Below, piece by piece: positions 1 through 64,000 of a stretch of DNA of 64,000 nucleotides. Origin of the DNA: Epithemia pelagica (Eukaryota > Protista > Bacillariophyta); the NCBI GenBank assembly GCA_946965045.2, contig OX337232.1:248001-312000 (forward strand). Direction: 5' to 3'. A model generated the notes under the pieces. The model did not search any database. It saw only the letters and a list, made by a program, of their open reading frames with translations, and was not told where the DNA came from. How positions within the stretch are numbered: position 1 is the stretch's first letter; each line of letters starts with the position of its first letter. The translations under genes were made by a program, and so were the position numbers.

Positions 1-104
1 TTGCCTTTCTTTTTGCATTCTTGTGTACAGTTTGTCGCAAAACATTCTACCGCCACTTCTCTCTCTTTCGCTCTCTTTCTCTTTTCCTTGATTCCATGGG
101 TTCT

Positions 105-1820
105 TTACCACAAGGAGGACGGTGCCGCCTCTCCCGCCACGAGCCACAATCCCACGACAGCCACAACACCCAACATGGCCAAGACCAATTGTTGCGTGGC
201 ATCATCGTCCTCGTCTCGTGATGTTGTTGTGACACTGCCCAACAAGTCTTCGACGGTTTCTTCCTCTTCCTCCTCATTTTCATGGTCAAACATCATCAAG
301 AGGGGTTCTTCCAGGGAACCTTGCGCGTCGGGAACTTGTTGTCGTCCATTGGCGTGACGCGTGTTGGCTCTTCGGTCAGGACCACGAACTTGGTGCTCTT
401 GCAATCGGTCTTGTTGTTGCTGTGGTGGTGGCGGTCTTGGACGCAATGGCGATGGTGGTGAGGTCCACTCGGGGTTTTCCTCTGCCTCTCTTTGTAACGG
501 GTTCGCTGGCCGTGCGGCTGCTGCGGGTGGAGCATGGTTCTCGTTTCCTTGTTGTTGTGGTCGATTGGCCGGGGCATCCGGGTCCTGGTGGTCTTGGACC
601 AAAGGACGCAGTGCTGGTTCTTCCTCCATTAGTGGCTGTGGATGGAGTTGTCCCTCTCCATCGTTGCGTTCCAGTAGTGGCAAATGCTCTGCATGTCGTT
701 GTCGCCGTGGAGGCGACACGGGCTCTCTTTCATTGGCAGGCTGTACATCGACACCATTCGGATTCTCTCCATTTGGATCCAAGGACTCCTCCTCCTCCTC
801 CTCCTCGTCGTCACTGTCATCGTTTGGATCGCGATACCAATCCGGTTCTTCTTCTTCGTGTCGTTCCACTACAACCGCTGCTGCAGCTGCAGCATTGCGT
901 CGAGACGTTGGTGATAATGATGATTGTTGTTGTTGCTGTTGCATGTGGGAACCATGAGCAGAAGCACTGGTGGAATGGTCATTATTATTGAGAGATGGGT
1001 CCTGTTCTTGATCCCACATCCATTCCGTCTCTTCGTCTTCTTGTTGTTGTTGTTCTCGGCCACTGTGGGAAGTCTCGTGCGATGCCGACGGTTCGAATTG
1101 GTCGGTCGCGGCATGGAGGGGATAAACATTCAAGACGCGAACCACCACGACATGACTCTCCTCGTTGTTTCTCATCCGATGCGGCGATCCTCCGTGTCGT
1201 TGTTTTCGTCGTCGTCCATGGGGAGACCCACGGCTCGGGCTCTCATGCCCGTGCGAGGCCGCCGGATATTCTTGAACCAAGACGACAGTTCCTGTATCCA
1301 AATTTTCGTATCGAAAACACAAATTCGATTCTAGAGTGGAGGTGTTGCGTAGTGGAGACGAGGCTTTCTTTTTCGTGCTGGTTGGATCGTAGTGACACGG
1401 TGCTTGCAATTCGGGAAAGTCATGCTCGTCGTCGTCATTATTGTCGTGCTCCAGGGATGATTCGTCGTCCTCATCATCGTCATCTTGTTGCAATTCCAGG
1501 GGACGCTGTCCAATCAAAATCATGCCCTGTTGCAAGGTTGTGAGCACGAGTGCATTGGAAATGCCATATCGGGCTTGTTCCTCCAAGGCTCGTTTCGTTC
1601 GCACGATAATGCGTTGGTGCGGTCGTTTGGTTCTGGCAGTTCGTTGCGGAGACGCGGGTCTCTTTTGATCCAACCACGACCAATGCGCATCTGCAGTGTT
1701 GTTAGTGTCGTCTTGTTCGTCGAGCGACGAGGAAAGATTCAAGAGTTGATTCCAGACATTGGTGGTTCCATTCCTTGTTCTTCTTCTTGTTGTCGTGGTG
1801 GTTGTTTTGGTTCTGCTCAT
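105..1820 (-). CDS. Hypothetical low-complexity (D/E/Q/P-rich) protein with C-terminal hydrophobic helix; may splice on beyond the window start
   Basis: Long ORF; first plausible ATG at 1820 (MSRTKTTT). Ends LVLAMLGVVAVVGLWLV (TM-like). A possible GT donor (TG|GTAAAG) lies at 107-108. Confidence 0.55.
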   Translation of the reverse strand: MSRTKTTTTTTRRRTRNGTTNVWNQLLNLSSSLDEQDDTNNTADAHWSWLDQKRPASPQRTARTKRPHQRIIVRTKRALEEQARYGISNALVLTTLQQGMILIGQRPLELQQDDDDEDDESSLEHDNNDDDEHDFPELQAPCHYDPTSTKKKASSPLRNTSTLESNLCFRYENLDTGTVVLVQEYPAASHGHESPSRGSPHGRRRKQRHGGSPHRMRNNEESHVVVVRVLNVYPLHAATDQFEPSASHETSHSGREQQQQEDEETEWMWDQEQDPSLNNNDHSTSASAHGSHMQQQQQQSSLSPTSRRNAAAAAAVVVERHEEEEPDWYRDPNDDSDDEEEEEEESLDPNGENPNGVDVQPANEREPVSPPRRQRHAEHLPLLERNDGEGQLHPQPLMEEEPALRPLVQDHQDPDAPANRPQQQGNENHAPPAAAARPANPLQREAEENPEWTSPPSPLRPRPPPPQQQQDRLQEHQVRGPDRRANTRHANGRQQVPDAQGSLEEPLLMMFDHENEEEEEETVEDLLGSVTTTSRDEDDDATQQLVLAMLGVVAVVGLWLVAGEAAPSSLW

Positions 1821-2286
1821 GGTTTGTACTAGCGAGTCACAGCCTCGACAAGGAAGCCTTCCAACAACTGCAACGACAAGTTCCAACCGCAACCAAACAC
1901 CAGGGAGAGGAGACTGTGAATGGGGTGGTGCTGCCGCAACGAGAATGAGAAGGTCCCGGCACGAGATGATTTCTCGCGAGTTCTCCGCAAGAAGCACCAG
2001 CCAGCAAGCCGTGTTTGAAACTGGTTTGGAATGTCCTTCTTCTTCTTTTTCTAGAAAGAGGAGATGAAAGTCTTGTGGTTGTGGCTGTTTGCCTTCCTCT
2101 CTCCTTGTCTGGAATGATTCGTGGGTGTTTGTGTTGCGGTCTGTTTTGAATGAGAAACAGTTTTTAGGGGCGCGACCGGGGTGTGATGCCTCGTTTTGTG
2201 GGGCGATGAAGGCACTGACGTCGAATTTGCATTCCACACGGATTCTCTTCGCTCCATGGTCGCACAATTTTCGGACACCGCCCAAA

Positions 2287-2302
2287 CACCAATGCGACTC
2301 AT
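2287..2302 (+). repeat. Left target-site duplication
   Basis: CACCAATGCGACTCAT, identical to 4588-4603. Confidence 0.9.
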
Positions 2303-4472
2303 TATTGATTGCCGTATTGACCTAGCTACTGATTTCCGTCCCCCCTTGCAGCGAGAACACGACAAGTTTCTGATGGACGCTGCTATCTCAGGGCAATTCT
2401 CTGATCTCGAACTCCAGCTAATAAACGCCTGTCGGCTTTTTCTCGGCGTTACCCTAGTGAGTGATATCACATCACCAAAGGGCGATATGATCGAGTCCTT
2501 CGCGATTCAAGGTCAAGACAACCCCACATCAACGGCCAAAGGTCTCCTTCCATATCAAGATCGTCCTAGCACTCGAGCTTGGACCCTATGGCAACGGTTC
2601 CTGGAAGAATTCGCCTCCCTTACTTTGCACGGATACGTCTTGACTGACCCGCTGGGAAAATGGTTAGTCACTGGATTCTCCACTCACAGACAATGGAAAG
2701 AATATCTTGTTCCGAGCGAGGCCATGCTTTATCGCTTTGAACAAGGCTCCTATACATTACATGTGTATACTCATCCCAGGTTTGTGTCTACGCCTTTCAC
2801 CTCTCAGCATCTTCCCCCCACGGCGATTCCAGTTCAAACATCCCCAAGCAGTCATGGTTACACACTTCTCCCTTACCAAGGACAACTTTCTGTTCCAAGC
2901 ACACCACGGTTGCGCACTTTTGATTCTTTCATCCACGACCTTCCCCCTTGGGAAAATCAACTACTGAAAGGTTTTCGGATTCTCACCGATCTTGATGACC
3001 TTCTGACAGTGTTCAACTTATCCGGTCAAGTCTCGCTGGTGACTTGTAGTGACGGGTCTGCTCCACAATTTACAGGCACATTCGGGTGCGTTTGCAGCAC
3101 GATGGAAGGTCAGCGTTTATTCGGTCTCAACGGTCCGGCCCCAGGCTATCGAACCAACTCGTTCCGTGTAGAAAGCTATGGATTCTTAGCTATCTTGCGC
3201 ATTATATTACGGTTATGCGAGTATCATGCATACGAGTTGCCGTCAACACTTGCTTTGTACACCGACTCTGAGAGCCTTATCAAGACAATTTACAAGCGCC
3301 TTGACTGGTCTATTGAGTTCCCCTATAGCACCATGCATCCGGATTGGGATCTACAACAGTGTATCTCTACATCGCTGCGAAAGTTTCCTACGATGCCATC
3401 GATTTCCCATGTTAAAGGTCATCAAGACAGGTTTCAACCTGTTAGCACCTTACCTCTCCCGGCTCAGTTGAATGTGGAGGCTGACGAGTTAGCATCTGCC
3501 TACAAATATCCTCCAACGGAAACTCCGACCTGTGCTCCTTTGATTGAAGGCTCCACAGTTACTCTGCGTTGTCCTCTTGGTACAATTCATTCGAATTACC
3601 GCGCGGTCATCCGCCGACTCGCCCAAGACCCAGTGATCCGTCAATATCTCTGCAGCAAATTCGATTGGTCTCCAGCGGTGATCGATACTATCGACTGGTA
3701 CTCCCACGGGATTGCCAATAGAGCATTCTTCTCTCGGCGACACTTCGTGTCGAAATTTATCTTCGAGTGGCTGCCTCTAGGAAATCTGAAATCAAAGTAT
3801 GCCGAGTACTACGTCGACCATTGTCCTGCCTGTTCTACCCCTACCTTGGAAGATGCCGAGCATTTCCTGCGATGTCCACAACGACGATCTTGGCTCGGTC
3901 CGATGCTCGATGATCTTCGTTCTCACTGGGACGACCAGTCTGTCGCTCCTGCTCTTCAGACTTTGTTTTCCGACGCTCTTCATCACTGGTTGGACGATAC
4001 TCCTCTTCCCACATCCTATGCTTCCCACCTCTATCCTTTACTCACCACTCAAAATATCATTGGCTGGAAACAGCTCTTTTATGGTCGCATGAGCACCCAC
4101 TGGGCGTCCATTCAAGATTCCCACCTCAAATCTCACGATTTCACGTCACCAAAACTCCGTGGCCACTTCTTCGTATCTGGCTCCATCAAAATTATCTGGC
4201 ATCATGCTCATCGTCTTTGGCTTCGCCGAAACGAAGATACCCATGGCACAAATCCTGAAACTCAAGAAATTGCTGCCTACGCCCAAGCCCAACGGGAGGT
4301 TACCGCGCTGTACAACATGCGCCACCTTGTTCACCCATCTGACCAGACCTTGTTTTATTCTTCGCTTGATCAACATTTTACCATTGACACGTCTTCCATA
4401 TCACTTCGGTCCTGGATTAACACCTGGAGGCCAGTGATCCTTCGCTCTGCAAGCCTTTTCTCGTTTATCTAA
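2303..4472 (+). CDS. C-terminal part of retrotransposon polyprotein: post-RT region, RNase H, CCHC zinc knuckle (5'-partial)
   Basis: INACRLFLGVTLVSDI post-RT motif. RNase H acidic residues in CSDGS, RVESYG, LYTDSES, HVKGHQD, LNVEADELA. Zinc knuckle CPACSTPTLEDAEHFLRC. Confidence 0.88.
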
Positions 4473-4587
4473 CACGCTGCCCAGCGCACTGGTAGCTAGT
4501 CCTCGCCTTCTTTTAGGCCCGGCGCGTCGGTCGGCTTACTCCGCGCGGGTAAGTGCGGCAGCGTTAAAATAGACTATTGTTTTTTTT
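2303..4587 (+). mobile_element. 5'-truncated non-LTR retrotransposon (Ambal-like, RNase H-containing)
   Basis: Flanked by a perfect 16-bp direct repeat CACCAATGCGACTCAT (2287-2302 and 4588-4603). Contains an uninterrupted post-RT/RNase H/CCHC ORF, a ~107-nt GC-rich 3' UTR and a terminal T8 tract. Confidence 0.88.
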
Positions 4588-4603
4588 CACCAATGCGACT
4601 CAT
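4588..4603 (+). repeat. Right target-site duplication
   Basis: CACCAATGCGACTCAT, identical to 2287-2302. Confidence 0.9.
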
Positions 4604-5306
4604 CTACCGGTAGATACTTCTAGAGAGAGAAGGAGTACTCCTAGGAGTAGATGTATAGATGGGATACGATAGCCTCCATTGTATCCTCTCTCTAGAGAGT
4701 AGACAAAGAGCACAAAGTGCACAAAGAGCACAAAGAAGAACCAACCTCTGATCCAACTCTCCTTGCTTGTAGAACCAACAGAGTCCCTTCTCTCTTTTTG
4801 TGGAAAGGAATAGATACGTAGTCGTTCCAACACTGCTGGGTCGATCGCGGCAGTTCCATGATCCAACAACCACAAGGCTCGTGGTCGACGTCGACAACAA
4901 CACTATAGAGTCGATTCTGGTGGCAATTCATAATAATCATTAAAAGCACACATCTTAACTACGACTGGACGACCAACACAAACACACACATGGCTCGTTT
5001 CCAGTCTTATTGTTTTCTTCCTTGTTGTAGATGTCATGTAGATACAGATATAGAGAAAGCGAAGAGAGACTATAGACACACACATTCACACACCAGAGCC
5101 ACCACCGACCAAGCACAAACGACGAGTTGCACCGTGTCATTCGACGACGACAACAACGACAGCATGGTTATCATCGTGGAATGTTGCTTGCACCCACAGC
5201 TCTTGGAGGGCCTTGAGGAACACACACAAACGACGAGGATCCCAATGCTTCATCTTTTCTACTGCTCGTCTTTATCCTTGTTCTGTTTCTTGTGGTGACT
5301 GCATAG

Positions 5307-6571
5307 TTAATCGTCTTGGGGAGTCGCCACGCCGTCATCATCATCATCCTCATCGGCTTGAGCATCTTGGGCGGCTTTCGTGACTTGTTCCGGCACTTCG
5401 ACACGGCCATGACGGGAGGCCCGAATTTCCATTAATTCATCGACATGTTCCTTTTTGGGACCCTCCAATTCATAGGCCGATCCACGATGATGAGAAATAT
5501 CCAAGCCCACCTCTTCTTCCAAGGCATCGACGCGAAACATGCCGGCAATGTTCAAGATATAGAAAAACGGACCCATGAGAGCCGTGACCCAACCGACGAT
5601 AAAGAAAATGGAACACAATTGGGCCACCATGAGATTGCCATCGGTATCGTCACTGGCCCATTCGTAAAACAAGCCTTCGTGTTCGCCATTAAAGCCGGCA
5701 ATGTCCATGAGGCGGCCTTTGGCAAAAAAGCCCACGGCAATGACGCCCCACATGCCATTGGCAAAATGAACGGGAATGGCATCGACGGCATCGTCAATGC
5801 GCAAGCGAATCAAGAGTTTGGAGGCACCCAAATAAATCCAGCCGCCAATGGCGCCAATCAAAATGGCCGCCCAAGGTTCCACGACGGAACATCCGGCCGT
5901 AATGGCCACCAACCCACCCAGCGCGCCATTCATGGCCATGGTCAAATCGTACGAGGTTTCGCCCGTTTTCATACTTTCCAAAAAGGAATCGGTAAACAGA
6001 GCCGTCACACAGCCCGTGGCGGCGCCCAAGGTGGTTGTTACGGCACAGAGAGCGGCCGTTTGGGCCGTGTTGGCGGTGGAAATTTCCAAGGCCGATCCCG
6101 GATTAAAGCCATACCAGCCGACCCACAAGATAAAGGTGCCCAAAATTTGCAAGGCCGTACTGTGCGCCGGAAAGGTAATGGGTTCTTCGAGAGGATTGCC
6201 ATCTTCATCGTAAAAGCGACCACGGCGGGGCCCCAGAATAATGGCGGCAATCAAGGCTGTCAATCCTCCCGTCATGTGCACGACGCCCGATCCGGCAAAG
6301 TCCACGGTACCGACATCCTTAAAGGGATCATTATAAAAGGCACTCAAAAAGCCATTGTCGGACCAGATGGCATGAACGACGACGGGATAGACAAAGCCCG
6401 TCAAAAAGAGGGAATAGCAGAGGTAGGCCACCATTTTGCATCGTTCCGCGACCGTGCCGGCCACAATGGTGGCGGCCGTGGCGGCAAAGGCAAACTGAAA
6501 GAAAAAAAACTTGTAATTGTCATAGTCGCGCAGACCAAAGTAGGAAGTGCCAATAAAGGTACGGCTGCTTT

Positions 6572-6605
<34 letters not shown>

Positions 6606-7128
6606 ATAGGCAAAGCCAAAGCCGAGGGTATAAAAACCCAAGGCACCACCACAGGCATCCAACAAGTTTTTGAGCATGATATTCTTGACATTTTTTTGCC
6701 GCACCGAACCGGCACACAACATGGCAAAGCCGGCTTGCATGAAAAACACCAAGGCGCCCTATAACAAGACAATCATCATAAAGAGAGTCAGACACATGTT
6801 GGTGTTGCCAAAGTGTTTGTGTTTTGGGGGGCTCGAAACCGCCACTCGCAACCACTGGTCGTCGTTGTCGTTGGTACGTACCGAGAAGATGAAAAAGAGT
6901 GTATCCAATCCAGTCGTCAAACCTTTGATGGTTACTTGATCCTTGGTCCAACTCTATATGCGTGTCAGGCAAGAGGAGGGTGAGAGAACGAATGAGAGAG
7001 AGAACGAGGACCAACCAGAACGCGTCGTCGACCAAACCTCCACCAGCGCCAACCAAACGTACCTCGTAGAGAAAACAAACTTCTTCATTGCCCTCCTGTT
7101 CACAAAGTACTGGAAGTGTCGTGGCCAT
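5307..7128 (-). CDS. AMT1: Ammonium transporter (Amt/Rh family), 3 exons: 7128-7063, 6953-6882, 6758-5307
   Basis: Motifs FFMQAGFAML, FAFAATAATIVAGTVAER, DFAGSGVVHMTGG, GWYGFNPGS, DDAVDAIPVH. GT-AG phase-0 introns restore GLDTLFFIFS-GALVFFMQ. Confidence 0.96.
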
Positions 7129-8316
7129 GGTGAAACGATGTCGTTGCCAAAAAGAGGGAAGATTGAGATGAAAGAGAGAGAGAGAGATGTGTATATACCA
7201 CCAATGCCTCGATCGATCCAACGCAAGCAACGAGTGTGTTCGTTTTTATGAATAGAAGCCAAAAAGAAGGACGATCGTTCGAAAACATCAAACGTCCAAA
7301 GTTCTGTGGTATCCTGCCAAAAAGAAGTTGGAACGCCGAACCCTCCCCAAGATCCTTTTTCATTTTTTGGGAATAGCCATTAAGGATTGATTTTTTCTGT
7401 CGGCGGTCGGCCTGTGTGTGTTCGTGGCTTCTCGTCCTTCTTATCGATATCCAGATTTTTTGTTCTTTGGTGGTAGTGTAGGGAAGGTTTGTTGGGGAGG
7501 GTTCCCATTTCCCATCACTTTGCATCGTTCAATGGATCACGCAGGGCCGGTTGAGTGTGAATCAATACTCGTATGTATTCGGCGGTTGGTTCTCGCGCTC
7601 CCGAATTGTTCCCTGGCATTCCTGTTGGGCAGGATTATTCTGTAGGGCTATTGATACTCACCCAATATTGGTGTACGATTATTCGGTGCGTCATTCGCAT
7701 CGACTCCTCGGCACAAACAGAACCCCGAACAGTTTGGGGGATAAATTAGACGATGAGGAGTGGATCAAATTTCCACGTGTCAGAATCCTGGACTTACTTC
7801 GGCTATGTATCTATGATTAGATACAGCTAGAGCTAGCACCCGTACATTCAGTGTCTGCCCCGATTGCAAGTCTACCTCTCGATTCTTAGATTTATCTAAG
7901 TAGCTAGCTCTAGCTTGAGACGATGCGTTTCATTTTGTTACATCCCAGTGTTTTGCAAAGAAACGTTGACTTCCGGCAGCTCGACACCGTGACACCTGCC
8001 ACCGCGTCACAATTCTCATCGGACAAACTCCGGAACATGGGCCGGTCCATAACCCATAACATTTGTGTGGAAAGTGGATGCTACGATTGGACCGTGAACT
8101 CCAAAGTACGGATGACGCAATGGGAACTTTCCTTTCCACGTGCCGTCCATGGAGGCAGTAATACTCGAAATGCGATGGATAAGCCCTTTCTTTGGCCAAG
8201 CCAAGTGACCGCCGTCATTTCCACTCTGATTCTGCTCTTGGTTTGGGCCGTTCATCCAATATCTCGTAACATCCCTTTTGATACACCACAGCCATTTGAA
8301 AGAGTGCTTGCAAACA

Positions 8317-9021
8317 ATGACAACACAAAGCGCCAGTGCTGCCGCTGCTCCAACGAGCCACGAGATGTACTCGGTCAAACTCAATTTGAAACCAGATGAA
8401 AGTTCGGGTCTTGTTTTCGCTGGGAAACCACCGAGACTGGTGTCCTACGAAGCCGTGCGAATTAAGTTACCCGATGGTCAACCATCCATTGTCGACTATT
8501 ACTTTGAGGCTCTTGAAGTTCCAGGAACCGAATTTTTTCATGTATCGTCCGATGCGCAAGTGAATCAGTTGCTCCTCGACTTTGAGGCTGGCGCACGATG
8601 TGTGGTCTTATCTTCCCATATTCCACCGGGCCACTCCTTGTCAGAGGTTGATTGCATGTACAAGCACGATTTACCAGCCCACCAACCACTGGGGCTAACC
8701 TTTGAAGGATTCCCACCGAAACTTTCCAAGGTAGAAGAATCTTCACCTTTGTTCCGGAATGGAGCCAAGGCAGGACAGTACGTAGAGGCCCTTCTCTTGC
8801 CATCAGGTCGACCAGACCTCAACAAGGATACTCCTGGATTTACGGGTAGCGCTCTTCAAAGTCAACTGGAGACCACCAATCATTTAGAAGGCCGCAAATT
8901 GGTCCTGAAAGACTTGACTGCGTTTGGTGTCCGACAAAAAATCAAGACCAAAGACGACAAACGCAGGTCGCAAAGTGCTCCAGTGGACGGTGCAGACTTC
9001 AAAGCGTGTTGCTGTATGTGA
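8317..9021 (+). CDS. Hypothetical protein with two PDZ-like segments and C-terminal CCCM (CaaX/palmitoylation-like)
   Basis: Diatom PDZ-like patterns (SGLVFAGKPPRL; LGLTFEGFPPKLSKVEESSPLF...GQYVEAL). Terminal KACCCM. Confidence 0.6.
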   Translation: MTTQSASAAAAPTSHEMYSVKLNLKPDESSGLVFAGKPPRLVSYEAVRIKLPDGQPSIVDYYFEALEVPGTEFFHVSSDAQVNQLLLDFEAGARCVVLSSHIPPGHSLSEVDCMYKHDLPAHQPLGLTFEGFPPKLSKVEESSPLFRNGAKAGQYVEALLLPSGRPDLNKDTPGFTGSALQSQLETTNHLEGRKLVLKDLTAFGVRQKIKTKDDKRRSQSAPVDGADFKACCCM

Positions 9022-9575
9022 ACTACCTAAGCTCATTTTCATAGGAACATGCATAGGCTTATGTGGTTGAAAAGAGAATGGTCACATTGAATGAGTTGAA
9101 CGAGAGCCTCTGTTTCCCTCGTCTCTTCACTCGAATGAGATTTATGCAGAAGAAAGTGCCCCAACCTGATCCTTTGCCAAGACAGGGATACTCTGTATGC
9201 AAACTTTCTCGCAATTAGGACGACGCAATGTATCCCCAAACTGTGAAGTTCTTACAGACCTTGTATAACAACTGTTGTGTAGCATGAGTTCACGCCACTG
9301 CACAAAATTGGAGGATCGCTTTGGAGAAGTCACGATACAGTGATGGTATAGGCAAGCGGACGACACCATGCAGCGGAAGAACGTGTAGACAATGTTGAAA
9401 AATTCAGTTTTTCTCTCAATCGTGTGCCAGCACACTTTTATCGCTAGCTCGAGCCCAGGAACCTGGTACCCCAATTCACGATTGAAAAAATAGTATATCT
9501 TCCACCCACACAGGTCCACAATTCACACAACGCTCCACGATGATGTATTTGGGAGCCTTTCGTCAAGCATAGTTC

Positions 9576-10572
9576 TCAAGAAACAACCAGGTAGTTGTTT
9601 GGAGCTGAAGTGCGTTTTGCTTTCTTTGTGGATGTTGTTGTGTTGGTGGATTTGTTGGATCTGGAGGAGAATTCGTCCTCCACTGTTTGTTCCGTCTCCG
9701 TGGTTACATGACAATGATGATTGTCATTGTGAGGACGCAAGCTCACGAGTTTTTGTCGTACCGACACGGCAGTTTCCAAGAAATTCAAGACAATGTTGAG
9801 AAAGTCTTTGGCCGACACTTCTGCGACGCGATCCGTGTACGAAAACATGACTTCGGAGGGAGTCACGGCACCCGTTTGGGCTCCCTTTTTGACCGACACA
9901 CATCCACCACGTGTATCGCCTGAACAATTGAAATTACCGATTGACAAATATTTTGTGAGAATGCAGTTCAAATGGAACATAGTCAGTCAAATGTCCTTGC
10001 TTTGACCTACCTTGCAAATAGTTCATTTCGAGGAGCATGTCTTTCATGGGTTCGGTCAATTCCGAAACAATATTTCGAGTATAGAGTGAAAAGAGTTCCC
10101 CTTTTTCTGGGACATCGACCACCACAACCATGTCCTGGAACCGAAAGGCGCAGCATCCTTTGTCGTTCAAATTCAAGGACAAGGATCCACTCAAATGCTG
10201 CGCCACAAATTGGAGAAAGCAATCAATCTTGGCACGGGGACCCGAAAATTTGTTTCCACACGAGCTTTTGTTGCAGTGTTGATTGTTTGGCGAAGACTCG
10301 AGCGGTGGCTTAGTCGACTCTTCGGTTTTGGATTTGGACTGTTCGTGAAGGACCCATTCCTGTCCCATGAATTCATGAATGGTGTCCCGCAAGGCGTTAT
10401 TTGGCACCAGCATTGTTTCACTAAGTGGTTGACGACTAATGGGTGATGTCCGATATTCTTGAATCCATTTCAGAAGAGCAGATCGCTCGTACGTGTTTCC
10501 TTCGGCATCCAATACTGGTTCAAGCATGACTTCCAGCGTCAAGGGACACAAAAAGCCCTTGGGAACAGTCAT
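9576..10572 (-). CDS. U-box E3 ligase domain fused to CesT/type III chaperone-like domain; exons 10572-10011 and 9919-9576
   Basis: U-box: FLCPLTLEVMLEPVLDAEGNTYERSALLKWI...SPISRQPL...LVPNNALRDTI. CesT-like: LNLNDKGCCAF...LLEMNYLQG|DTRGGCV...DFLNIVLNFLETAVSVRQKL. GT-AG phase-1 intron keeps frame. Confidence 0.8.
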
Positions 10573-11461
10573 TGTGGTCCATGAGCCAGTGGTATTGCAC
10601 TCATTGTTTTCCACAAGAGGACTCTCTTGTCGATGTTGGCTATTGTGGTGATTGTCGCTTTCAAAAATGGCACATTTCTCTCTTCGTTGACGCTTGGATG
10701 ATGTGCCACTCTCAGAACAGGCGGACCATGTGCAAACTCGTTTTTGGTGCCATGTTTCAATGCCCATGTTCGGTTCTATGTGGAATATCCAATTGGAGTG
10801 GGCTTGTTTTCCCAAAGCTTTTGAAAATTGTGAGCTGCTGTTGTGGAAACGCCGTCCCTTCTTCGTCTCCCCAAAGAGAAAATGTGGAATGAATAGAGGA
10901 GCGCGTGTGCAGTTTTGGGGCACCCACCCTCATGAATCAAACCAGAAATCGAAACTTGTGCAACAAGACATCCGATCTACTTGAAACACGGGTTGCTTTT
11001 TGATTGTTTGGCGCAGCAAATGGACAAGATGCAAGACGCAAGACCCTCGATCCCATTCAAGACAACCTCCATGGTGGGCAATTCTGTGAGAGCAACGAAC
11101 CCGTGTTTCAAAAGTACGGTTTGATCTTGGATACCGAACGTTTGCTCCTTATACTCTGAGTACAGAATAGCTCGCAGTAATTCAGACACGCCATTGATTC
11201 ACGAATGGATCCCGACCGGGTTCGCGTTGGCTGTGTGGTGTGTTCTCATATTTTCGAATTTGCACAGCGACAGAGTAAATCCAGAATCCGGAGCGATGAT
11301 GATATTATATCCAAGAGAGAACCCAACAAGTAAGACAGATGTTGGTTCTCTCTCGCGGCATGACGACGATCCTGTGAGAGGATCTCGACGACAAGAACGA
11401 TGAAAGAGTCATGATCCTCCTGTGAAACAGAGCAAGAGAACAACGAGGTCCCATGGGTATT

Positions 11462-11498
<37 letters not shown>

Positions 11499-12776
11499 GA
11501 CAAGATGCCGACCACGGCAATCTGTATCCATCCAGCACAACACACGTCTCTCGCTATTTACTCATGGACCAATTCAGTCTCCCGTGTCACAAGGTTACGA
11601 CGACGATGACAAAAAGTAGAGAGCCCGAATCACCCACAAGTGCTGGTCGTCCAGTTCTCGCCCGTTGTTGGAGATTTTGTTCTCAAGACCACACACATGT
11701 CTTACACAAAAGACGAAACAAGGACGATTCGAACGCCGACAAAAGGATATCCAACCAACAGAGGATTGGTGACCGTTGTGCCGCAGCACACAAGACGACG
11801 ACGACAGCACATTGGTCTTGCTCTCTTGCTCTACTCTCTAGTAGCAGCTAGTAGAGAAATCGACCAGGATTTCCAAACATGACTCCTCTCCAGACAACCA
11901 TAACGACAATCGGTCGACGACGAAGAAAGGCGTTCCCTCTTTTTCTGACTGGAAGTCAGGCTTGTCTGACACCGCCCCAATCAGCACAAGACCCAAAGAA
12001 GGATAAGTTGGCTGGTTTGTCCCTCTTTGAGCGACACGAACCAACCAACCAACCATTGACGCAGTCTCCACAGAAACATGTGTGGTGCCCAAATCATGCT
12101 CCCAAAAGGACACGACGACGACGACGACGACAAACTGAGTAAACGTTGCAGTGGCCAGCATCCCAAAATGATTCAACAACAACAAGAAGAAGACAAACTC
12201 TGGGTCTCTCCTTCTTGTTGTTGAAGATACAGAGTCCGTGGTCCGCAAAGAGATGGGAACTGCTACTACTTACGAAAGGCGAGTCGTCGTCGGCCCTTTG
12301 GGTGATGATCGTGATGGTGGCGGTATCGCATTGTCTTGGTTCATTCCAGAAAAGGAGACACAGCACAGTGTTGCATTTGTACTTTTGGTTCCTTCACAAA
12401 AGATTGCGATTGCATCGAAACGCCAAGCTATAGCGTCCAGGAGGTCGACCATCCATCTCCCACCAGGATAGTCTCATCACCGTAGGTCAAGAGGAACGGT
12501 TGGCCTCGGTCCGTGACTGTAAAAAAATACGCCATGTGGTAGGACGTTGGAGAATGATCACATTCATGGTCGCTCGTTGCAATGTGCATCAAAGCAAGGA
12601 GCCACATGGTTTGGTGACAAGACGATACGACGGCGCACGATTCTTGTGGTTCAGATGTTTCCCCACTTGTCGTCGTTGAATTGCGGGGTGGACTTTCTCT
12701 CTCCTCATTCAGGTACAACGCCGCGATGGCTTCAGAGAAGAAAATCCTCTAGAATATCCATTCTCAAGAGTCTCTA

Positions 12777-12948
12777 TTAGCAACGCTGGAGCTCGTACTA
12801 TAACAGAAGTAATAATAAGAGTGCTATGGAACTCGTAACTTTATGATCATGGTGTTGAGATTCGTATCCTCCTCCATGTCTCATTGTTGTTACAATAATG
12901 ATTACGATCATGAGTACACGAAAGGAGATTCGGGTGTCAGATTTCTGA
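12777..12948 (+). repeat. Diverged copy of the PP2C 3' end (last ~11 codons plus 3' UTR); direct repeat with 13951-14145
   Basis: Shared blocks taataataagagtgctatggaactc, catggtgttgagattc and agtacacg.aaggagattcgggtgtcagatt. Confidence 0.8.
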
Positions 12949-13236
12949 CATGCACTCAACCATGATTGCTTGTTGGTCCATGACGGGACAGGCCACACGG
13001 ACGGTCCAACGCGGTGGTTTCCACACGCACTGTGACGTTCCGGCATGGTCTCTCAAATGCGAGCCCGGAGTAGTCCCGTCCACAACACATGCAATGGTGT
13101 GACGAGAGCATGCCAGACTGTTGTGACACCACAGGTCCTTGCCCACCAGGAAACAACAGGGGTCTCTGCACAAAATCGACCAGATCCATCACAATCACAA
13201 GGAAGGAAATCATCACACCCACGCACGACACCCACC

Positions 13237-13827
13237 ATGACGATCCCTGCTGAATTGGAAGAATACTTGTCGAAACTGGTGTTCGTTCGAGAAGGAAACG
13301 AACTTCGTACCGAACAAGTATCGACGCGTACCATGGACATTCTGGAAAGTCACAACCAGGCCCGGTTTCTCGCGTCCTTGGTGGAAGAATACTTGTCTCC
13401 CTTTGGTTCTTGGAAGGGAAAGATGTACGAAGTCATTGGACGCGCGTTGATGAAAGAGGATCTACAGCTGGTGATGGATGGCCACAAACGTTTTGCTTTC
13501 TACGTGCAGTTGGAGAATGTGTCCTTGTTGGAATTGGCCGTTTGGAAGTTTTCCTGTGTTACAATGAAGGACGAATATGACGACACGAATGGGGAAAGCA
13601 CCCGAAGCTATCTTGAGTGGAAAATTTGGGATGAAAGCGGTTGGAAAGCCTACAAGAAAAAGCACTATCGCTGCAACCAAGTTGTCGTAATCATGAATCT
13701 CGTTGTTCCATTCCTCAAAATGAAAAAAATGGACAAAGATGAAGATGATGGTTCTCACACAGCCGGTTCTATCTCCTCTATGACTGGTGGGATTACACTC
13801 GATTCATTCCTTTCCGGTGACTATTGA
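13237..13827 (+). CDS. 'SLLELAVWK' family protein, copy 1 (no zinc finger)
   Basis: LSPFGSWKGKMYEVIGRALMKE...LENVSLLELAVWKFSC...WKIWDESGWKAYKKKHYRCNQVVVIMNLVVPFL. Confidence 0.75.
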   Translation: MTIPAELEEYLSKLVFVREGNELRTEQVSTRTMDILESHNQARFLASLVEEYLSPFGSWKGKMYEVIGRALMKEDLQLVMDGHKRFAFYVQLENVSLLELAVWKFSCVTMKDEYDDTNGESTRSYLEWKIWDESGWKAYKKKHYRCNQVVVIMNLVVPFLKMKKMDKDEDDGSHTAGSISSMTGGITLDSFLSGDY

Positions 13828-14111
13828 TTTTGGTCATGGCGTTTACGCTATTGTTTGGTGTCAAGTCCGATAGTCATGTTCCAATCGTATGTGGTCTCCA
13901 TTGCAACAAAGAAGAAGAAAATCCTTCACAATATTCATTCCCAAGATTCTAGCAACACTGGATCGCTGGAGATCGTAACCGTAATAATAATAAGAGTGCT
14001 ATGGAACTCTTAACAAGGTTCTTTTTACTCGCCAAAACTGGTAGTAGGTATAGTTGCATGGTGTTGAGATTCCTCCGTCTGCTGTGATCCTTATATGACT
14101 CCGTATTATCA

Positions 14112-16911
14112 TCATAAGTACACGGAAGGAGATTCGGGTGTCAGATTCTCTTCCTGGACACCCAAGGACGATGACGAATCGTTGCTCAGTTGATGTTCCA
14201 CGTCAATAGTATCATCATCTTGAGGTTGTGCTTCTTGGAATGTGGAATTGTCGATATTGGTCACGACAATGGCCGTGGAGGTGGTGCTGGACGACGACAC
14301 GGACGCCGTGGTGCTGGTGGTGCTGGTACCGGGTGTGACAGAATGTCCAGCCGGTTCCAGGGTGGCCGTGTTGTCTTCGTAATGGTCGGCGCGATAATAA
14401 CTTCGGGAATGGGGTTGCAAATCGACAATTAAAATCGTCATATTGTCACCTCCAATCCCTTGTGTCGTTCGGGGATCGGCACTGATGATTTCATCCAACA
14501 AATGGGCACCAATTTCCGTCGGTCGTTGGGTATCAATCCGATTCCGCACATAATCGACGGCTTGTTGATTCGTGACACAATCCCAAATGCCATCGCATCC
14601 CAAGATAAAAAATTCATCCACATCCGGGTCGTCCTCGTCACTGTCGTCCTTGTGCAACACGAGTTGGACTTGGACCAAATCGGGTTCGGCGGTAATCATT
14701 TGTTCGGCGGGGGTTTTGTAGGCCACTTGTTTGTATTTCAAATCGCCAATGCTTCGACTGAGATTTAAATTGCCATTGACGCGACCAAAATGATTGACAA
14801 AGCCACCGGCTCCTTGAATGCGTGCCAATTCGACTTCGTGATTGGGTTTGTGATCAAACGACAAGGGAAAGGCCACACCGCCCCGACCCAAAACGGCTCG
14901 GGAATCGCCAGCATTGGCCACGGTCAAGGTATGACCGACCAAAACGGCCACCACGGCGGTGGCACCGGCGTGAATGGGATGATCGGGCAAATTGCACACC
15001 ATGCGGCCATTTTGCCAGAGTGAGGCGGGAAAGTGGGTCGTCTTGGCTGTGGGTGGACCATGTACTTCTTCCGAGTTGGTTGCAGTTGTGGACGAAACAG
15101 ATGGTGTAGAATTGGTTGTCGCACTTTGTTGTTGCTGTTGTTGTGGAACCGTGGTGGCAGAGGTGACATCCTGGTCGTCTTCGGGTTCGACAGCGACAAT
15201 GGGTGGATGCAATGACTGTTGTTGTTGTTGTTGTGGATTGGACTGTTCCGACTGTGGAGAATGGGCCATGTGCAAGAGTCGTTGAAGCATGACCGAGACT
15301 TTGCCAGCCGTGGACCGATTCGGAGGAGGAGGAGTGTTGGCATTCTCGTCGTCATCATCGTCGTCATGAATCTCGTGCGAGTCATTGCTTCCCGGATGTA
15401 CCAGCGCGGAACGTGTGGGAGTCGTGGTCAATCGGCTGGAGGGAGTGGCATCGGGAGACTGTGGCAAATGGTGAAGAACCTGCAAGTCATGAGGATTGTG
15501 ATGCTGGTGATCCTCTTCGTCATCGTCATCGTCATTCATTAAATCTTGATCCATTCGCGAGGCTTCTTCTTGACCCACCACCATGACATCACTGTCATCG
15601 TCCTTTTTCTCCGTCGGAAACTCTGCTTGCACGGCAGCTTGCAACAATTTCAAGGCATCTTCATCGTCCGAGTCCTCGTCTTCCTCCTCGACTCGTTTCG
15701 AGACTGTCGGAGGAAGCGGAGCGTGTGTGGTTGTTCCATTTGGTCCACCCGCGGCCGCAACGACATCGGCTCGTTCGTCAAAGGGCATTTCTTCTTCGTC
15801 ATCGTCGGGTTTTTCCGGTGGACCCGCGGGAGGATATTGCGGTGGATGCGGCCCGGGAATGTGCAAGGCCTCGCGTCGTTCGCCCGGGGTCAATTTGCGG
15901 GTCCGCAAACTCCACAATTCGTCGCTGCCACAACAACAACACAAAAAAATCAAACCACACACATGGCGTTCCCAACACAGTCATTGAATCAATCCAAAAG
16001 AATCGAGTATCATCATCATATAGTATATCCCAGTAATCACAGAGTATCATTGTCATTACCATCCCCGTAGAGAGAAAGCGAGAGAGTATTCATGATTTCC
16101 CCGCCCAAAACACACACACACACAAAACAACAACAACAAGGACCGCAACGAACGCCATGACACACACCCGAAACAAGCCCCAACCACAATTCACACACAG
16201 GAACCACAACCATGTCACAAACCCAGCAAGCAAGCACAATCACAACACGCAGTCAACGAAAAAGTAGAAGAAGCAGAAACAGAAAACGAAAAGTATCAGA
16301 CTTGTGTGTCGTACAACACAGCAAATGTGCCATGCCCCAACAAACACATTAACAATAAGAATCCAACTCTACCAACCAACCGGTTGCCAGAATTCCAAAC
16401 CCGCCGAGTTTCTACCATATCATATATACACACCAGAAACAAGACACACAAAAACACAACACTCGACGTACCGATGCAAGGGATGATCAATCATGCGATC
16501 CAAGGCATGAAAGGTGGCCTTGAGCGCCCTTCCCACGGCACTGACATGAGGATTTTCCTGCTGCGACGACTTGAACCACAAGGACTGTGCTTGTTGTTGG
16601 GACCAGGTCGGTTGTTGGACGAGGACCGAGACCAAGTACAATTGACAAAAGCGGGCCACTTCTGGACCGCCATGACCATCAAAGACGGCAAACACCTTGG
16701 CGGCTTGGTTGCTGGTGTCGTTGGGGTGGTGGTGGTGTGGTACCGAGGACGACAGTCCGACCTGCGCCACGGCGACATGGGCATCTTCCATGGATTTGCG
16801 CCATCCTTGCATATCGCAAATGCCCCAGGCCACGGGCGATTCCTTACAGTCCATGGCTTGACCCCATTCGTGCGACTTTTCCGTCACGGGCGTACTCAAA
16901 TACGTGCCCAT
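14112..16911 (-). CDS. Protein phosphatase 2C (PPM family, PPM1G-like with long acidic insert); exons 16911-16472 and 15924-14112
   Basis: MG.YLS.P N-terminus, MQGWRKSMEDAH, VFDGHGGPEVA, GATAVV, ANAGDSRAV, DHKP, GNLNLSRSIGD, ILGCDGIWD, GGDNMT. 547-bp GT-AG intron keeps frame (CG|C). Confidence 0.95.
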
Positions 16912-17540
16912 ACTGCTTGTCGGACGGCTTGTGGGATTGTCTTGTCAACAAATGTGTGGAGTGGCAGTGGCGACTCGGACACACACCAATGCGAAGAGAG
17001 ACGGCGGCCGACGCAACACCGCTCTCTTGTTGTAGATTGTCTCTCTTCTCTCTCGAGTGCTCTGGTATTCCAATCTATCTACACAACAATGCCGGATGGA
17101 GCCGTAGGCATGTAGGTAGTAGTCGATGAAACAGAGCGAGAGGAGGATGCCGTTATCCACACGGGGCCATGCTCTGGCATACAATTGCAATGCGGTTCGT
17201 TGTTGGCGTGTGTTGCTGCCACTGCGACTCGCGCACCGGACGATGTGTCCGGCGTAGAGACTTGTCTGCAGGCGCGCACTGTGGAACGCGCATGCGCGCA
17301 GTCCCGAGTTCCATCTGCTATCTGCTCTATCCTTTCTACTCCTCCTACTCCTCTAGCTAGTATGTGTACAGTAGGCGTCGTATTCTTCCCACGATGAGAC
17401 CACGTCTGAAGTCTACTCCTAAAAATTCGAAGTACCGCTCTCGACATTTTGTGGAGCTTGTGCCACACACAAAACCACCTGCGACTTGCAATGGACTATC
17501 CCATTCCAATCGTTCCTTCCGTTGGTGTTGTGGTTTGGTC

Positions 17541-18079
17541 ATGTCGTCATTTCGTTCGTTGGTTGCCACGACGGTGCTTTGGCACAGCCGCCGACAAACC
17601 CCACGGGCGGCGCTCGGCCCCACGTTGCCACCACAGCCAACGACAAGGTTGGTGGTGGGTCGACGGTGGAAATGGACCGCCACCGACGGGAACCAACCAG
17701 ACCACGAATTGCGAATCACTGGTGCGGATCCCCCCGTAAGACGGAATTACAAAACTTTGAGACGGAATTCAAGAAAGTTGAGAAGAACTTCTTTGAGACG
17801 GAATTCAAGAAACTTGAGAAGAACCTTGGGACGTCCTTAAAGAAGAACCTTGAGACGTCCTTCAAGGAATTAAAGAACAATCTCCGTGCCTTGCATTTCA
17901 AGATCGACTGCGTGTCATACTGGTTAGGGGGACTCATGATTTTCCTCTTCTTTGGCGCCTCCTACAGTTACTTGCAGACGACTCCGCCCACGACAAGGGT
18001 GTTGTCAAACCGTTCCCGAGATACCAAACGACTTGAGAGCGTTTCGAGTGCTTCCAATGTTAAGGATGGCAAACTTTGA
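17541..18079 (+). pseudogene. Mitochondrial-targeted coiled-coil + C-terminal TM protein (CCDC90/DUF1640-like), frameshifted at C6 run 17730-17735
   Basis: The R/S-rich presequence frame (MSSFRSLV...RRWKWTAT..ELRIT) switches to the NFETEFKK coiled-coil/TM frame. Paralog 21449-22084 has C4 here and is open. Confidence 0.6.
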
Positions 18080-18148
18080 GCCCAGGGTTTCAAATAGTTG
18101 CGAGAATCCCAAGACGATGACAAGACGATGACAAAACGATTGCGTATG

Positions 18149-18694
18149 TCAACAACAAGAACGACCGATGGTAGTTTGCGCAGCACTAAAGGGAGAGCCT
18201 GATGGACTGGTGCTCAAATAGGCTTGATCGTTGTCCGTTGTCTTGTACTTTTTGTACAGGGCCTCAAACTTGGCCAATAGTTCGGGTACAGTCTTTGTTA
18301 CATATTCAGCCTTTTGTTCCTCTGTGCTTGCAAAAGACTTTTCGACCCAGATATTGCGAAATCCCTGGTATTCATCGGCAATGACATCTTGGACGTAGTC
18401 CTTCCATGCATCTCCCGAATCCAACTGGTTGATACGGGCAAAGTACCGGGCCATGGAAATGTGCTGGCTCAAATGACGATGGCCATCCTCTGTATAGGCA
18501 ACTGGAACTGTTCCGCATGGATTTTCACCAGACTCCACCAGTCGTTTCTGTTCGACGCCCCATACAGAGCCATTGTATTGGTACAACTCTTCTTTATAGG
18601 GAATGGCATTTGCGAGCAGAAAGAATCGTAGAGTTCCTCCCCGACCGCCAATGTGACCCAAATCAAGATACTTGAATGAAACAGATGATGCCAT
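18149..18694 (-). CDS. Glutathione S-transferase, apparently C-terminally truncated
   Basis: FKYLDLGHIGGRGGTLRFFL, NPCGTVPV, LSQHISMARYFAR, QDVIADEY. Similarity ends at YLSTSPSG; the usual helix-6 N-capping region is missing. Confidence 0.75.
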   Translation of the reverse strand: MASSVSFKYLDLGHIGGRGGTLRFFLLANAIPYKEELYQYNGSVWGVEQKRLVESGENPCGTVPVAYTEDGHRHLSQHISMARYFARINQLDSGDAWKDYVQDVIADEYQGFRNIWVEKSFASTEEQKAEYVTKTVPELLAKFEALYKKYKTTDNDQAYLSTSPSGSPFSAAQTTIGRSCC

Positions 18695-19205
18695 TGTGAA
18701 AATGTACTTGGTAGTTGTGTTGTTAGGTCGAACTTCGATTTGTTGCGATTGTGGTTTTGTGAGAGGAGTGACCTACAATTTCCAGGAACATGGAAGAGCG
18801 CGAGAGAGCAAGGTAGAACATTTAACGAATCTTGCCCATGAAGGATGCGATCTTTTATCTTTTCCCAGCGAGAATCCGCGACTGAAAGCCGACGCAAATG
18901 TGAAAGGAAAAAACTACCCTCGCTACTCGCCATGTCGCGTCGCCGTCTTGATCGATGGTGACCTTCTTAGTAGACGGTTCGACCTACCTAGAACTCAACG
19001 CCTCCAAGGAAAACCCTCAACAATATCAGCAACAACAAAACACGGCGACCATCACAGACCGTGTAGTATTGCGTTCAGAGGAACAGCGGAAAATCTATAG
19101 TAGTGGATGGATCTCCTAGAACTAAAATTTTACATGAAAAGGTTCAAACTTGTTGCAATTCGACTATGATATCCGACAAACCAGGCGCGCAGGGAGAGGA
19201 CGATA

Positions 19206-20093
19206 TTACTTTCCTTTCCGAGACTGTTTCAAATGTACCATAATATCCCAATCATTCCCAATCATTCTAATCTTCTTGTATTCCAAACCATATAACATCA
19301 TACAGTCTTGATGGTACTCTTGAAGCTCTCTGTCTTCTTTGCAAATGTCGATCAGGTCTTCGATATCTTCACGGTAATGTTCGTAGTCACCGTTGTAGAT
19401 ACAGGTATTGATTGCTTGAAGATGCTCAAAATGGAAGTCGCAGACCTTGCAGTGATCCATGTCTGCACGCATTGGTACAACTATTTCTAGTTTGTTGGTC
19501 CTCAAGTGTTCGTAAAACAAAAATCGCGCTGTATATAAGCAACTGTACTTGTACGTGCGTTTGGCTCCTGCTTTTGCTGCTGCCTCGTTATCTTCTTCTT
19601 CTTCCGTTACCGTTGCAGCTGCCTTATGTTCGTTCACAATAGGTGCTTCGCGTACATCATGTTCGGCTTTCAGGATATCGAGGTGTTTCTTGGCATGCGT
19701 AATTGTGGATCTCAAGTTCGTGCCCTTATTCACCACCATCAGGTCACTTGTATCCTGAAATCCCAAACTGTCTAGTTTTGTCCTCAAGGATTCCTTGTCC
19801 ACCATGCGCGGATGAGCCAAAGTTACTTTTCTGTTCCGCATATAATCAACCATGTAGCGAAAATGGAGCCAATCCATGTCAATCGGAATCGGCTCATCAT
19901 CGTTGGGCTGACTCAGGCCCTTTCGCTCCGTCGCGAGTTTGAATAGCTTGGTATCCGGAAAGCGGCTGAGAAGGTCTTGAGGCACATCCACCGAGAGTCC
20001 TTCGACTAAGAACGACACGCCACGATGATAGACTGCAAAGGCAGCCCTACTTGTCGGCATCCGATTTGAAGCCCGTAGGTGGGTTCGAACCAT
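19206..20093 (-). CDS. BTB/POZ (KCTD-type) domain protein
   Basis: VSFLVEGLSVDVPQDLLSRFPDTKL...IPIDMDWLHFRYMVDYMRNRKV...LDSLGF. Confidence 0.75.
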   Translation of the reverse strand: MVRTHLRASNRMPTSRAAFAVYHRGVSFLVEGLSVDVPQDLLSRFPDTKLFKLATERKGLSQPNDDEPIPIDMDWLHFRYMVDYMRNRKVTLAHPRMVDKESLRTKLDSLGFQDTSDLMVVNKGTNLRSTITHAKKHLDILKAEHDVREAPIVNEHKAAATVTEEEEDNEAAAKAGAKRTYKYSCLYTARFLFYEHLRTNKLEIVVPMRADMDHCKVCDFHFEHLQAINTCIYNGDYEHYREDIEDLIDICKEDRELQEYHQDCMMLYGLEYKKIRMIGNDWDIMVHLKQSRKGK

Positions 20094-20789
20094 GGTGTTC
20101 CAGAGGACTCCTATCGAAAACATGAGATTGTTTGTTCCAGCAGAAATGAAGGAAAACTGCGAAACTGTGACCCTGCTGTGGCAGAACTGCTGTTTACCTC
20201 AAAACCTGTTACTGCGCTGTGGCACGCTCCGCTCAGGTGTTGTAGAGTCTGTATAGTCGGTAGAGTCGGTCCAATCTTGTCCATCTCCCGCGAATTGAAC
20301 GTCCATTTTGGATCGACTGTCAAGGTGCTCACGATTCGAAATGCGCACGTTACGTGGAGTGTTCCTCGTATGTCGCACTATAGGAGCGAGTGTTCGTGTT
20401 GGCTTCAGACTTGTTGCCGGACAGATAGATTGTGGCAGGTACTCAATACTACTGGTTCTGCAGCCGTCTTGATTTTCTTCGTGCCGAGGGGTCACCATAG
20501 TCTTGTGGTTCGTTCTGGTGGATTCTGGAGCATGCTCCCTGTCGTTGGATGTACACAATTTGGGTCGGACCTTGAGCGACCAACCAAAAGGGGAACAAAA
20601 GACTAGGAGGCCAAAACCGACGCGTTCTCGACTAGTACCACCCAGTTGGACGATCACCCGAATCTCTTGGCCAACCATGGGAGCATGGCCTCTCGAATCC
20701 GGAGGTCCATTCTTGGTTTTTTCTGACATTCCCCCATTTTTGGTAGCAAGAAAAGGCAAAGCAAGTTCCGGTGTGTTGTCGTCGCGTCA

Positions 20790-22150
20790 TCCTTGAATAT
20801 CGCAAATGCCCCAGGCCACGGGTGATTCCTCACACATAGGTCCCCATTGTAAGATGTAGTTTGTGGAGTTGTCGTATGACGTGTGTGATTGTCGACGTAT
20901 GTGGAGTGGCTGTTTGTAGGAGTGGCGACTGTCACACACCAATGCAAAGCCGACAGCCGATGCAAACCAGACCGAGGGAGGCTTCTTCTCGTCGAACTCG
21001 CTCTCTTGTTGTTGATTGTCTCTCGGGTGCTCTGGTATTCCAATCTACACAACAATCCAGGATGGAGCACTATGTACATGTAATACTACCTAGATAGATG
21101 AAACAGAGCCTTCATCCACAAGCCACAAGCGGCCATGCTCTTCATAAGGTACAATAATTGTTGGCGTGGGTGTTGTTGGCGCTGCTGCCTCTGCGAAGGA
21201 TGGATCGCGCACCGGACGACGTGTCCGGCGTAGAGACTTCTCTGCAGGCGCGCAGTCCCGAGTTCCATCCGCTACCTGCTCTATCCGTACTGGTTTTTCC
21301 CCCACAATGAGAGACCACGTCTGAAGCCAACAACTACTCCTAAAAATCCGAAGTACCGGCTCTCGACATCTTGTGGAGCTTGTACGAAACACGAAACCGC
21401 ATCATTGCCTCCCATTCCAATCGTTCCTTCCCTTGTTGTGGCTTAGTCATGTCGTCTCTTTCTTTGATGACCAAGACGGTGCTTTCGCACGGTCGCAGAC
21501 GAAACCAACGGGTTGCTCTCTGCCCCAAGTTGTCACAGCCAAGGGGAGCGACGACGTTGGTTGGCCGAGGAGGCCGATGGAAATCCACAGCAAGCGATGA
21601 TAAACAAGACCAAGAATTGCGAATCAGTGCAAAAGAATGGAAAGACAAAATCAAGCCCAAATTCGATCCCCTCACGACGGAACTAAAGAACTTTGAGACG
21701 AACTGTGCGACGGCCTTAAAGAACTTTGAAACAAACTTTGAGACGGAATTAAAGAACTTTGAGACGGCCTTCAAGAAGAAGGTGCTTTTGCACGGCCGCA
21801 GAAACCAACGGGCTGCTGTTTTGCCCAAGTTGCCGCCTCCAGCGACGCCAGTTGCTGCTCGTTGTGTAGGCCACCGCCGCCGGTGGAAGTCCACTACAAG
21901 TGGCGGCAAAAAAGACAAGGAATTGCGAATCACAGTCAAAGAATTTGAAGACAAAATGGCGGAACTAGAGAACAAAATCACGACCTGGGCTATTAAGATG
22001 GAGATATCGATGAATAACTTGGATCTCACGATGTACGCGTTGGGCGTAGGCGGACTCATGATTACCCTCTTTTTCGCCTCCTAGATTTACTTGCAGACGC
22101 CTCCGACGACGAGCATTCCCAAGATGCCTAACGTCAAGCCCCGGATTTTA
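20790..22150. repeat. Segmental duplication of ~16790-18070 (PP2C exon-1 5' fragment, shared upstream region, coiled-coil gene)
   Basis: Collinear shared blocks: atatcgcaaatgccccaggccacggg, gtgctctggtattccaatcta, gtgtccggcgtagagact, gcgcgcagtcccgagttccatc, atgagaccacgtctgaag, ttgcgaatca. Confidence 0.9.
21449..22084 (+). CDS. Mitochondrial-targeted coiled-coil + TM protein with internal tandem duplication of presequence+core
   Basis: Two units of HGRR.NQR...PKL...RWKST.S...ELRI followed by a coiled coil. C-terminal TM YALGVGGLMITLFFA. Confidence 0.65.
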   Translation: MSSLSLMTKTVLSHGRRRNQRVALCPKLSQPRGATTLVGRGGRWKSTASDDKQDQELRISAKEWKDKIKPKFDPLTTELKNFETNCATALKNFETNFETELKNFETAFKKKVLLHGRRNQRAAVLPKLPPPATPVAARCVGHRRRWKSTTSGGKKDKELRITVKEFEDKMAELENKITTWAIKMEISMNNLDLTMYALGVGGLMITLFFAS

Positions 22151-22847
22151 AATGACTACAAGCCCAAGACGACGACACGGCGATTGCAAGAAAGGCCGTG
22201 CGATGGATTGTAGTAAATCAACACTGTCTTTTAGTATTTTGGTTTTGGTAACGTCTCCGAGGGAACCTTCGCAAAGTCTTGGACAAGTTCCGGAGCCACA
22301 CTATATTTTTCGGCCACGGATTCCGCCGGCATCCTTGGTCGTTTGGCGCTTTCATTCTCGTGTACGTGGCTCGCCCTAGAATATTATTTGGATTGCCATG
22401 GAGTTTCGTCTCTTGTTCTTTGAAACAACTTATTCAATGAGATTATTGGTCGAACGGTTTCCTGACTGTCGGGAGATGGATATATTCTTACTGTTACTAT
22501 ACGTTTACTTTGACTACTCCAATCTCTAGGATTCTACCCGTCTGGTTGCTTCCCTCTTGCATGCGGTACACTCCCACCATTCGGTCGAGCGGGGGTAGGT
22601 GGGCCGCACCACAGCAACAACAACCACAACAACAACAACGAAACCGTGTCACTCTCCCAACTGTGATTGAGTTTTGTGGAATTCCAGTGTTGGCCCCACA
22701 CAATCACCACGGAATGGAATCCGTGAACGACACGGGGGTCGCAACCAGCAGGACGGTTAAGTCGTTTTGGTTCCACACACACATACACACACAAGGCGGT
22801 GCGTTCGTCACCCTTTTGCCCATGGGTGTGGGTCGTCGTTTTTTTGG

Positions 22848-24485
22848 TTACAAATTGGACGCTTCCAACCAGGTCAACAATTCGTCAATCGTTTCTTGGG
22901 CCTTGCTATATTGCAATTGATTGCGGGCCACGGCGGGCCCCAAGACATCTTCGGCTCGCGTCGCCACTTGCCACGAGGGCGGGGCCAAGAGGGGTGCGGC
23001 ATGACCGGCATTGGCAATGGTCCGTCGTTGCACTTGAATGTCAATCATGGGTCGTTTCATGCGCACGACTTGACCGGCCGTTGCCAACAAATCGTGCAAT
23101 TCGTCCGATTCGTCCAAACCATCGTCTTGGTATTGCACAATCAAGGTATTGCGAGCCCGGTAGGCGCGACGCGCCGCACTCTGGACTTGAGCCGGCGGCG
23201 GACAAAATTCCGTCGCCCCATCGGCCACTTCTTCGACCAAACTGGGAATTTGTTGCAAGGCTTGCAACAAATCGTACAAGACGGAGGGTGGCAAGCCGGC
23301 TTGGGACAGGGCCACGAGTAGAGGATTTTGTGTCGCGGCCGACACGGCTTCCCGGACCGACGACGATACTTGGACGGTTTGTTGAATCCAGGATTGCGTC
23401 GACGGGGTATCCAAAAACGGTGGAATCAGCAACAACCGGACGGCCTTTTGCAAGAGGGCATCCGGTGGCACTTGTCCACAGACTTGGGCTTGGGCCAATT
23501 CAATCCACGTCGAAATCACCTCGGCGCCGTTGCGCCGCGTCGTCGTGGCATTGCGAGCTGCCACGTAGGTAAAAAAGGGTTGGACCAATTCCTCAAAGAG
23601 CGGCACGGCATCCGTGACTTGAAGGGAATTGTAGGAAATCAAGGCATTGGCCGCGCGGGGTGTATCGGGAAACAAACTGGTAATCAAGACATGGAGCAAG
23701 GCACCGGCCGAATGGCCGACGCCAATCACGGGCAAGGCGCCATAGGTCCGGGCCAAGGGCAAGGCGACTTGTTCGAACCGATCCAAAATGGCATCGCACG
23801 TCTGTAAGCGATCAAAACTCAGGGTAAAGGGCGTGGCGACAATCAAAAAGCCCGCCTCGGCCAAGCCTTCCAACAAATAGCGGTACGTGATATGCGGTGC
23901 CGCGCCCACCAAGGCCCCGCCCAAAAAATGAATCACGGCTCGGGGCGCTCCGTCTTGCAAGGATGGTCGCAAGACGTAATTGCCATGCAATTCTTCCCAA
24001 TTGCCCGGTGGAGTCATGCTCGCTGGTTTGGGCACCATCGAGGAGGACGCGGCGGATGTTGGTTTGGAAGAAGAACTGGGACGAGTGTCGACCGGTTCGT
24101 CCTCCGCAGTGGGTGCATTTTTATTGTTATTGTTGTTGTTACTGGACGTGGGTCGGACCGTTGCCGTGGCACCAGTGACAGCATTGGTGGTCGACACTGT
24201 TCGACTCGTCCATGGTTCCTTCTGGTTGTTCTTTCGTAATGTTGGAGTGGAGGTGGGTGGAGTGGTGGTCGTGGCTTGGAGTGCAAGGAACCGCAGTGTC
24301 CATGGATTCTTCGTGGGTGGTCGACGAACCACGACGAGCCCCAAAGCTTGTGGAGGAACCAGGAGATTCAGTTGCACACACACGACAAGGCATACAAGAA
24401 CCACCCGCAGTAGGCATCCAGGTGCGCTTCGGTTTCGTTGCGTGCTAGTCTTGTAGTTGTTGTCCAGCCGTTGAAACAATGCCAT
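22848..24485 (-). CDS. DUF1350 family alpha/beta-hydrolase-like protein, plastid-targeted
   Basis: PRAVIHFLGGALVGAAPHITYRYLLEGLAEAGFLIVATPF, PVIGVGHSAGA, ANALISYN, LIVQYQDDGLDES. Signal peptide followed by a T/R/K-rich transit-like region. Confidence 0.85.
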   Translation of the reverse strand: MALFQRLDNNYKTSTQRNRSAPGCLLRVVLVCLVVCVQLNLLVPPQALGLVVVRRPPTKNPWTLRFLALQATTTTPPTSTPTLRKNNQKEPWTSRTVSTTNAVTGATATVRPTSSNNNNNNKNAPTAEDEPVDTRPSSSSKPTSAASSSMVPKPASMTPPGNWEELHGNYVLRPSLQDGAPRAVIHFLGGALVGAAPHITYRYLLEGLAEAGFLIVATPFTLSFDRLQTCDAILDRFEQVALPLARTYGALPVIGVGHSAGALLHVLITSLFPDTPRAANALISYNSLQVTDAVPLFEELVQPFFTYVAARNATTTRRNGAEVISTWIELAQAQVCGQVPPDALLQKAVRLLLIPPFLDTPSTQSWIQQTVQVSSSVREAVSAATQNPLLVALSQAGLPPSVLYDLLQALQQIPSLVEEVADGATEFCPPPAQVQSAARRAYRARNTLIVQYQDDGLDESDELHDLLATAGQVVRMKRPMIDIQVQRRTIANAGHAAPLLAPPSWQVATRAEDVLGPAVARNQLQYSKAQETIDELLTWLEASNL

Positions 24486-25649
24486 GATACTGTCGTTGGA
24501 CCCAAACCAAAAAAAGCTAGAGTGTGTGTGTGTATGTCCGGATATTCGGTTGTTCCGTTCGTTCGTTCGACCGCGTACTTGTTCTCCCGACAAACGTTGC
24601 CACGCGCAATGAGTGAACCTTCCAAAGACTCTTGTTCTCTGGTGTTGTTTCTCTCGTCTCTCTGCTCAGTGGGAATAGATGCACCAAACAGAGCAAGGAC
24701 AGTGTAAAAGTAAACAAATTAATTAAACACTCGGAATCGAAACGAGATCTGAATCAGCCATGGTTTTGCTGTTCCAACGATTCTTTGGCGGATGGAATGA
24801 CTGACGTGTTGAGCATGTCGTCTGTCCATGGCTCATCCTCTATCTTTGCAATGTGTTGTGCTGCTGGCGTGGGAAAGATCTTCTATTACACCTACTCCTA
24901 GTAGGAGTACCTTCCATGGTCCATGCCCCAGGTATGCTTTCAAACGACAACAAGATGCATACCAAAGTAGGGTGTGCTTGTGTATGGAATATAGAAAAGA
25001 TGTGGCACTCCTATCCTAATACCTACCTAGTAGAGAGTGGCGAACCAAATGTAGATGTGGCTATACCATCGTCATGGCGTCTCGGAAAACGAACGGTATA
25101 CCTTGACCTGCGACACGAGTAGTCCAAGTTCTTGATTCTTGCGCGCAACGAAACACTGCATCCTACCAACAACTAAGGATTCGTGACTGTGGAATTCCAA
25201 AAAGAGGAAGACAACGATGTGGCCCTGTCGTAGAGACGCGAAACAGGAATGTGGTTCTTACTGTCATTGTCATGGCGAATCTCTCCGAAAGCCCCCAACT
25301 ACTATTCTACACGGAGAAGCAAAATTCCAATGGAGTTTGATTTATTTTAGATTGGAAAGCGTGGCTACGACAAGTCCATGGAGAATCTTCCAACTCATGC
25401 TATATCCGTATTGTATACGAGAGAGTCTTTCAAATAGTTTTTTCTGTGTGCTTGATTTACTTTAGTGGTTGAGGTTGCTACGACAATTCATGGGATTGTA
25501 AAAAAATATATATAGATATGAATGAATGAGAATAGAGTAATGTGGAAGACACGGGTTGGTCTCGTCTCGTTTCTTTCTCGTTTACAGGGAACCGACTGTG
25601 TGGGAGGACTGCACCGTCTTTTGGTTTCCGTAAAAGGACCACTTTGTTT

Positions 25650-26192
25650 CTATTGGTAAAACCGGGCTCGGCAGGCACACGGCAATGTCGTCATGCTCGG
25701 GTTGTCGAGGAAGGTCCGGCACTCGGCGTCCATTGTTTCAATCGCTTGAAATTCGGTCAGGAGATCCGCCAAGAGCGTATCGCAGAATTGGGTTTCCAAA
25801 TCCAATTGTCTCGGCAAATCATCTTCAATATTGGTGGTGCGCGGGGGCGTCCCGCAACTCTCCGAGGCGGAAACACAGTGGTAGCCTTTGGAATCACAAT
25901 CGTAGCCGGGATAGGCTGTACTGAGCACGGCCTCCACATTGGCATCGATGCACGCCATTTTGACGGAGCTCGCTCCAATATGTCCCGACGCACCCATGTT
26001 GGTCGTAACGGTTCGTTGACCTTCTTCATACTCGATGCGATTAATCATGGCGGTTCGAAACGCCGTCCCAGTGCAAGCGGAGGGCAAGAAGCATCCCACT
26101 TGCACTTCATTTACGCCCGTGGCACCGACCAAGGCAACGGCCCACAAAAAGGCCAAGGCCATCATTTGAGTGCAGTAGTAGAAGGACATCAT
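25650..26192 (-). CDS. Small secreted cysteine-rich hypothetical protein
   Basis: Signal-peptide-like MMALAFLWAVALVGATG; about 10 Cys in the mature part. Confidence 0.55.
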   Translation of the reverse strand: MMSFYYCTQMMALAFLWAVALVGATGVNEVQVGCFLPSACTGTAFRTAMINRIEYEEGQRTVTTNMGASGHIGASSVKMACIDANVEAVLSTAYPGYDCDSKGYHCVSASESCGTPPRTTNIEDDLPRQLDLETQFCDTLLADLLTEFQAIETMDAECRTFLDNPSMTTLPCACRARFYQ

Positions 26193-26917
26193 GGTTTCTC
26201 GTTGCTTGCTGAAAGAAGGATGAAGGATAGAGTCGATTACACGCTTTGGCTTGGTAGGAACTGGAGAGTGTGAAAAAATCAAGGAGCGGCACTTTACGAC
26301 CAGAACTCGGTGGCAAACTCGAAGAGAAAGTCCCTCCATGAGCATCTCAAAACTGGTTGGGATGGATACAGAAGTCAGGGTGAATGGTTGGAAGCAAGAT
26401 AGGGCAATTCGATATCATACTCTTCGGTCATTTCGAACATCACCACGATGACTTTGTTGATATGCTCTTTTTTATGCCCACGAAAAACATTTCATGTGAT
26501 GTCCCGTTGGGATCGTTATGGAAGAGTTCTGATATTTCTTGGGCAATTGTTAGAGAGTACCAATCTTTTGGAGGCTGCAATTTTGATGTAGCAAGTGTCC
26601 CAATGCGCTCTCATTTTCCCGTACAGACGCTCAGACTTTCTAGACCCGGGGAACATGTGAAACTCGCTACTCATGCTATCGCAATCGCAACGTAGACGCC
26701 CAGATAGTGCATCTACTAGCTACTGCTACTCAACCGTACTCCTCCAAAAGACTGCTTCGTCCAGCCATTTCTCTATCGAGGAAGGGCTTCCCCATTGCAT
26801 AAGATAAGGAATCACTTGGAAACTACAGTGTTCATTGTTGCCATCGATCCAAGTGTTCGATCATGTCTACGAACCCTGTCCATACCAAGCTTCACTTCTA
26901 CTACTCCAAGTGCTATA

Positions 26918-27625
26918 CTACAAGAGCTTTTCCAATTGATCTCGTTGATCATTGAGCGTTTGCAAAATTTCCAACGCCTCGTCCCGATCGACTGCATGTT
27001 GCAGCAAGAGCTCGAGGGGGACATGGTCCAGCGTTTTTTCATGTGTCGCTTGCAAGACCAGTTGCGGTACGGCTTGTTGGGATTGGTAGGCTTGGGCCCA
27101 TCGTTGGGCACACAAACACCATTGATCGCCCTCTTGCAAGCCGGGAAAGGCCCATTGCGGCGCTGGTGTACTCAAATCATTGCCGACGGATTGACTGTAG
27201 TCCAAAAAGGCTTGCGTGACTTGGACACAGACGGTATGACGACCGACATCCGAATCGCCCGTACTGCAATACCCATTGCGATAAAAGCCCGTTCCAATGC
27301 CCGTACCTCGCACATTGGTACAACAGGGCTGCAAGAGAGTTCCCAAGACATTGTACGATTTGGCTTCCGCCTTGGTAGTGGCGGCGGGGAGTGTGTCGTC
27401 GTCGTCATCGTCGTCGTCATCTTCCTCATCATTGTTGGAAGCGGCCCGGTGCCATCTAGATTTTGGCCACTGGGCAATCGTCGTGCGGCGGAACGACAGT
27501 CTTTTCTGTTGGTGGGTTCCTCGAGAACGAATGTCGGTAGGACAAAAGGCGTGGCAGGTGCTCCACTCCACCAAAAACACCATCCAAAACCAGCCGGAGC
27601 AGAATCCAAAAGACCACACCACCAT
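26918..27625 (-). CDS. DUF2237 family protein, probably plastid-targeted
   Basis: NVLG..LQPCC...TGFYRNGYC..G..D.GRHTVC...FLDYS.S.GNDLSTP...FPGL..GD.WCLCA.RW..A...L.ATHE. Signal peptide ending CHA|F (ASAFAP-like). Confidence 0.9.
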   Translation of the reverse strand: MVVWSFGFCSGWFWMVFLVEWSTCHAFCPTDIRSRGTHQQKRLSFRRTTIAQWPKSRWHRAASNNDEEDDDDDDDDDTLPAATTKAEAKSYNVLGTLLQPCCTNVRGTGIGTGFYRNGYCSTGDSDVGRHTVCVQVTQAFLDYSQSVGNDLSTPAPQWAFPGLQEGDQWCLCAQRWAQAYQSQQAVPQLVLQATHEKTLDHVPLELLLQHAVDRDEALEILQTLNDQRDQLEKLL

Positions 27626-28243
27626 GATTGGTTTCCGAATCGCCTCCTGGTCAAAGATCAACGCAGAAGAAGAAGAATAAGAAGAAGAAGAATCAAGATG
27701 GTGCGTTTGGAAAATGGAATACTCGGTTCGTTCTCGGGCTGGATATTCTTCTTTCGATATGGAGATAGATGATATCTGATGGCTGGTCCAAGGCGTCTCC
27801 ACAGAAAGAGTCTGAAAACGTCATGGTAGATTTTCGCGACTCAAACACCACTCATTCTGGGGGATGACTGGGGGATGTGTGCGTGGTTGCGCGCGGTTTT
27901 GTTCTGTCGCTCCAACCGGGTGAATTCGTTCGTCGACCATGTTCCTTCACAGAACAAACACTCAAGGTCACTCCAGCAGGAATGCACCACAAACGTGTTA
28001 CCATGAGGATCCTCCTCCGAATTCTGATTTCGCGGAAGAACCGACTGAGCACAGGTTGACCAACTTTGCAGTCTCATAAAAAACGAAACTACACTTTTTA
28101 AATTCTGGCAAGGAACTCGTTTGTATCGTCACCTTGAAACACGCACTCTGATTCTATTCTCTTGACTCACTGGAACAATCTCACGTTTGAACTGAACTTG
28201 ACCCTCTCTTTGTCTTCTTCTATTTCACACACCACAATCCAAC

Positions 28244-29674
28244 ATGACCACCACAACGCGTCACTCCAACTCGAGCACCTCTACCTCCTCGCACCAAGAC
28301 CTGCTGGGTCGTTGTTTACTGCCCATATCTACACCTGTATCGTCCATGGACCATGCAACTCACAAGCAAGATACTGCTACTCCACTGTTGGCATCGTCTC
28401 CTATTGCAACGCCCTCCGCTCCCATGTCTTTGGCACTGTGGCAGAATCGAATTGCACCGACAGTCTCGACTCCTACTCCTCCAACTACTTCCACCACTCG
28501 CGAATCGATGAACACCAACCATGACCAACAGCAACAGCAACAGCAACAGCAACGCCACTCGGTGCCATGGTTCCTAATGTTGGGCGATGTCCTCGTGGCA
28601 GCCAGTGTCACGGCGGTCGTGGCACCCAGTTTGACAATCATTGACAAGGCCTTGGTCCAATCGTCGGCGGGAACGCATTCGCCCTGGACCAGTGTCCAAG
28701 AATCCGTCGCTGCCCTGTGGCACCGACCGGGACGCTACTTTGTCAGTCCCACGTTTGGATGGATGTGGTTGGCCTATGCCACGACGTACAGTACCGCCAA
28801 TCTTCTCAAGACACTCACTACAGAGGAAACGACTCGTAGTACGAGACCTACTACAACAACAACAAGACCCAACGAATCACCCGATCAGCAATCCACGACA
28901 GCCACCACCGCCAAAACCAATACAACCGCCAGCAGTGCCAGTCTGGTCTTTGTGGGTACCACCCTGGCCAATTCGACCCTCTCCATGCTCAAGGATCGAG
29001 CCTATGCCCGCATGTTTGCCGCGACCAGCACAAGTACAAGTACAACGCCAATGACGATTCCACGGACCGCCTATGGATTGTGGATGGCCCGCGACTTGAC
29101 CGTGATTGGATCCTCCTTTGTCTTGCCACCGCTCGTGGCACAGCAACTACAGACATACCAGGAGAACCATGTTGCTTCGTCTACTTCTTCTTCGTGGTAT
29201 TTGACACTGGCACAATTGGTGACACCCTTGGCCGCACAAGTCGTGGCGGGACCCTTGCATTACATGGGACTCGACATTGTCCATCATCAACATTCGCAAC
29301 AACAACAATCCTGGAGGGACCGATGGATGCGCTTGCAACCCACCTTGCTCCGTACCGTCATTCCTGCCCGCATGATTCGTATCTTGCCCGGATACAGTCT
29401 GGCGGGAATTTGGAATCAATCCGGTCGACAGGCCTGGCACCAATGGCATGCGACAACAATAGAGGAGGATCCAGCACGCATACAAATGGATCTTTCACGA
29501 ACCAAACGTGCTATAACAACAACAACCTCTCCTTTGAATGCTTCTGCCTCGTCGTCCAACATTCGAGCCTCGACGACGGCGGACCAACAACAACAAAAGA
29601 AAACTGCATGGTGGAGAGTTTCGCCTTCTCTGACCCTAACTGCCCATTCCACACAACTACCACACCGAACTTAA
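28244..29674 (+). CDS. Uncharacterised multi-TM protein (mitochondrial-carrier/sideroflexin-like), paralog A
   Basis: GDVLVAA..TA..AP..TIID.A.VQS.AG, Y..TY..AN, KDRAYARMF, ARDLT.IGSSFVLPP, AGPLH..GLD, ARM.RILP.Y; all shared with 34008-35237. Confidence 0.75.
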   Translation: MTTTTRHSNSSTSTSSHQDLLGRCLLPISTPVSSMDHATHKQDTATPLLASSPIATPSAPMSLALWQNRIAPTVSTPTPPTTSTTRESMNTNHDQQQQQQQQQRHSVPWFLMLGDVLVAASVTAVVAPSLTIIDKALVQSSAGTHSPWTSVQESVAALWHRPGRYFVSPTFGWMWLAYATTYSTANLLKTLTTEETTRSTRPTTTTTRPNESPDQQSTTATTAKTNTTASSASLVFVGTTLANSTLSMLKDRAYARMFAATSTSTSTTPMTIPRTAYGLWMARDLTVIGSSFVLPPLVAQQLQTYQENHVASSTSSSWYLTLAQLVTPLAAQVVAGPLHYMGLDIVHHQHSQQQQSWRDRWMRLQPTLLRTVIPARMIRILPGYSLAGIWNQSGRQAWHQWHATTIEEDPARIQMDLSRTKRAITTTTSPLNASASSSNIRASTTADQQQQKKTAWWRVSPSLTLTAHSTQLPHRT

Positions 29675-31774
29675 TCTAGAATCCTTTCTCCCTATTCCTA
29701 AAGAAGATGATTGGGGTGTATAGGTTGGTAGTCCACGGTTCAAGGCGATCTCGTGCGTCATTATAATATGCTGTACTTGAACCGTGGACTCGAGGGCGAT
29801 AGAATCTCTCAAGAATCATGCGTGGTATTGTTCATTGTTATAACAGAATTTCAACCGAGAGCCATGCGAAGCGAACGATTGGAATGCTGCGTCGTCTCTT
29901 ATGGTGATGATCGCCATTCCCGATAGCGATTCGGAACGGGAAAGGGTAGCAATAGTAGCCGGTAGCTTTGGGCTTCCCGTGATCTTCGTCAGTTTTCAGT
30001 CGCTGCGAAAGGGCGGTCGGACGGACCGGGCGGTTTCACCGTTCCTCCGTCCACCACACCAAGGCGAAAATGACGTGATCCACACCATCTCCAAAAGACC
30101 CAATCACAAGGATTCCCAGTTCCGCATCGGAAACCAAGTGAGAACATGCGAAATGCAAAACCGAAGGGCGTCTTGCCCGTAATCTGCGAATACCAAAGTC
30201 GGACAAGTAAAAAGCCTAGCTGGAGACAAAGATACCTTTCTGTCTCATCAATATATTCGATGTCAATTAAATGCTGACAAAAGATGAGTAGTGTTCATTG
30301 AATGTGCGATGTTGTATGTGTGTAGGGCGTGTACTAGCCCTCGCATTGCTGACCTTGTTAGTTGTTAGCTCTTGCAAATAATATTTCTGAAATCCCGAAT
30401 CCTGACCAACTAACTACTACTCCTAACTAGAGAGAGCAGAGAGCACCTAGCCACATGCCACATGCCACCTACATAGTACTAGCTAGTGGCGCTATCTAGG
30501 AGAAAGTAGAGCGAATAGCGAATAGCACTGGGGCTATTCCCTATTCAGGCCTTCGGCAAAACTATGTGTCTATCGTTTAGATTTAGAATCTTGTTTACGG
30601 AGTACAAATCTCAACGGACCAAGTTTTAGCAAAAGTTCTCTCTCTTGGCCCCAAAAATGAGAGATGGAACATATAAGTTATACATGAAAATGTAGATCTT
30701 GGAAAGACTGACCGATATATATAATTTTTTGTACAAACGGAGATATGCCCATGAAGTTACAGTATTTTTTTGCAATTCGCTACACAATTTAGGTCCAGAG
30801 GGAGAATAATGAATGTGCAAGTCATGTGTTGTAAGCACCACGCAGCATGAGCTAATAGATGCGTGATTTATTCCTTACACATTCTAGAAGTTCGGATTCG
30901 ATAGTTTGATTTCCGATCACGACCACGCGTCACCTACTTCTAGAGAAGAGGAGCACTTCTTGACTTCTTGACACATCCAAATGACTGTCTGCCCAACAAG
31001 GAGGACTTGACCAAAACTTTTTGACGGGATCTCTCTCGCATCTCTCATCGATTCATCCATCCTCAAGCGTCTCTACTCCAAATGAAGCTCATCATGTTTG
31101 GAAAGAATCAACCCTCTGAGAAACCGCACCACATGTTGTGGATGGTGGCTGTTTCGATAGTGACTATAATAAACTTCATTCAAACATTATGACATAATAC
31201 TTAGCACAAAGTTATACTCCTAGCATTATACTTAGCACAAAGCTACCTTTGAGCGTCAAAGTCGCATCAGGAGGACTCCCATCTTGACATTTCCCGATTC
31301 CTTCTACTAGAGGAGAATTCTTGGGGCTCGGCACATAGCTTGAGGTCATCCATATTGAAAGACTTTCTTGGTCACCTTTCTCTGACCTTTTGGTCAGATG
31401 TCACTTTTCTAGCATTGGTAATGTGACCTGACCGATGAATTGTTTTGCAATAACATATAACAGTATAAGATTGTAGGAGTACTAGTATTGTAGCTTTGCA
31501 ATGCTAGGGTAGGTTGCTATAGCGGAATGGCTTATTGTCGTTCGTTTGTCACCTGTCACCTCGTGGCAGAAAAGAGAAGGTTGACAGTAGCATTTTATCA
31601 TACTGCGAATTGCACGAAGGCTGTCACCTGTCTGTCAATGTCAACGGTGAGCACTCATTGAACAGTAATGGTGCTGGGTTTGCACAATGTCTCCACCCAT
31701 TGATACTTTGCATCACAAACAACACTAAGCATTGATCGAGAGCCAAAGCAAAAGCTATCCATAAAAACGCAAGA

Positions 31775-32266
31775 ATGAGTTCTTCAGGCAATGAACGATT
31801 CACGTGCGGCTCGTCTTCACGGAGTGAAGTCTTTCAACAACACAACTCGGGTTCAAGCGATGGAATGATGAGGATGGAAGACCAAGGCTCGGTGCCGAGT
31901 CTTCGCTCGCTTCTTCAACGTGCTCACACCCATCCAGGACTTGCACATCCTTCTTCACCATACTCCAGCTCTTCTCGGTTTCTCGATGTGTTATCCCTTC
32001 ACTCGTCATCGTCATCATCCTTCAATATCACAGAGGACAGCATTGGTTCGCATGATATGAATGCCTCAGGTCCCACCGTGCTGGAAATTCTTGATAGCGC
32101 CATGGAAATGACGAATCCTTCCTCTGAATCCTCCTCAGGGATACCTCTGGATCTACTTGAGGAAGAAGGGTCGGATGACGACTGGGCAAATACTAGGGGA
32201 ACAAGGCGAACAACATCCTCCTCAAGACGAGGCGGTCATCGCCATCCTGAAGAAAATAGCCAGTAA
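31775..32266 (+). CDS. Ser-rich low-complexity hypothetical protein
   Basis: ATG-started 163-aa ORF in an otherwise AT-rich intergenic stretch, with short amphipathic motifs (SLRSLLQRA, VLEILDSAM). Confidence 0.45.
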   Translation: MSSSGNERFTCGSSSRSEVFQQHNSGSSDGMMRMEDQGSVPSLRSLLQRAHTHPGLAHPSSPYSSSSRFLDVLSLHSSSSSSFNITEDSIGSHDMNASGPTVLEILDSAMEMTNPSSESSSGIPLDLLEEEGSDDDWANTRGTRRTTSSSRRGGHRHPEENSQ

Positions 32267-34007
32267 ACGGGCTTGATTTTATTAAGACGAGCCAATTTCT
32301 CGTTCGTGATGATTGGAATTTTACCTTTTTGAAATGTTTTCGGGGAACATTTGTTTTACTGGTTGTGTCACTACAAGAATCAAGCATCCCATTCCAGCGA
32401 GTATCTAAGAAATGCCGCTGGAGGATTTGTTTCTACTATTTTTGTCCGCAAACACGTTCATAACATTGTCCTTTATCCTTTGCAACAAGTCTCCATTGTC
32501 TTACTCCTAGGACGATATGCACCTAGACCTATTCCCCTAGTCGTGGACTCGTTGGACGTGAACTCTATGGTACCGGCTACTTGAAGTTGGGCTCGCAATA
32601 CTAAGGTAGGTGGATGAGTCAAGTCGTTCGATGATAAGAGTTATGCAATATCAAATGTCAACCATCTAGGTTGCTAGGAGCAATTAAGGAGCCAAGCAGC
32701 CTTGGAATAGCCACGTTGACATCCTGCTATCCTCCCCTTTTGACTCCATCCAGGCAGCCCCTGGCCCCTGACACTTCACTTGTTACTTGGTGACTTGATT
32801 GTTCCGATTTTCCCCGCCTCATTTTTCAGATGGCATGGTCATCTCGGCGTGAGGGAGACATCTATTTTTTTCTTCATCCGGTCGGACGTCAGTCAACCTT
32901 TCATGACATCTGCTTCGCAGACAGGGCGAACAGCGATGGAACGAGTCGTGCCAGCTAGCACCGCAACGGTCATCTAACCGTCAACCAAAGGGGTCGCCGG
33001 TAGGTCCTTCTTAGGGCCTCCTCTAGGAGAGACCACTGCGGTTGTAGGACATGGATCTAATACCATCTTTACATGATATCAGGACAACAACGGGCATCAA
33101 ATATAAAAGGAATACCAAAAGAATGAGGATCGGATTGCATACTGTTGTGGTTGTTGCAGTTTTCGTTTGTAGCTTGTGGTTGTTGCAGTTTTCGTTCGTA
33201 GCGTCGACTCCGTACCTTTAAACTAGGTTTTGTTCTGCTTTGACAAGAAGATGCTGTCCCTCTCCGTAATCCTCTCTAGAGTGAGCCTCTTTTTCAGGTT
33301 GGACAAATGTTACATCAATGGAATCGCTTTGCCTCTTCCAAACACTAGCTCTCAAGCATCATGCACAGCTAGCGTCATCCGCACGAGCAACTTGGACTTT
33401 TTTCCAAAAGCATTGTCCAGGTAGTTGCATTGCTGCGCATTGAGTCACGTGTTGTGGGTCGGATGTTGGATTAGTAGACATGCATCCTGTCCTCGTGCAA
33501 GAATGGAAGGAACGGGACATGGCTCCAGCGAGATGCGAGATGTCAAACATGGTGTGTGTTGTTGTTGTGTGTGCTTCGAGGTTTCGGAAGCACGCCTCGC
33601 GTTTCACTTCATGCCGGCGCAGGAACGTTCCGGTCCTTCCTATTGTACATTCCGTCCCAAGATTCGGTATTGTACAGTAGATAAGATTCCTTGGGCCTTT
33701 TGATAGGCGAACATTCCAACACTGACTCACACATTCACCAATCACAGGCATGGATTTGTCTTTCGTCATGTTTCTTCCAGCACGGCGGCAGGCCTGTATT
33801 TGCATCCAGGCCATTTCCCTCACAAAACTAACAAGAACGAGCAACAACACAAGCCAATACACGTTCCACTCACAACATTGAACGAAACAAGCGTTCTGGA
33901 AGCCCATCGAACCATCGCACTATATTGGCATTCCAAAGGAAGAGGAGGTGGTTATTTTTGTCAGAAGTCTACCTTCAGTGCAGGTCTCTCGAGAGCACAT
34001 TACAACA

Positions 34008-35237
34008 ATGGTCCCTCCCATTCAACCGTTGGCCGACACCGAACAGTCTACTACGGACGGACACCCTTCAAATACAGGCTTGTTTCCAAACCATGCATCG
34101 ACGACGCAGTGTGAATCTTCGTCTGCTACGATGCCCGCATCGTCATCCTCCCTGGAAGAGCCAGCCTTTTGGAATTCATCATTGAACGAGACATCCTCCT
34201 CCTCCGTGGTACCAACGTCCATTCTGACCTCTCTGCAACAGGAGCTTTCAACCTTATCCTCCCAATTACCCAACGACTCCTCCTTATCATCGTCGTCATG
34301 GCACTTGGACGAGCTCTTGCCTCGGTTGCTGGGCGATGTCGTGGTGGGTGCGGTCGTGACGGCCGCCATTGCGCCCAGTGTCACCATTTTGGATCAAGCC
34401 ATGGTCCAATCGGCGGCCGGGACGCATACCTTGCTGGGCAGTGCCCAGGAGGCCACACGTCGCATCTTGCAACAGCCCTGGACCTATTTGAAAAGTCCCA
34501 CCTTTTTGTGGATGTGGACCACCTACGGTGTCACCTACATTACCGCCAATTCTCTCCATACCCTCGCCAATCATTGCATGACGTTGAATGGACAAGAACA
34601 TGAAGAGGCACCATTGCCTGATTCCCACGCCAACAATCACGACCACAAGCCAGAACTCTCATCGGTTTCCAGTAGTACAGCGGCCGTCTGGTGGGCCAGT
34701 GTCGTATTTTTGGGCACGACAGCCGCCAATTCGACAGCCGCCTTGGCCAAGGATCGGGCCTATGCTCGCATGTTTGGAAGCACGTCGGCTTCCACTTCGA
34801 CGGGCTTTTTGCCCCATACCGCATTGGCCTTGTGGCTGGCACGGGATTTGACCGCCATTGGGTCGTCCTTTGTCTTGCCCCCCTATGTGGCGCAGTACCT
34901 GCATGACTACTCCCAACAATCACAATCCACAACAACAAGAACAACGACAACTCCCAGTGAAACAACCCTGGCTGTGGCGCAATTTGTCACGCCCATGGCG
35001 GCCCAACTCGTGGCGGGACCCTTGCACTTTTTGGGATTGGATGCTTGCAATCGACCCATGCCAACAATTAGTTGGGCCAATCGATGGCAGGCCTTGGTTC
35101 AAACGGGACTGTCCTCCTTTTTACTCGCCCGCATGGCCCGCATCTTGCCCAGTTATGGCATTGGTGGTGTGTGGAATCAACAGGGACGACACGCTTGGAA
35201 TGAGTGGATTGACGACATGAAGACTACGAGATGGTAA
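34008..35237 (+). CDS. Uncharacterised multi-TM protein (mitochondrial-carrier/sideroflexin-like), paralog B
   Basis: Same motif series as 28244-29674. Confidence 0.75.
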   Translation: MVPPIQPLADTEQSTTDGHPSNTGLFPNHASTTQCESSSATMPASSSSLEEPAFWNSSLNETSSSSVVPTSILTSLQQELSTLSSQLPNDSSLSSSSWHLDELLPRLLGDVVVGAVVTAAIAPSVTILDQAMVQSAAGTHTLLGSAQEATRRILQQPWTYLKSPTFLWMWTTYGVTYITANSLHTLANHCMTLNGQEHEEAPLPDSHANNHDHKPELSSVSSSTAAVWWASVVFLGTTAANSTAALAKDRAYARMFGSTSASTSTGFLPHTALALWLARDLTAIGSSFVLPPYVAQYLHDYSQQSQSTTTRTTTTPSETTLAVAQFVTPMAAQLVAGPLHFLGLDACNRPMPTISWANRWQALVQTGLSSFLLARMARILPSYGIGGVWNQQGRHAWNEWIDDMKTTRW

Positions 35238-35606
35238 CGACGACAAGAACAAGTCGTCCAACCGTCCAACACTGCCCAAACAACGACGGAATCCTCACGA
35301 CTGCAACCATTTCCTACACATCGTCGTCCCCTGCCCTTGCAAACTCGTTTCACGACGCCCCTATAGTCGTCGTTGTCACAATGATAGCAATGGATCACGA
35401 GCGATAGATTGGACGCTCTAGATGTATGTATGATACCACATTAGGGTGTAGAAACAAAGAGTATATTCATACCTTTGCAGTAGTCTAGAGAGACTGTCGA
35501 CACCAACACGGGGTCACTGGAAACGAAATTATTCCATGCACAGTCCACAACTGGAACGCCGTCCAAGTCCAACATGAACCACTCCTCTCGTGTCGAATGA
35601 CTGCTA

Positions 35607-36209
35607 CTACCCCGTCACGGTTTCCTCGTCGGGGAAAAAGGGAACAATGGCTTGCATCAGAATGACCACTTGGTTGCACCGAGAGTACCGCTACTTGTAG
35701 TGTTTCCACCCGGTTTTGTACCAACGAGTCCACTCGATCAAGGAGGATTTCATCTCGCGCTCCTCCTCCGTATGACGGGACAAACACGCAAATTTCCACA
35801 CGGCCAATTCCAAGAGCGAAATGCGCTCCAATTTGGTATAATGAGCCAGCAGTTGCTCCGCTTGAAAGAAAATCCCCAAATCTTCTTCCAGAATGGCTCT
35901 TCCAATCTGTTCGTAAATCTTGCCCCTCCAAGGACCAATGGGACTCAAGGATTCGTTAATCCCGGAATCCGTAGCATAATCGCGAATGGTGAGAATGGTT
36001 TCCACTCGCTTCCAGAATTTGTGGCTCCGGCTCCGGTGTTGCCACGTTTGGAAATGATTCTCGGATTGCTGGTACTCGGTGTGGCAGACATGGCAATATC
36101 GGTACTTGACGCCGTTGGTAGTACGAACGGCGGACGTATAGGTGCAACTGGCTTTGGTGTCAATGAACGACGCCAAGGATTCCTCGGAATCCTCCGTGTT
36201 GGTCGCCAT
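35607..36209 (-). pseudogene. Zinc finger + 'SLLELAVWK' family copy 2, premature TAG at 35693-35691
   Basis: CHVC-x9-H-x5-H finger and ERISLLELAVWKFAC. The frame resumes after the TAG with RYSRCNQVVILMQAIVPF to a natural stop at 35607. Confidence 0.8.
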
Positions 36210-36616
36210 TGTGTTACCGAAAAGGTTTGTGGGTTCCACAGCACCAACTTCTACGTACCAAACTCGCTGCTTTTGGATCTCTTCGATGCAGAATGGATCT
36301 CCCCTTTTCCTCTCTCGCAATCTCGCGCCAAAAATATGAGAGGAGATGATAGATCAGATCATGCCAATGCCACAAACTAGGTACATCTCTAAATTCTAAA
36401 TGTGCCCCTAGAGCTAGACTTGTGTCGCCGGTCGCCGAGCGATTTGATTCGCTGCCAAACCATGAGAACAGATGGTGATGAGAGTTGCTAGGTTGGCTAT
36501 GTGGAATGTGGAATACTCGTAGGAGTAGGAGTATTCTCGTATTCGTAACGTATGTGTGCTGGTCCTTGAAACAAGATGAAGAGGACTTGAGATACGCTTG
36601 ACCATGGCAACGAAGC

Positions 36617-36734
36617 AGGAACGACCATACCACGATGACAGCACCGCTTCCCGTCTGCTCAGCGAAGTTAAGCATCGTCGGGCCCGGTTAGTACTACGGT
36701 GGGGGACCACGTTGGAATCCCGGGTGTTGTTCAT
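36617..36734 (+). rRNA. 5S: 5S rRNA, copy A (3-nt insertion just before the T-run terminator)
   Basis: ACGACCATACC...GCACCGCTTCCCGTCTGCTCAGCGAAGTTAAGC...GGTTAGTACTACGGTGGGGGACCACG..GGAATCCCGGGTGTTGTTC followed by T5. Confidence 0.95.
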
Positions 36735-37367
36735 CTTTTTGGAACATGGTAGCCGCAACAGATATTTATTGTCGCTGTGTTATTAGTGACTCGGAGATCT
36801 ACGAATACTGCATTCCCGAAGCATCATGCCAAGGCTTGGTGAAGTCTATTTTAGTTGTGCCTCGAATGCTACGATCTCCTCCGAGAGCAGCGGTGAGATA
36901 TGGAGGCTGTGCGAGTGACTTTGGGACTATAGTGGTGGAAGGTGCAACAGCCTCTTCGGATCTAATATCTCTCGCCACTTTGTTCTCCTATATACACAGT
37001 CCTCCTCTATCTCTCTCGCCAAGAAAACCGTAGAAGAGGCGATATGTACCATATGCTGCCATGGAACAAGACTAACTAAAAGGAGAACAAAACTTTTTCG
37101 TACCAAACAAGGCTTTCTTACACACTGGTAGTTTAAAAGTGAGTATTCCATGTTCCATGACACGCACAAGGACCCAGTAAACGACAGTTAACAGAGCAAG
37201 CCGAATCATGTGGAGTCAATCTGTCGGTTTCTCGTATTCTCGAGAAAACCTGGGTCCACTGGTCTCGCTGCCCAATTTCGCTTACCCTCACAAATCGCAC
37301 TGTGCGCACACAAGCCGTGGTTGTGCCAAAGCGTCAAAGAGGCTCTACTAGAACGGGGTGATTAGGA

Positions 37368-40023
37368 ATGGCTAGCGAAAACAGCAATGACAACGACAAT
37401 GATTGGCTCGGAACAGTCCAAGAGCGCCTGGAGTCGGAATTTGGTAAGGGCTGCATGACAGAAGAGCAAAAAGGCGCCGCTAAAGTGTGCAAAGTATTGG
37501 CGCTTCAACAACATCAAGTTCAAGGAGTCACAAAGACGAGTGATGAAATCGTGGATGAAATCGTGGGACAGGTAAAGGCCATGTATAAAGATGAACTGAC
37601 TTCGAGCAAGAAACAAAAGGTCCAACAGAGAAAAACTCCATTCTTTGTGACGGCTCAAATTGCGGAGAATGGTAACAAGATCGAAACCAGCAGCAACAAC
37701 AATGATTATTGGCTCGGAAGAGTCAAAGAGCGCCTGGAGTCGGAGTTTGGTGAGGGCTGCATGGCAAAAGACCAAAAATTCTACGCGGTAATTTACAAGG
37801 AAGAGATACTTGGAGAAGCAAAGTGGACCGATGAAATCGTGGAGCAAGTCGTGGAACGTATAAAGACCAAGTATAAAGCTGCACTGACTTCGAGCAAGAA
37901 ACAAAAGGTTCAACAGAGAAAAAATCATTTCTTGGTGACGGCTCAAATTGCGGAGAATGCGAACAAGATCGAAATTGCCACGAATTTGGTGTTTGACAAT
38001 GAGCCCGATTCGAAACGTCTGTTGCGTCGAGTGCGCGAGGAGTGTCATGTCGTCGACTGCTGCTTTCGAGGCGGTCCCAATCCATATGGCAACGAGCACA
38101 CCTCTGCCATCTCTAGAAGGCCATTGGGAACGGAGCCACCCGCAGATATTGGACATTCCAGAGTTTTCCAAAAGATTCCAAGATGCATTTGTAAGGATCA
38201 AACCACCCAGCATCCACTTCGAGTTGTACGGGGAAACGTTTCTTGGTGGAATCCCTACGTTTTTCCATGATGAGATTGGAGGTGAGCTGAAATATCACTT
38301 GAAGAGGGTACCATCTATCAGTGAAGACATGGAAATCTGCGTTTTGTTTGCTGTCCCTGGCGCTGGCAAGTCAAGAACAGTTGCCGAGATTGCAAGTCAG
38401 ACTGTGGGCACCGAGTTTTACAAACGCATGAAAGTAAACGACGATGTCTTGGCGGGCAGGTTTCGGGCAATAGGCCAGCAACACGAGGAAGCTTTCAAGC
38501 AGGCTTCATACCGTAGAGTCATGGATTGGCTGGTCCCTGTAGCCCAGGACTACCTCAAGGAACAGTACCAAGGATCAAAATTGAAGGTACTGCATTTTGA
38601 TGAGGTGCAGAAACTGATGGGCAATTGCATGATTTCAGAGAGAAACTACGAGACCAAGAGGGGCGAGGCCGAATTTCGAGACTTGTTCATGCCTGCATTC
38701 TGTGAAGCTCTGGATCGTTTTTCCGCCGATCCCAACAATCCTCGCGTCGTCTTGTCGGGGACCAACTTTTTCTCGCCATTGCAATTCAATCCCGGTTCAA
38801 CCATGAAAGTCAAGCATTTGCACTTGCCTGGGCGATTTCCAAGTCGCTGGGTGATGGACGAGCTGATCCACAAGTATTTTGATTTCAGTGACGTCCTTGA
38901 GAATGACCAAGTTTTGAAGTCTGAATTCGAGCAAGTTATTCACTATTTGTCGGCCAATCGTCGGGTTGTGCAGTACTTTCTCGAAGAACTGCGAAGCATT
39001 GTGATAAAGTTGGATACGAAGCTCGACGCTGACACACTTTCGAAACACGTGAAGTATTGTAGCAAAAAAGCCGTCGGCCATTGGACTTGGAACTGCATGA
39101 ACTGTACCGGAGCAAGCTGTATGGTGTCCCTTGCTCTTTGTCTGTACCCTGAAGGGTTCCAAGGCCAAAGAGGGCAGATACCAAGCAAGTTTCCGCAAGA
39201 GTACATCAGTCAAGACTCGGAGATCGATGTTGTGTTGATCCCGCGCGGCACGCTTCCTTCGGAAGTGAAAGAATACGCCAATGCCGGGGGTTTGAATATC
39301 TGGAGAAGAGGCAAATACAAGGACGCTGTCGAGGTGCCGGTGGGTTGCCTCCGTCACCATCTTTTGCGCAAATGCAATGGTTTGAGTTCGGAAGAAAACA
39401 GCCAAGCCATCCAGGCTATAGCCCAATACACAGAAAAGTTTGACCCAGAAACAAAAGGACATTTCTTTAAACGTGGGTTTGCGTTCGAGCTGACGACGTT
39501 CGGGAGCCAAATCGGGAATCTTGTTTGTGAGACGTTGTCAAATGCCCAGCGAAAAATGATGATAGATGGGCGCATATTTGCAAATGATTGGGTTATTACC
39601 ACCTCGATCATCGATGAATGGAAGGAAGGCCGGATGCATTGCGTGTTCGAAGATTATATGCAGACGGGAGAGCGAATCGTTAATGTCGGTTTTCCTGTCG
39701 TCAATGTGTCATCAGTCCAACAGGATGTTTGGCGCGCGTACGGCCAGCTCAAGAACGGCTACGAACCGGGGGAGCTTTGGAAATTGTGTAACAAGTTCTT
39801 GGAGGACATTACGCCTTATTTGGTGGGCACGAATTCCTGCGCAATCTTTATTGGCAGCAGGGCTTTTCTGCAAGCCAAGTTGCAGCCAGGGGCTGAAGCC
39901 TCCGAAGCAAAGAAAGCGGTCACAGAAAGCAGCCTATATGGTGACTGTTTCTTTATTTTGGATGGAGATTCCTTGAAATCGAAGGAAAGCCGCAATTTTC
40001 TCACTCCCTTTGACCGAGATTAA
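37368..40023 (+). pseudogene. Repeat-headed P-loop NTPase + restriction-endonuclease-like (Crinkler/CR-type) gene with one frameshift near 38095
   Basis: Two ~100-aa N-terminal repeats; Walker A AVPGAGKS, Walker B LHFDEVQ, VVLSGTN; C-terminal GHFFKRGFAFEL / RIVNVGFP / YGQLK pattern. Protein-like sequence switches from frame 37368 to frame 37948. Confidence 0.65.
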
Positions 40024-40630
40024 GATATTCCTGTGATTTCAACACTTTCTCAACCTCTGCGGACCATTGGAACGTCCACGTTTCAGAATCCCAGTAGAGA
40101 CAGAGGATAGCCTCCTATGGTGAAAACGCACTTCCGTTTGTTTGTTCTCTGATCCTGTTGTTTTCGGTAGGTATTAATAAACGGAAGGATCTAAGGAAAG
40201 ACATAATATATTTGTTTAGGCCCTCTGGAGAACGCCAATCGCGAGGGGAGTTCTCGGTTCCACAGCACCAACTTCTACGTACCAAACTCGTTGTTTAGAA
40301 TCTCTTCGATGCAGAATGGATCTCCTCCTCTCTCGCAATCTCACGCCACAAAGATGAAATGATATATGTGATGATATGATGATCATGATGATAATAGAGA
40401 TCAGATCTGATGATAATGCGACAACCTTTTCTTGTGTCGGCGAGCGATTTGATTCGCTGCCGAATCATGAGAACAGATGGTGATGAGAGTTGCTAGGTTG
40501 GCTATATGAAATGTGGCATACTCGTATTCGTATATGGTGAATGGTGATTGGTGGTTGTGGTTGGCCTTTGCCCTACTCCTCTAGAGGAGATGAAGAAGAC
40601 TTGAGATACGCTTGACCATGGCAACGAAGC

Positions 40631-40748
40631 AGGAACGACCATACCACGATGACAGCACCGCTTCCCGTCTGCTCAGCGAAGTTAAGCATCGTCGGGCCCG
40701 GTTAGTACTACGGTGGGGGACCACGTTGGAATCCCGGGTGTTGTTCTT
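40631..40748 (+). rRNA. 5S: 5S rRNA, copy B
   Basis: 118 nt, helix I AGGAACGAC/GTTGTTCTT, T-run terminator. Confidence 0.96.
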
Positions 40749-41280
40749 TTTGGAACATGGTAGCCGCAACAGATATTTATTGTCGCTGTGTTATTAGTGA
40801 CTCGGAGATCTACGGATACTGCATTCCCGAAGCATCAAGCCAAGACTTGGTGAAGTCTATTTTAGTTTTGCCTCGAATGCTACGACTCCTACGAGAACGG
40901 CGGTGAGATATGGAGGCTGTGCGAGTGACTTTGGAACTATAGTGGTGGAAGGTACAACAGCCTCTTCGGATCTAATATCTCTCGCCACTTTTGTTCTCCT
41001 ATATACACAGTCATCCTCTATCTCTCTCGCCAAAAACACCGTAGAAGAGGCGATATGTACCATATGCTGCCATGGAACAAGACTAACTAGAAGGAGAACA
41101 CAACTTTTTCGTACCAAACAAGGCTTTCTTATTGGTAGTTTAAAAGTGAGTATTCCATGTTCCATGACACGCACAAGGACCCAGTAAACGACAGTTAACA
41201 GAGCAAGCCGAATCATGAGATTGTCGGTTTCTCGTATTCTCGAGAAAACCTGGGTCCACTGGTCTCGCTACCCAATTTCG

Positions 41281-41442
41281 TTGGAAATGATTCTCGGATT
41301 GCTGGTACTCGGTGTGGCAGACATGGCAATATCGGTACTTGACGCCGTTGGTAGTACGAACGGCGGACGTATAGGTGCAACTGGCTTTGGTGTCAATGAA
41401 CGACGCCAACGATTCCTCGGAATCCTCCTTGTTGGTCGCCAT
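41281..41442 (-). pseudogene. 5' fragment (zinc finger) of 'SLLELAVWK' family, copy 3, cut at a duplication junction
   Basis: Nearly identical to 36048-36209 (MATN.EDSEESLASFIDTK...CHVCHTEYQQSENHFQ); homology ends at 41281. Confidence 0.8.
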
Positions 41443-41842
41443 TGTGTATCCGAAAAGGTTCGTCGGTTCCACAGCACCAACTTCTACGTACCAAACTCGC
41501 TGCTTTTGGATCTCTTCGATGCAGAATGGATCTCCCCTTTTCCTCTCTCGCAATCTCGCGCCAAAAATATGAGAGGAGATGATAGATCAGATCATGCCAA
41601 TGCCACAAACTAGGTACATCTCTAAATTCTAAATGTGCCCCTAGAGCTAGACTTGTGTCGCCGAGCGATTTGATTCGCTGCCAAACCATGAGAACAGATG
41701 GTGATGAGAGTTGCTAGGTTGGCTATGTGAAATGTGGAATACTCGTAGGAGTAGGAGTATTCTCGTATTCGTAACGTATGTGTGCTGGTCCTTGAGACAA
41801 GATGAAGAAGACTTGAAATACGCTTGACCATTGCATCCCGGC

Positions 41843-41960
41843 GGGAGCGACCATACCACGATGACAGCACCGCTTCCCGTCTGCTCAGCGAAGTTAAGCA
41901 TCGTCGGGCCCGGTTAGTACTACGGTGGGGGACCACGTTGGAATCCCGGGTGTTGTTCTT
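41843..41960 (+). rRNA. 5S: 5S rRNA, copy C (5' variant GGGAGCGAC)
   Basis: Body identical to copies A/B; the two A>G changes in helix I still pair as G.U; T-run terminator. Confidence 0.95.
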
Positions 41961-42358
41961 TTTGGACAATGAGAAGAATACCACAGACGAGATTTATTGT
42001 CGCAATGTTAGATCTACGACCGACGCTACAGCATTCCATCAGCATCAAGGCATGAATTTTTCGTTTTGCCTTGAATGGTATGATCTCCTACGACAAGGGC
42101 GGTGATTTAAAGATTGTACAATCGACTATGGACTCGTGTTTGTGAGTCACTGGAACCATATCGTGGTGGAACTCTCGGGAGGGTGCGACAGTATCGTCGG
42201 ATCTAATCGCTCGTCATTTTTGCTGTCGTATATACACAGTCCTGCTCTATGCCTCTCGGCGAGAGAACCATCAGAGGAGGCGACGTGTACCGAATGTTGC
42301 CATGGAACCAGACTAAGAACTAGATCGTACCAAACAAAAGGCTTTCTACACTGATAGT

Positions 42359-44407
42359 TTAAAAGTGAATGGGCTGAGCATGGGTATCCATGCAGGCTTC
42401 CTTAAAGGCTTCCGACAGGGTAGGATGAGCATGACAGGTACGAGCCAAATCTTCAGAACTGGCCCCATATTCCATGGCAATCACAGCTTCGGCAATCATT
42501 TCTCCCGCATTGGGTCCCATGATATGCGCTCCCAAAATACGATCCGTTTCGCCATCCGCCAATATTTTGACAAAGCCATCGGTACTCAAATTGGCGCGCG
42601 CTCGAGAATTGGCCGAGAAGGGAAAACTTCCCTTCTTGTAGGAAATGCCGGTCTCCTTGAGTTCTTCCTCCGTTTGTCCCACGGACGCCACTTCGGGGTA
42701 GGTATAAATGACTCCGGGAATGGCATTGTAATTGACATGACCGGCAAAGCCGGCAATGGTTTCGACGGCGGCAATGCCTTCTTCTTCGGCCTTGTGTGCG
42801 AGCATGGGGCCATCAATGCAATCGCCAATGGCATAAATACTCGGAACGGCCTTGGTTCGGAAATGTTCATCCACTTCAATCCGACCCAATTTGTCCGTGG
42901 CAATGCCCAAGGCTTCCAACCCCAATCCGTCCGTGTAGGGACGACGACCCGTGGCGACCAAGACGGTATCAAATTCCATCTCCTTGGCATCGCCACCCTT
43001 GCTGGGTTCGGTCGTGAGTTTGACCTTGCCGTCGGCCATGACTTCGGACGCAGTGACTTTGGTTTTGAGTTTAAAGGCAAAGCCTTGTTTTTTGAGCGTG
43101 GTTTGAAATTTTTTGGTCATTTCCTGATCCATACTGGGCAAGAGTCGATCCATGAATTCAATCACGGTCACTTTGGTGCCCAATCGAGACCAGACCGATC
43201 CCATTTCCAATCCAATGACACCGCCGCCAATCACGGCCATGCTTTCCGGAATACTGGCAATGTCCAAGGCTCCGGTCGAATCGACAATTTTGCCCGTTGC
43301 ATTGTCGACCGGTACGGGTGGCAAGGGTGTCACTTCGGATCCCGTGGCAATCAAAATGTTTTTAGTTTCCAAGGTTTGCGCCGACCCGTCGGCATTCAAG
43401 GCCACTTGTACCGAATTGGGTCCAGCCAACGAGCCCTTGCCCATGACATAGTCGACGCCATACTTTTTAAAGAGATATTCAATTCCTCCCGTCAATCCCT
43501 CGACCGATTTGGCTTTGGTCTCTTGCATTTTGGTCACATTCATGGTCACCTTATCAATTTCAATGCCGTGTTCGGCAAAATGCGTCTTGGCATCGTGGTA
43601 ATGATGACTGCTCGTCAAGAGCGCCTTGCTGGGAATGCAACCGACATTTAAACAGGTGCCACCCAAACGACCCCGCATTTCCACACAGGCTGTCTTGAGA
43701 CCCAATTGACTCGCCTTAATGGCCGCCACATAACCACCCGGACCGCCGCCTACTCATTATAATCAATAGATGGGTGTCGTCATTGAGATTTATGCCAAAC
43801 ACAAACCACAAACCGGAAATGTATAGGTAGGTAGGTTCGATCCAAACAGCAAATTGACAACCACGCAGAGAAAAAGAACAGTAGCAGAAACGAGAGAACA
43901 ATCCCCAATCCACCGAATTCAAAAAAATAGAGCGGCGGCAAATACCAAACAGCGTAGTTGCGTCATTGTCCATTCATCCAACAAAAGCAAATCAACAACA
44001 ATAAGAAGGAGACCAATCAAGGCGCAAAGCCGATCCATGGCAGTGTCCAATACAACAGTTTCCAGCAGAGTTAAACCCATGGATGGTTCGGAGACCACAA
44101 TCATCCATCCAGCAAGTTCACCACAGAGAACAAGAAACAAACAAACAAACGGCAATCCGACAAGAAATCAGTAAAAGGATATGTGAGAAGGTGGTGACCC
44201 CAAACTACACGTATGTCGACGAATCCACAAGACGTTATCGTTTATCGTACCAACGACTACCACATCATAGGCATCTTGTGCCGCCGCCGATGTTGAAGAA
44301 AAGGCTGCCACGGCCGATCGTCCAAGGACGCTGGGACGAGTAGTAGCGGCCGTTACCTGCCGACGAGCCATGGACGAGAGGAGGGAGGAGGATGTATTGA
44401 ACCACAT
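42359..44407 (-). CDS. DLD: Dihydrolipoyl dehydrogenase (E3), mitochondrial; exons 44407-44251 and 43749-42359
   Basis: Presequence; YDVVVVG|GGPGGYVAAIKA across a 501-bp GT-AG intron; GGTCLNVGCIPSK disulfide motif; IGGGVIGLEMG; HAHPTLSEA. Confidence 0.97.
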
Positions 44408-45461
44408 ATTACTGTTGATGCTGCTGCGGATTGTTTGAACTATCTAGACTTTTGTGTTAATGGTTGTGGATTGCGATTGTTTTGAAGTCGAGAAACAGTC
44501 AAATCTGGGACAAGAAAAGGAGACGAGAAGCACACGATCCACTGCCGATTGCCGATTGCCGATGTGGGCGAAAAGATTTTTATCTCCATGGTTGCCTTCT
44601 CTCTTCTCTCTGCTTCGATCGATGACGTCATCTTCGGACAGACGGATCTGGTCGCGCTCCGAAAAATCTTGAGGTCGCCTTGGGGTCGCGCTATTAGGAT
44701 CCATATCCATTATCCATCGACCATGAAGATTCGAGATGGAGCGTGGGCTACTCCAACCTTGGTATACACCATGGACCATCGCCAACCATCATACTGGCAA
44801 AACATGAAGAATGGATAGAAGCGTCGTGAGTTATTCCTACTATAGTCTACGCGCACGACGCCTACGAGACTTGACAAACGGAACTTGCTACGGATATTAC
44901 TCCCTCCCAACTCCCGCCACCCGGCACAAAGTGGTTTCGACGAGCTGCTGATTGGAGGATCCATGACAGGAACGAAACTCTAGTAGCAATGGATGGGACA
45001 TGCGGAAAGGCAAGGTCTTGCAAGACGTCCTTGCCAGCAAGAACAGAGAGACTTGTGCGACCCCTATTCGTTCCATCGTGGAAAGGGCTTCCAGCAAGCA
45101 CTAAAGATTGTCCATCCAGTCCAATGTCCCATGCCTAAGGTGGGACTGAGGAGGAAGACGGAACAAGACACGGAGAAATCGGGTAAGAAAAACAAGTATC
45201 GAACAAGGAAGCGAAGAATGAATAGGATACCTTCTGTTTCCTCTGATCCACACAAAAGACTTGTGTGGCAAAATCCATCACTGAATTCGGAAGATGAACC
45301 GCTGGATTTCGTGTTTTCCGGTGAAGTTGCTTGACGTGTATCAAAAACTCAGAAAGAACAGCTGTTCATAGAACTCCACCGGACATCCAGAATTTGAGGT
45401 GAAACCTTGGCCTGTGTGTTCAGATGAACCTGCACCATAATTGTTGGTGTCGCTTGAAACA

Positions 45462-46121
45462 ATGGCGAGCCTTAGACCTGAAGATGATATAGCGTCGTTT
45501 ATGAAGACTAATGGACTTCGTAAGCAAATTTCCCCAGTTCGTACTAGCAGCGACGGCGTGAAGTACAAATATTGTCATCTATGCAAGACAAACTATAAGG
45601 AATCAGAAGATCATGAAAACTCGTATCATCACGAGCTCGGTAACCAGAGAGTAGTCACTCGCATGAAAACTATTCTTCAAGTTCGTGATGATGCTCGGTT
45701 CCTTCCTTCAAAGATTAAAACGAGCTTGTCTCCCAATGGCCCATGGAGAGGAAAGATCTACGAGCTGATTGGACGAGCCGTCATGGAAGAGAATCAATGG
45801 CTCATCGAAAAGGCTAAGGACCTGTTAGAGCGCTACAAGGACTTGGAACGTATCTCGTTATTGGAATTGGCTGTTTGGAAATTTGCTTGTTTGACCGCGG
45901 ATCCGAAAAACCACGGCGAGATAAAATCCATTGTCGATTGGAGTCGTTGGTATACAAACGGGTGGAAGGAACACAAAAAGCGTCTCTATCGGTGTAACCA
46001 AATTGTTATTCTGATGAAAGCAATTGTTCCATTTCTCCAAGACAAGGAAACCGATGAAGAATTGATTGACTCGGAGGATGAGGAATCGGAGAATGATGTA
46101 CAAGTACTCCATACTAGCTAG
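45462..46121 (+). CDS. Zinc finger + 'SLLELAVWK' family copy 4 (intact)
   Basis: CHLC-x9-H-x5-H; GPWRGKIYELIGRAVMEE; LERISLLELAVWKFAC; GWKEHKKRLYRCNQIVILMKAIVPFL; acidic tail. Confidence 0.8.
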   Translation: MASLRPEDDIASFMKTNGLRKQISPVRTSSDGVKYKYCHLCKTNYKESEDHENSYHHELGNQRVVTRMKTILQVRDDARFLPSKIKTSLSPNGPWRGKIYELIGRAVMEENQWLIEKAKDLLERYKDLERISLLELAVWKFACLTADPKNHGEIKSIVDWSRWYTNGWKEHKKRLYRCNQIVILMKAIVPFLQDKETDEELIDSEDEESENDVQVLHTS

Positions 46122-47989
46122 TGAATAACTGGAAAGTTTGTCTAACCGCCTTGCTGTGTACGACCTGTTTTGGCTTTGTTTTGATCTTTGCCATTGACAC
46201 TATATGCCACCCATTTTTGTGTTTGTCTGGCTTGGTTCCATCATGGCCATTATGGTATTGGCCTTGAGCACGATGACTTCATGGCTGTTCTGTGGGAGCG
46301 ACGACGAATCGTCCACTATGCTGAATGCTCACCGAGGTCCTTTGGATTCTGACGACCACTCGAACGTACTTGACCGGCCAATCGTACACAACCTTTACCA
46401 TCAACATTCCTCTCAACAATCGCATCCAATCCTGCATAGTATTGAGTTGACGCATGACCTGTCAAGATCGTTCGAATGAATCATTTTGTACAACGGTCGG
46501 ATGTGGCCAATGAAATTCGAACGAACCATACTCTTTGGCGGAGTCTCCCTCCTGCTCTTGTCGTTGATGACGCTCCCGATCCATGACGACGACGCGTCTT
46601 TTTTCTTTCAATCCCCCGTTCGGTCTTTGGTGAATGATTTGGAGACGTGGCGTAAGAGAGAAGGAACTAGAAACAACTCACTTGATACAGTATTCTTGAT
46701 GAGTGAGTGAGTTGATTCCTTTGTGAGCTCAAGGAAACGGACACACATCTCTCCGGTGCTCTCTTTCTGGCGTCTCTCTGGATTGTGGCCATGGTGTGAA
46801 ACTCGAGCAAAGGTACTGCGTAATAACACGACTATACGTAATCTGGTGCCACGCATGGTTCCATCCACGATGGATGGCTTGTCATCGTCGTCACCGAGAC
46901 TCTCTCGTGTCGTCACCTCTATCGGTATAGTCTAGAGATCCTGGGATCGCGACGCTGGTTGGGCGGTTCGTTGTCCGTAGGAAGATGAGAAGCAAAAGGG
47001 TCTCATTTGTGGGTGCACGACCGACGCGAGAGTCGCCATTGCTGGAAAAGTCTTGCATGGATGCAACAACGACGACGAGAGGAACGAGAGACCCGACGAC
47101 GACCATCTCACAAATGCCACACTGACTGAATTCCAAATACCCATTTCGACTCCCATCCCTTTGTACCGTGGTGACATTGGTTTGGAACATGGCATTTCGG
47201 CATGTATCCCAGGTGACTGGTGAACAAGATCTTGACCAGGGGATGATGGGAACTCCGCTGTTTGGGTATCGTCGGCCGCAAGTAATTTTCGGCATTACCT
47301 GCATGGCATTTCGGCGCGTCGTCAAGGTCGAATTGGCGAACATTCTGAATGACTTTTGGATTGTATGTATACAGTCATTGAATCCTCAATAGAGTGTCGT
47401 AGTGTTTTCGTATCCCTCTTGTGCAAATCACGTGCCATTGCCCGAGGATTCAAACAAACCCTTCATGTAAAGAAATTTTGGTGTCCCCACCAATTCAAGG
47501 CAACTGCGAATCTTCCACTTTCAAGCCAGTATGTATCAAGCTGTTGCGTTCAGGGAAACTTGCGTCGGTTTGCTGTTGTATGCTTTCTTGTCCATGTGCT
47601 CTTGTGGTAGAGCCCGTTTGGCTGGATGCATCACGAGTCTTGAGCGGTCTTCACACGTTTGACAGACGATGCAATGTTTGGAGACTGCACTTTTGTTCCG
47701 TTCCATATCCAGTGTCATGCAGATGCTTCCTTCCACTTGTATAATGCTTCTCGGTCAAAGTGTTCCCTGATTGGAGACTCTGTTGCGATCGACGAATTCT
47801 TTGTCCACCATGGACGAAGAATTGTTTCTGTTGGATGTCTCGACCCGCGCACGGCCGTTGAAGCTGTCCGTTGGCTTTTGGTCTTGATCAATGCAATTTG
47901 ACACCATCCGGAACCTCCGCGCAGTGAGAGAGATGAGAACCTGAACACTTCATCCCATTCATTCCCATTGACAAACGAACATCTCTCCT

Positions 47990-48696
47990 ATGACACAAAA
48001 ACCAAAATTGACAATGGACGAATCAACAACCAACAAGAACCGCTTGTCGTATCGATTTTCTTTTGCTACGGACAACACTGCGAATCCAATTGAAGATGGT
48101 CCATACAACATTTCTTTTTGCCACATGTGTCAGGTCGAAATTCCCACCGTGGACGCAACCATGCATCTCCAGTCTCCCTGTCACGAACAGGCACGGAATG
48201 AACTTTGCGCTCATGCCGAAACGATTCTACAAATCCGAGACGATGCGGTGGATATTACCAGTACCATGCAACAACACGTGTCTGGGTATGGTCCTTGGCA
48301 ACACAAGATTTACCAATACATGGGAAGAGCGGTTGCTACCAATGACCGAACAATAATCAAGCGTGCCAAGGAACTTTGCTTGTGGTACGAGCATTTGGAG
48401 CGCATTTCCTTGTTGGAACTGGTGGTATGGAAGTTTTGCTGCGTGACCCTGCAGCAGCAGCAGCAGCAGCAGCAGCAGCCAGAGAAGCACGACACCACCA
48501 CAACCACAACCGCAACAACTATGAGTCCTCCCATTGTGCTCAAATCCTATTGGAATGGAAGCTGTGGGAGCACAGTGGTTGGAAAGCCTACAAAAAGTTA
48601 CATTACCGCTGCAATGAAGTGGTTGTTCTTATGAATGCCATTCTTCCCTTTCTCCCGTACCAACAACCATCCGAGAAACAGCAAGGACTCGAATAG
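47990..48696 (+). pseudogene. Zinc finger + 'SLLELAVWK' family copy 5, one-base frameshift at ~48550; polyQ/polyT insert
   Basis: CHMC-x11-H-x5-H; LERISLLELVVWKFCC. Adding one T restores KSY-LEWKLWEHSGWKAYKKLHYRCNEVVVLMNAILPFL. Confidence 0.78.
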
Positions 48697-49139
48697 AAAA
48701 CGAGGAGTATCCCTCCCTGGACAGGAGACGGAAGCAACCGATGCACTGACGTATTACAGACGTATTACCTTTGGTACTGTTGGTTTTCACTAGCAAGGCA
48801 AAATTTTTGGCACAGTTCCTCATCTGGCATGGCACGATGTGGTAGTGGACGGATTTGTGCTGCTGTATAAAGAATAGAACAAATTTCATGAAACAACCCG
48901 CTGCAATATTTAGTTGCGGATTCGGAAACTACGAACCAAAGAGAAACAGAAGAATACTAATAATAACCATATTAATCACAGATTACACCCACAACAGATA
49001 GCACCTTCGGGGATGTTTCCGAAAGAGTCGTTTCCCCTGTGTGTTTTCCTCTCTCTCTGCTCTATGCGGCAGGAGATGCTTGTTTGTATGGATTTGCATG
49101 GACACTTGTTGCTCACGAGGAGTCTTTGTATGTATTTGC

Positions 49140-50828
49140 TTAGTGTCCGGCCATTTGTCGTTTGCGATAGTCTTGTTCCAATCGGACTTCACAAAATTTG
49201 AGAGCTTGTTGAATTTGTTTGTTGTTGGGTTCTTGTTTGGACGCCTGTGCCAAGTAGGGCAAGGCTTGACTGTACTGTTGTTGGGCATGCAAGGCCAAGC
49301 CGCGCCGAAACAAGGCCTTGAGATTGTCGGGATTCATGGCCAAGGCTTGTTGGGCATCTTGTTCGGCCTTTTCGGGTTGTCCCAATTTCAAAAAGCAAGC
49401 GGCCCGATTGGCGTACACGACATCGCGTGGAAACAGACTGGAGGAAGAATCGCCCAATTCATCCGCCTTGTCCAAGGCCAAGCTGTACAACAAAATGGCT
49501 TGACCATATTCACCAGCCCCAAAGGCTTCATTGCCGCGCGTCTTGTTTTGCTGACATTCGTCAACAATGGCTTGCACGTGTGGCGACACAACCTCTTGGA
49601 CCTCTTCTTCTTCCTTGTTGGTTGCTGTGGTCGTGTTGTTGGTGTTGGTTTTGGTCACGAGTGGATTGCCGTCCTTATCCTGAAGTTGAATCATGTCTTG
49701 GGCCATGGCAATCGCCTTGTCGGCCGCTTGTTGTTTCTTGACTTCGGCCGCCTGCAATTCTCGTTCCGTCATGGCGCGGACTTGATTGCCCGTCGTGGAT
49801 CCCGTCCGGACCACTCGTTCCGTCACGAGTGCTTGATTGTGCACGGACGTGACAAATTGTTGTTCTTCGGGCGTCGCATTGCCCACGGCCGTGGCACCGT
49901 CGGCCAGATAATCGGCCGTCGTTTGATACTCCACCACCGAATCGCGATGGACGGAAACCGTCAAATTGGAAACACCGGCATGAAAAATGCGATCGTCGAC
50001 CGAATGGCCCCAATACAAGTACTGCGACGAATCCGGCGAGGTGGCTGTATTGTGACCGGACGGCGCATTGTGAAATTCCACCGTCACGTTGCGACTCAAA
50101 TCCATTTGCACCGTGGCAATCGTGGCATGGGGTCCGACAATTTTGACCACCACATTGTCACAATGATGCAACTCCAAGGTGCCCGAAATGACTTTGGATT
50201 TGATCCACACAGTACAATTGGATACCTTGTGCAAAAAGATCTTGATCAAGCCAAAAATCGATCGCGTTTTCGCAGTTTCAGTGGGCAAGTCATTTTCGGC
50301 ATCGCCGGCATAGGATTTGGGGGTCAAGGTTGAATTGGCCGGCATTTGAGATTCCAAATGACTCAAATCTTGCGTCACCACCACGGTCGAATCCTGAATG
50401 GATGTTCCCTGCGTGTCGGTAATGCGCAAGACGCGAGTTCCGGCTGCCATGTCTTGTCGTGTCACACGCACCGTCTGCTTGTTGGGAGAGTTGTCCGTAA
50501 ACAGGTGCGTCATGGTTTGCACAATGGCTTGTTCGCGTTCTTGATAGCGATCCAACGTTTGCTTGACGTGTTGCACTTGGAGCGCCTTGGTGTGTTCGTC
50601 GGCTTGGGCTTGGGATCGGGCATATTTGCCGTCGAGGCCCAATTGACTCGTGGCCTCCGCTGTGGCTTGTTCGTCTTCCAATTCCGATTGTTGTACCAAA
50701 TCACTCGCCACCTTGTCCCATTGCGCATAATTGATGCGACCGGCGACGCCTTTTTGGACGACGGTCGAGGATGACGACGTCGTCGTCGTCGTTGTTGCTT
50801 CTGGTTCGGGAGGAGTCGTATTGGCCAT
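49140..50828 (-). CDS. C-CAP/cofactor-C-like beta-helix domain + C-terminal TPR protein
   Basis: INYAQWDKVA N-terminal motif; LIKIFLHKVSNCTVWIKSKVISGTLELHHCDNV; TPRs KTRGNEAFGAGEYGQAILLYS, YANRAACFLKLG, KALFRRGLAL. Confidence 0.85.
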   Translation of the reverse strand: MANTTPPEPEATTTTTTSSSSTVVQKGVAGRINYAQWDKVASDLVQQSELEDEQATAEATSQLGLDGKYARSQAQADEHTKALQVQHVKQTLDRYQEREQAIVQTMTHLFTDNSPNKQTVRVTRQDMAAGTRVLRITDTQGTSIQDSTVVVTQDLSHLESQMPANSTLTPKSYAGDAENDLPTETAKTRSIFGLIKIFLHKVSNCTVWIKSKVISGTLELHHCDNVVVKIVGPHATIATVQMDLSRNVTVEFHNAPSGHNTATSPDSSQYLYWGHSVDDRIFHAGVSNLTVSVHRDSVVEYQTTADYLADGATAVGNATPEEQQFVTSVHNQALVTERVVRTGSTTGNQVRAMTERELQAAEVKKQQAADKAIAMAQDMIQLQDKDGNPLVTKTNTNNTTTATNKEEEEVQEVVSPHVQAIVDECQQNKTRGNEAFGAGEYGQAILLYSLALDKADELGDSSSSLFPRDVVYANRAACFLKLGQPEKAEQDAQQALAMNPDNLKALFRRGLALHAQQQYSQALPYLAQASKQEPNNKQIQQALKFCEVRLEQDYRKRQMAGH

Positions 50829-51041
50829 CTTTTGCGGATACTGTGTCAATCAATCGAACTGCTTGCTGCTTGCTTGTTTGGTTGTTTCAGAAGGGACTGC
50901 GAGCCAACGACTGAGACAACGTTCTAGCCTCTTATTATTCCACACCACACACCAAAGGATCTCCCACACTTTTTGTGAGATGGTCGTCGTCGTTGTCGTC
51001 GTTTTCTTGTTGTTGCATCCAAGACTTTACACAATGACTTT

Positions 51042-51225
51042 TGCGTCGCAGTCGTGCACGCACAAATGACCCAACGAACAGCGACCCGCCCAACCAGTTT
51101 CGCGACCAGATCAAGGAAATGAAACCTTGCTCGGCTGTGCTCCATGATTCCGAGCCAGGGCAGTCGGTCGGCGTCACGTTGCGGCGTGCGTGCGGCGCAG
51201 CTGGAAGAATAGACTATTCCCTTTT
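51042..51225 (+). ncRNA. Putative structured RNA / solo 3'-tail homologous to the retroelement 3' UTR at 4474-4587
   Basis: Collinear exact blocks GTCGGTCGGC, GTGCGGC and AATAGACTATT; equivalent stems formed from different sequence; followed by T4. Confidence 0.5.
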
Positions 51226-51227
51226 AT

Positions 51228-51978
51228 CCGAGCTATGAGACGGCATTGACTACAGGCTTCTAGCATTCGACCTAGTATGCAATGTCATTGACTATGGTGG
51301 GATTCGATCTAAATTCGAGCTTTGCAAAAATGGCATCGACAGTGGGTTCCAATCTATATTCGAGCTATACGATGGCATCGACTGTAAGTTTTGATGGATT
51401 CGAGACCTATGCGATGGCATCGAATGTGGGTTCCGATCTATTCTAGCTATGCAGTGGCATCGACAGTGGGTTTCGATCTATTCGAGCTATACGATGGCAT
51501 CGACAGTGCGATTCAATCTACTCGAGCTTTGCGATGGCATCGACAGTGGGTTTCGATCTATTCGAGCTATACAATGGCATCGACAGAGGGTTCCGATCTA
51601 TATTCGAGCTTTTGCGATGGCATCGACTGTGGGTTCCGATCTATTCGAGCTATACAATGGCATCGACAGTGCGATTCAATCTACTCGAGCTTTGCGATGG
51701 CATCGACTGTGGGTTCCGATCTATTCGAGCTATGCGATGGCATTGACTGTGGGATTCGATTTTTTTCGAGCTTTGCGATGGCATTGAGCGTGGTTTCGAT
51801 CTTTTCGAGCTTTGCGATGGCATTGAGTATGGGCTTCAATCTATATTCGAGCGTTGAAATGGCACTGAGTGTGGGCTTCGATCCATTCGAGCTATGCAAT
51901 GCCGTCTTCTGTGGGTTTCGATCTTTTATTCGAGCTTTGCGATGGCATCGACTGTGATTGTTGATCTATTCGAGCTAC
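51228..51978 (+). repeat. Minisatellite, ~18 units of ~40 bp (consensus TTCGAGCTATGCGATGGCATCGACAGTGGGTTCCGATCTA)
   Basis: Head-to-tail degenerate units with no unique spacers. Confidence 0.93.
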
Positions 51979-53039
51979 TCCCATCCATTGGCTGCCTAAA
52001 CAAGCCACCTTTGTCATGGCTATCATGGCTTGATGCCCAAAGTCGTTCATTTCACTATAACCTCGCCGCTGGATTGCCAAAAAATGAGCATTATGTGGTC
52101 AAGACCACAAATCAAACCGTTTTTAGCTTCCGGATGACGACGAAAGTATAGGACCAAGACCAAAAGATCGAGAGTAAGTGCGCCCCACGCGGGGCGCGAC
52201 GTCCTCGACATACAATTCTTGTCTCAAATTCGTCGATGGCAACAGACACGAAAACCAAATAGGAGTCCCACATAATCTTTCCTTTCTCGTGGAACGACAG
52301 GTTGATCGAAGAAAGGAGATGGTCTAGTAGCTATATTGTATACTCAAAAACGAAAACCATGCCTCCCAAAAGGCAACTCACAGGGCTACCAAGAGCAAAA
52401 AGGTCGGCGGAGGATGCTTGGACCTATATCACGCGACAACATAAGGCAGGAATACCCGTCTTGAAAGCAACAGCATACAAGATAGCTTCAGAGTCGACCA
52501 AATTCGTGGTCCAGTCGGTCACAGGTGGCTTCCCAGAGGAGAGATGCGAATTGCCGTGATTCGTCATCAAGAATCGTGAGGGTGTAATGTTTTGGTGACC
52601 AAAACGATTTGAGGCAAGAGCCGTCGCCAAAGTCTTGTTGCCACGAGTACACAAGCACATGTCGACGAGTACCAGAAAAAAGACAAGACAAGGAGCACTG
52701 AGCGCATTTGGGAATCGGCCAATTTGGTCTTATCCGAGGAAGAAGAAGTAGATGACGATTCCGTTGAATCCGGACAAGCTTTTGGCGCTGCATACCTAAC
52801 AGCACTAAAAGCAACCAACCAACAGCAATCACAAAGTGCGAATGGAACAAGGGTATCGAAAACGACAAGTACCACGGCAAAAAACACAGGTAGGATCACA
52901 CGCAAACACTCATTACCGATTTGTTCCATTTCGATGAAGCTTGAAAGGACACTTACGCATGGGAAATTCGCAGGATCCAGTCTTGGTATAGAGCGATCGT
53001 GGAGCGGAAACCACATGGAAACGACTCCATAGCTCGTCT

Positions 53040-53230
53040 CAGCTCCATTACAATGGATCGTTGCTGAAACGAAACCTTGATTCTCCTTCATCATTGCTCG
53101 TCCAATGAGTCCAAAAATTCGGTCCTCAAAAGGACCATGGGGAGACAAACTTTCATGTCAACAGGCGGCATATCCTGAGAGGCGTCAAGTACTTCTTACT
53201 TCGTTGTCACGTTTTCTGTGGTAGACAGGC
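53040..53230 (-). pseudogene. Eroded remnant of 'SLLELAVWK' family (copy 6), closest to 58964-59560
   Basis: LSPHGPFEDRIFGLIGRAMMKENQGFVSAT vs LSPHGPFQNQIFGLIGRLTMEENRGFISTA. Confidence 0.7.
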
Positions 53231-53928
53231 AGACTCGTTATGTGATTATTCGTGTCGAGAGAAGGGGCGAATGATACATTATCAACTTACATGATCCGTA
53301 GATGCAGTTGATGTTAATGCCTTGGACGTTGACGTTGAAGAAAACATGCCTAGACCTTGTATTGTGCAAAACAGTCACAACAGCCAGTCTAATCTTCTGA
53401 CCCCGAATGGAACCGACGCAGACATGGCAAAGGTTTTTTCGACGCCTTATTGTTTCTGCGTGTGGATCTTTCTCCCCCAGGCGCCAGTCGTCTTACCACT
53501 TCAGAGTGTGATAAAATTATGAGCTCCTACCCTAGCAAGGATTCACTGAGAAATAAGATATGAGTAACATGAAAAGACTCAACGACTTGCATATCCTTGC
53601 GACGAGAAACATTGTCAGCAAAATAATGCTAGGAGTAACCGCTTTCAAGAAAATTGATCTAATGTTACAAAACTATACTTCAGTGCCATGAGCCATCTAG
53701 TTGGCAAAAAGCAGATCCCAGTGCCGTAGCACACATGGGTCCTCGGATTCACAATAACAACTTACGTTGTGGAGCAAAACTTGGTCCTACAACAACGTCG
53801 ACTTGTTGCATCAATCGTGCTAACACACTTTCAGAACGCACGCCAGTAACCGATCCTCAGGTTTTTATACAGCTGGTATCCATCCATCAACAGTAAAGTT
53901 TGCCCTCCGTCACAGACAGCCCAAGAGT

Positions 53929-54792
53929 TTATCGGTAATAGTCGTCGTCCTTCTTTCCGCTGTCCTTCTTGCCACTATCATCCTTGTCACCCTTTTCCTT
54001 CTTGCCCGAGCTCTTGTCTTTCTTGTCGCTATTAGCGTATCCCTTTCCTTTGCCCTTTGCCGGAGGTTCCATCTCGTATCCCTTTCCTTTGCCCTTGGCA
54101 GGAGGCTCGACGTATCCCTTTCCTTTGCCCTTGGCTGGAACCTCTGTTTCATATCCCTTGCCCTTACCCTTGGTAGGTGGCTCAGTGTATCCTTTTCCTT
54201 TGCCCTTGGCTGGAACCTCTGTTTCATATCCTTTACCCTTGCCCTTGGTAGGAGGTTCGGTGTACCCCTTTCGTTTTCCTTTGGCTGGAGCCTCGGTTTC
54301 ATATCCCTTACCCTTTCCTTTGCCCTTGGCTGGAGCCTCGGTTTCATATCCCTTACCCTTGGTCGGAGGCTCGGTGTAGCCCTTTCCTTTTCCTTTAGCA
54401 GGAGCTTCGGTCTCATACCCCTTGCCTTTTCCTTTGCCCTTGGCAGGAGCTTCTGTTTCGTATCCCTTGCCTTTGCCCTTGCTTGGTGGTTCCATCTCGT
54501 AGCCCTTGCCCTTGGAATCCATCATCATTTTGCCGGATTCCTTCTTTCCTCGGCTGCTGCTATCATCGTATCCCTTGCCCTTGGTAGGTGGTTCGGTGTA
54601 TCCCTTTCCTTTACCCTTGGCAGGAGGTTCAGGTTCATATCCCTTGCCTTTTCCTTTGCCCTTGGCCGGTGCGGGAGTCGGAAATTCGGGATGCGCCTTG
54701 AGATCACGTACGTTCAAGTCAGTCGTAGAATCGGCCAATACACTGCTGCTAAGGGCAAGCATGAAGGCGACGGAGGCAATCGAGTACTTCAT
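53929..54792 (-). CDS. Secreted Lys/Gly-rich repeat protein (KGKGKGY repeats) with RXL motif; candidate frustule/silica-associated protein
   Basis: Signal peptide MKYSIASVAFMLALSSSVLA; short acidic pro-region ending RDL; >12 repeats of KGKG(KG)Y-(E/T/V)-x-x-(P/A/V)P-(A/T/S); tail DSGKKDSGKKDDDYYR. Confidence 0.85.
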   Translation of the reverse strand: MKYSIASVAFMLALSSSVLADSTTDLNVRDLKAHPEFPTPAPAKGKGKGKGYEPEPPAKGKGKGYTEPPTKGKGYDDSSSRGKKESGKMMMDSKGKGYEMEPPSKGKGKGYETEAPAKGKGKGKGYETEAPAKGKGKGYTEPPTKGKGYETEAPAKGKGKGKGYETEAPAKGKRKGYTEPPTKGKGKGYETEVPAKGKGKGYTEPPTKGKGKGYETEVPAKGKGKGYVEPPAKGKGKGYEMEPPAKGKGKGYANSDKKDKSSGKKEKGDKDDSGKKDSGKKDDDYYR

Positions 54793-55294
54793 GGTGTTAG
54801 GAGTTTGGGGGGTGTTGGGTGTTGGTGTGATGGTTTGCAGTTGTGATGAAACCGGAAATTGTGAGATCAGAGTCGAGGTCGATGTATGGATGGATTGAAT
54901 GCGGACGGGGAACAGATCGCGGTTTGAAGTTTGAAGTATTTGAATCGGAGTAGTGGACATGCCTGCTTTCAACGGAGCATAAGTAATGAACCAACGGCTT
55001 TAAAGAACGTTATGTGGCGTTGCTAGCTTTCTATGTAATCTACAAAAGTTTGGTCTTGACCGGTTACGAGGAACGCCTTAGCTCTCTAGTTGTGTATCGG
55101 AGTGCACCCGGCGTTTCAGTCGCACATTGGGTGATGGACGATGATCATGGATCATGGATCATCTCTCTAGCGAGAGGAAGGTAGATACTAGGAGTAGCTA
55201 GAGAGAGACCAGAGTCATACACCTACTGTAATCTAACAACTGTATCTTCAACAGTCTTAAGTACAAGCCTGCATCTCGAGAGGACTAGCAAGAG

Positions 55295-55588
55295 CTACCA
55301 AGACAACATCACATGATTGGCAAAGAACAATTTGAGTTGAATTTCATCTGCGATCTCAACTGCGGAATCTTGCCTAAAAAGAATCTGTTGCGCGCGCAAG
55401 ACTTCTTTCTCTGTGCCTTTATGGCATTCAGATTCAAGATGATCGCCCCAGTCGTCGGTAGGAATTTGAACGTCACACAAATGACAGAATGACACGTTGC
55501 ATGGACCGTGTTCAAAAGGGCACCAATCTTTGTTTGTAACAAGACAGAAACGTGATGCCAATCCTTTCTCTGGTTTTGGTTTTGACAT
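55295..55588 (-). pseudogene. 5' half (zinc finger) of 'SLLELAVWK' family, copy 7; core missing
   Basis: GPCNVSFCHLC-x11-H-x5-H matches copy 5 (GPYNISFCHMC); N-terminus MSKPKPEKG matches copy 8. Confidence 0.65.
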
Positions 55589-56898
55589 TGTCCAAGGTTC
55601 GTCGAGATGTGATATTTGCTGTCAAGGATCGAGGGACTATTGTTGTTCACCCTCTTACTGAGTACAAGCTGTACAGTGCTGTTCCTTCTGTCTATTCCTC
55701 TTTTTTCAATCTCGTCGAATCCTTTCAGTACAATGTTTGTGTGTCCATGGGTTCCTGCTTCCGTTGTGCCATTCAAAGGAGCATAGGGATCTCGCCCAAA
55801 ACATGAGAGAACGGTCGGTTCTTGTCAAATGCTCCCTCTAGCGACCGAAAAAAATGAATCCGTTGAGGTTCCGGATGATGGTGTCTGAAATTTATGATCA
55901 AGACCAAAATGTTCCAGCTCCGACAACCGTGCGCGCGTCGAGACATCCAACCGTCAATGATGGACGAATCGCGTACACGAATTCGTCGATCGCAACGCAA
56001 CAAAACCAAAGACTTGCCTCGTCCCCTTGGATAAAACACTTGGAAGAAGCAATATAATACAGGTTGATGGAAGCATCCACATGGAAAGAAGACGCATCGC
56101 GCTTCAAACACTGCATCGTCAAAAGTGAAGACTACTCAAGACTGATGATGCATCCGGAACGGGCTGTACCAGAAGAGCTACATGGACAAGATTGTATACG
56201 GTCGGCGAAGCAAATGACAAGCCGACTTGACTCAACCGCAAACCGACGCAGATGTAATTTTCCTTAAAGCAGCAGCAGCATATAGTCTGGCGTCGTAGTA
56301 GAAGATTCGCGGTTACGATGACATTTACAGTCAAAAAGGCAATCAGACTCTCCACCATTTCTTCCTTGACGCCAAAATGCCAAGCTGGTGATGTCGAAAA
56401 TGACTTGCGCCGAAAAACCCATCATAGCTGGGACAAGATCTCACAGTCTCGTCTTGACGAGTATTACGAATGGTTCTTATTGGGGAAAACTATGCTCAAA
56501 ACCATTGTCGTGGTGCAAATGGAATGGAATCGAAATGAGAATGCTGGCACAAGATGGTTGTGTTGGGCGATTGATCACAGCATTTCAGTTGAGCTCAATC
56601 ACAGGAGGCTCATTCTTTTGCTGTGACCCCGGAAGAGATCAAATTGAGTAACACTACGACATGGAACAAGACGAAAGAGAGGACTACTCTTTACTCGTCT
56701 AGAATGTCGCCGTGTACCATATCGTGTTGCATGTTGGTTTCTGAAATGGAGACAACAAAAAAAAACCAAACAGACACAGGCAAGACTTTGGAGGCGAATG
56801 AGTCACCAAGGTTTTCGTATCATAGATCAGCAATCAGCCTGATCTTTTGTTCTGCTGCAGAGTGGGTGTACGTGGCAGAACTTTCGCAGAGGCTCCTT

Positions 56899-57387
56899 TT
56901 ATCGCAATTTTATGATTTTTACAGGCTCCGAGTCGTCAGAGCTCGAATCGTCGGAGTCCGAGTCGTCATCGTCTGGTTTCTTTTTCTGGTCTTGAACAAA
57001 TGGGACAATTGCTTTCATAAGAATCACAACTCGGTTGCACCGATAGTGACTCTTCTTGTGTTCCTTCCATCCATTTTCATACCACCGAGTCCATTCGACA
57101 AATGATTTACGGTCGCCGTCGTTCTGATCCTTGGTCAAACACGCAAATTTCCACACGGCCAATTCCAAGAGCGAGATGCGTTCCAAACCTTCGTACTCAA
57201 GTCGCAGGTTGTGGGCGCGTTTGACCAATGTTCGATCTTTTTCCATGACGGCTCGTCCAATCAGCTCGTAGATCTTACCCTGCCAAGGGCCATGAGGAGA
57301 CAACTCCTTTATGTTTTGGGGGAGAGAAGAAGAACATTCCAACCCAAAATACGATGTAATTCCTTTCTGCGGCTTTGGTTTGGGCAT
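56899..57387 (-). CDS. 'SLLELAVWK' family copy 8 (zinc finger absent)
   Basis: LSPHGPWQGKIYELIGRAVME...LERISLLELAVWKFAC...GWKEHKKSHYRCNRVVILMKAIVPF; D/S tail. Confidence 0.78.
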   Translation of the reverse strand: MPKPKPQKGITSYFGLECSSSLPQNIKELSPHGPWQGKIYELIGRAVMEKDRTLVKRAHNLRLEYEGLERISLLELAVWKFACLTKDQNDGDRKSFVEWTRWYENGWKEHKKSHYRCNRVVILMKAIVPFVQDQKKKPDDDDSDSDDSSSDDSEPVKIIKLR

Positions 57388-58963
57388 TGTCCAAAGTTCT
57401 TGGAGATGTGTTCTTTTCCTTCAAAGATCGATTTTTGTCCAACGGCGTATTGTTGGGCACCAATTTGTGTGTTGTGGTTTACTGTCGTCGTGATTGGCGA
57501 TTTTTTCTCCCTGTCCCTCTTTCTTTCACGTCTATCGTTTCAGTACCATGTGTGTGGATTCATACGTTCCTCTTTCCGTTGTGCCATTGATAAGAGGTCC
57601 AAAGTGGATTTGATGGGTTGTGATTGATTGTCTGTCCAAAAAATGAGCGAAGATTCTTTGATTAGCTCTGCGCCTGCGCGCCAGCGGCTGCCATTCATCA
57701 ATTTATTAGAATACAATACGACAGAAAAGATATGCTGTACTCAATGCAGAAGACCCGCCGCGCGCGATTCCCATTCGTTCAAGACCAAATAACGCACGCT
57801 GAATGGTCACGCTGACGTTGCGCGCGCACAGAGATCCTCGGTGCCATACAATAAAAGTTCGACAATCTTGTGAAGCGAGGACCAAAACCATGTGGACACT
57901 GCTATTCGGCCACTCATTGGCATCATGCGTCTTTCCATTTACTTGCCCTATGGCCTTTGTAGGTCCTGAGAGAGGGAGGCAATCACGGAAATCGTGCCAT
58001 GGCGTGTTGAATCCCATCTTTTGAAGACCTCTACGGGCCGTCATACGTTGGCAACAAACACCTGAAGAATCCTCCTCATCGACTCTTTTTTGGAAAAGTT
58101 GTAAATTGGTGGACCCTTCTCTTCGGTACATGGATCGTCGAAGCATTCTCGGTTGACTGTTGAAGTGCGCCGAAAGAATGTCGTTTCGTGGCGGTATGGG
58201 TGGTCCAAACGAGTTGCCCAGCAACGATCAGCGAGAAAACATGTCCATCGTTCAGGGCAATCAAGAGCCACAAAAGCAAACTATTCTCAAAAGTCTAACC
58301 ATGGAATGGCTCACATTTGTAATGACATGAGGGCGAAGAAACCTATTGACAATCGGAAAGACCAAGCATCAGACAAGAGGAAGCCATGCCTGCTTCCCTC
58401 GACGGCACGATATCACGGATACTTTTGTACAATCTCGTGCAAAGCCATTCAACAATCAATAAAAGACCATGATACAATTACGCTTTATTTCTCCTTGTTA
58501 CAACACAGTGGTTCCGTGTGGAGGCCTCAAATCTGCTACATCACAGCAATCGGATCAGTAAGATTCAGACATTTGCAACTCCAGTCCTGAGCGCACGCAT
58601 TCTCAGTCAGCACAAACCAGACTCCATGAACAAACAAAAGAGATAGTTTGTCAATCAGCGCCTTTGGATGGCCATCATTTGCTACAAGTCACGACTCGTG
58701 ATGTGGTGCAGAGAAGAACGTACGGCCCAGTAGGGGGAACAGACGCATGGTGACCTGACCAACACACAGCAATGCCAAAAGTCTCATGTGCGACTAGAAT
58801 CGGATCCTACCGATCCAGATTAAGAATCAAGCTCAAAAAGTCATGTAACATTCATGGATTTATGCTGGATTGGGATGTTTTACTCCTGCAAGACGCCTGG
58901 TGACAGCAAATTATCCTGTAAAGACCACTTGAGATGCAACCTGATTCTTCACATCGAACCTTG

Positions 58964-59560
58964 CTAAAATTTTGGTTTCATGACTTTCATGTCTTTGACA
59001 AAAGGCACCACTGATTTCATGATGATGACGACTTGGTTGCACCGGTAGTGACTCTTCTTTTGAGTCTTCCACCCATTCTCGAACCAACGGTTCCATTCGA
59101 GACAGGTTCGGGGCGATACACCAGACTTACTATGGGATGCCTCGTCCAATGTAGCACAAGCAAACTTCCACGCTGCCAACTCCAACAAGGAAATACGTTC
59201 TAGTTGTTGGTACCAGGGGAGAGCCATTTTTGCTGTGGAGATGAAACCTCGATTCTCCTCCATAGTGAGTCGTCCAATGAGTCCAAAAATTTGGTTCTGA
59301 AAGGGACCATGGGGAGACAAACTTTTCTTCACAACAGACGGGAGCTCCTCAGGGGCGTCGCGGATCGCAAGCACCGTGTTGACCCGTTGCGTTACTTCCT
59401 TGGAACGTTTCTGGTGGTACCCAGACCTGTTATGTGACTCCATCGTCTCATTTGGTGGTGCGATAGAAACATTACATAGATTGCATGTTCCGTAGGGAGA
59501 GTTGTGGTTGATTCCTTGGACGTTGACTAAACATTTTAATGCTTTATCAGGTTTCGTCAT
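58964..59560 (-). CDS. Zinc finger + 'SLLELAVWK' family copy 9 (intact)
   Basis: CNLC-x13-H-x5-H; LERISLLELAAWKFAC; GWKTQKKSHYRCNQVVIIMKSVVPF. Confidence 0.8.
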   Translation of the reverse strand: MTKPDKALKCLVNVQGINHNSPYGTCNLCNVSIAPPNETMESHNRSGYHQKRSKEVTQRVNTVLAIRDAPEELPSVVKKSLSPHGPFQNQIFGLIGRLTMEENRGFISTAKMALPWYQQLERISLLELAAWKFACATLDEASHSKSGVSPRTCLEWNRWFENGWKTQKKSHYRCNQVVIIMKSVVPFVKDMKVMKPKF

Positions 59561-59786
59561 GCTGCCTTCGGGTCCTGTCGCTATCAATACGTTTGTGAAC
59601 AATCACCGGAAAGCGCGATTTTCATGGAAAAAGGCTATCCAATTCAGGTTGACTATAGTTATGCCTGAAAATGTTAATTGAAGTGACACTATCCATATAG
59701 TAGAGCCTTCACTGAGAGGAGTAGGCCATAGACTTTGATGGAGGTCCTTCCTAGTTATCTCTGTCCAAGTCATTCGTTCTGATTCG

Positions 59787-60263
59787 CTACTCTTTCCCGC
59801 GAATCTTGTTCGACAAAAAAGGAAGGACTGCCGTCAAAATTATGTAGGCTTCCTTACATTTTGCATGTCGTTCCTTTGTCGTTTTCCATCCCTCCAGTTC
59901 CCAAAGTTTCCACGCCAGAAAGGTGTTGTACTCCTCATCCGGAGGCCCATTCGAGATGCAAACAAACTTCCAAATGGCCAGTTCCAACAAGGACAGATGC
60001 TCCATCACCTTGTAGACATCCAGCAATTTTTTGGCCCGTTCCAACAAGGACGCATCATCTTCCATAATGGCGCGTCCCAACAAGGCTGTCACTCGATCGC
60101 GACGAGCAGGGCAGTGGATGTACCGTTTGGTCGACTCATTAAAATATCGACACTGCTGCATTGAAGGCAAAGGCGAGACTGACTCGGCTAAGGGATTGAG
60201 AAGGTCCTGCCAATGTACGTTTTGCTGGCGATCAAGCCTTCTTCGTCGTGGTCGAAACGACAT
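59787..60263 (-). CDS. 'SLLELAVWK' family copy 10 (subfamily B, no finger)
   Basis: RDRVTALLGRAIME...MEHLSLLELAIWKFVC...WKLWELEGWKTTKERHAKCKEAYIILTAVLPFL. Confidence 0.75.
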   Translation of the reverse strand: MSFRPRRRRLDRQQNVHWQDLLNPLAESVSPLPSMQQCRYFNESTKRYIHCPARRDRVTALLGRAIMEDDASLLERAKKLLDVYKVMEHLSLLELAIWKFVCISNGPPDEEYNTFLAWKLWELEGWKTTKERHAKCKEAYIILTAVLPFLSNKIRGKE

Positions 60264-60602
60264 GACGCAAACAACAACACAAAAAATATAATAAAACTAC
60301 CTCTAGAAAACTACTCGAAAAACTGGCGGAGAGGGCTGGACGGGAAGATCTCTGAGAGGGTCTGACCGCCAGCCAATGTCCCCGTGGGAAAACTATCCTC
60401 CCACGGTTCCTCTATCATAACCAAGTGGGAATCTATGACTCTTATGATCTAGGTCGAGTCATGGATGAACGGACCAGACAAGGAAAGAATCAATAAGCTC
60501 TATTAGAATAAAAGCAAAGACAGAGAAACGACATTCTTTGTCATTAGAAGTCGTGAAGTTACCTATGATGTCGTGTGATGTCGTATTTGCCGGGAGTCCC
60601 TG

Positions 60603-61496
60603 TTATTTTGGACCATCGAACAGTGAGGTCAAAAAGATCCGCACTTCATCGGTATCAACGGAAGCTATCTTTTCATGAATCTCCTGCTTTGAGAGAGCGT
60701 TTCTTTCAGATGCCTGAGGAATAGTTCGGAACATCTCCAGTAGCGTTACAGCGAAAAGGTACATATCTATCTCCTCTTTTGCCTCGAAGTCACCATCTGT
60801 AGGATAGTACTTCATCGTGCGTTCTCGAATTGGACCACCCGTTTTGACGGCCGCTCCGTAGGCTCCCAAATAGCAGTCGCGCTGAGAAAGAAAAATGTTT
60901 GATGGCTTAACATCCAAATGACAAAATCCGGACGCATGTAGTGTAGACAATGCCTTGTGCAGCTGCTTGCCATAACGAAGCAATACTTTTGCTGACAATG
61001 GGATCTTGCACTGTAACAATGTCGTTGGATAAGCAAAACCCTTCCGCTGCCATTGCATCCCGTTCCCCGAGGTTTTTGATAATTAACCATTCCACCAGTT
61101 CCTCCTCAGTCGTAAACTTCATGGTCTCATCACTCATCGGGTATGAATTTTCGGCAATTTGACGGGGGTTGACCCTCCTTGTGCCACTTACCGGTTGTTG
61201 TTGTTTGGGCAGCGTCAAAACAAGAGCACTGTCTTCGCTGTGTCCCGGTAGATCTCTCTCCCTCCTTCTTTAGCAGTCACAAAGTAGGGAGACAACGAAG
61301 CACCTGCTCTCAGCTTGTCTTTGACACCGCTTTCCACTTTGAACACTTCCACTCTGGCGGCATCGATTTCGAGTAGACGATCCCGAACAAATTGCTTTCT
61401 CAGATCGTCAACAATAGCGCCGTTGTCGAGGTAAACTCTGGTGCTTAGATGTTCCCCTTTGAAGATCTCACATGTTACCCAAACGTTGTTGCTCAT
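60603..61496 (-). pseudogene. Crinkler-like gene relic: N-terminal ubiquitin-like header, SAM-like segment, truncated protein kinase
   Basis: AIVDDLRKQF..VEVFKV..KLRAG header; after a frameshift LPGHSEDSALVLTLP and FTTEEELVEWL; then a kinase C-lobe with ALSTLHASGFCHLDVKPSNIF and LGAYG in place of D(F/Y)G; N-lobe absent. Confidence 0.7.
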
Positions 61497-61702
61497 GGTG
61501 CGGTGCTGCTCTGAGTGTTAATGTCTTCGACACGAAAAACTGAATGAACAGTTGTGAGGGTGAGGGTGGACTGGCCTTTGCCGCAAAACCTGGCTTTTTC
61601 GTGGCGACTCCCACGTGCGTTGAGTTCGTTCCGTGGTTCTAATCGAAAGAGGTGCTTTCAGCTGTTTGGGCACAAGGACCCATCACTTTTCTCAAGGGCC
61701 AC

Positions 61703-62560
61703 TCACAGCAAGCTTCTATCATCTCTGGGCGACGAGGACACGGGGGACAGTTGTGATGATGATACGGATGATTCTGGGTTGGACTTGCTGCTGAACAACC
61801 CGAGTTTGGCTCCGATTTCCGTGGCTCGAATTTCCAGCCTATACTACAAAAACGATAAGGTCAGCTTCAGATTCATTAAACTAGCAACCTCGGTGAACCT
61901 ACCGCGCCTGCAATGTATCGTTCGTTTTAACTTCCCCGGATGGTGTTTCTCGAGCCATTTTCCTTTGCTTTCAGTCGTCGCTGCTTTGGAGTATGTTCAT
62001 TACATTTGACTTTGTGCCGTTCCCCCATACAGTAGACGTACATTGTCCGACAGAAATGGCAGGACTGCCGTGATAATGATTGGCGCTTCCTTGCAGTGCC
62101 AATGCCGTTTCTTGTTGACTTTCCAACCTTCGGATTCCCACAGTTTCCAGGCCACCAAGGTTTTGAGCGACATGTCCGGAGGAATGTCGGAAACACAAAC
62201 AAACTTCCACACGGCCAATTCCAACAAACACATTTGTTCAAGGATCTTGTACGCTTCGAGGAATTTCTTGGCACGCCTCAACAATGACTGGTCTCGTTCG
62301 AGAATGGCTCGTCCCAACAACGCTGTAGCTCGATCACGGTGAATGTGATAGACGATATAACGCTTGATGGATTCATTGATCTCTCGACCTTCGTCCAGCA
62401 TGCTTTCGCTTCTAGGAGATCCCCAGTTGGACTCTACTGCCACGGCGTGTCTCACACGCGACCGGTCACGACCCCCCTCAAAACGTCTACGTGCTCGACC
62501 AACAGTCTCAGCAGCAGCCGCCGCATCCGCATCGTCCCGAATCACTACCACATTGTCCAT
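61703..62560 (-). CDS. 'SLLELAVWK' family copy 11 (subfamily B); exons 62560-62042 and 61843-61703
   Basis: MCLLELAVWKFVC, GWKVNKKRHWHCKEAPIIITAVLPFL. GTACGT donor, GCTGAC branch point, TTTTGTAG acceptor, in-frame second exon. Confidence 0.72.
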
Positions 62561-63189
62561 TTTGCTTCAACAGAATCCCAAACAACAACAGCTCTTGTTA
62601 TGCGTAACCGCAGAGGATACAAAAGCTGATAGAAAAGATCTCAAATACCGCGACCGAAAAGATTCAGAGTACCTTTTTTGCTAGGCGCATATGCACTATG
62701 CACGTAAAGTGCTCTTGAGACTTACCTCATTTTAGGAAACGCAAGCGTCCTAGTATGATCCTTCCAGTTTTTTAGCAGAACTGTATGGTCTGACGAATAA
62801 ATGTCGTAATCGGAATGGAGCTCCAGATGTTGTCGCGATTGGATCTACCGCCACGACTTGTGGTTCGAGAGTGGTAGCAGTCGTCGTATTTGGGTGGTGT
62901 TGCCGCCCGCCCCAACTATATAATAGGAGTAGGTACTGGGGCAACCGACGATTGCGTCGTAGCAAGGCAACAATCTCCAAAGGAATGGGAAATGATGATG
63001 AACGTACAGGATCAAGGTCACAAATCGATCGACATGCTTCCCCTTCATCTCCACCCAAGGCGTTCCTAACGACTCCCTTCACTCACATCGCATCCCATTC
63101 TAATAATTCTTGCGAATCTTGTCGGTCAGAAAAGGGAAGGACTACTGTCATAATAGTCTAGGCTTCCTCGCATTACACCCGTTCCCATA

Positions 63190-63330
63190 TCAAGGAGGTC
63201 TGGCGCTCCGCGTCGTCGAAAGGCCCATTCGAGATACAAACAAGTCTCTCCATGTCTGTATAACATGCCGTTCCATGTTTTGACCCGGCTCAACACAAAA
63301 GGACCCAAACAAACGGCCATATGGTGCCCG
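63190..63330 (-). pseudogene. Small remnant of subfamily B (copy 12) lacking the central motif
   Basis: MERL-VCISNGPFDD vs copy 10 MEHL-SLLELAIWKF-VCISNGPPDE; DNA block ggcccattcgagat.caaacaa shared with 59945-59966. Confidence 0.5.
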
Positions 63331-63342
63331 ACATGGAACACA

Positions 63343-64000
63343 CTATCTGCCATTACAAGAACACCAAGACAAAACGGAACATTCTGCCTCAAAGAATAGC
63401 TGTGGTGTACGGATACAGTCGTGATTCGTGATGGATGATTCTGTATTGGATTGCTCAACAACCCGAGTTTGGCTCGTAAGTCTGGCTCGTATTCCCAACC
63501 AATGCTACAAAAAAGAAAGAGTTAGCTTCAGATTCCTTAGATATGAGAGTGTGAGTTAGCAACCTTTGTTGAACATACCACGCCTGTCATGAATGGTTCG
63601 TTTTAGCCTCCCCAAATGGTTTCTCTCTAACCATTTTCCTTTGCTTTCGTTCATAAACTTGGAACGTCCGCACTTTATACCGTCTCCAGATACTGTATAC
63701 GTACCTTGTCGGACAGAAAGGGAAGGACTGCCGTGATAATGATCGGAGTTTCCTTGCAATGGACGTGTCGTTCCTTGTTCACTTTCCAACCTTCCGATTC
63801 CCACAGTTTCCAGGCCACCAAGGTTTTGAGCGACATGTCGGGAGGAATGTCGGAAACGGCCAATTGCAGCAAGCACACTTGTTCGAGGGTCTTGTATGCT
63901 TCGAGCAATCTCTTGGCACGTCTCAACAACGAGTTTTCTCCTTCGAGGATGGCTCGTCCCAGCAACGCCGTTGTTTTGTCACGATGAATGGGATAGACGA
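63343..64000 (-). pseudogene. 'SLLELAVWK' family copy 13 (5'-partial), tandem duplicate of copy 11 with an 18-nt in-frame deletion of WKFVCV; exons >64000-63705 and 63504-63343
   Basis: LLQLAV-SDIPPDM vs LLELAVWKFVCVSDIPPDM; same intron position; intron and exon 2 align with 61750-62040. Confidence 0.72.

Follow-up and report, generated by a model that had tools for sequence, protein, structure and literature searches.

The eel LINE UnaL2 together with its partner SINE, and the zebrafish LINEs ZfL2-1 and ZfL2-2, possess 3' tails that are described as 'stringent-type' (PMC1636434, PMC4176376). The ORF2 proteins of the zebrafish ZfL2 elements are reported to bind the stem-loop of the cognate tail (PMC4176376), and the tail to be needed for retrotransposition in stringent-type systems (PMC4176376, PMC1636434). 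Mammalian and plant L1 elements are 'relaxed-type' and poly(A)-dependent (PMC3472496), and tRNA-derived SINEs form the SINE2 class of Repbase, where the Ambal clade is also listed by name (PMC4455052). For diatoms, the literature yielded no description of a LINE tail or of a LINE/SINE pair, only an RTE-like LINE in Thalassiosira and the 'putative SINEs' of Phaeodactylum, 13 copies from automatic annotation with no partner LINE (PMC5859163), which we compare here by their description.

In the window, by which we mean the whole 64-kb stretch of diatom DNA that was analysed, positions 4497-4587 probably constitute the 3'-terminal reverse transcriptase (RT)-recognition tail of a LINE of the stringent type, a tail that is common to a partner SINE and would, by analogy with the eel and zebrafish systems, allow the SINE to be mobilised in trans. 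The likeness to UnaL2 and ZfL2 comprises a stem-loop tail at the extreme 3' end of the LINE that is common to a tRNA-derived SINE, an internal loop or bulge in the stem, and an end made of a short repeat with no poly(A). In sequence, however, the tails are unrelated, and the LINEs belong to different lineages, the diatom one having an RNase H and an RT barely seen by Pfam; the diatom module is also larger (~95 nt, two hairpins, the second, P2, of ~17-20 bp) and ends in a mononucleotide U run. R2 and other site-specific insect LINEs have a structured 3' UTR that is bound by the RT for target-primed reverse transcription, and RT initiation at a defined 3' position without poly(A) would be a feature common to R2 and the diatom elements, whereas R2 has a restriction-like endonuclease and a single rDNA target and the diatom LINEs have an AP-type endonuclease and dispersed targets. 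With L1 the diatom LINE appears to share the character of an AP-endonuclease LINE that mobilises SINEs in trans, along with target-site duplications (TSDs) and 5' truncation, but L1 recognises its poly(A) tail and the diatom LINE keeps a structured tail and oligo-U with no poly(A). The partner SINE, for its part, resembles SINE2 elements in its A/B-box head, body, LINE-derived tail, length of ~270 nt and flanking TSDs, but its head has decayed beyond what ARAGORN or the Rfam tRNA model can recognise.

A structured LINE tail common to a SINE is a textbook phenomenon, while the RNA family itself is new and its oligo-U end is the feature that stands out most. The module is a folded RNA tail of ~95 bases whose fold is real and old and whose host element is of a well-known type. 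As far as the literature found shows, this is the first well-supported LINE/SINE partnership in diatoms, and it brings with it a new, cleanly bounded structured RNA family that is a candidate for Rfam and for repeat libraries. Its inclusion would improve the annotation of transposable elements in genomes and metagenomes of diatoms, in which ORFs of this kind all but escape Pfam, and the tail provides a practical handle on retrotransposition in an ecologically important algal group.

A 3' module common to a LINE and a SINE

The ORF2 remnant upstream of the first copy of the module (locus A; Table 1) lies in an open frame (2196-4472) with D..E..D..H..D RNase H-like motifs and shares 98% identity with the 3' portion of an ORF of 1752 aa on C13; homology with the full LINE copy begins at 2303. 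More than 170 candidate copies of the large LINE ORF are present in the genome, the full copies having either a single ORF of 1752-2027 aa or a 577-aa ORF1 and a 1910-aa ORF2, and Pfam returns weak Exo_endo_phos, RVT_1 and RNase_H matches on them. A search of Protein Data Bank sequences with ORF2 gave no match. The initial annotation, made from the letters of the window, had read this region as the 3' tail of a non-LTR retroelement with an RNase H, which the RNase H motifs, the ORF2 homology and the Pfam matches bear out; as judged from its predicted proteins, the host element is an AP-endonuclease LINE with RNase H.

Table 1. Coordinates of the LINE 3' region and of the second copy of the module in the window.
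Feature	Position	Strand	Remarks
5' TSD copy CACCAATGCGACTCAT	2287-2302	+	Identical to 4588-4603
5'-truncated LINE ORF2 remnant, stop TAA 4470-4472	2303-4472	+	RNase H-like domain, C-terminal Cys/His region
Variable 3' UTR leader, including outer-stem complement 4474-4490	4473-4496	+	Unalignable between LINE subfamilies
Module 5' edge UAGUCCUC	4497-4504	+	Kept in all LINE-type tails, Epithemia and a Tara contig
Hairpin P1 (GCCU / UCUUUU / AGGC)	4505-4518	+	Compensatory changes in pairs
Junction and long irregular hairpin P2	4519-4564	+	RNAalifold consensus, pair counts
P2 outer pairs	4524-4525 / 4563-4564	+	
P2 lower helix, GUCGGUCGGC with GUGCGGCAGC	4526-4535 / 4553-4562	+	Internal loop, bulged G4555, G4534.U4554 pair
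P2 upper stem, 7 bp	4535-4542 / 4547-4553	+	Loop GCGC; loop 4-5 nt
Single-stranded 3' stretch UAAAAUAGACUAUUG, core UAAAAUAGA	4565-4579	+	Near-invariant, 56-73 copies
Oligo-T end of element (oligo-U in RNA)	4580-4587	+	Between element and 3' TSD
3' TSD copy CACCAATGCGACTCAT	4588-4603	+	Perfect 16-bp duplication
Solo tail, 5'-truncated SINE-type module	51139-51225	+	R1 66.4 bits; no LINE ORF upstream

Contigs of two samples of the same organism join 2273-2286 plus the 16-mer TSD directly to 4604 onward, revealing an empty-site allele, and other contigs span the filled 5' junction of the LINE insertion, so that both alleles coexist. As the empty target has no T run, the T8 at the end of locus A belongs to the element. 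The TSDs, the 5' truncations and the empty-site allele show that copies were inserted by target-primed reverse transcription, and the existence of the empty-site allele means that the LINE insertion in the window is still polymorphic, so that the system may be active.

Among 16 LINE 3' ends chosen by protein similarity alone, every one carries the module, 25-160 nt past the ORF2 stop. Between subfamilies the tail retains 77-84% nucleotide identity and the C-terminal part of ORF2 (758-aa query) 47-54% protein identity, and the leader of ~25 nt from the stop codon to the module allows no alignment at all. LINE and SINE copies are flanked by TSDs of 10-20 bp; no target-site consensus was resolved from 16 TSDs, an A standing just 5' of the TSD in 8/16 and CCCAAA at two. 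The T run measures T6-T16 in copies with TSDs and is longer in others, with T8 in the window against T16 in the near-identical copy L008, a variation that fits slippage, untemplated addition or RNA uridylation. It exceeds every T run inside the ORFs, and no copy ends in poly(A). Transcription of the LINE itself by Pol III was considered and rejected: each ORF holds 14-31 runs of four or more T, and the LINE therefore cannot be a Pol III transcript.

All of the sequence blocks that the initial annotation had listed for the two loci are present at the positions it gave. At locus A, ACGCTGCC (4474-4481) is complemented by GGCAGCGT (4557-4564) and GCACT (4486-4490) by AGTGC (4552-4556); the hairpin GCCT/AGGC (4505-4508 / 4515-4518) is followed by a 7-nt linker and GTCGGTCGGC (4526-4535), then, 17 nt further on, by GTGCGGC (4553-4559), AATAGACTATT (4568-4578) and T8. 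Locus B repeats GTCGGTCGGC (51163-51172), the 17-nt gap, GTGCGGC (51190-51196) and AATAGACTATT (51208-51218), ending in T4. Allowing up to one mismatch, AATAGACTATT matches four times in the 64 kb, against 0.55 expected, and four matches were reached in 0/100 shuffles; the 10-mer GTCGGTCGGC on its own is unremarkable (6 matches with up to one mismatch, 3.3 expected). The three-block pattern has five occurrences in the 60.5-Mb genome, its reversed control none.

Run over the 64-kb window, a covariance model with 100 positions and 18 pairs (R1) picks out two sites and no others, 4499-4592 (86.9 bits, E 5.5e-19) and 51140-51232 (66.4 bits, E 6.2e-14); over the 60.5-Mb genome it gives at least 150 matches, the weakest among the matches listed scoring 51.9 bits. 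A lack of further copies together with a lack of covariation, or blocks at chance frequency, had been named beforehand as what would speak against a conserved element; the genome holds at least 150 copies and the three-block pattern lies above chance. DNA searches returned 48 candidate copies from locus A and 104 from locus B at 73-100% identity, the matches being confined to ~55-150 of the locus A query and ~110-196 of the locus B query, and the shared unit is thus 4497-4587 and 51139-51225. The resemblance originally seen between 4474-4587 and 51042-51225 holds, but not over its full extent, as the common part begins at ~4497 and ~51139. Within these bounds the likeness of the two loci is homology and not chance.

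Locus B matches the full SINE only from GCTCCATGATTCCGA (51139) on, and the DNA upstream is unique in the genome. No LINE coding sequence was found within 1.5 kb upstream of copies of the locus B type; an alignment of the DNA that precedes them delimits a ~270-nt element whose 5' end is fixed. The head of this element, ACCA-GCCGCCT-TG-GTCGAGTGGTTCGGAC...CCTGGGTGTCCAGG-GTTCGAGTCC...AGGTGGT, has an A box, TTGGTCGAGTGG, and a perfect B box, GGTTCGAGTCC, and a 7-bp acceptor-like pairing, a D arm and a variable-arm hairpin can be picked out by eye, which is how a decayed class-II tRNA would look. ARAGORN called no tRNA on eight SINE loci and the Rfam tRNA model did not recognise the head, for which reason tRNA descent rests on this direct reading. 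The element is a SINE whose tail derives from a LINE; given its A and B boxes, Pol III presumably transcribes it. It is present in ~44 copies flanked by TSDs of 10-19 bp; ~17 of these are complete, and the others lack 5' portions of varied extent but run through to the 3' end. In the LINE sample, no tail had exactly the SINE-type junctions (GGGCAG... and ...CUGGAAGAAUAGA).

By its match to this family, locus B is classed as a severely 5'-truncated insertion of the ~270-nt SINE, in keeping with the 'solo or SINE-like copy' first suggested for it, given SINE homology from 51139 and the lack of a LINE ORF upstream. Its P1 is replaced by a short hairpin (GCUC 51139-51142 / GAGC 51152-51155), the usual 3' strand of P1 having been lost with a deletion between CCGA and GCCAGGG that it has in common with the SINE copy L061. 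P2 occupies 51163-51201, with an upper stem at 51173-51179 / 51184-51189, the loop UGCG and a GC insertion at 51195-51196, and the 3' end consists of UAGA, reaching to 51213, followed by CUAUUCCC and U4.

Fold of the module

RNAalifold applied to 56 copies pairs GUCGGUCGR with YGCGGCAGC, a variable upper stem closing the helix. P2 as a whole is an irregular hairpin, invariant in sequence in its lower half and variable in its upper half. At locus A the pairs of the lower helix are 4526-4527 / 4561-4562 and 4530-4533 / 4556-4559, separated by a CG/A internal loop, and P2 is followed by the invariant single-stranded UAAAAUAGA, ~7 variable bases and the oligo-U run. One of the strands of this conserved helix is GTCGGTCGGC, which had initially been taken for a loop.

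Across 72 distinct copies, paired cells amount to 90.4% versus 83.2% in shuffled alignments, and covariation reaches 0.258 versus 0.138 (0/500 shuffles as high) and 0.02-0.06 in controls with slid partners; with other species added, covariation is 0.350 versus 0.150 shuffled (0/500). Close kinship of the copies inflates such shuffle-based tests, but the slid-partner controls, in which relatedness is preserved, give 0.02-0.08 over both covariation tests. The exchanges in the upper stem, again among 72 distinct copies, are GC/CG/UA, CG/UA/UG, CG/GC and CG/AU/UA. An alignment-free check showed 31 distinct upper P2 segments, almost all of 7 bp, and 34 distinct P1 segments, nearly all of them forming a hairpin of 3-9 bp that closes just 5' of CC(N)GG. 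The module is a selected RNA fold in which P1 and upper P2 covary strongly, and the proposal of such a fold with swapped stems, put forward from two loci, is upheld by P1 and upper P2 stems that differ yet remain complementary and by covariation above controls. Folding energies of single sequences are ordinary (z -0.1 to -1.9).

The lower half of P2 behaves differently. GUCGGUCG and GCGGCAGC are almost unchanged in the 72 distinct copies, and the four central pairs deviate in no copy or in 1-2. Since the lower helix barely varies in this genome, its pairing is neither supported nor contradicted by these copies, and is instead drawn from RNAalifold and a few compensatory changes in distant relatives. 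One column pair alternates between G.U and A.C in LINE and SINE tails alike, reflecting either an isosteric wobble exchange or linkage. We also note a LINE copy with an intact 2027-aa ORF (L077) whose tail is without half of P2.

The outer stems that the initial annotation had drawn around the module fared less well. The complement between 4474-4490 and 4552-4564 is real (duplex -21.7 kcal/mol, z -4.5 versus shuffles) and is taken up in the single-sequence minimum-energy fold of 4474-4587, forming there at the expense of the conserved pairing between GUCGGUCG and CGGC..GC. Among 49 distinct upstream contexts, however, it is limited to the window and its own LINE subfamily (L007-L010, z about -4); L019, an unrelated context, shows weak complementarity (z -2.6), and 43/49, the other upstream contexts, have outer-stem z values of -1.9 to +3.3. 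With more than 40 other contexts lacking it, this stem is not part of the conserved fold and is regarded as a lineage-specific feature. The corresponding stems at locus B lie in flanking DNA that is not homologous to the element and are at chance level: their energy of -28.2 kcal/mol compares with -22.3 +/- 3.3 kcal/mol in shuffled sequence, and is reached by 17/500 shuffles and by 5.5% of natural windows matched for GC and taken from the same 64 kb.

The module in other species

Homologues of ORF2 were found in Epithemia clementina, Fragilaria crotonensis and many metagenome contigs, and six of the ten taken for inspection carry the module directly past the stop codon. Their ORF2 protein identities are 45% (Epithemia clementina), 33% (Fragilaria crotonensis) and 32-45% (four metagenome contigs), and R1 scores 66.7 bits in Epithemia, 62 bits in a Tara Oceans contig, 26.5 bits in Fragilaria and 33, 28.9 and 16.8 bits in three metagenome LINEs. 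The P1 and upper P2 stems of these relatives are wholly different and still complementary, as in CAAGGG-UUCG-CCCUUG of Epithemia. Changes in the lower helix are seen in L099-L101 (C-G to U-A, and U.G to C-G or U-A), with C-G to U-A in L099, and the outer pairs of P2 exist in three states: C-G and G.U in the LINE tails of this genome, A-U and C-G in SINE tails, and U-A, G-C and C-G in distant relatives. UAAA(N)UAGA and a run of T7-T17 are retained in Epithemia, Fragilaria and metagenome LINEs.

Three distant homologues (L102-L104, 26-32% identity) have no module past the stop, and the tail may therefore not extend to the whole protein family; no module was seen in a further homologue (L098, 38% identity), in a contig that ends 45 nt past the stop. 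A pattern scan of metagenomes gave 30 matches, among them one true module, a solo tail from a marine metagenome (L110); the others are chance matches, of which ~40 had been estimated beforehand.

Proposed recognition of the tail and alternative readings

On the molecular level, we picture the following mechanism. The LINE family encodes ORF1 and an ORF2 with AP-type endonuclease, RT, RNase H and a C-terminal Cys/His region. By analogy with stringent-type LINEs, we infer that the ORF2 protein binds the tail via the invariant lower P2 helix and UAAAAUAGA, and that P1 and the upper P2 stem need to fold but are free in sequence. Target-primed reverse transcription would then begin at the U run or inside it, on a chromosomal target carrying a nick, and such priming would leave TSDs of 10-20 bp, many 5'-truncated copies and T runs that differ in length. 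A SINE with the same tail would be mobilised in trans, and its terminal T run could double as a Pol III terminator.

A different function, which we regard as unlikely, is that the module serves mainly in 3'-end formation or stability of a non-polyadenylated retroelement RNA, RT recognition being secondary or absent; in the stability version, the hairpin and U run would form a terminator-like or La/Lsm-binding protective end. It is consistent with this that copies end in a hairpin-rich module and oligo-T beyond any T run of the ORFs and never in poly(A), and Pol III would be expected to stop at a T run in a SINE. A pure stability element, however, need not be common to a LINE and a SINE whose TSD-flanked, 5'-truncated copies always keep the module, and the invariant single-stranded UAAAAUAGA and invariant lower helix suggest sequence-specific recognition. 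The stability and RT-recognition roles are not mutually exclusive.

Ribozymes occur in other non-LTR elements, and the module might be a self-cleaving ribozyme that trims the retroelement transcript in the manner of HDV-like or hammerhead ribozymes. Searching the window with Rfam 15 at the gathering threshold returned three 5S rRNA genes only, and in E-value mode, with the module and SINE and LINE loci as queries, nothing fell below E ~1 on the module, so that the initial statement that it belongs to no known Rfam family stands. The best match is a sub-threshold, partial one to Pistol (4510-4553, 14.9 bits, E 1.2, gathering score 34.5). As the module matches no Rfam ribozyme family at E < 1, as the Pistol match lies mostly on P1 and upper P2 bases that differ in other subfamilies, and as no conserved pseudoknot partner was found, we consider a ribozyme very improbable.

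The initial annotation had offered two origins for the tail, a cis-acting element for RT recognition or processing and a host Pol III-type ncRNA gene captured as the 3' end of the element, in which case 51139-51225 would be that gene or its pseudogene. The first, as RT recognition, is the best reading of the data, whereas we see very little chance for the second. The T-run end and a copy at 51139 without an ORF would suit a captured ncRNA, but the copies at LINE junctions follow a LINE ORF or are TSD-flanked truncations, those at SINE junctions have SINE sequence or a truncation upstream, and all copies examined sit at LINE or SINE ends or are truncated tails; free-standing modules outside mobile elements were absent among them. 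The module is also without a conserved independent 5' end or upstream promoter, Rfam gives no family for it, and it stays with LINE ORFs from one diatom species to another at protein identities of 33-45%. That the likeness merely reflects a recent shared ancestry of the repeat copies, without selection on a fold, is hardly credible: many copies are close relatives, which inflates shuffle-based covariation, but the same layout stands beside ORFs at 32-45% protein identity with stems swapped for other complementary sequences, slid-partner controls collapse to 0.02-0.08, and the cross-species data contradict it.

Returning to the tail as a site of RT recognition, a more far-reaching and tentative proposal, which we think possible but hold with some reserve, is that a LINE clade in several pennate diatoms has replaced poly(A) with a structured module plus oligo-U, its RT starting on U as a mirror image of L1. 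We found no description of such an oligo-U LINE end in the literature on diatom LINEs. If the proposal is true, the terminal T run could be at once the RT start site of the LINE and the Pol III terminator of the tRNA-derived SINE. The oligo-U end, the G.U/A.C exchange and the invariant lower helix offer testable features of template choice by the RT. Supporting an oligo-U end, the T run is borne by the element, is missing from the empty site and is kept in the Epithemia, Fragilaria and metagenome relatives.

Insertion site of the LINE copy

The site of the LINE insertion (2303-4587) was examined at window 2273-2343 and 4588-5300 with contigs assembled from runs X1 and X3, two samples of the same organism. 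Empty-site contigs that join window 2273-2302 directly to 4604 onward coexist with contigs that cross the filled 5' junction. The LINE insertion is thus polymorphic or heterozygous, and the coexistence of both kinds of contig indicates that it is recent. The motif CCCAAA directly precedes both TSD-flanked insertions of this LINE subfamily, at window 2281-2286 and at a second locus (L008; G000:C3, about 4190800-4191500). An A lies immediately 5' of the duplication in 8 of 16 TSDs, a sample too small to establish whether the nick site is preferred.

Variation and possible exchange of the tail module

In the folded 3' tail module shared by LINE and SINE, about half of the copies have G.U at the column pair 4534/4554, above the bulged G, and the other half have A.C; both states occur in LINE tails as well as in SINE tails. 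This switch could represent an isosteric wobble exchange. A-U at this pair is confined to two exceptions within this genome, and is also found in Epithemia and in a Tara contig. In one LINE copy whose 2027-aa ORF is intact (L077:543-621, minus strand; G000:C18, about 31000), the tail is missing the junction together with the 5' strand of hairpin P2 (GGGCGCGTCGGTCGACGTCACC deleted). This tail still terminates in UAAAAUAGA followed by a long run of T.

We compared the SINE copies L040, L041, L044, L039 and L054 with L053, L058 and L043, together with the LINE copies L092 and L093. The SINE subfamilies differ in the upper P2 loop and the terminal motif, featuring either UGCG with AGAUCUCACCC or UAGC with AGACUAUUCCC. 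These loops and motifs look like those of different LINE subfamilies, an example being L092 and L093, which feature UGCG or UGUG loops with AGAUCUCCC. The likeness suggests that tails were exchanged between the SINE and LINEs.

Adjoining element ends and neighbouring genes

At L012:1503-1704 (G000:C1:5170191-5170392), a LINE tail ending in a T13 run is directly followed by an inserted 5'-truncated SINE tail, which places the two modules head to tail, and a similar SINE fragment lies right behind a LINE tail at L092:452-482. Element ends may be favoured insertion targets.

Features in the window and next to a full-length LINE copy (L076)
Feature	Location	Strand	Match
5S rRNA genes (three)	window 36617-36735, 40631-40749, 41843-41961	+	Rfam, 99-103 bits
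569-aa open frame, C-terminal TPR repeats	window 49140-50849	-	TPR_1, E 7e-14
726-aa open frame, very low complexity (Q, E, D, P runs)	window 105-2285	-	
FkbM-type methyltransferase ORF	L076:6075-7253 (G000:C13)	-	Methyltransf_21, E 3.8e-18

The three 5S rRNA genes are the sole Rfam matches in the window at the gathering threshold. The 726-aa frame, which has no match in Pfam, occupies the opposite strand and borders the LINE insertion closely on its upstream side. Just upstream of the solo SINE tail at 51139 is the TPR frame, by appearance an ordinary host gene. The methyltransferase ORF is immediately upstream of the full-length LINE copy and is probably an adjoining host gene rather than a LINE component.

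Follow-up and report, generated by a model that had tools for sequence, protein, structure and literature searches.

A lineage-expanded family of zinc-finger and helical-domain proteins undergoing gene birth and loss in the diatom Epithemia pelagica

The analysed window, a 64,000-nucleotide stretch of the Epithemia pelagica genome (contig OX337232.1, positions 248,001 to 312,000), holds the larger half of a protein family that is expanded in the lineage of this one diatom. On balance, its members are probably best explained as combining a nucleic-acid-binding zinc finger with a protein-docking helical domain, kept by purifying selection and subject to turnover of the copies. A typical member of about 200 residues comprises a short N-terminal segment, the finger, a long helix and an all-helical domain of about 120 residues, the core. 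Hallmarks of the core are LG..W, YE.LE.ISLLELAxWK..C, W..W...GWK..K and VxPFL, and an acidic tail often comes after it.

Tblastn searches started from the six intact proteins, together with an HMM scan of all six reading frames, recovered 13 of 13 loci where the initial annotation had claimed about 13 copies (Table 1). Chance similarity between the copies is ruled out by their pairwise E-values of 1e-13 to 1e-62; over the whole tblastn comparison, copy E-values extend from 1e-13 to 1e-150. The core motifs described earlier were shared in the alignment of the copies, and six open ORFs were found at the starts assigned to intact genes. Of the seven copies considered disrupted, six are indeed broken copies or remnants, whereas the seventh, reaching 208 bases beyond the window, is still open and lacks the invariant WKFxC due to an in-frame deletion. 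The finger spacing C-x2-C-x(9-13)-H-x(5-6)-H was found in five window copies, in agreement with the five complete fingers previously counted (45462, 59560, 36209, 47990 and 55588). Finger presence varies as expected from the proposed modularity of the N-termini, but the supposedly replaced N-terminus of the 13237 gene aligns to the finger columns. The in-frame stretch from 13045, upstream of this gene, aligns with these columns and has lost the Cys/His ligands; judging from this alignment, the N-terminus resembles a finger that has degenerated in situ.

Table 1. Family loci identified in the window.
Coordinates	Strand	Feature	Detection
13237..13827	+	intact family gene, 196 aa, without finger	tblastn; six-frame HMM E 8e-71
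35616..36209	-	finger + core pseudogene	tblastn, six-frame HMM
41278..41445	-	N-terminal fragment, broken inside finger	tblastn, HMM
45462..46121	+	intact finger + core gene, 219 aa, acidic tail	tblastn; HMM E 8e-92
47990..48681	+	finger + core copy, frameshifted	tblastn, HMM
53062..53333	-	decayed fragment	tblastn; HMM E 1e-6
55328..55594	-	N-terminal finger remnant without core	HMM E 1e-6
56899..57387	-	intact finger-less gene, 162 aa, acidic Ser/Asp tail	tblastn, HMM
58964..59560	-	intact finger + core gene, 198 aa, C-x2-C-x13-H-x5-H	tblastn, HMM
59787..60263	-	intact finger-less gene, 158 aa, divergent local subfamily	tblastn, tree
62000..62560	-	intact finger-less gene, 186 aa, divergent local subfamily	tblastn, tree
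63131..63247	-	weak stop-ridden remnant, C-terminal core of local subfamily	tblastn E 2e-4 only
63675..64208 (window ends 64000)	-	last copy, open 177-aa ORF, motif-deleted	tblastn, HMM

The copy at 35616-36209 is a recent pseudogene, complete except for a single in-frame TAG at 35691-35693. The piece at 41278-41445 sits in a duplication of 36048-36743 (96% identical), keeps C-x2-C-x9-H and has lost the last His at the breakpoint; the same duplication also carries a 5S rRNA gene. Within 47990-48681 the frameshift lies between 48472 and 48535, past a CAG/poly-Q/poly-T tract, and the C-terminal core resumes in a different frame. The fragment at 53062-53333 retains LSPHGPF..IGRA; stop codons precede this segment, and the sequence that follows it is unrelated. 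At 55328-55594 the window contains a stump with an intact finger (C-x2-C-x11-H-x5-H), and haplotig L029 carries at this position a full-length but frameshifted family gene; an allele of the 56899-57387 gene is also present on this haplotig. The divergent genes at 59787-60263 and 62000-62560 form one clade in the tree, and the remnant at 63131-63247 gave no match in the six-frame HMM scan.

Genome-wide, the profile yielded 29 matches and at least 27 domain copies; contig C5 accounts for 21 of the matches, which lie within 143-312 kb. Housekeeping genes, namely those for PP2C, DUF1350, TPR and BTB proteins and for a pyridine-nucleotide disulphide oxidoreductase, are located between the copies, an NTPase gene with a weak AAA_22 match lies within the cluster, and retroelements and satellites occur in the cluster and around it. 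The contigs found for Epithemia pelagica were DNA-like only. Both deep and shallow pairs were present in the tree of copies. The birth-and-death character ascribed to the cluster is borne out by old and young duplicates, six broken copies or remnants, one motif-deleted copy and a haplotype-specific paralogue. The family has grown on C5 by duplications, the old ones dispersed and the young ones in tandem, and copies continue to be lost, be it by stop codons, frameshifts or truncation, by decay of the finger or by differences between haplotypes. On contigs of other diatoms, single family copies are found amid ordinary genes, and therefore the expansion in Epithemia pelagica is recent and local.

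In public data, the core profile detected 346 cluster representatives with E<=1e-3, of which 121 reached E<=1e-10, with a taxonomic range of two named diatoms, Trieres chinensis (one transcript) and Cylindrotheca fusiformis (LRR proteins), most matches being unlabelled environmental proteins. In 85 of 161 retrieved proteins, a finger precedes the core by about 100 residues. By this count, finger plus core is the ancestral and commonest diatom architecture, so that the finger-less window copies are derived, and the notion that the core stands alone here has to be amended. Furthermore, the LLELALWK tail that the initial annotation ascribed to diatom LRR and ankyrin proteins proved homologous to the entire core (hhalign 99.2%, E 6.6e-20, 116 columns). 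This tail, "YERLE.ISLLELALWK ... NVLPFL", occurs on more than 100 LRR_5/LRR_8 proteins of the BspA type, including those of Cylindrotheca fusiformis. In both groups the homologous stretch of about 120 residues occupies the extreme C-terminus, whereas the N-terminal recognition part is LRR/ankyrin-like in the one and a finger in the other, and the LRR tails carry R.SCRI.SGA where the window family has W..W...GWK..K. LRR-tail genes were not found in the Epithemia pelagica genome with the tail profile.

The description of the family as unnamed is upheld by searches of Pfam (2025 copy), PADLOC and NCBIfam, none of which contained a match to the helical domain. Neither the family nor the domain is named in PMC7335047 or in the papers retrieved by motif or keyword. 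PDB, Foldseek and VIA searches returned neither a solved relative nor a convincing fold match, and no match that explains the domain. AlphaFold modelling combined with Foldseek, proposed in the initial annotation as a check, gave a confident model of the 45462 reference protein (pLDDT 85, pTM 0.71), consisting of a beta-hairpin finger and a helical bundle. In this model the finger (pLDDT >90) has two strands (34-38, 43-46) and, starting at residue 55, a helix that continues as the long helix.

All four finger ligands are invariant among 71 aligned relatives. The earlier assignment to the U1 type is supported insofar as profile matches place the finger with the U1/JAZ/matrin kind, classical C2H2 fingers matching at similar E-values. 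The profile matched the solved fingers of ZFa (E 9e-6), U1C (6e-5), TUT7 and ZNF593, along with VMS1 and Spindle-E, in alignments that take in the second His and the helix after it. Since the profile matches DNA-binding classical C2H2 fingers, e.g. ZNF423 at 1e-7, as well, RNA and DNA binding are both possible. The Pfam families zf-C2H2_jaz and zf-met were detected in only 2 of 55 relatives (2e-4), and the window copies gave no zinc-finger Pfam match, even below threshold. As in U1C, ZFa/ZNF346, ZMAT2 and ZNF593, a single C-x2-C-x(9-13)-H-x5-H finger is directly followed by a long helix, and weak Foldseek matches lead to chains of about 80 and 44 residues in spliceosomal B complexes. Unlike U1-like, JAZ and matrin proteins, the window family escapes Pfam thresholds, carries a fused helical domain absent from the known ones, and numbers 20-30 copies, several of which have lost the finger.

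Self-comparison of the window showed that shared DNA is confined to coding sequence, with two exceptions that are recent duplications. Pairwise dN/dS on the core ranged from 0.13 to 0.5 (Nei-Gojobori), with 53 of 171 pairs synonymously saturated. Pooled by region, pairwise omega varied between 0.18 in the C-terminal core and 0.76 in the tail and exceeded 1 in none, with the qualification that a few positively selected sites could escape a pairwise Nei-Gojobori estimate. These substitution patterns indicate that the family copies are real genes under selection and that purifying selection keeps them, most strongly at the C-terminal core. The designation of the family as diversifying is not supported because omega exceeds 1 nowhere.

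Regarding function, the finger would bind nucleic acid by analogy with related fingers, its likeliest target being RNA that is structured or double-stranded. The helical domain may act as a protein-protein docking or assembly module, an adaptor role suggested by the domain architecture, and would couple differing recognition domains, which are fingers in this family and LRR/ankyrin parts in other proteins, to one shared partner. An immune or conflict role of the family, as envisaged in the initial annotation, is speculation. A conflict module of this kind, in which a diatom-specific signalling or assembly domain is used like TIR or death-fold domains, LRR/ankyrin parts sense proteins, the finger senses viral or transposon RNA, and the cluster is an innate-defence locus, seems unlikely. 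It would account for one domain standing behind both LRR_5/ankyrin-like arrays and RNA-type fingers, for a recent, local, clustered and lineage-specific birth-and-death expansion that contrasts with single copies amid ordinary genes in other diatoms and differs between haplotypes, and for the NTPase gene with its weak AAA_22 match. However, omega above 1 was seen in no region, PADLOC had no match, fold searches turned up no resemblance to signalling domains such as TIR or the death fold, and the tail profile found no LRR-tail genes in this genome. Quite unlikely is the most far-reaching version, that the LLELAxWK...VLPFL domain is a functional counterpart of TIR/death-fold wiring LRR/ankyrin and RNA-type finger sensors to one pathway, and that the C5 clusters constitute an undescribed diatom innate-defence or genome-conflict locus.

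Alternatively, the proteins could be ordinary nuclear RNA or chromatin factors, i.e. tandem-duplicated paralogues of small RNP, ribosome-biogenesis or transcription-related proteins without a conflict role. Resemblance of the finger to ZNF593, U1C and ZFa, acidic Ser/Asp/Glu tails in many members, as often in U1-like finger proteins, and purifying selection throughout all point this way. Moreover, it is common in diatoms for unannotated families to have expanded in tandem within a single species, as described for Seminavis robusta, where LRR, HSF and unannotated families are affected (PMC7335047). The window family resembles these expansions in its clustered lineage-specific duplicates, many of them unannotated, and in haplotype- or strain-dependent presence/absence or structural variation, and differs in that neither it nor its domain is among those named (PMC7335047). 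Nevertheless, housekeeping factors are rarely maintained as 20-30 diverged copies among which pseudogenes and loss of the finger are frequent, and an RNP core factor is not expected to share a domain with LRR proteins. We consider this alternative improbable, too.

The resemblance of SLLELA to a BC/SOCS-box, put forward earlier as a speculation, stays one. Here the family would be E3 substrate receptors, with the SLLELAxWKF helix as BC-box on Elongin C, VLPFL as Cul-box, and the finger or LRR bringing in substrates to be ubiquitinated, in the manner of SOCS-box, ASB and LRR-1 proteins. Recognition repeats followed by a C-terminal helical box do parallel ASB, LRR-1, VHL and SOCS receptors, an Elongin C gene without introns is present in the genome, and the window copies display S-L-x3-A-x3-F. 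Tested against the pattern [STP]-L-x3-[CSA]-x3-[AILV], the window sequence S-L-L-E-L-A-V-W-K-F fits loosely, but family-wide conservation is confined to L-L-E-L-A-x-W-K, the first position being S/A/V/H across relatives. No LPxP Cul-box was found after the putative BC-box, only V-L-P-F-L 55-60 residues downstream; in SOCS boxes, roughly 10-15 residues separate the two motifs. The domain, modelled as one bundle of 120 residues, is three times longer, and fold and sequence searches gave no SOCS- or VHL-box match. Co-folding with the Elongin C of this genome resulted in an ipSAE of 0.01, which counts neither for nor against docking. With the Ser not conserved, the Cul-box absent and the spacing wrong, this reading is very unlikely.

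That the copies are untranscribed and travel neutrally with one transposon, a possibility raised by the initial annotation itself, or that they are spurious ORFs, could draw on the retroelements and satellites in and around the cluster and on almost half of the copies being broken, but is already contradicted, and its probability negligible, given omega well under 1 (0.13-0.5), flanks unshared save for the two recent duplications, and homologues amid ordinary genes elsewhere in diatoms, one of them from a transcriptome.

Diatoms are major primary producers of the ocean, and much of their proteome is unannotated. The domain defined here is present in hundreds of diatom protein clusters and joins RNA-type zinc-finger proteins to LRR proteins of the BspA type, two classes otherwise unrelated, providing annotators with an HMM-ready family. 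The cluster is a clear example of ongoing gene birth and death in which two haplotypes differ. One module shared by two sensor types offers a handle on how recognition domains are coupled to downstream partners, possibly in defence.

All six genes that the initial annotation had called intact were confirmed by translation as open frames of 158-219 residues carrying the motifs ascribed to them. The remaining seven loci on its list of about 13 family copies were all recovered by tblastn with the six intact proteins and a six-frame HMM scan taken together (see table). E-values between copies ranged from 1e-13 to 1e-62, which excludes chance similarity. Over the first 13000 bases of the window and the 10 kb past its end, the six-frame scan revealed no extra copies. 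In the 47990 copy, a CAG/poly-Q and poly-T microsatellite (48440-48535) occupies the variable loop exactly at the frame break, and repeat slippage is a likely route of pseudogenization of this copy.

Family copies and neighbouring features in the window
Feature	Position	Strand	Remark
Family copy 36209	35616-36209	-	near-complete; single in-frame TAG at 35691-35693
Family copy 41442	41278-41445	-	N-terminal stump
Family copy 47990	47990-48681	+	frameshift behind poly-Q tract
Family copy	53062-53333	-	fragment
Family copy	55328-55594	-	fragment (finger stump)
Family copy	63131-63247	-	weak remnant
Last family copy	63675-64208	-	open frame; invariant WKFxC lost in frame
Recent duplication	36048-36743 with 41281-41966		96%
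Recent duplication	61747-62355 with 63415-64000		76%
PP2C gene	14112-15962		among family copies
BTB protein	19206-20123		among family copies
DUF1350 gene	22848-24593		among family copies
Pyridine-nucleotide disulphide oxidoreductase	42359-43729		among family copies
TPR protein	49140-50849		among family copies
5S rRNA genes	36617-36735, 40631-40749, 41843-41961	+	Rfam, 99-103 bits
691-aa ORF	37368-40023	+	weak AAA_22 match only
Satellite	51297-51977		40-bp unit, 163-bp higher-order period, about 17 copies, 77-81% match
347-aa ORF	53929-54972	-	no Pfam match; on 36-39/75/114-bp tandem repeats (54035-54492)

Self-comparison of the window showed that old copies resemble each other inside coding sequence only, and sharing of flanks was confined to the two recent duplications. 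In the core, the helical domain of about 120 residues, dN/dS (Nei-Gojobori) was 0.13-0.52 for the ten least-diverged pairs and about 0.2-0.4 among the other unsaturated pairs listed; these are crude pairwise estimates, and 53 of the 171 pairs have reached saturation at synonymous sites. When pooled over ten pairs, the ratio was lowest in the C-terminal core (0.18), intermediate in the central helices (0.31-0.32) and higher in the finger with the N-terminus (0.56-0.59), the variable loop (0.66) and the tail (0.76). No region exceeded 1, implying that the copies are constrained, and pooled values of at most 0.76 in every region do not support the description of the family as diversifying. A look through public sequencing runs found no RNA run containing the stretch; it is present in four runs, the contigs of which are DNA-like and span both genes and spacers.

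In the 96%-identical duplication unit, the 36209 and 41442 copies each have a 5S rRNA gene about 400 bp upstream, in divergent orientation. Family copies inspected in other parts of the genome have no 5S gene beside them, so there is no general link between 5S genes and the family. The 691-aa ORF also lies within the duplication unit, the two family copies standing on either side, and the header in front of it is duplicated internally (37376-37686 and 37682-37974, 78%). The repeat unit of the 347-aa ORF, read on the minus strand, would be Gly/Lys-rich.

Across the whole genome (60.5 Mb, 23 contigs), 29 profile matches corresponded to about 27 domain copies. Contig C5, from which the window (248001-312000) is taken, holds 21 of the 29 matches, grouped into one cluster at 143-181 kb and another at 261-312 kb, and single matches were found on C3, C6, C7 and C17. 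In a maximum likelihood tree the window copies intermingled with those of the other C5 cluster, and both deep and very shallow pairs were present. Two loci, L004:71-1336 (-) and L006:4015-5244 (-), each code for a finger with two complete helical domains behind it, all in one frame; core-finger-core arrangements also occur among environmental relatives (e.g. P0030). At G000:C13:1039793-1040044 (-), a 1689-aa open frame matches the family profile in the finger and first helix only (E 5e-5). The finger module may also serve in a far larger protein.

Both haplotypes are present in the public assembly ERZ21939226. HMM scores and ORF lengths of its contig L001 were identical to those of the C5:140-160 kb segments. 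The other-haplotype haplotig L029 is collinear with window positions 48.3-57.8 kb at 89-97% identity. In the interval that separates the 56899-57387 allele from the next shared block, it has a full-length family gene with a frameshift between finger and core; at this place the window has nothing but the finger stump at 55328-55594. The core of this gene is 90% identical at the DNA level to that of 56899-57387 and the remainder of the gene is unrelated, which suggests a partial duplication or gene conversion. Just past the 56899-57387 allele, L029:5056-7599 (window position about 57.8 kb onward) contains an AAA gene and a Copia-type ORF (RVT_2) and does not align to the window, which indicates a structural difference between the haplotypes around the cluster. 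A stretch of about 3.7 kb in the neighbouring C5 cluster, with a called gene weakly matching RVT_1 (reverse transcriptase), is present in one haplotig (L001:1795-5487) and absent from L002; the two haplotigs are otherwise about 96.6% identical across 9.7 kb. Over the 5.8 kb of 56800-62600, the four public DNA runs differ at about 100 single bases and by several small indels, which makes this segment highly polymorphic between samples or haplotypes.

Outside this genome, a word-index search matched the same species' own proteins only. An exhaustive profile search with a 19-sequence core alignment yielded 346 representatives at E<=1e-3, of which 121 reached E<=1e-10 and 13 reached E<=1e-30. Most are 'hypothetical' proteins of 100-500 residues from metagenomes or run assemblies. 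One comes from the MMETSP transcriptome of Trieres chinensis, which shows expression of relatives in at least this diatom. Two named diatoms provide the taxonomic anchor, cluster look-ups having otherwise returned mostly environmental proteins. The pattern C-x2-C-x(8-16)-H-x(4-6)-H was detected in 85 of 161 retrieved proteins, typically about 100 residues before LLELAxWK, and the consensus of distant members also contains the finger; finger plus core is hence the ancestral form, and the window genes that lack a finger are derived. The homologues on longer environmental contigs occur singly amid ordinary neighbours, and clustering is a feature of the Epithemia pelagica lineage.

The profile search also drew in LRR_5/LRR_8 proteins (E about 4e-6), whose last ~130 residues align with the whole core (99.2% probability, E 6.6e-20, 116 columns). 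The statement in the initial annotation that a similar tail ends diatom LRR and ankyrin proteins was thus correct. Searching with the LRR tail retrieved 106 proteins, nearly all containing LRR_5, alone or together with LRR_8. Two of the 106 are from Cylindrotheca fusiformis, and there are sub-threshold ankyrin matches between LRR and tail. Against this genome, the LRR-tail profile detected finger-type genes only and no LRR-tail genes. The helical domain is thus a common C-terminal module that follows recognition domains of two or more kinds.

A first structure model, built from 19 close paralogues, reached a pLDDT of 73 with a poor second half, and searches with it were uninformative, including an ESM-Atlas shape search that gave weak rows only. 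AlphaFold2 with 76 diverse sequences gave a pLDDT of 85 and a pTM of 0.71, with residues 30-195 mostly above 90, and predicted a beta-hairpin finger followed by helices 55-88, 95-109, 112-146, 157-172, 179-193 and 195-202. Foldseek found no match at E<=1e-3 in PDB and BFVD. A wide VIA-align comparison (48,161 chains) returned generic helical hairpins and designed bundles at a best Z of 6.9, which is not diagnostic and falls short of what the tool treats as meaningful for helical proteins. The core profile had no real match among PDB sequences, and no model covered the core in Pfam scans of window copies, relatives and LRR-tail proteins, or the helical domain in NCBIfam and PADLOC; ESM Atlas feature searches with the whole protein and the core produced weak C2H2 leads only. 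The residues conserved superfamily-wide (L, L, E, L, A, W, K, C, W, G, W, K, P, F) are for the most part hydrophobic or aromatic. A literature search by motif and keyword retrieved no paper on the family; tandem expansion of unannotated families in individual species is known from diatom genomes (PMC7335047). We rate the family as a zinc-finger multigene family that is specific to its lineage and has an undescribed domain as its basis.

All four finger ligands are invariant in 71 of 71 aligned fingers. Among solved fingers, the finger profile matched ZFa (8.7e-6) and U1C (6.3e-5) as well as TUT7, ZNF593, VMS1 and Spindle-E, in alignments extending past the second His into the next helix; classical C2H2 fingers were matched with similar E-values. 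Pfam zf-C2H2_jaz and zf-met were detected in 2 of 55 relatives, and a Pfam scan of the window copies gave nothing significant. Based on the solved-finger and relatives' Pfam matches, the finger is called a putative U1/JAZ/matrin-like C2H2 type, which would bind nucleic acid and, by analogy, may prefer RNA.

The BC/SOCS box that SLLELA had brought to mind is an unlikely identity for the helical domain, since the pattern is unconserved, a Cul-box is lacking and the domain spans 120 residues; co-folding of the core with this genome's Elongin C (L020:1405-1728:-) gave an ipSAE of 0.01, which is evidence neither way on binding. The family combines finger and helical domain and is constrained while expanding and decaying, and LRR proteins share its helical domain. 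This domain would serve protein-protein docking or assembly. We lean slightly towards a general reading in which the finger would contact nucleic acid and the helical docking domain would link recognition domains of different kinds to one shared partner. Within it, a role in defence or conflict and an ordinary nuclear role in RNA or chromatin biology are about equally probable.
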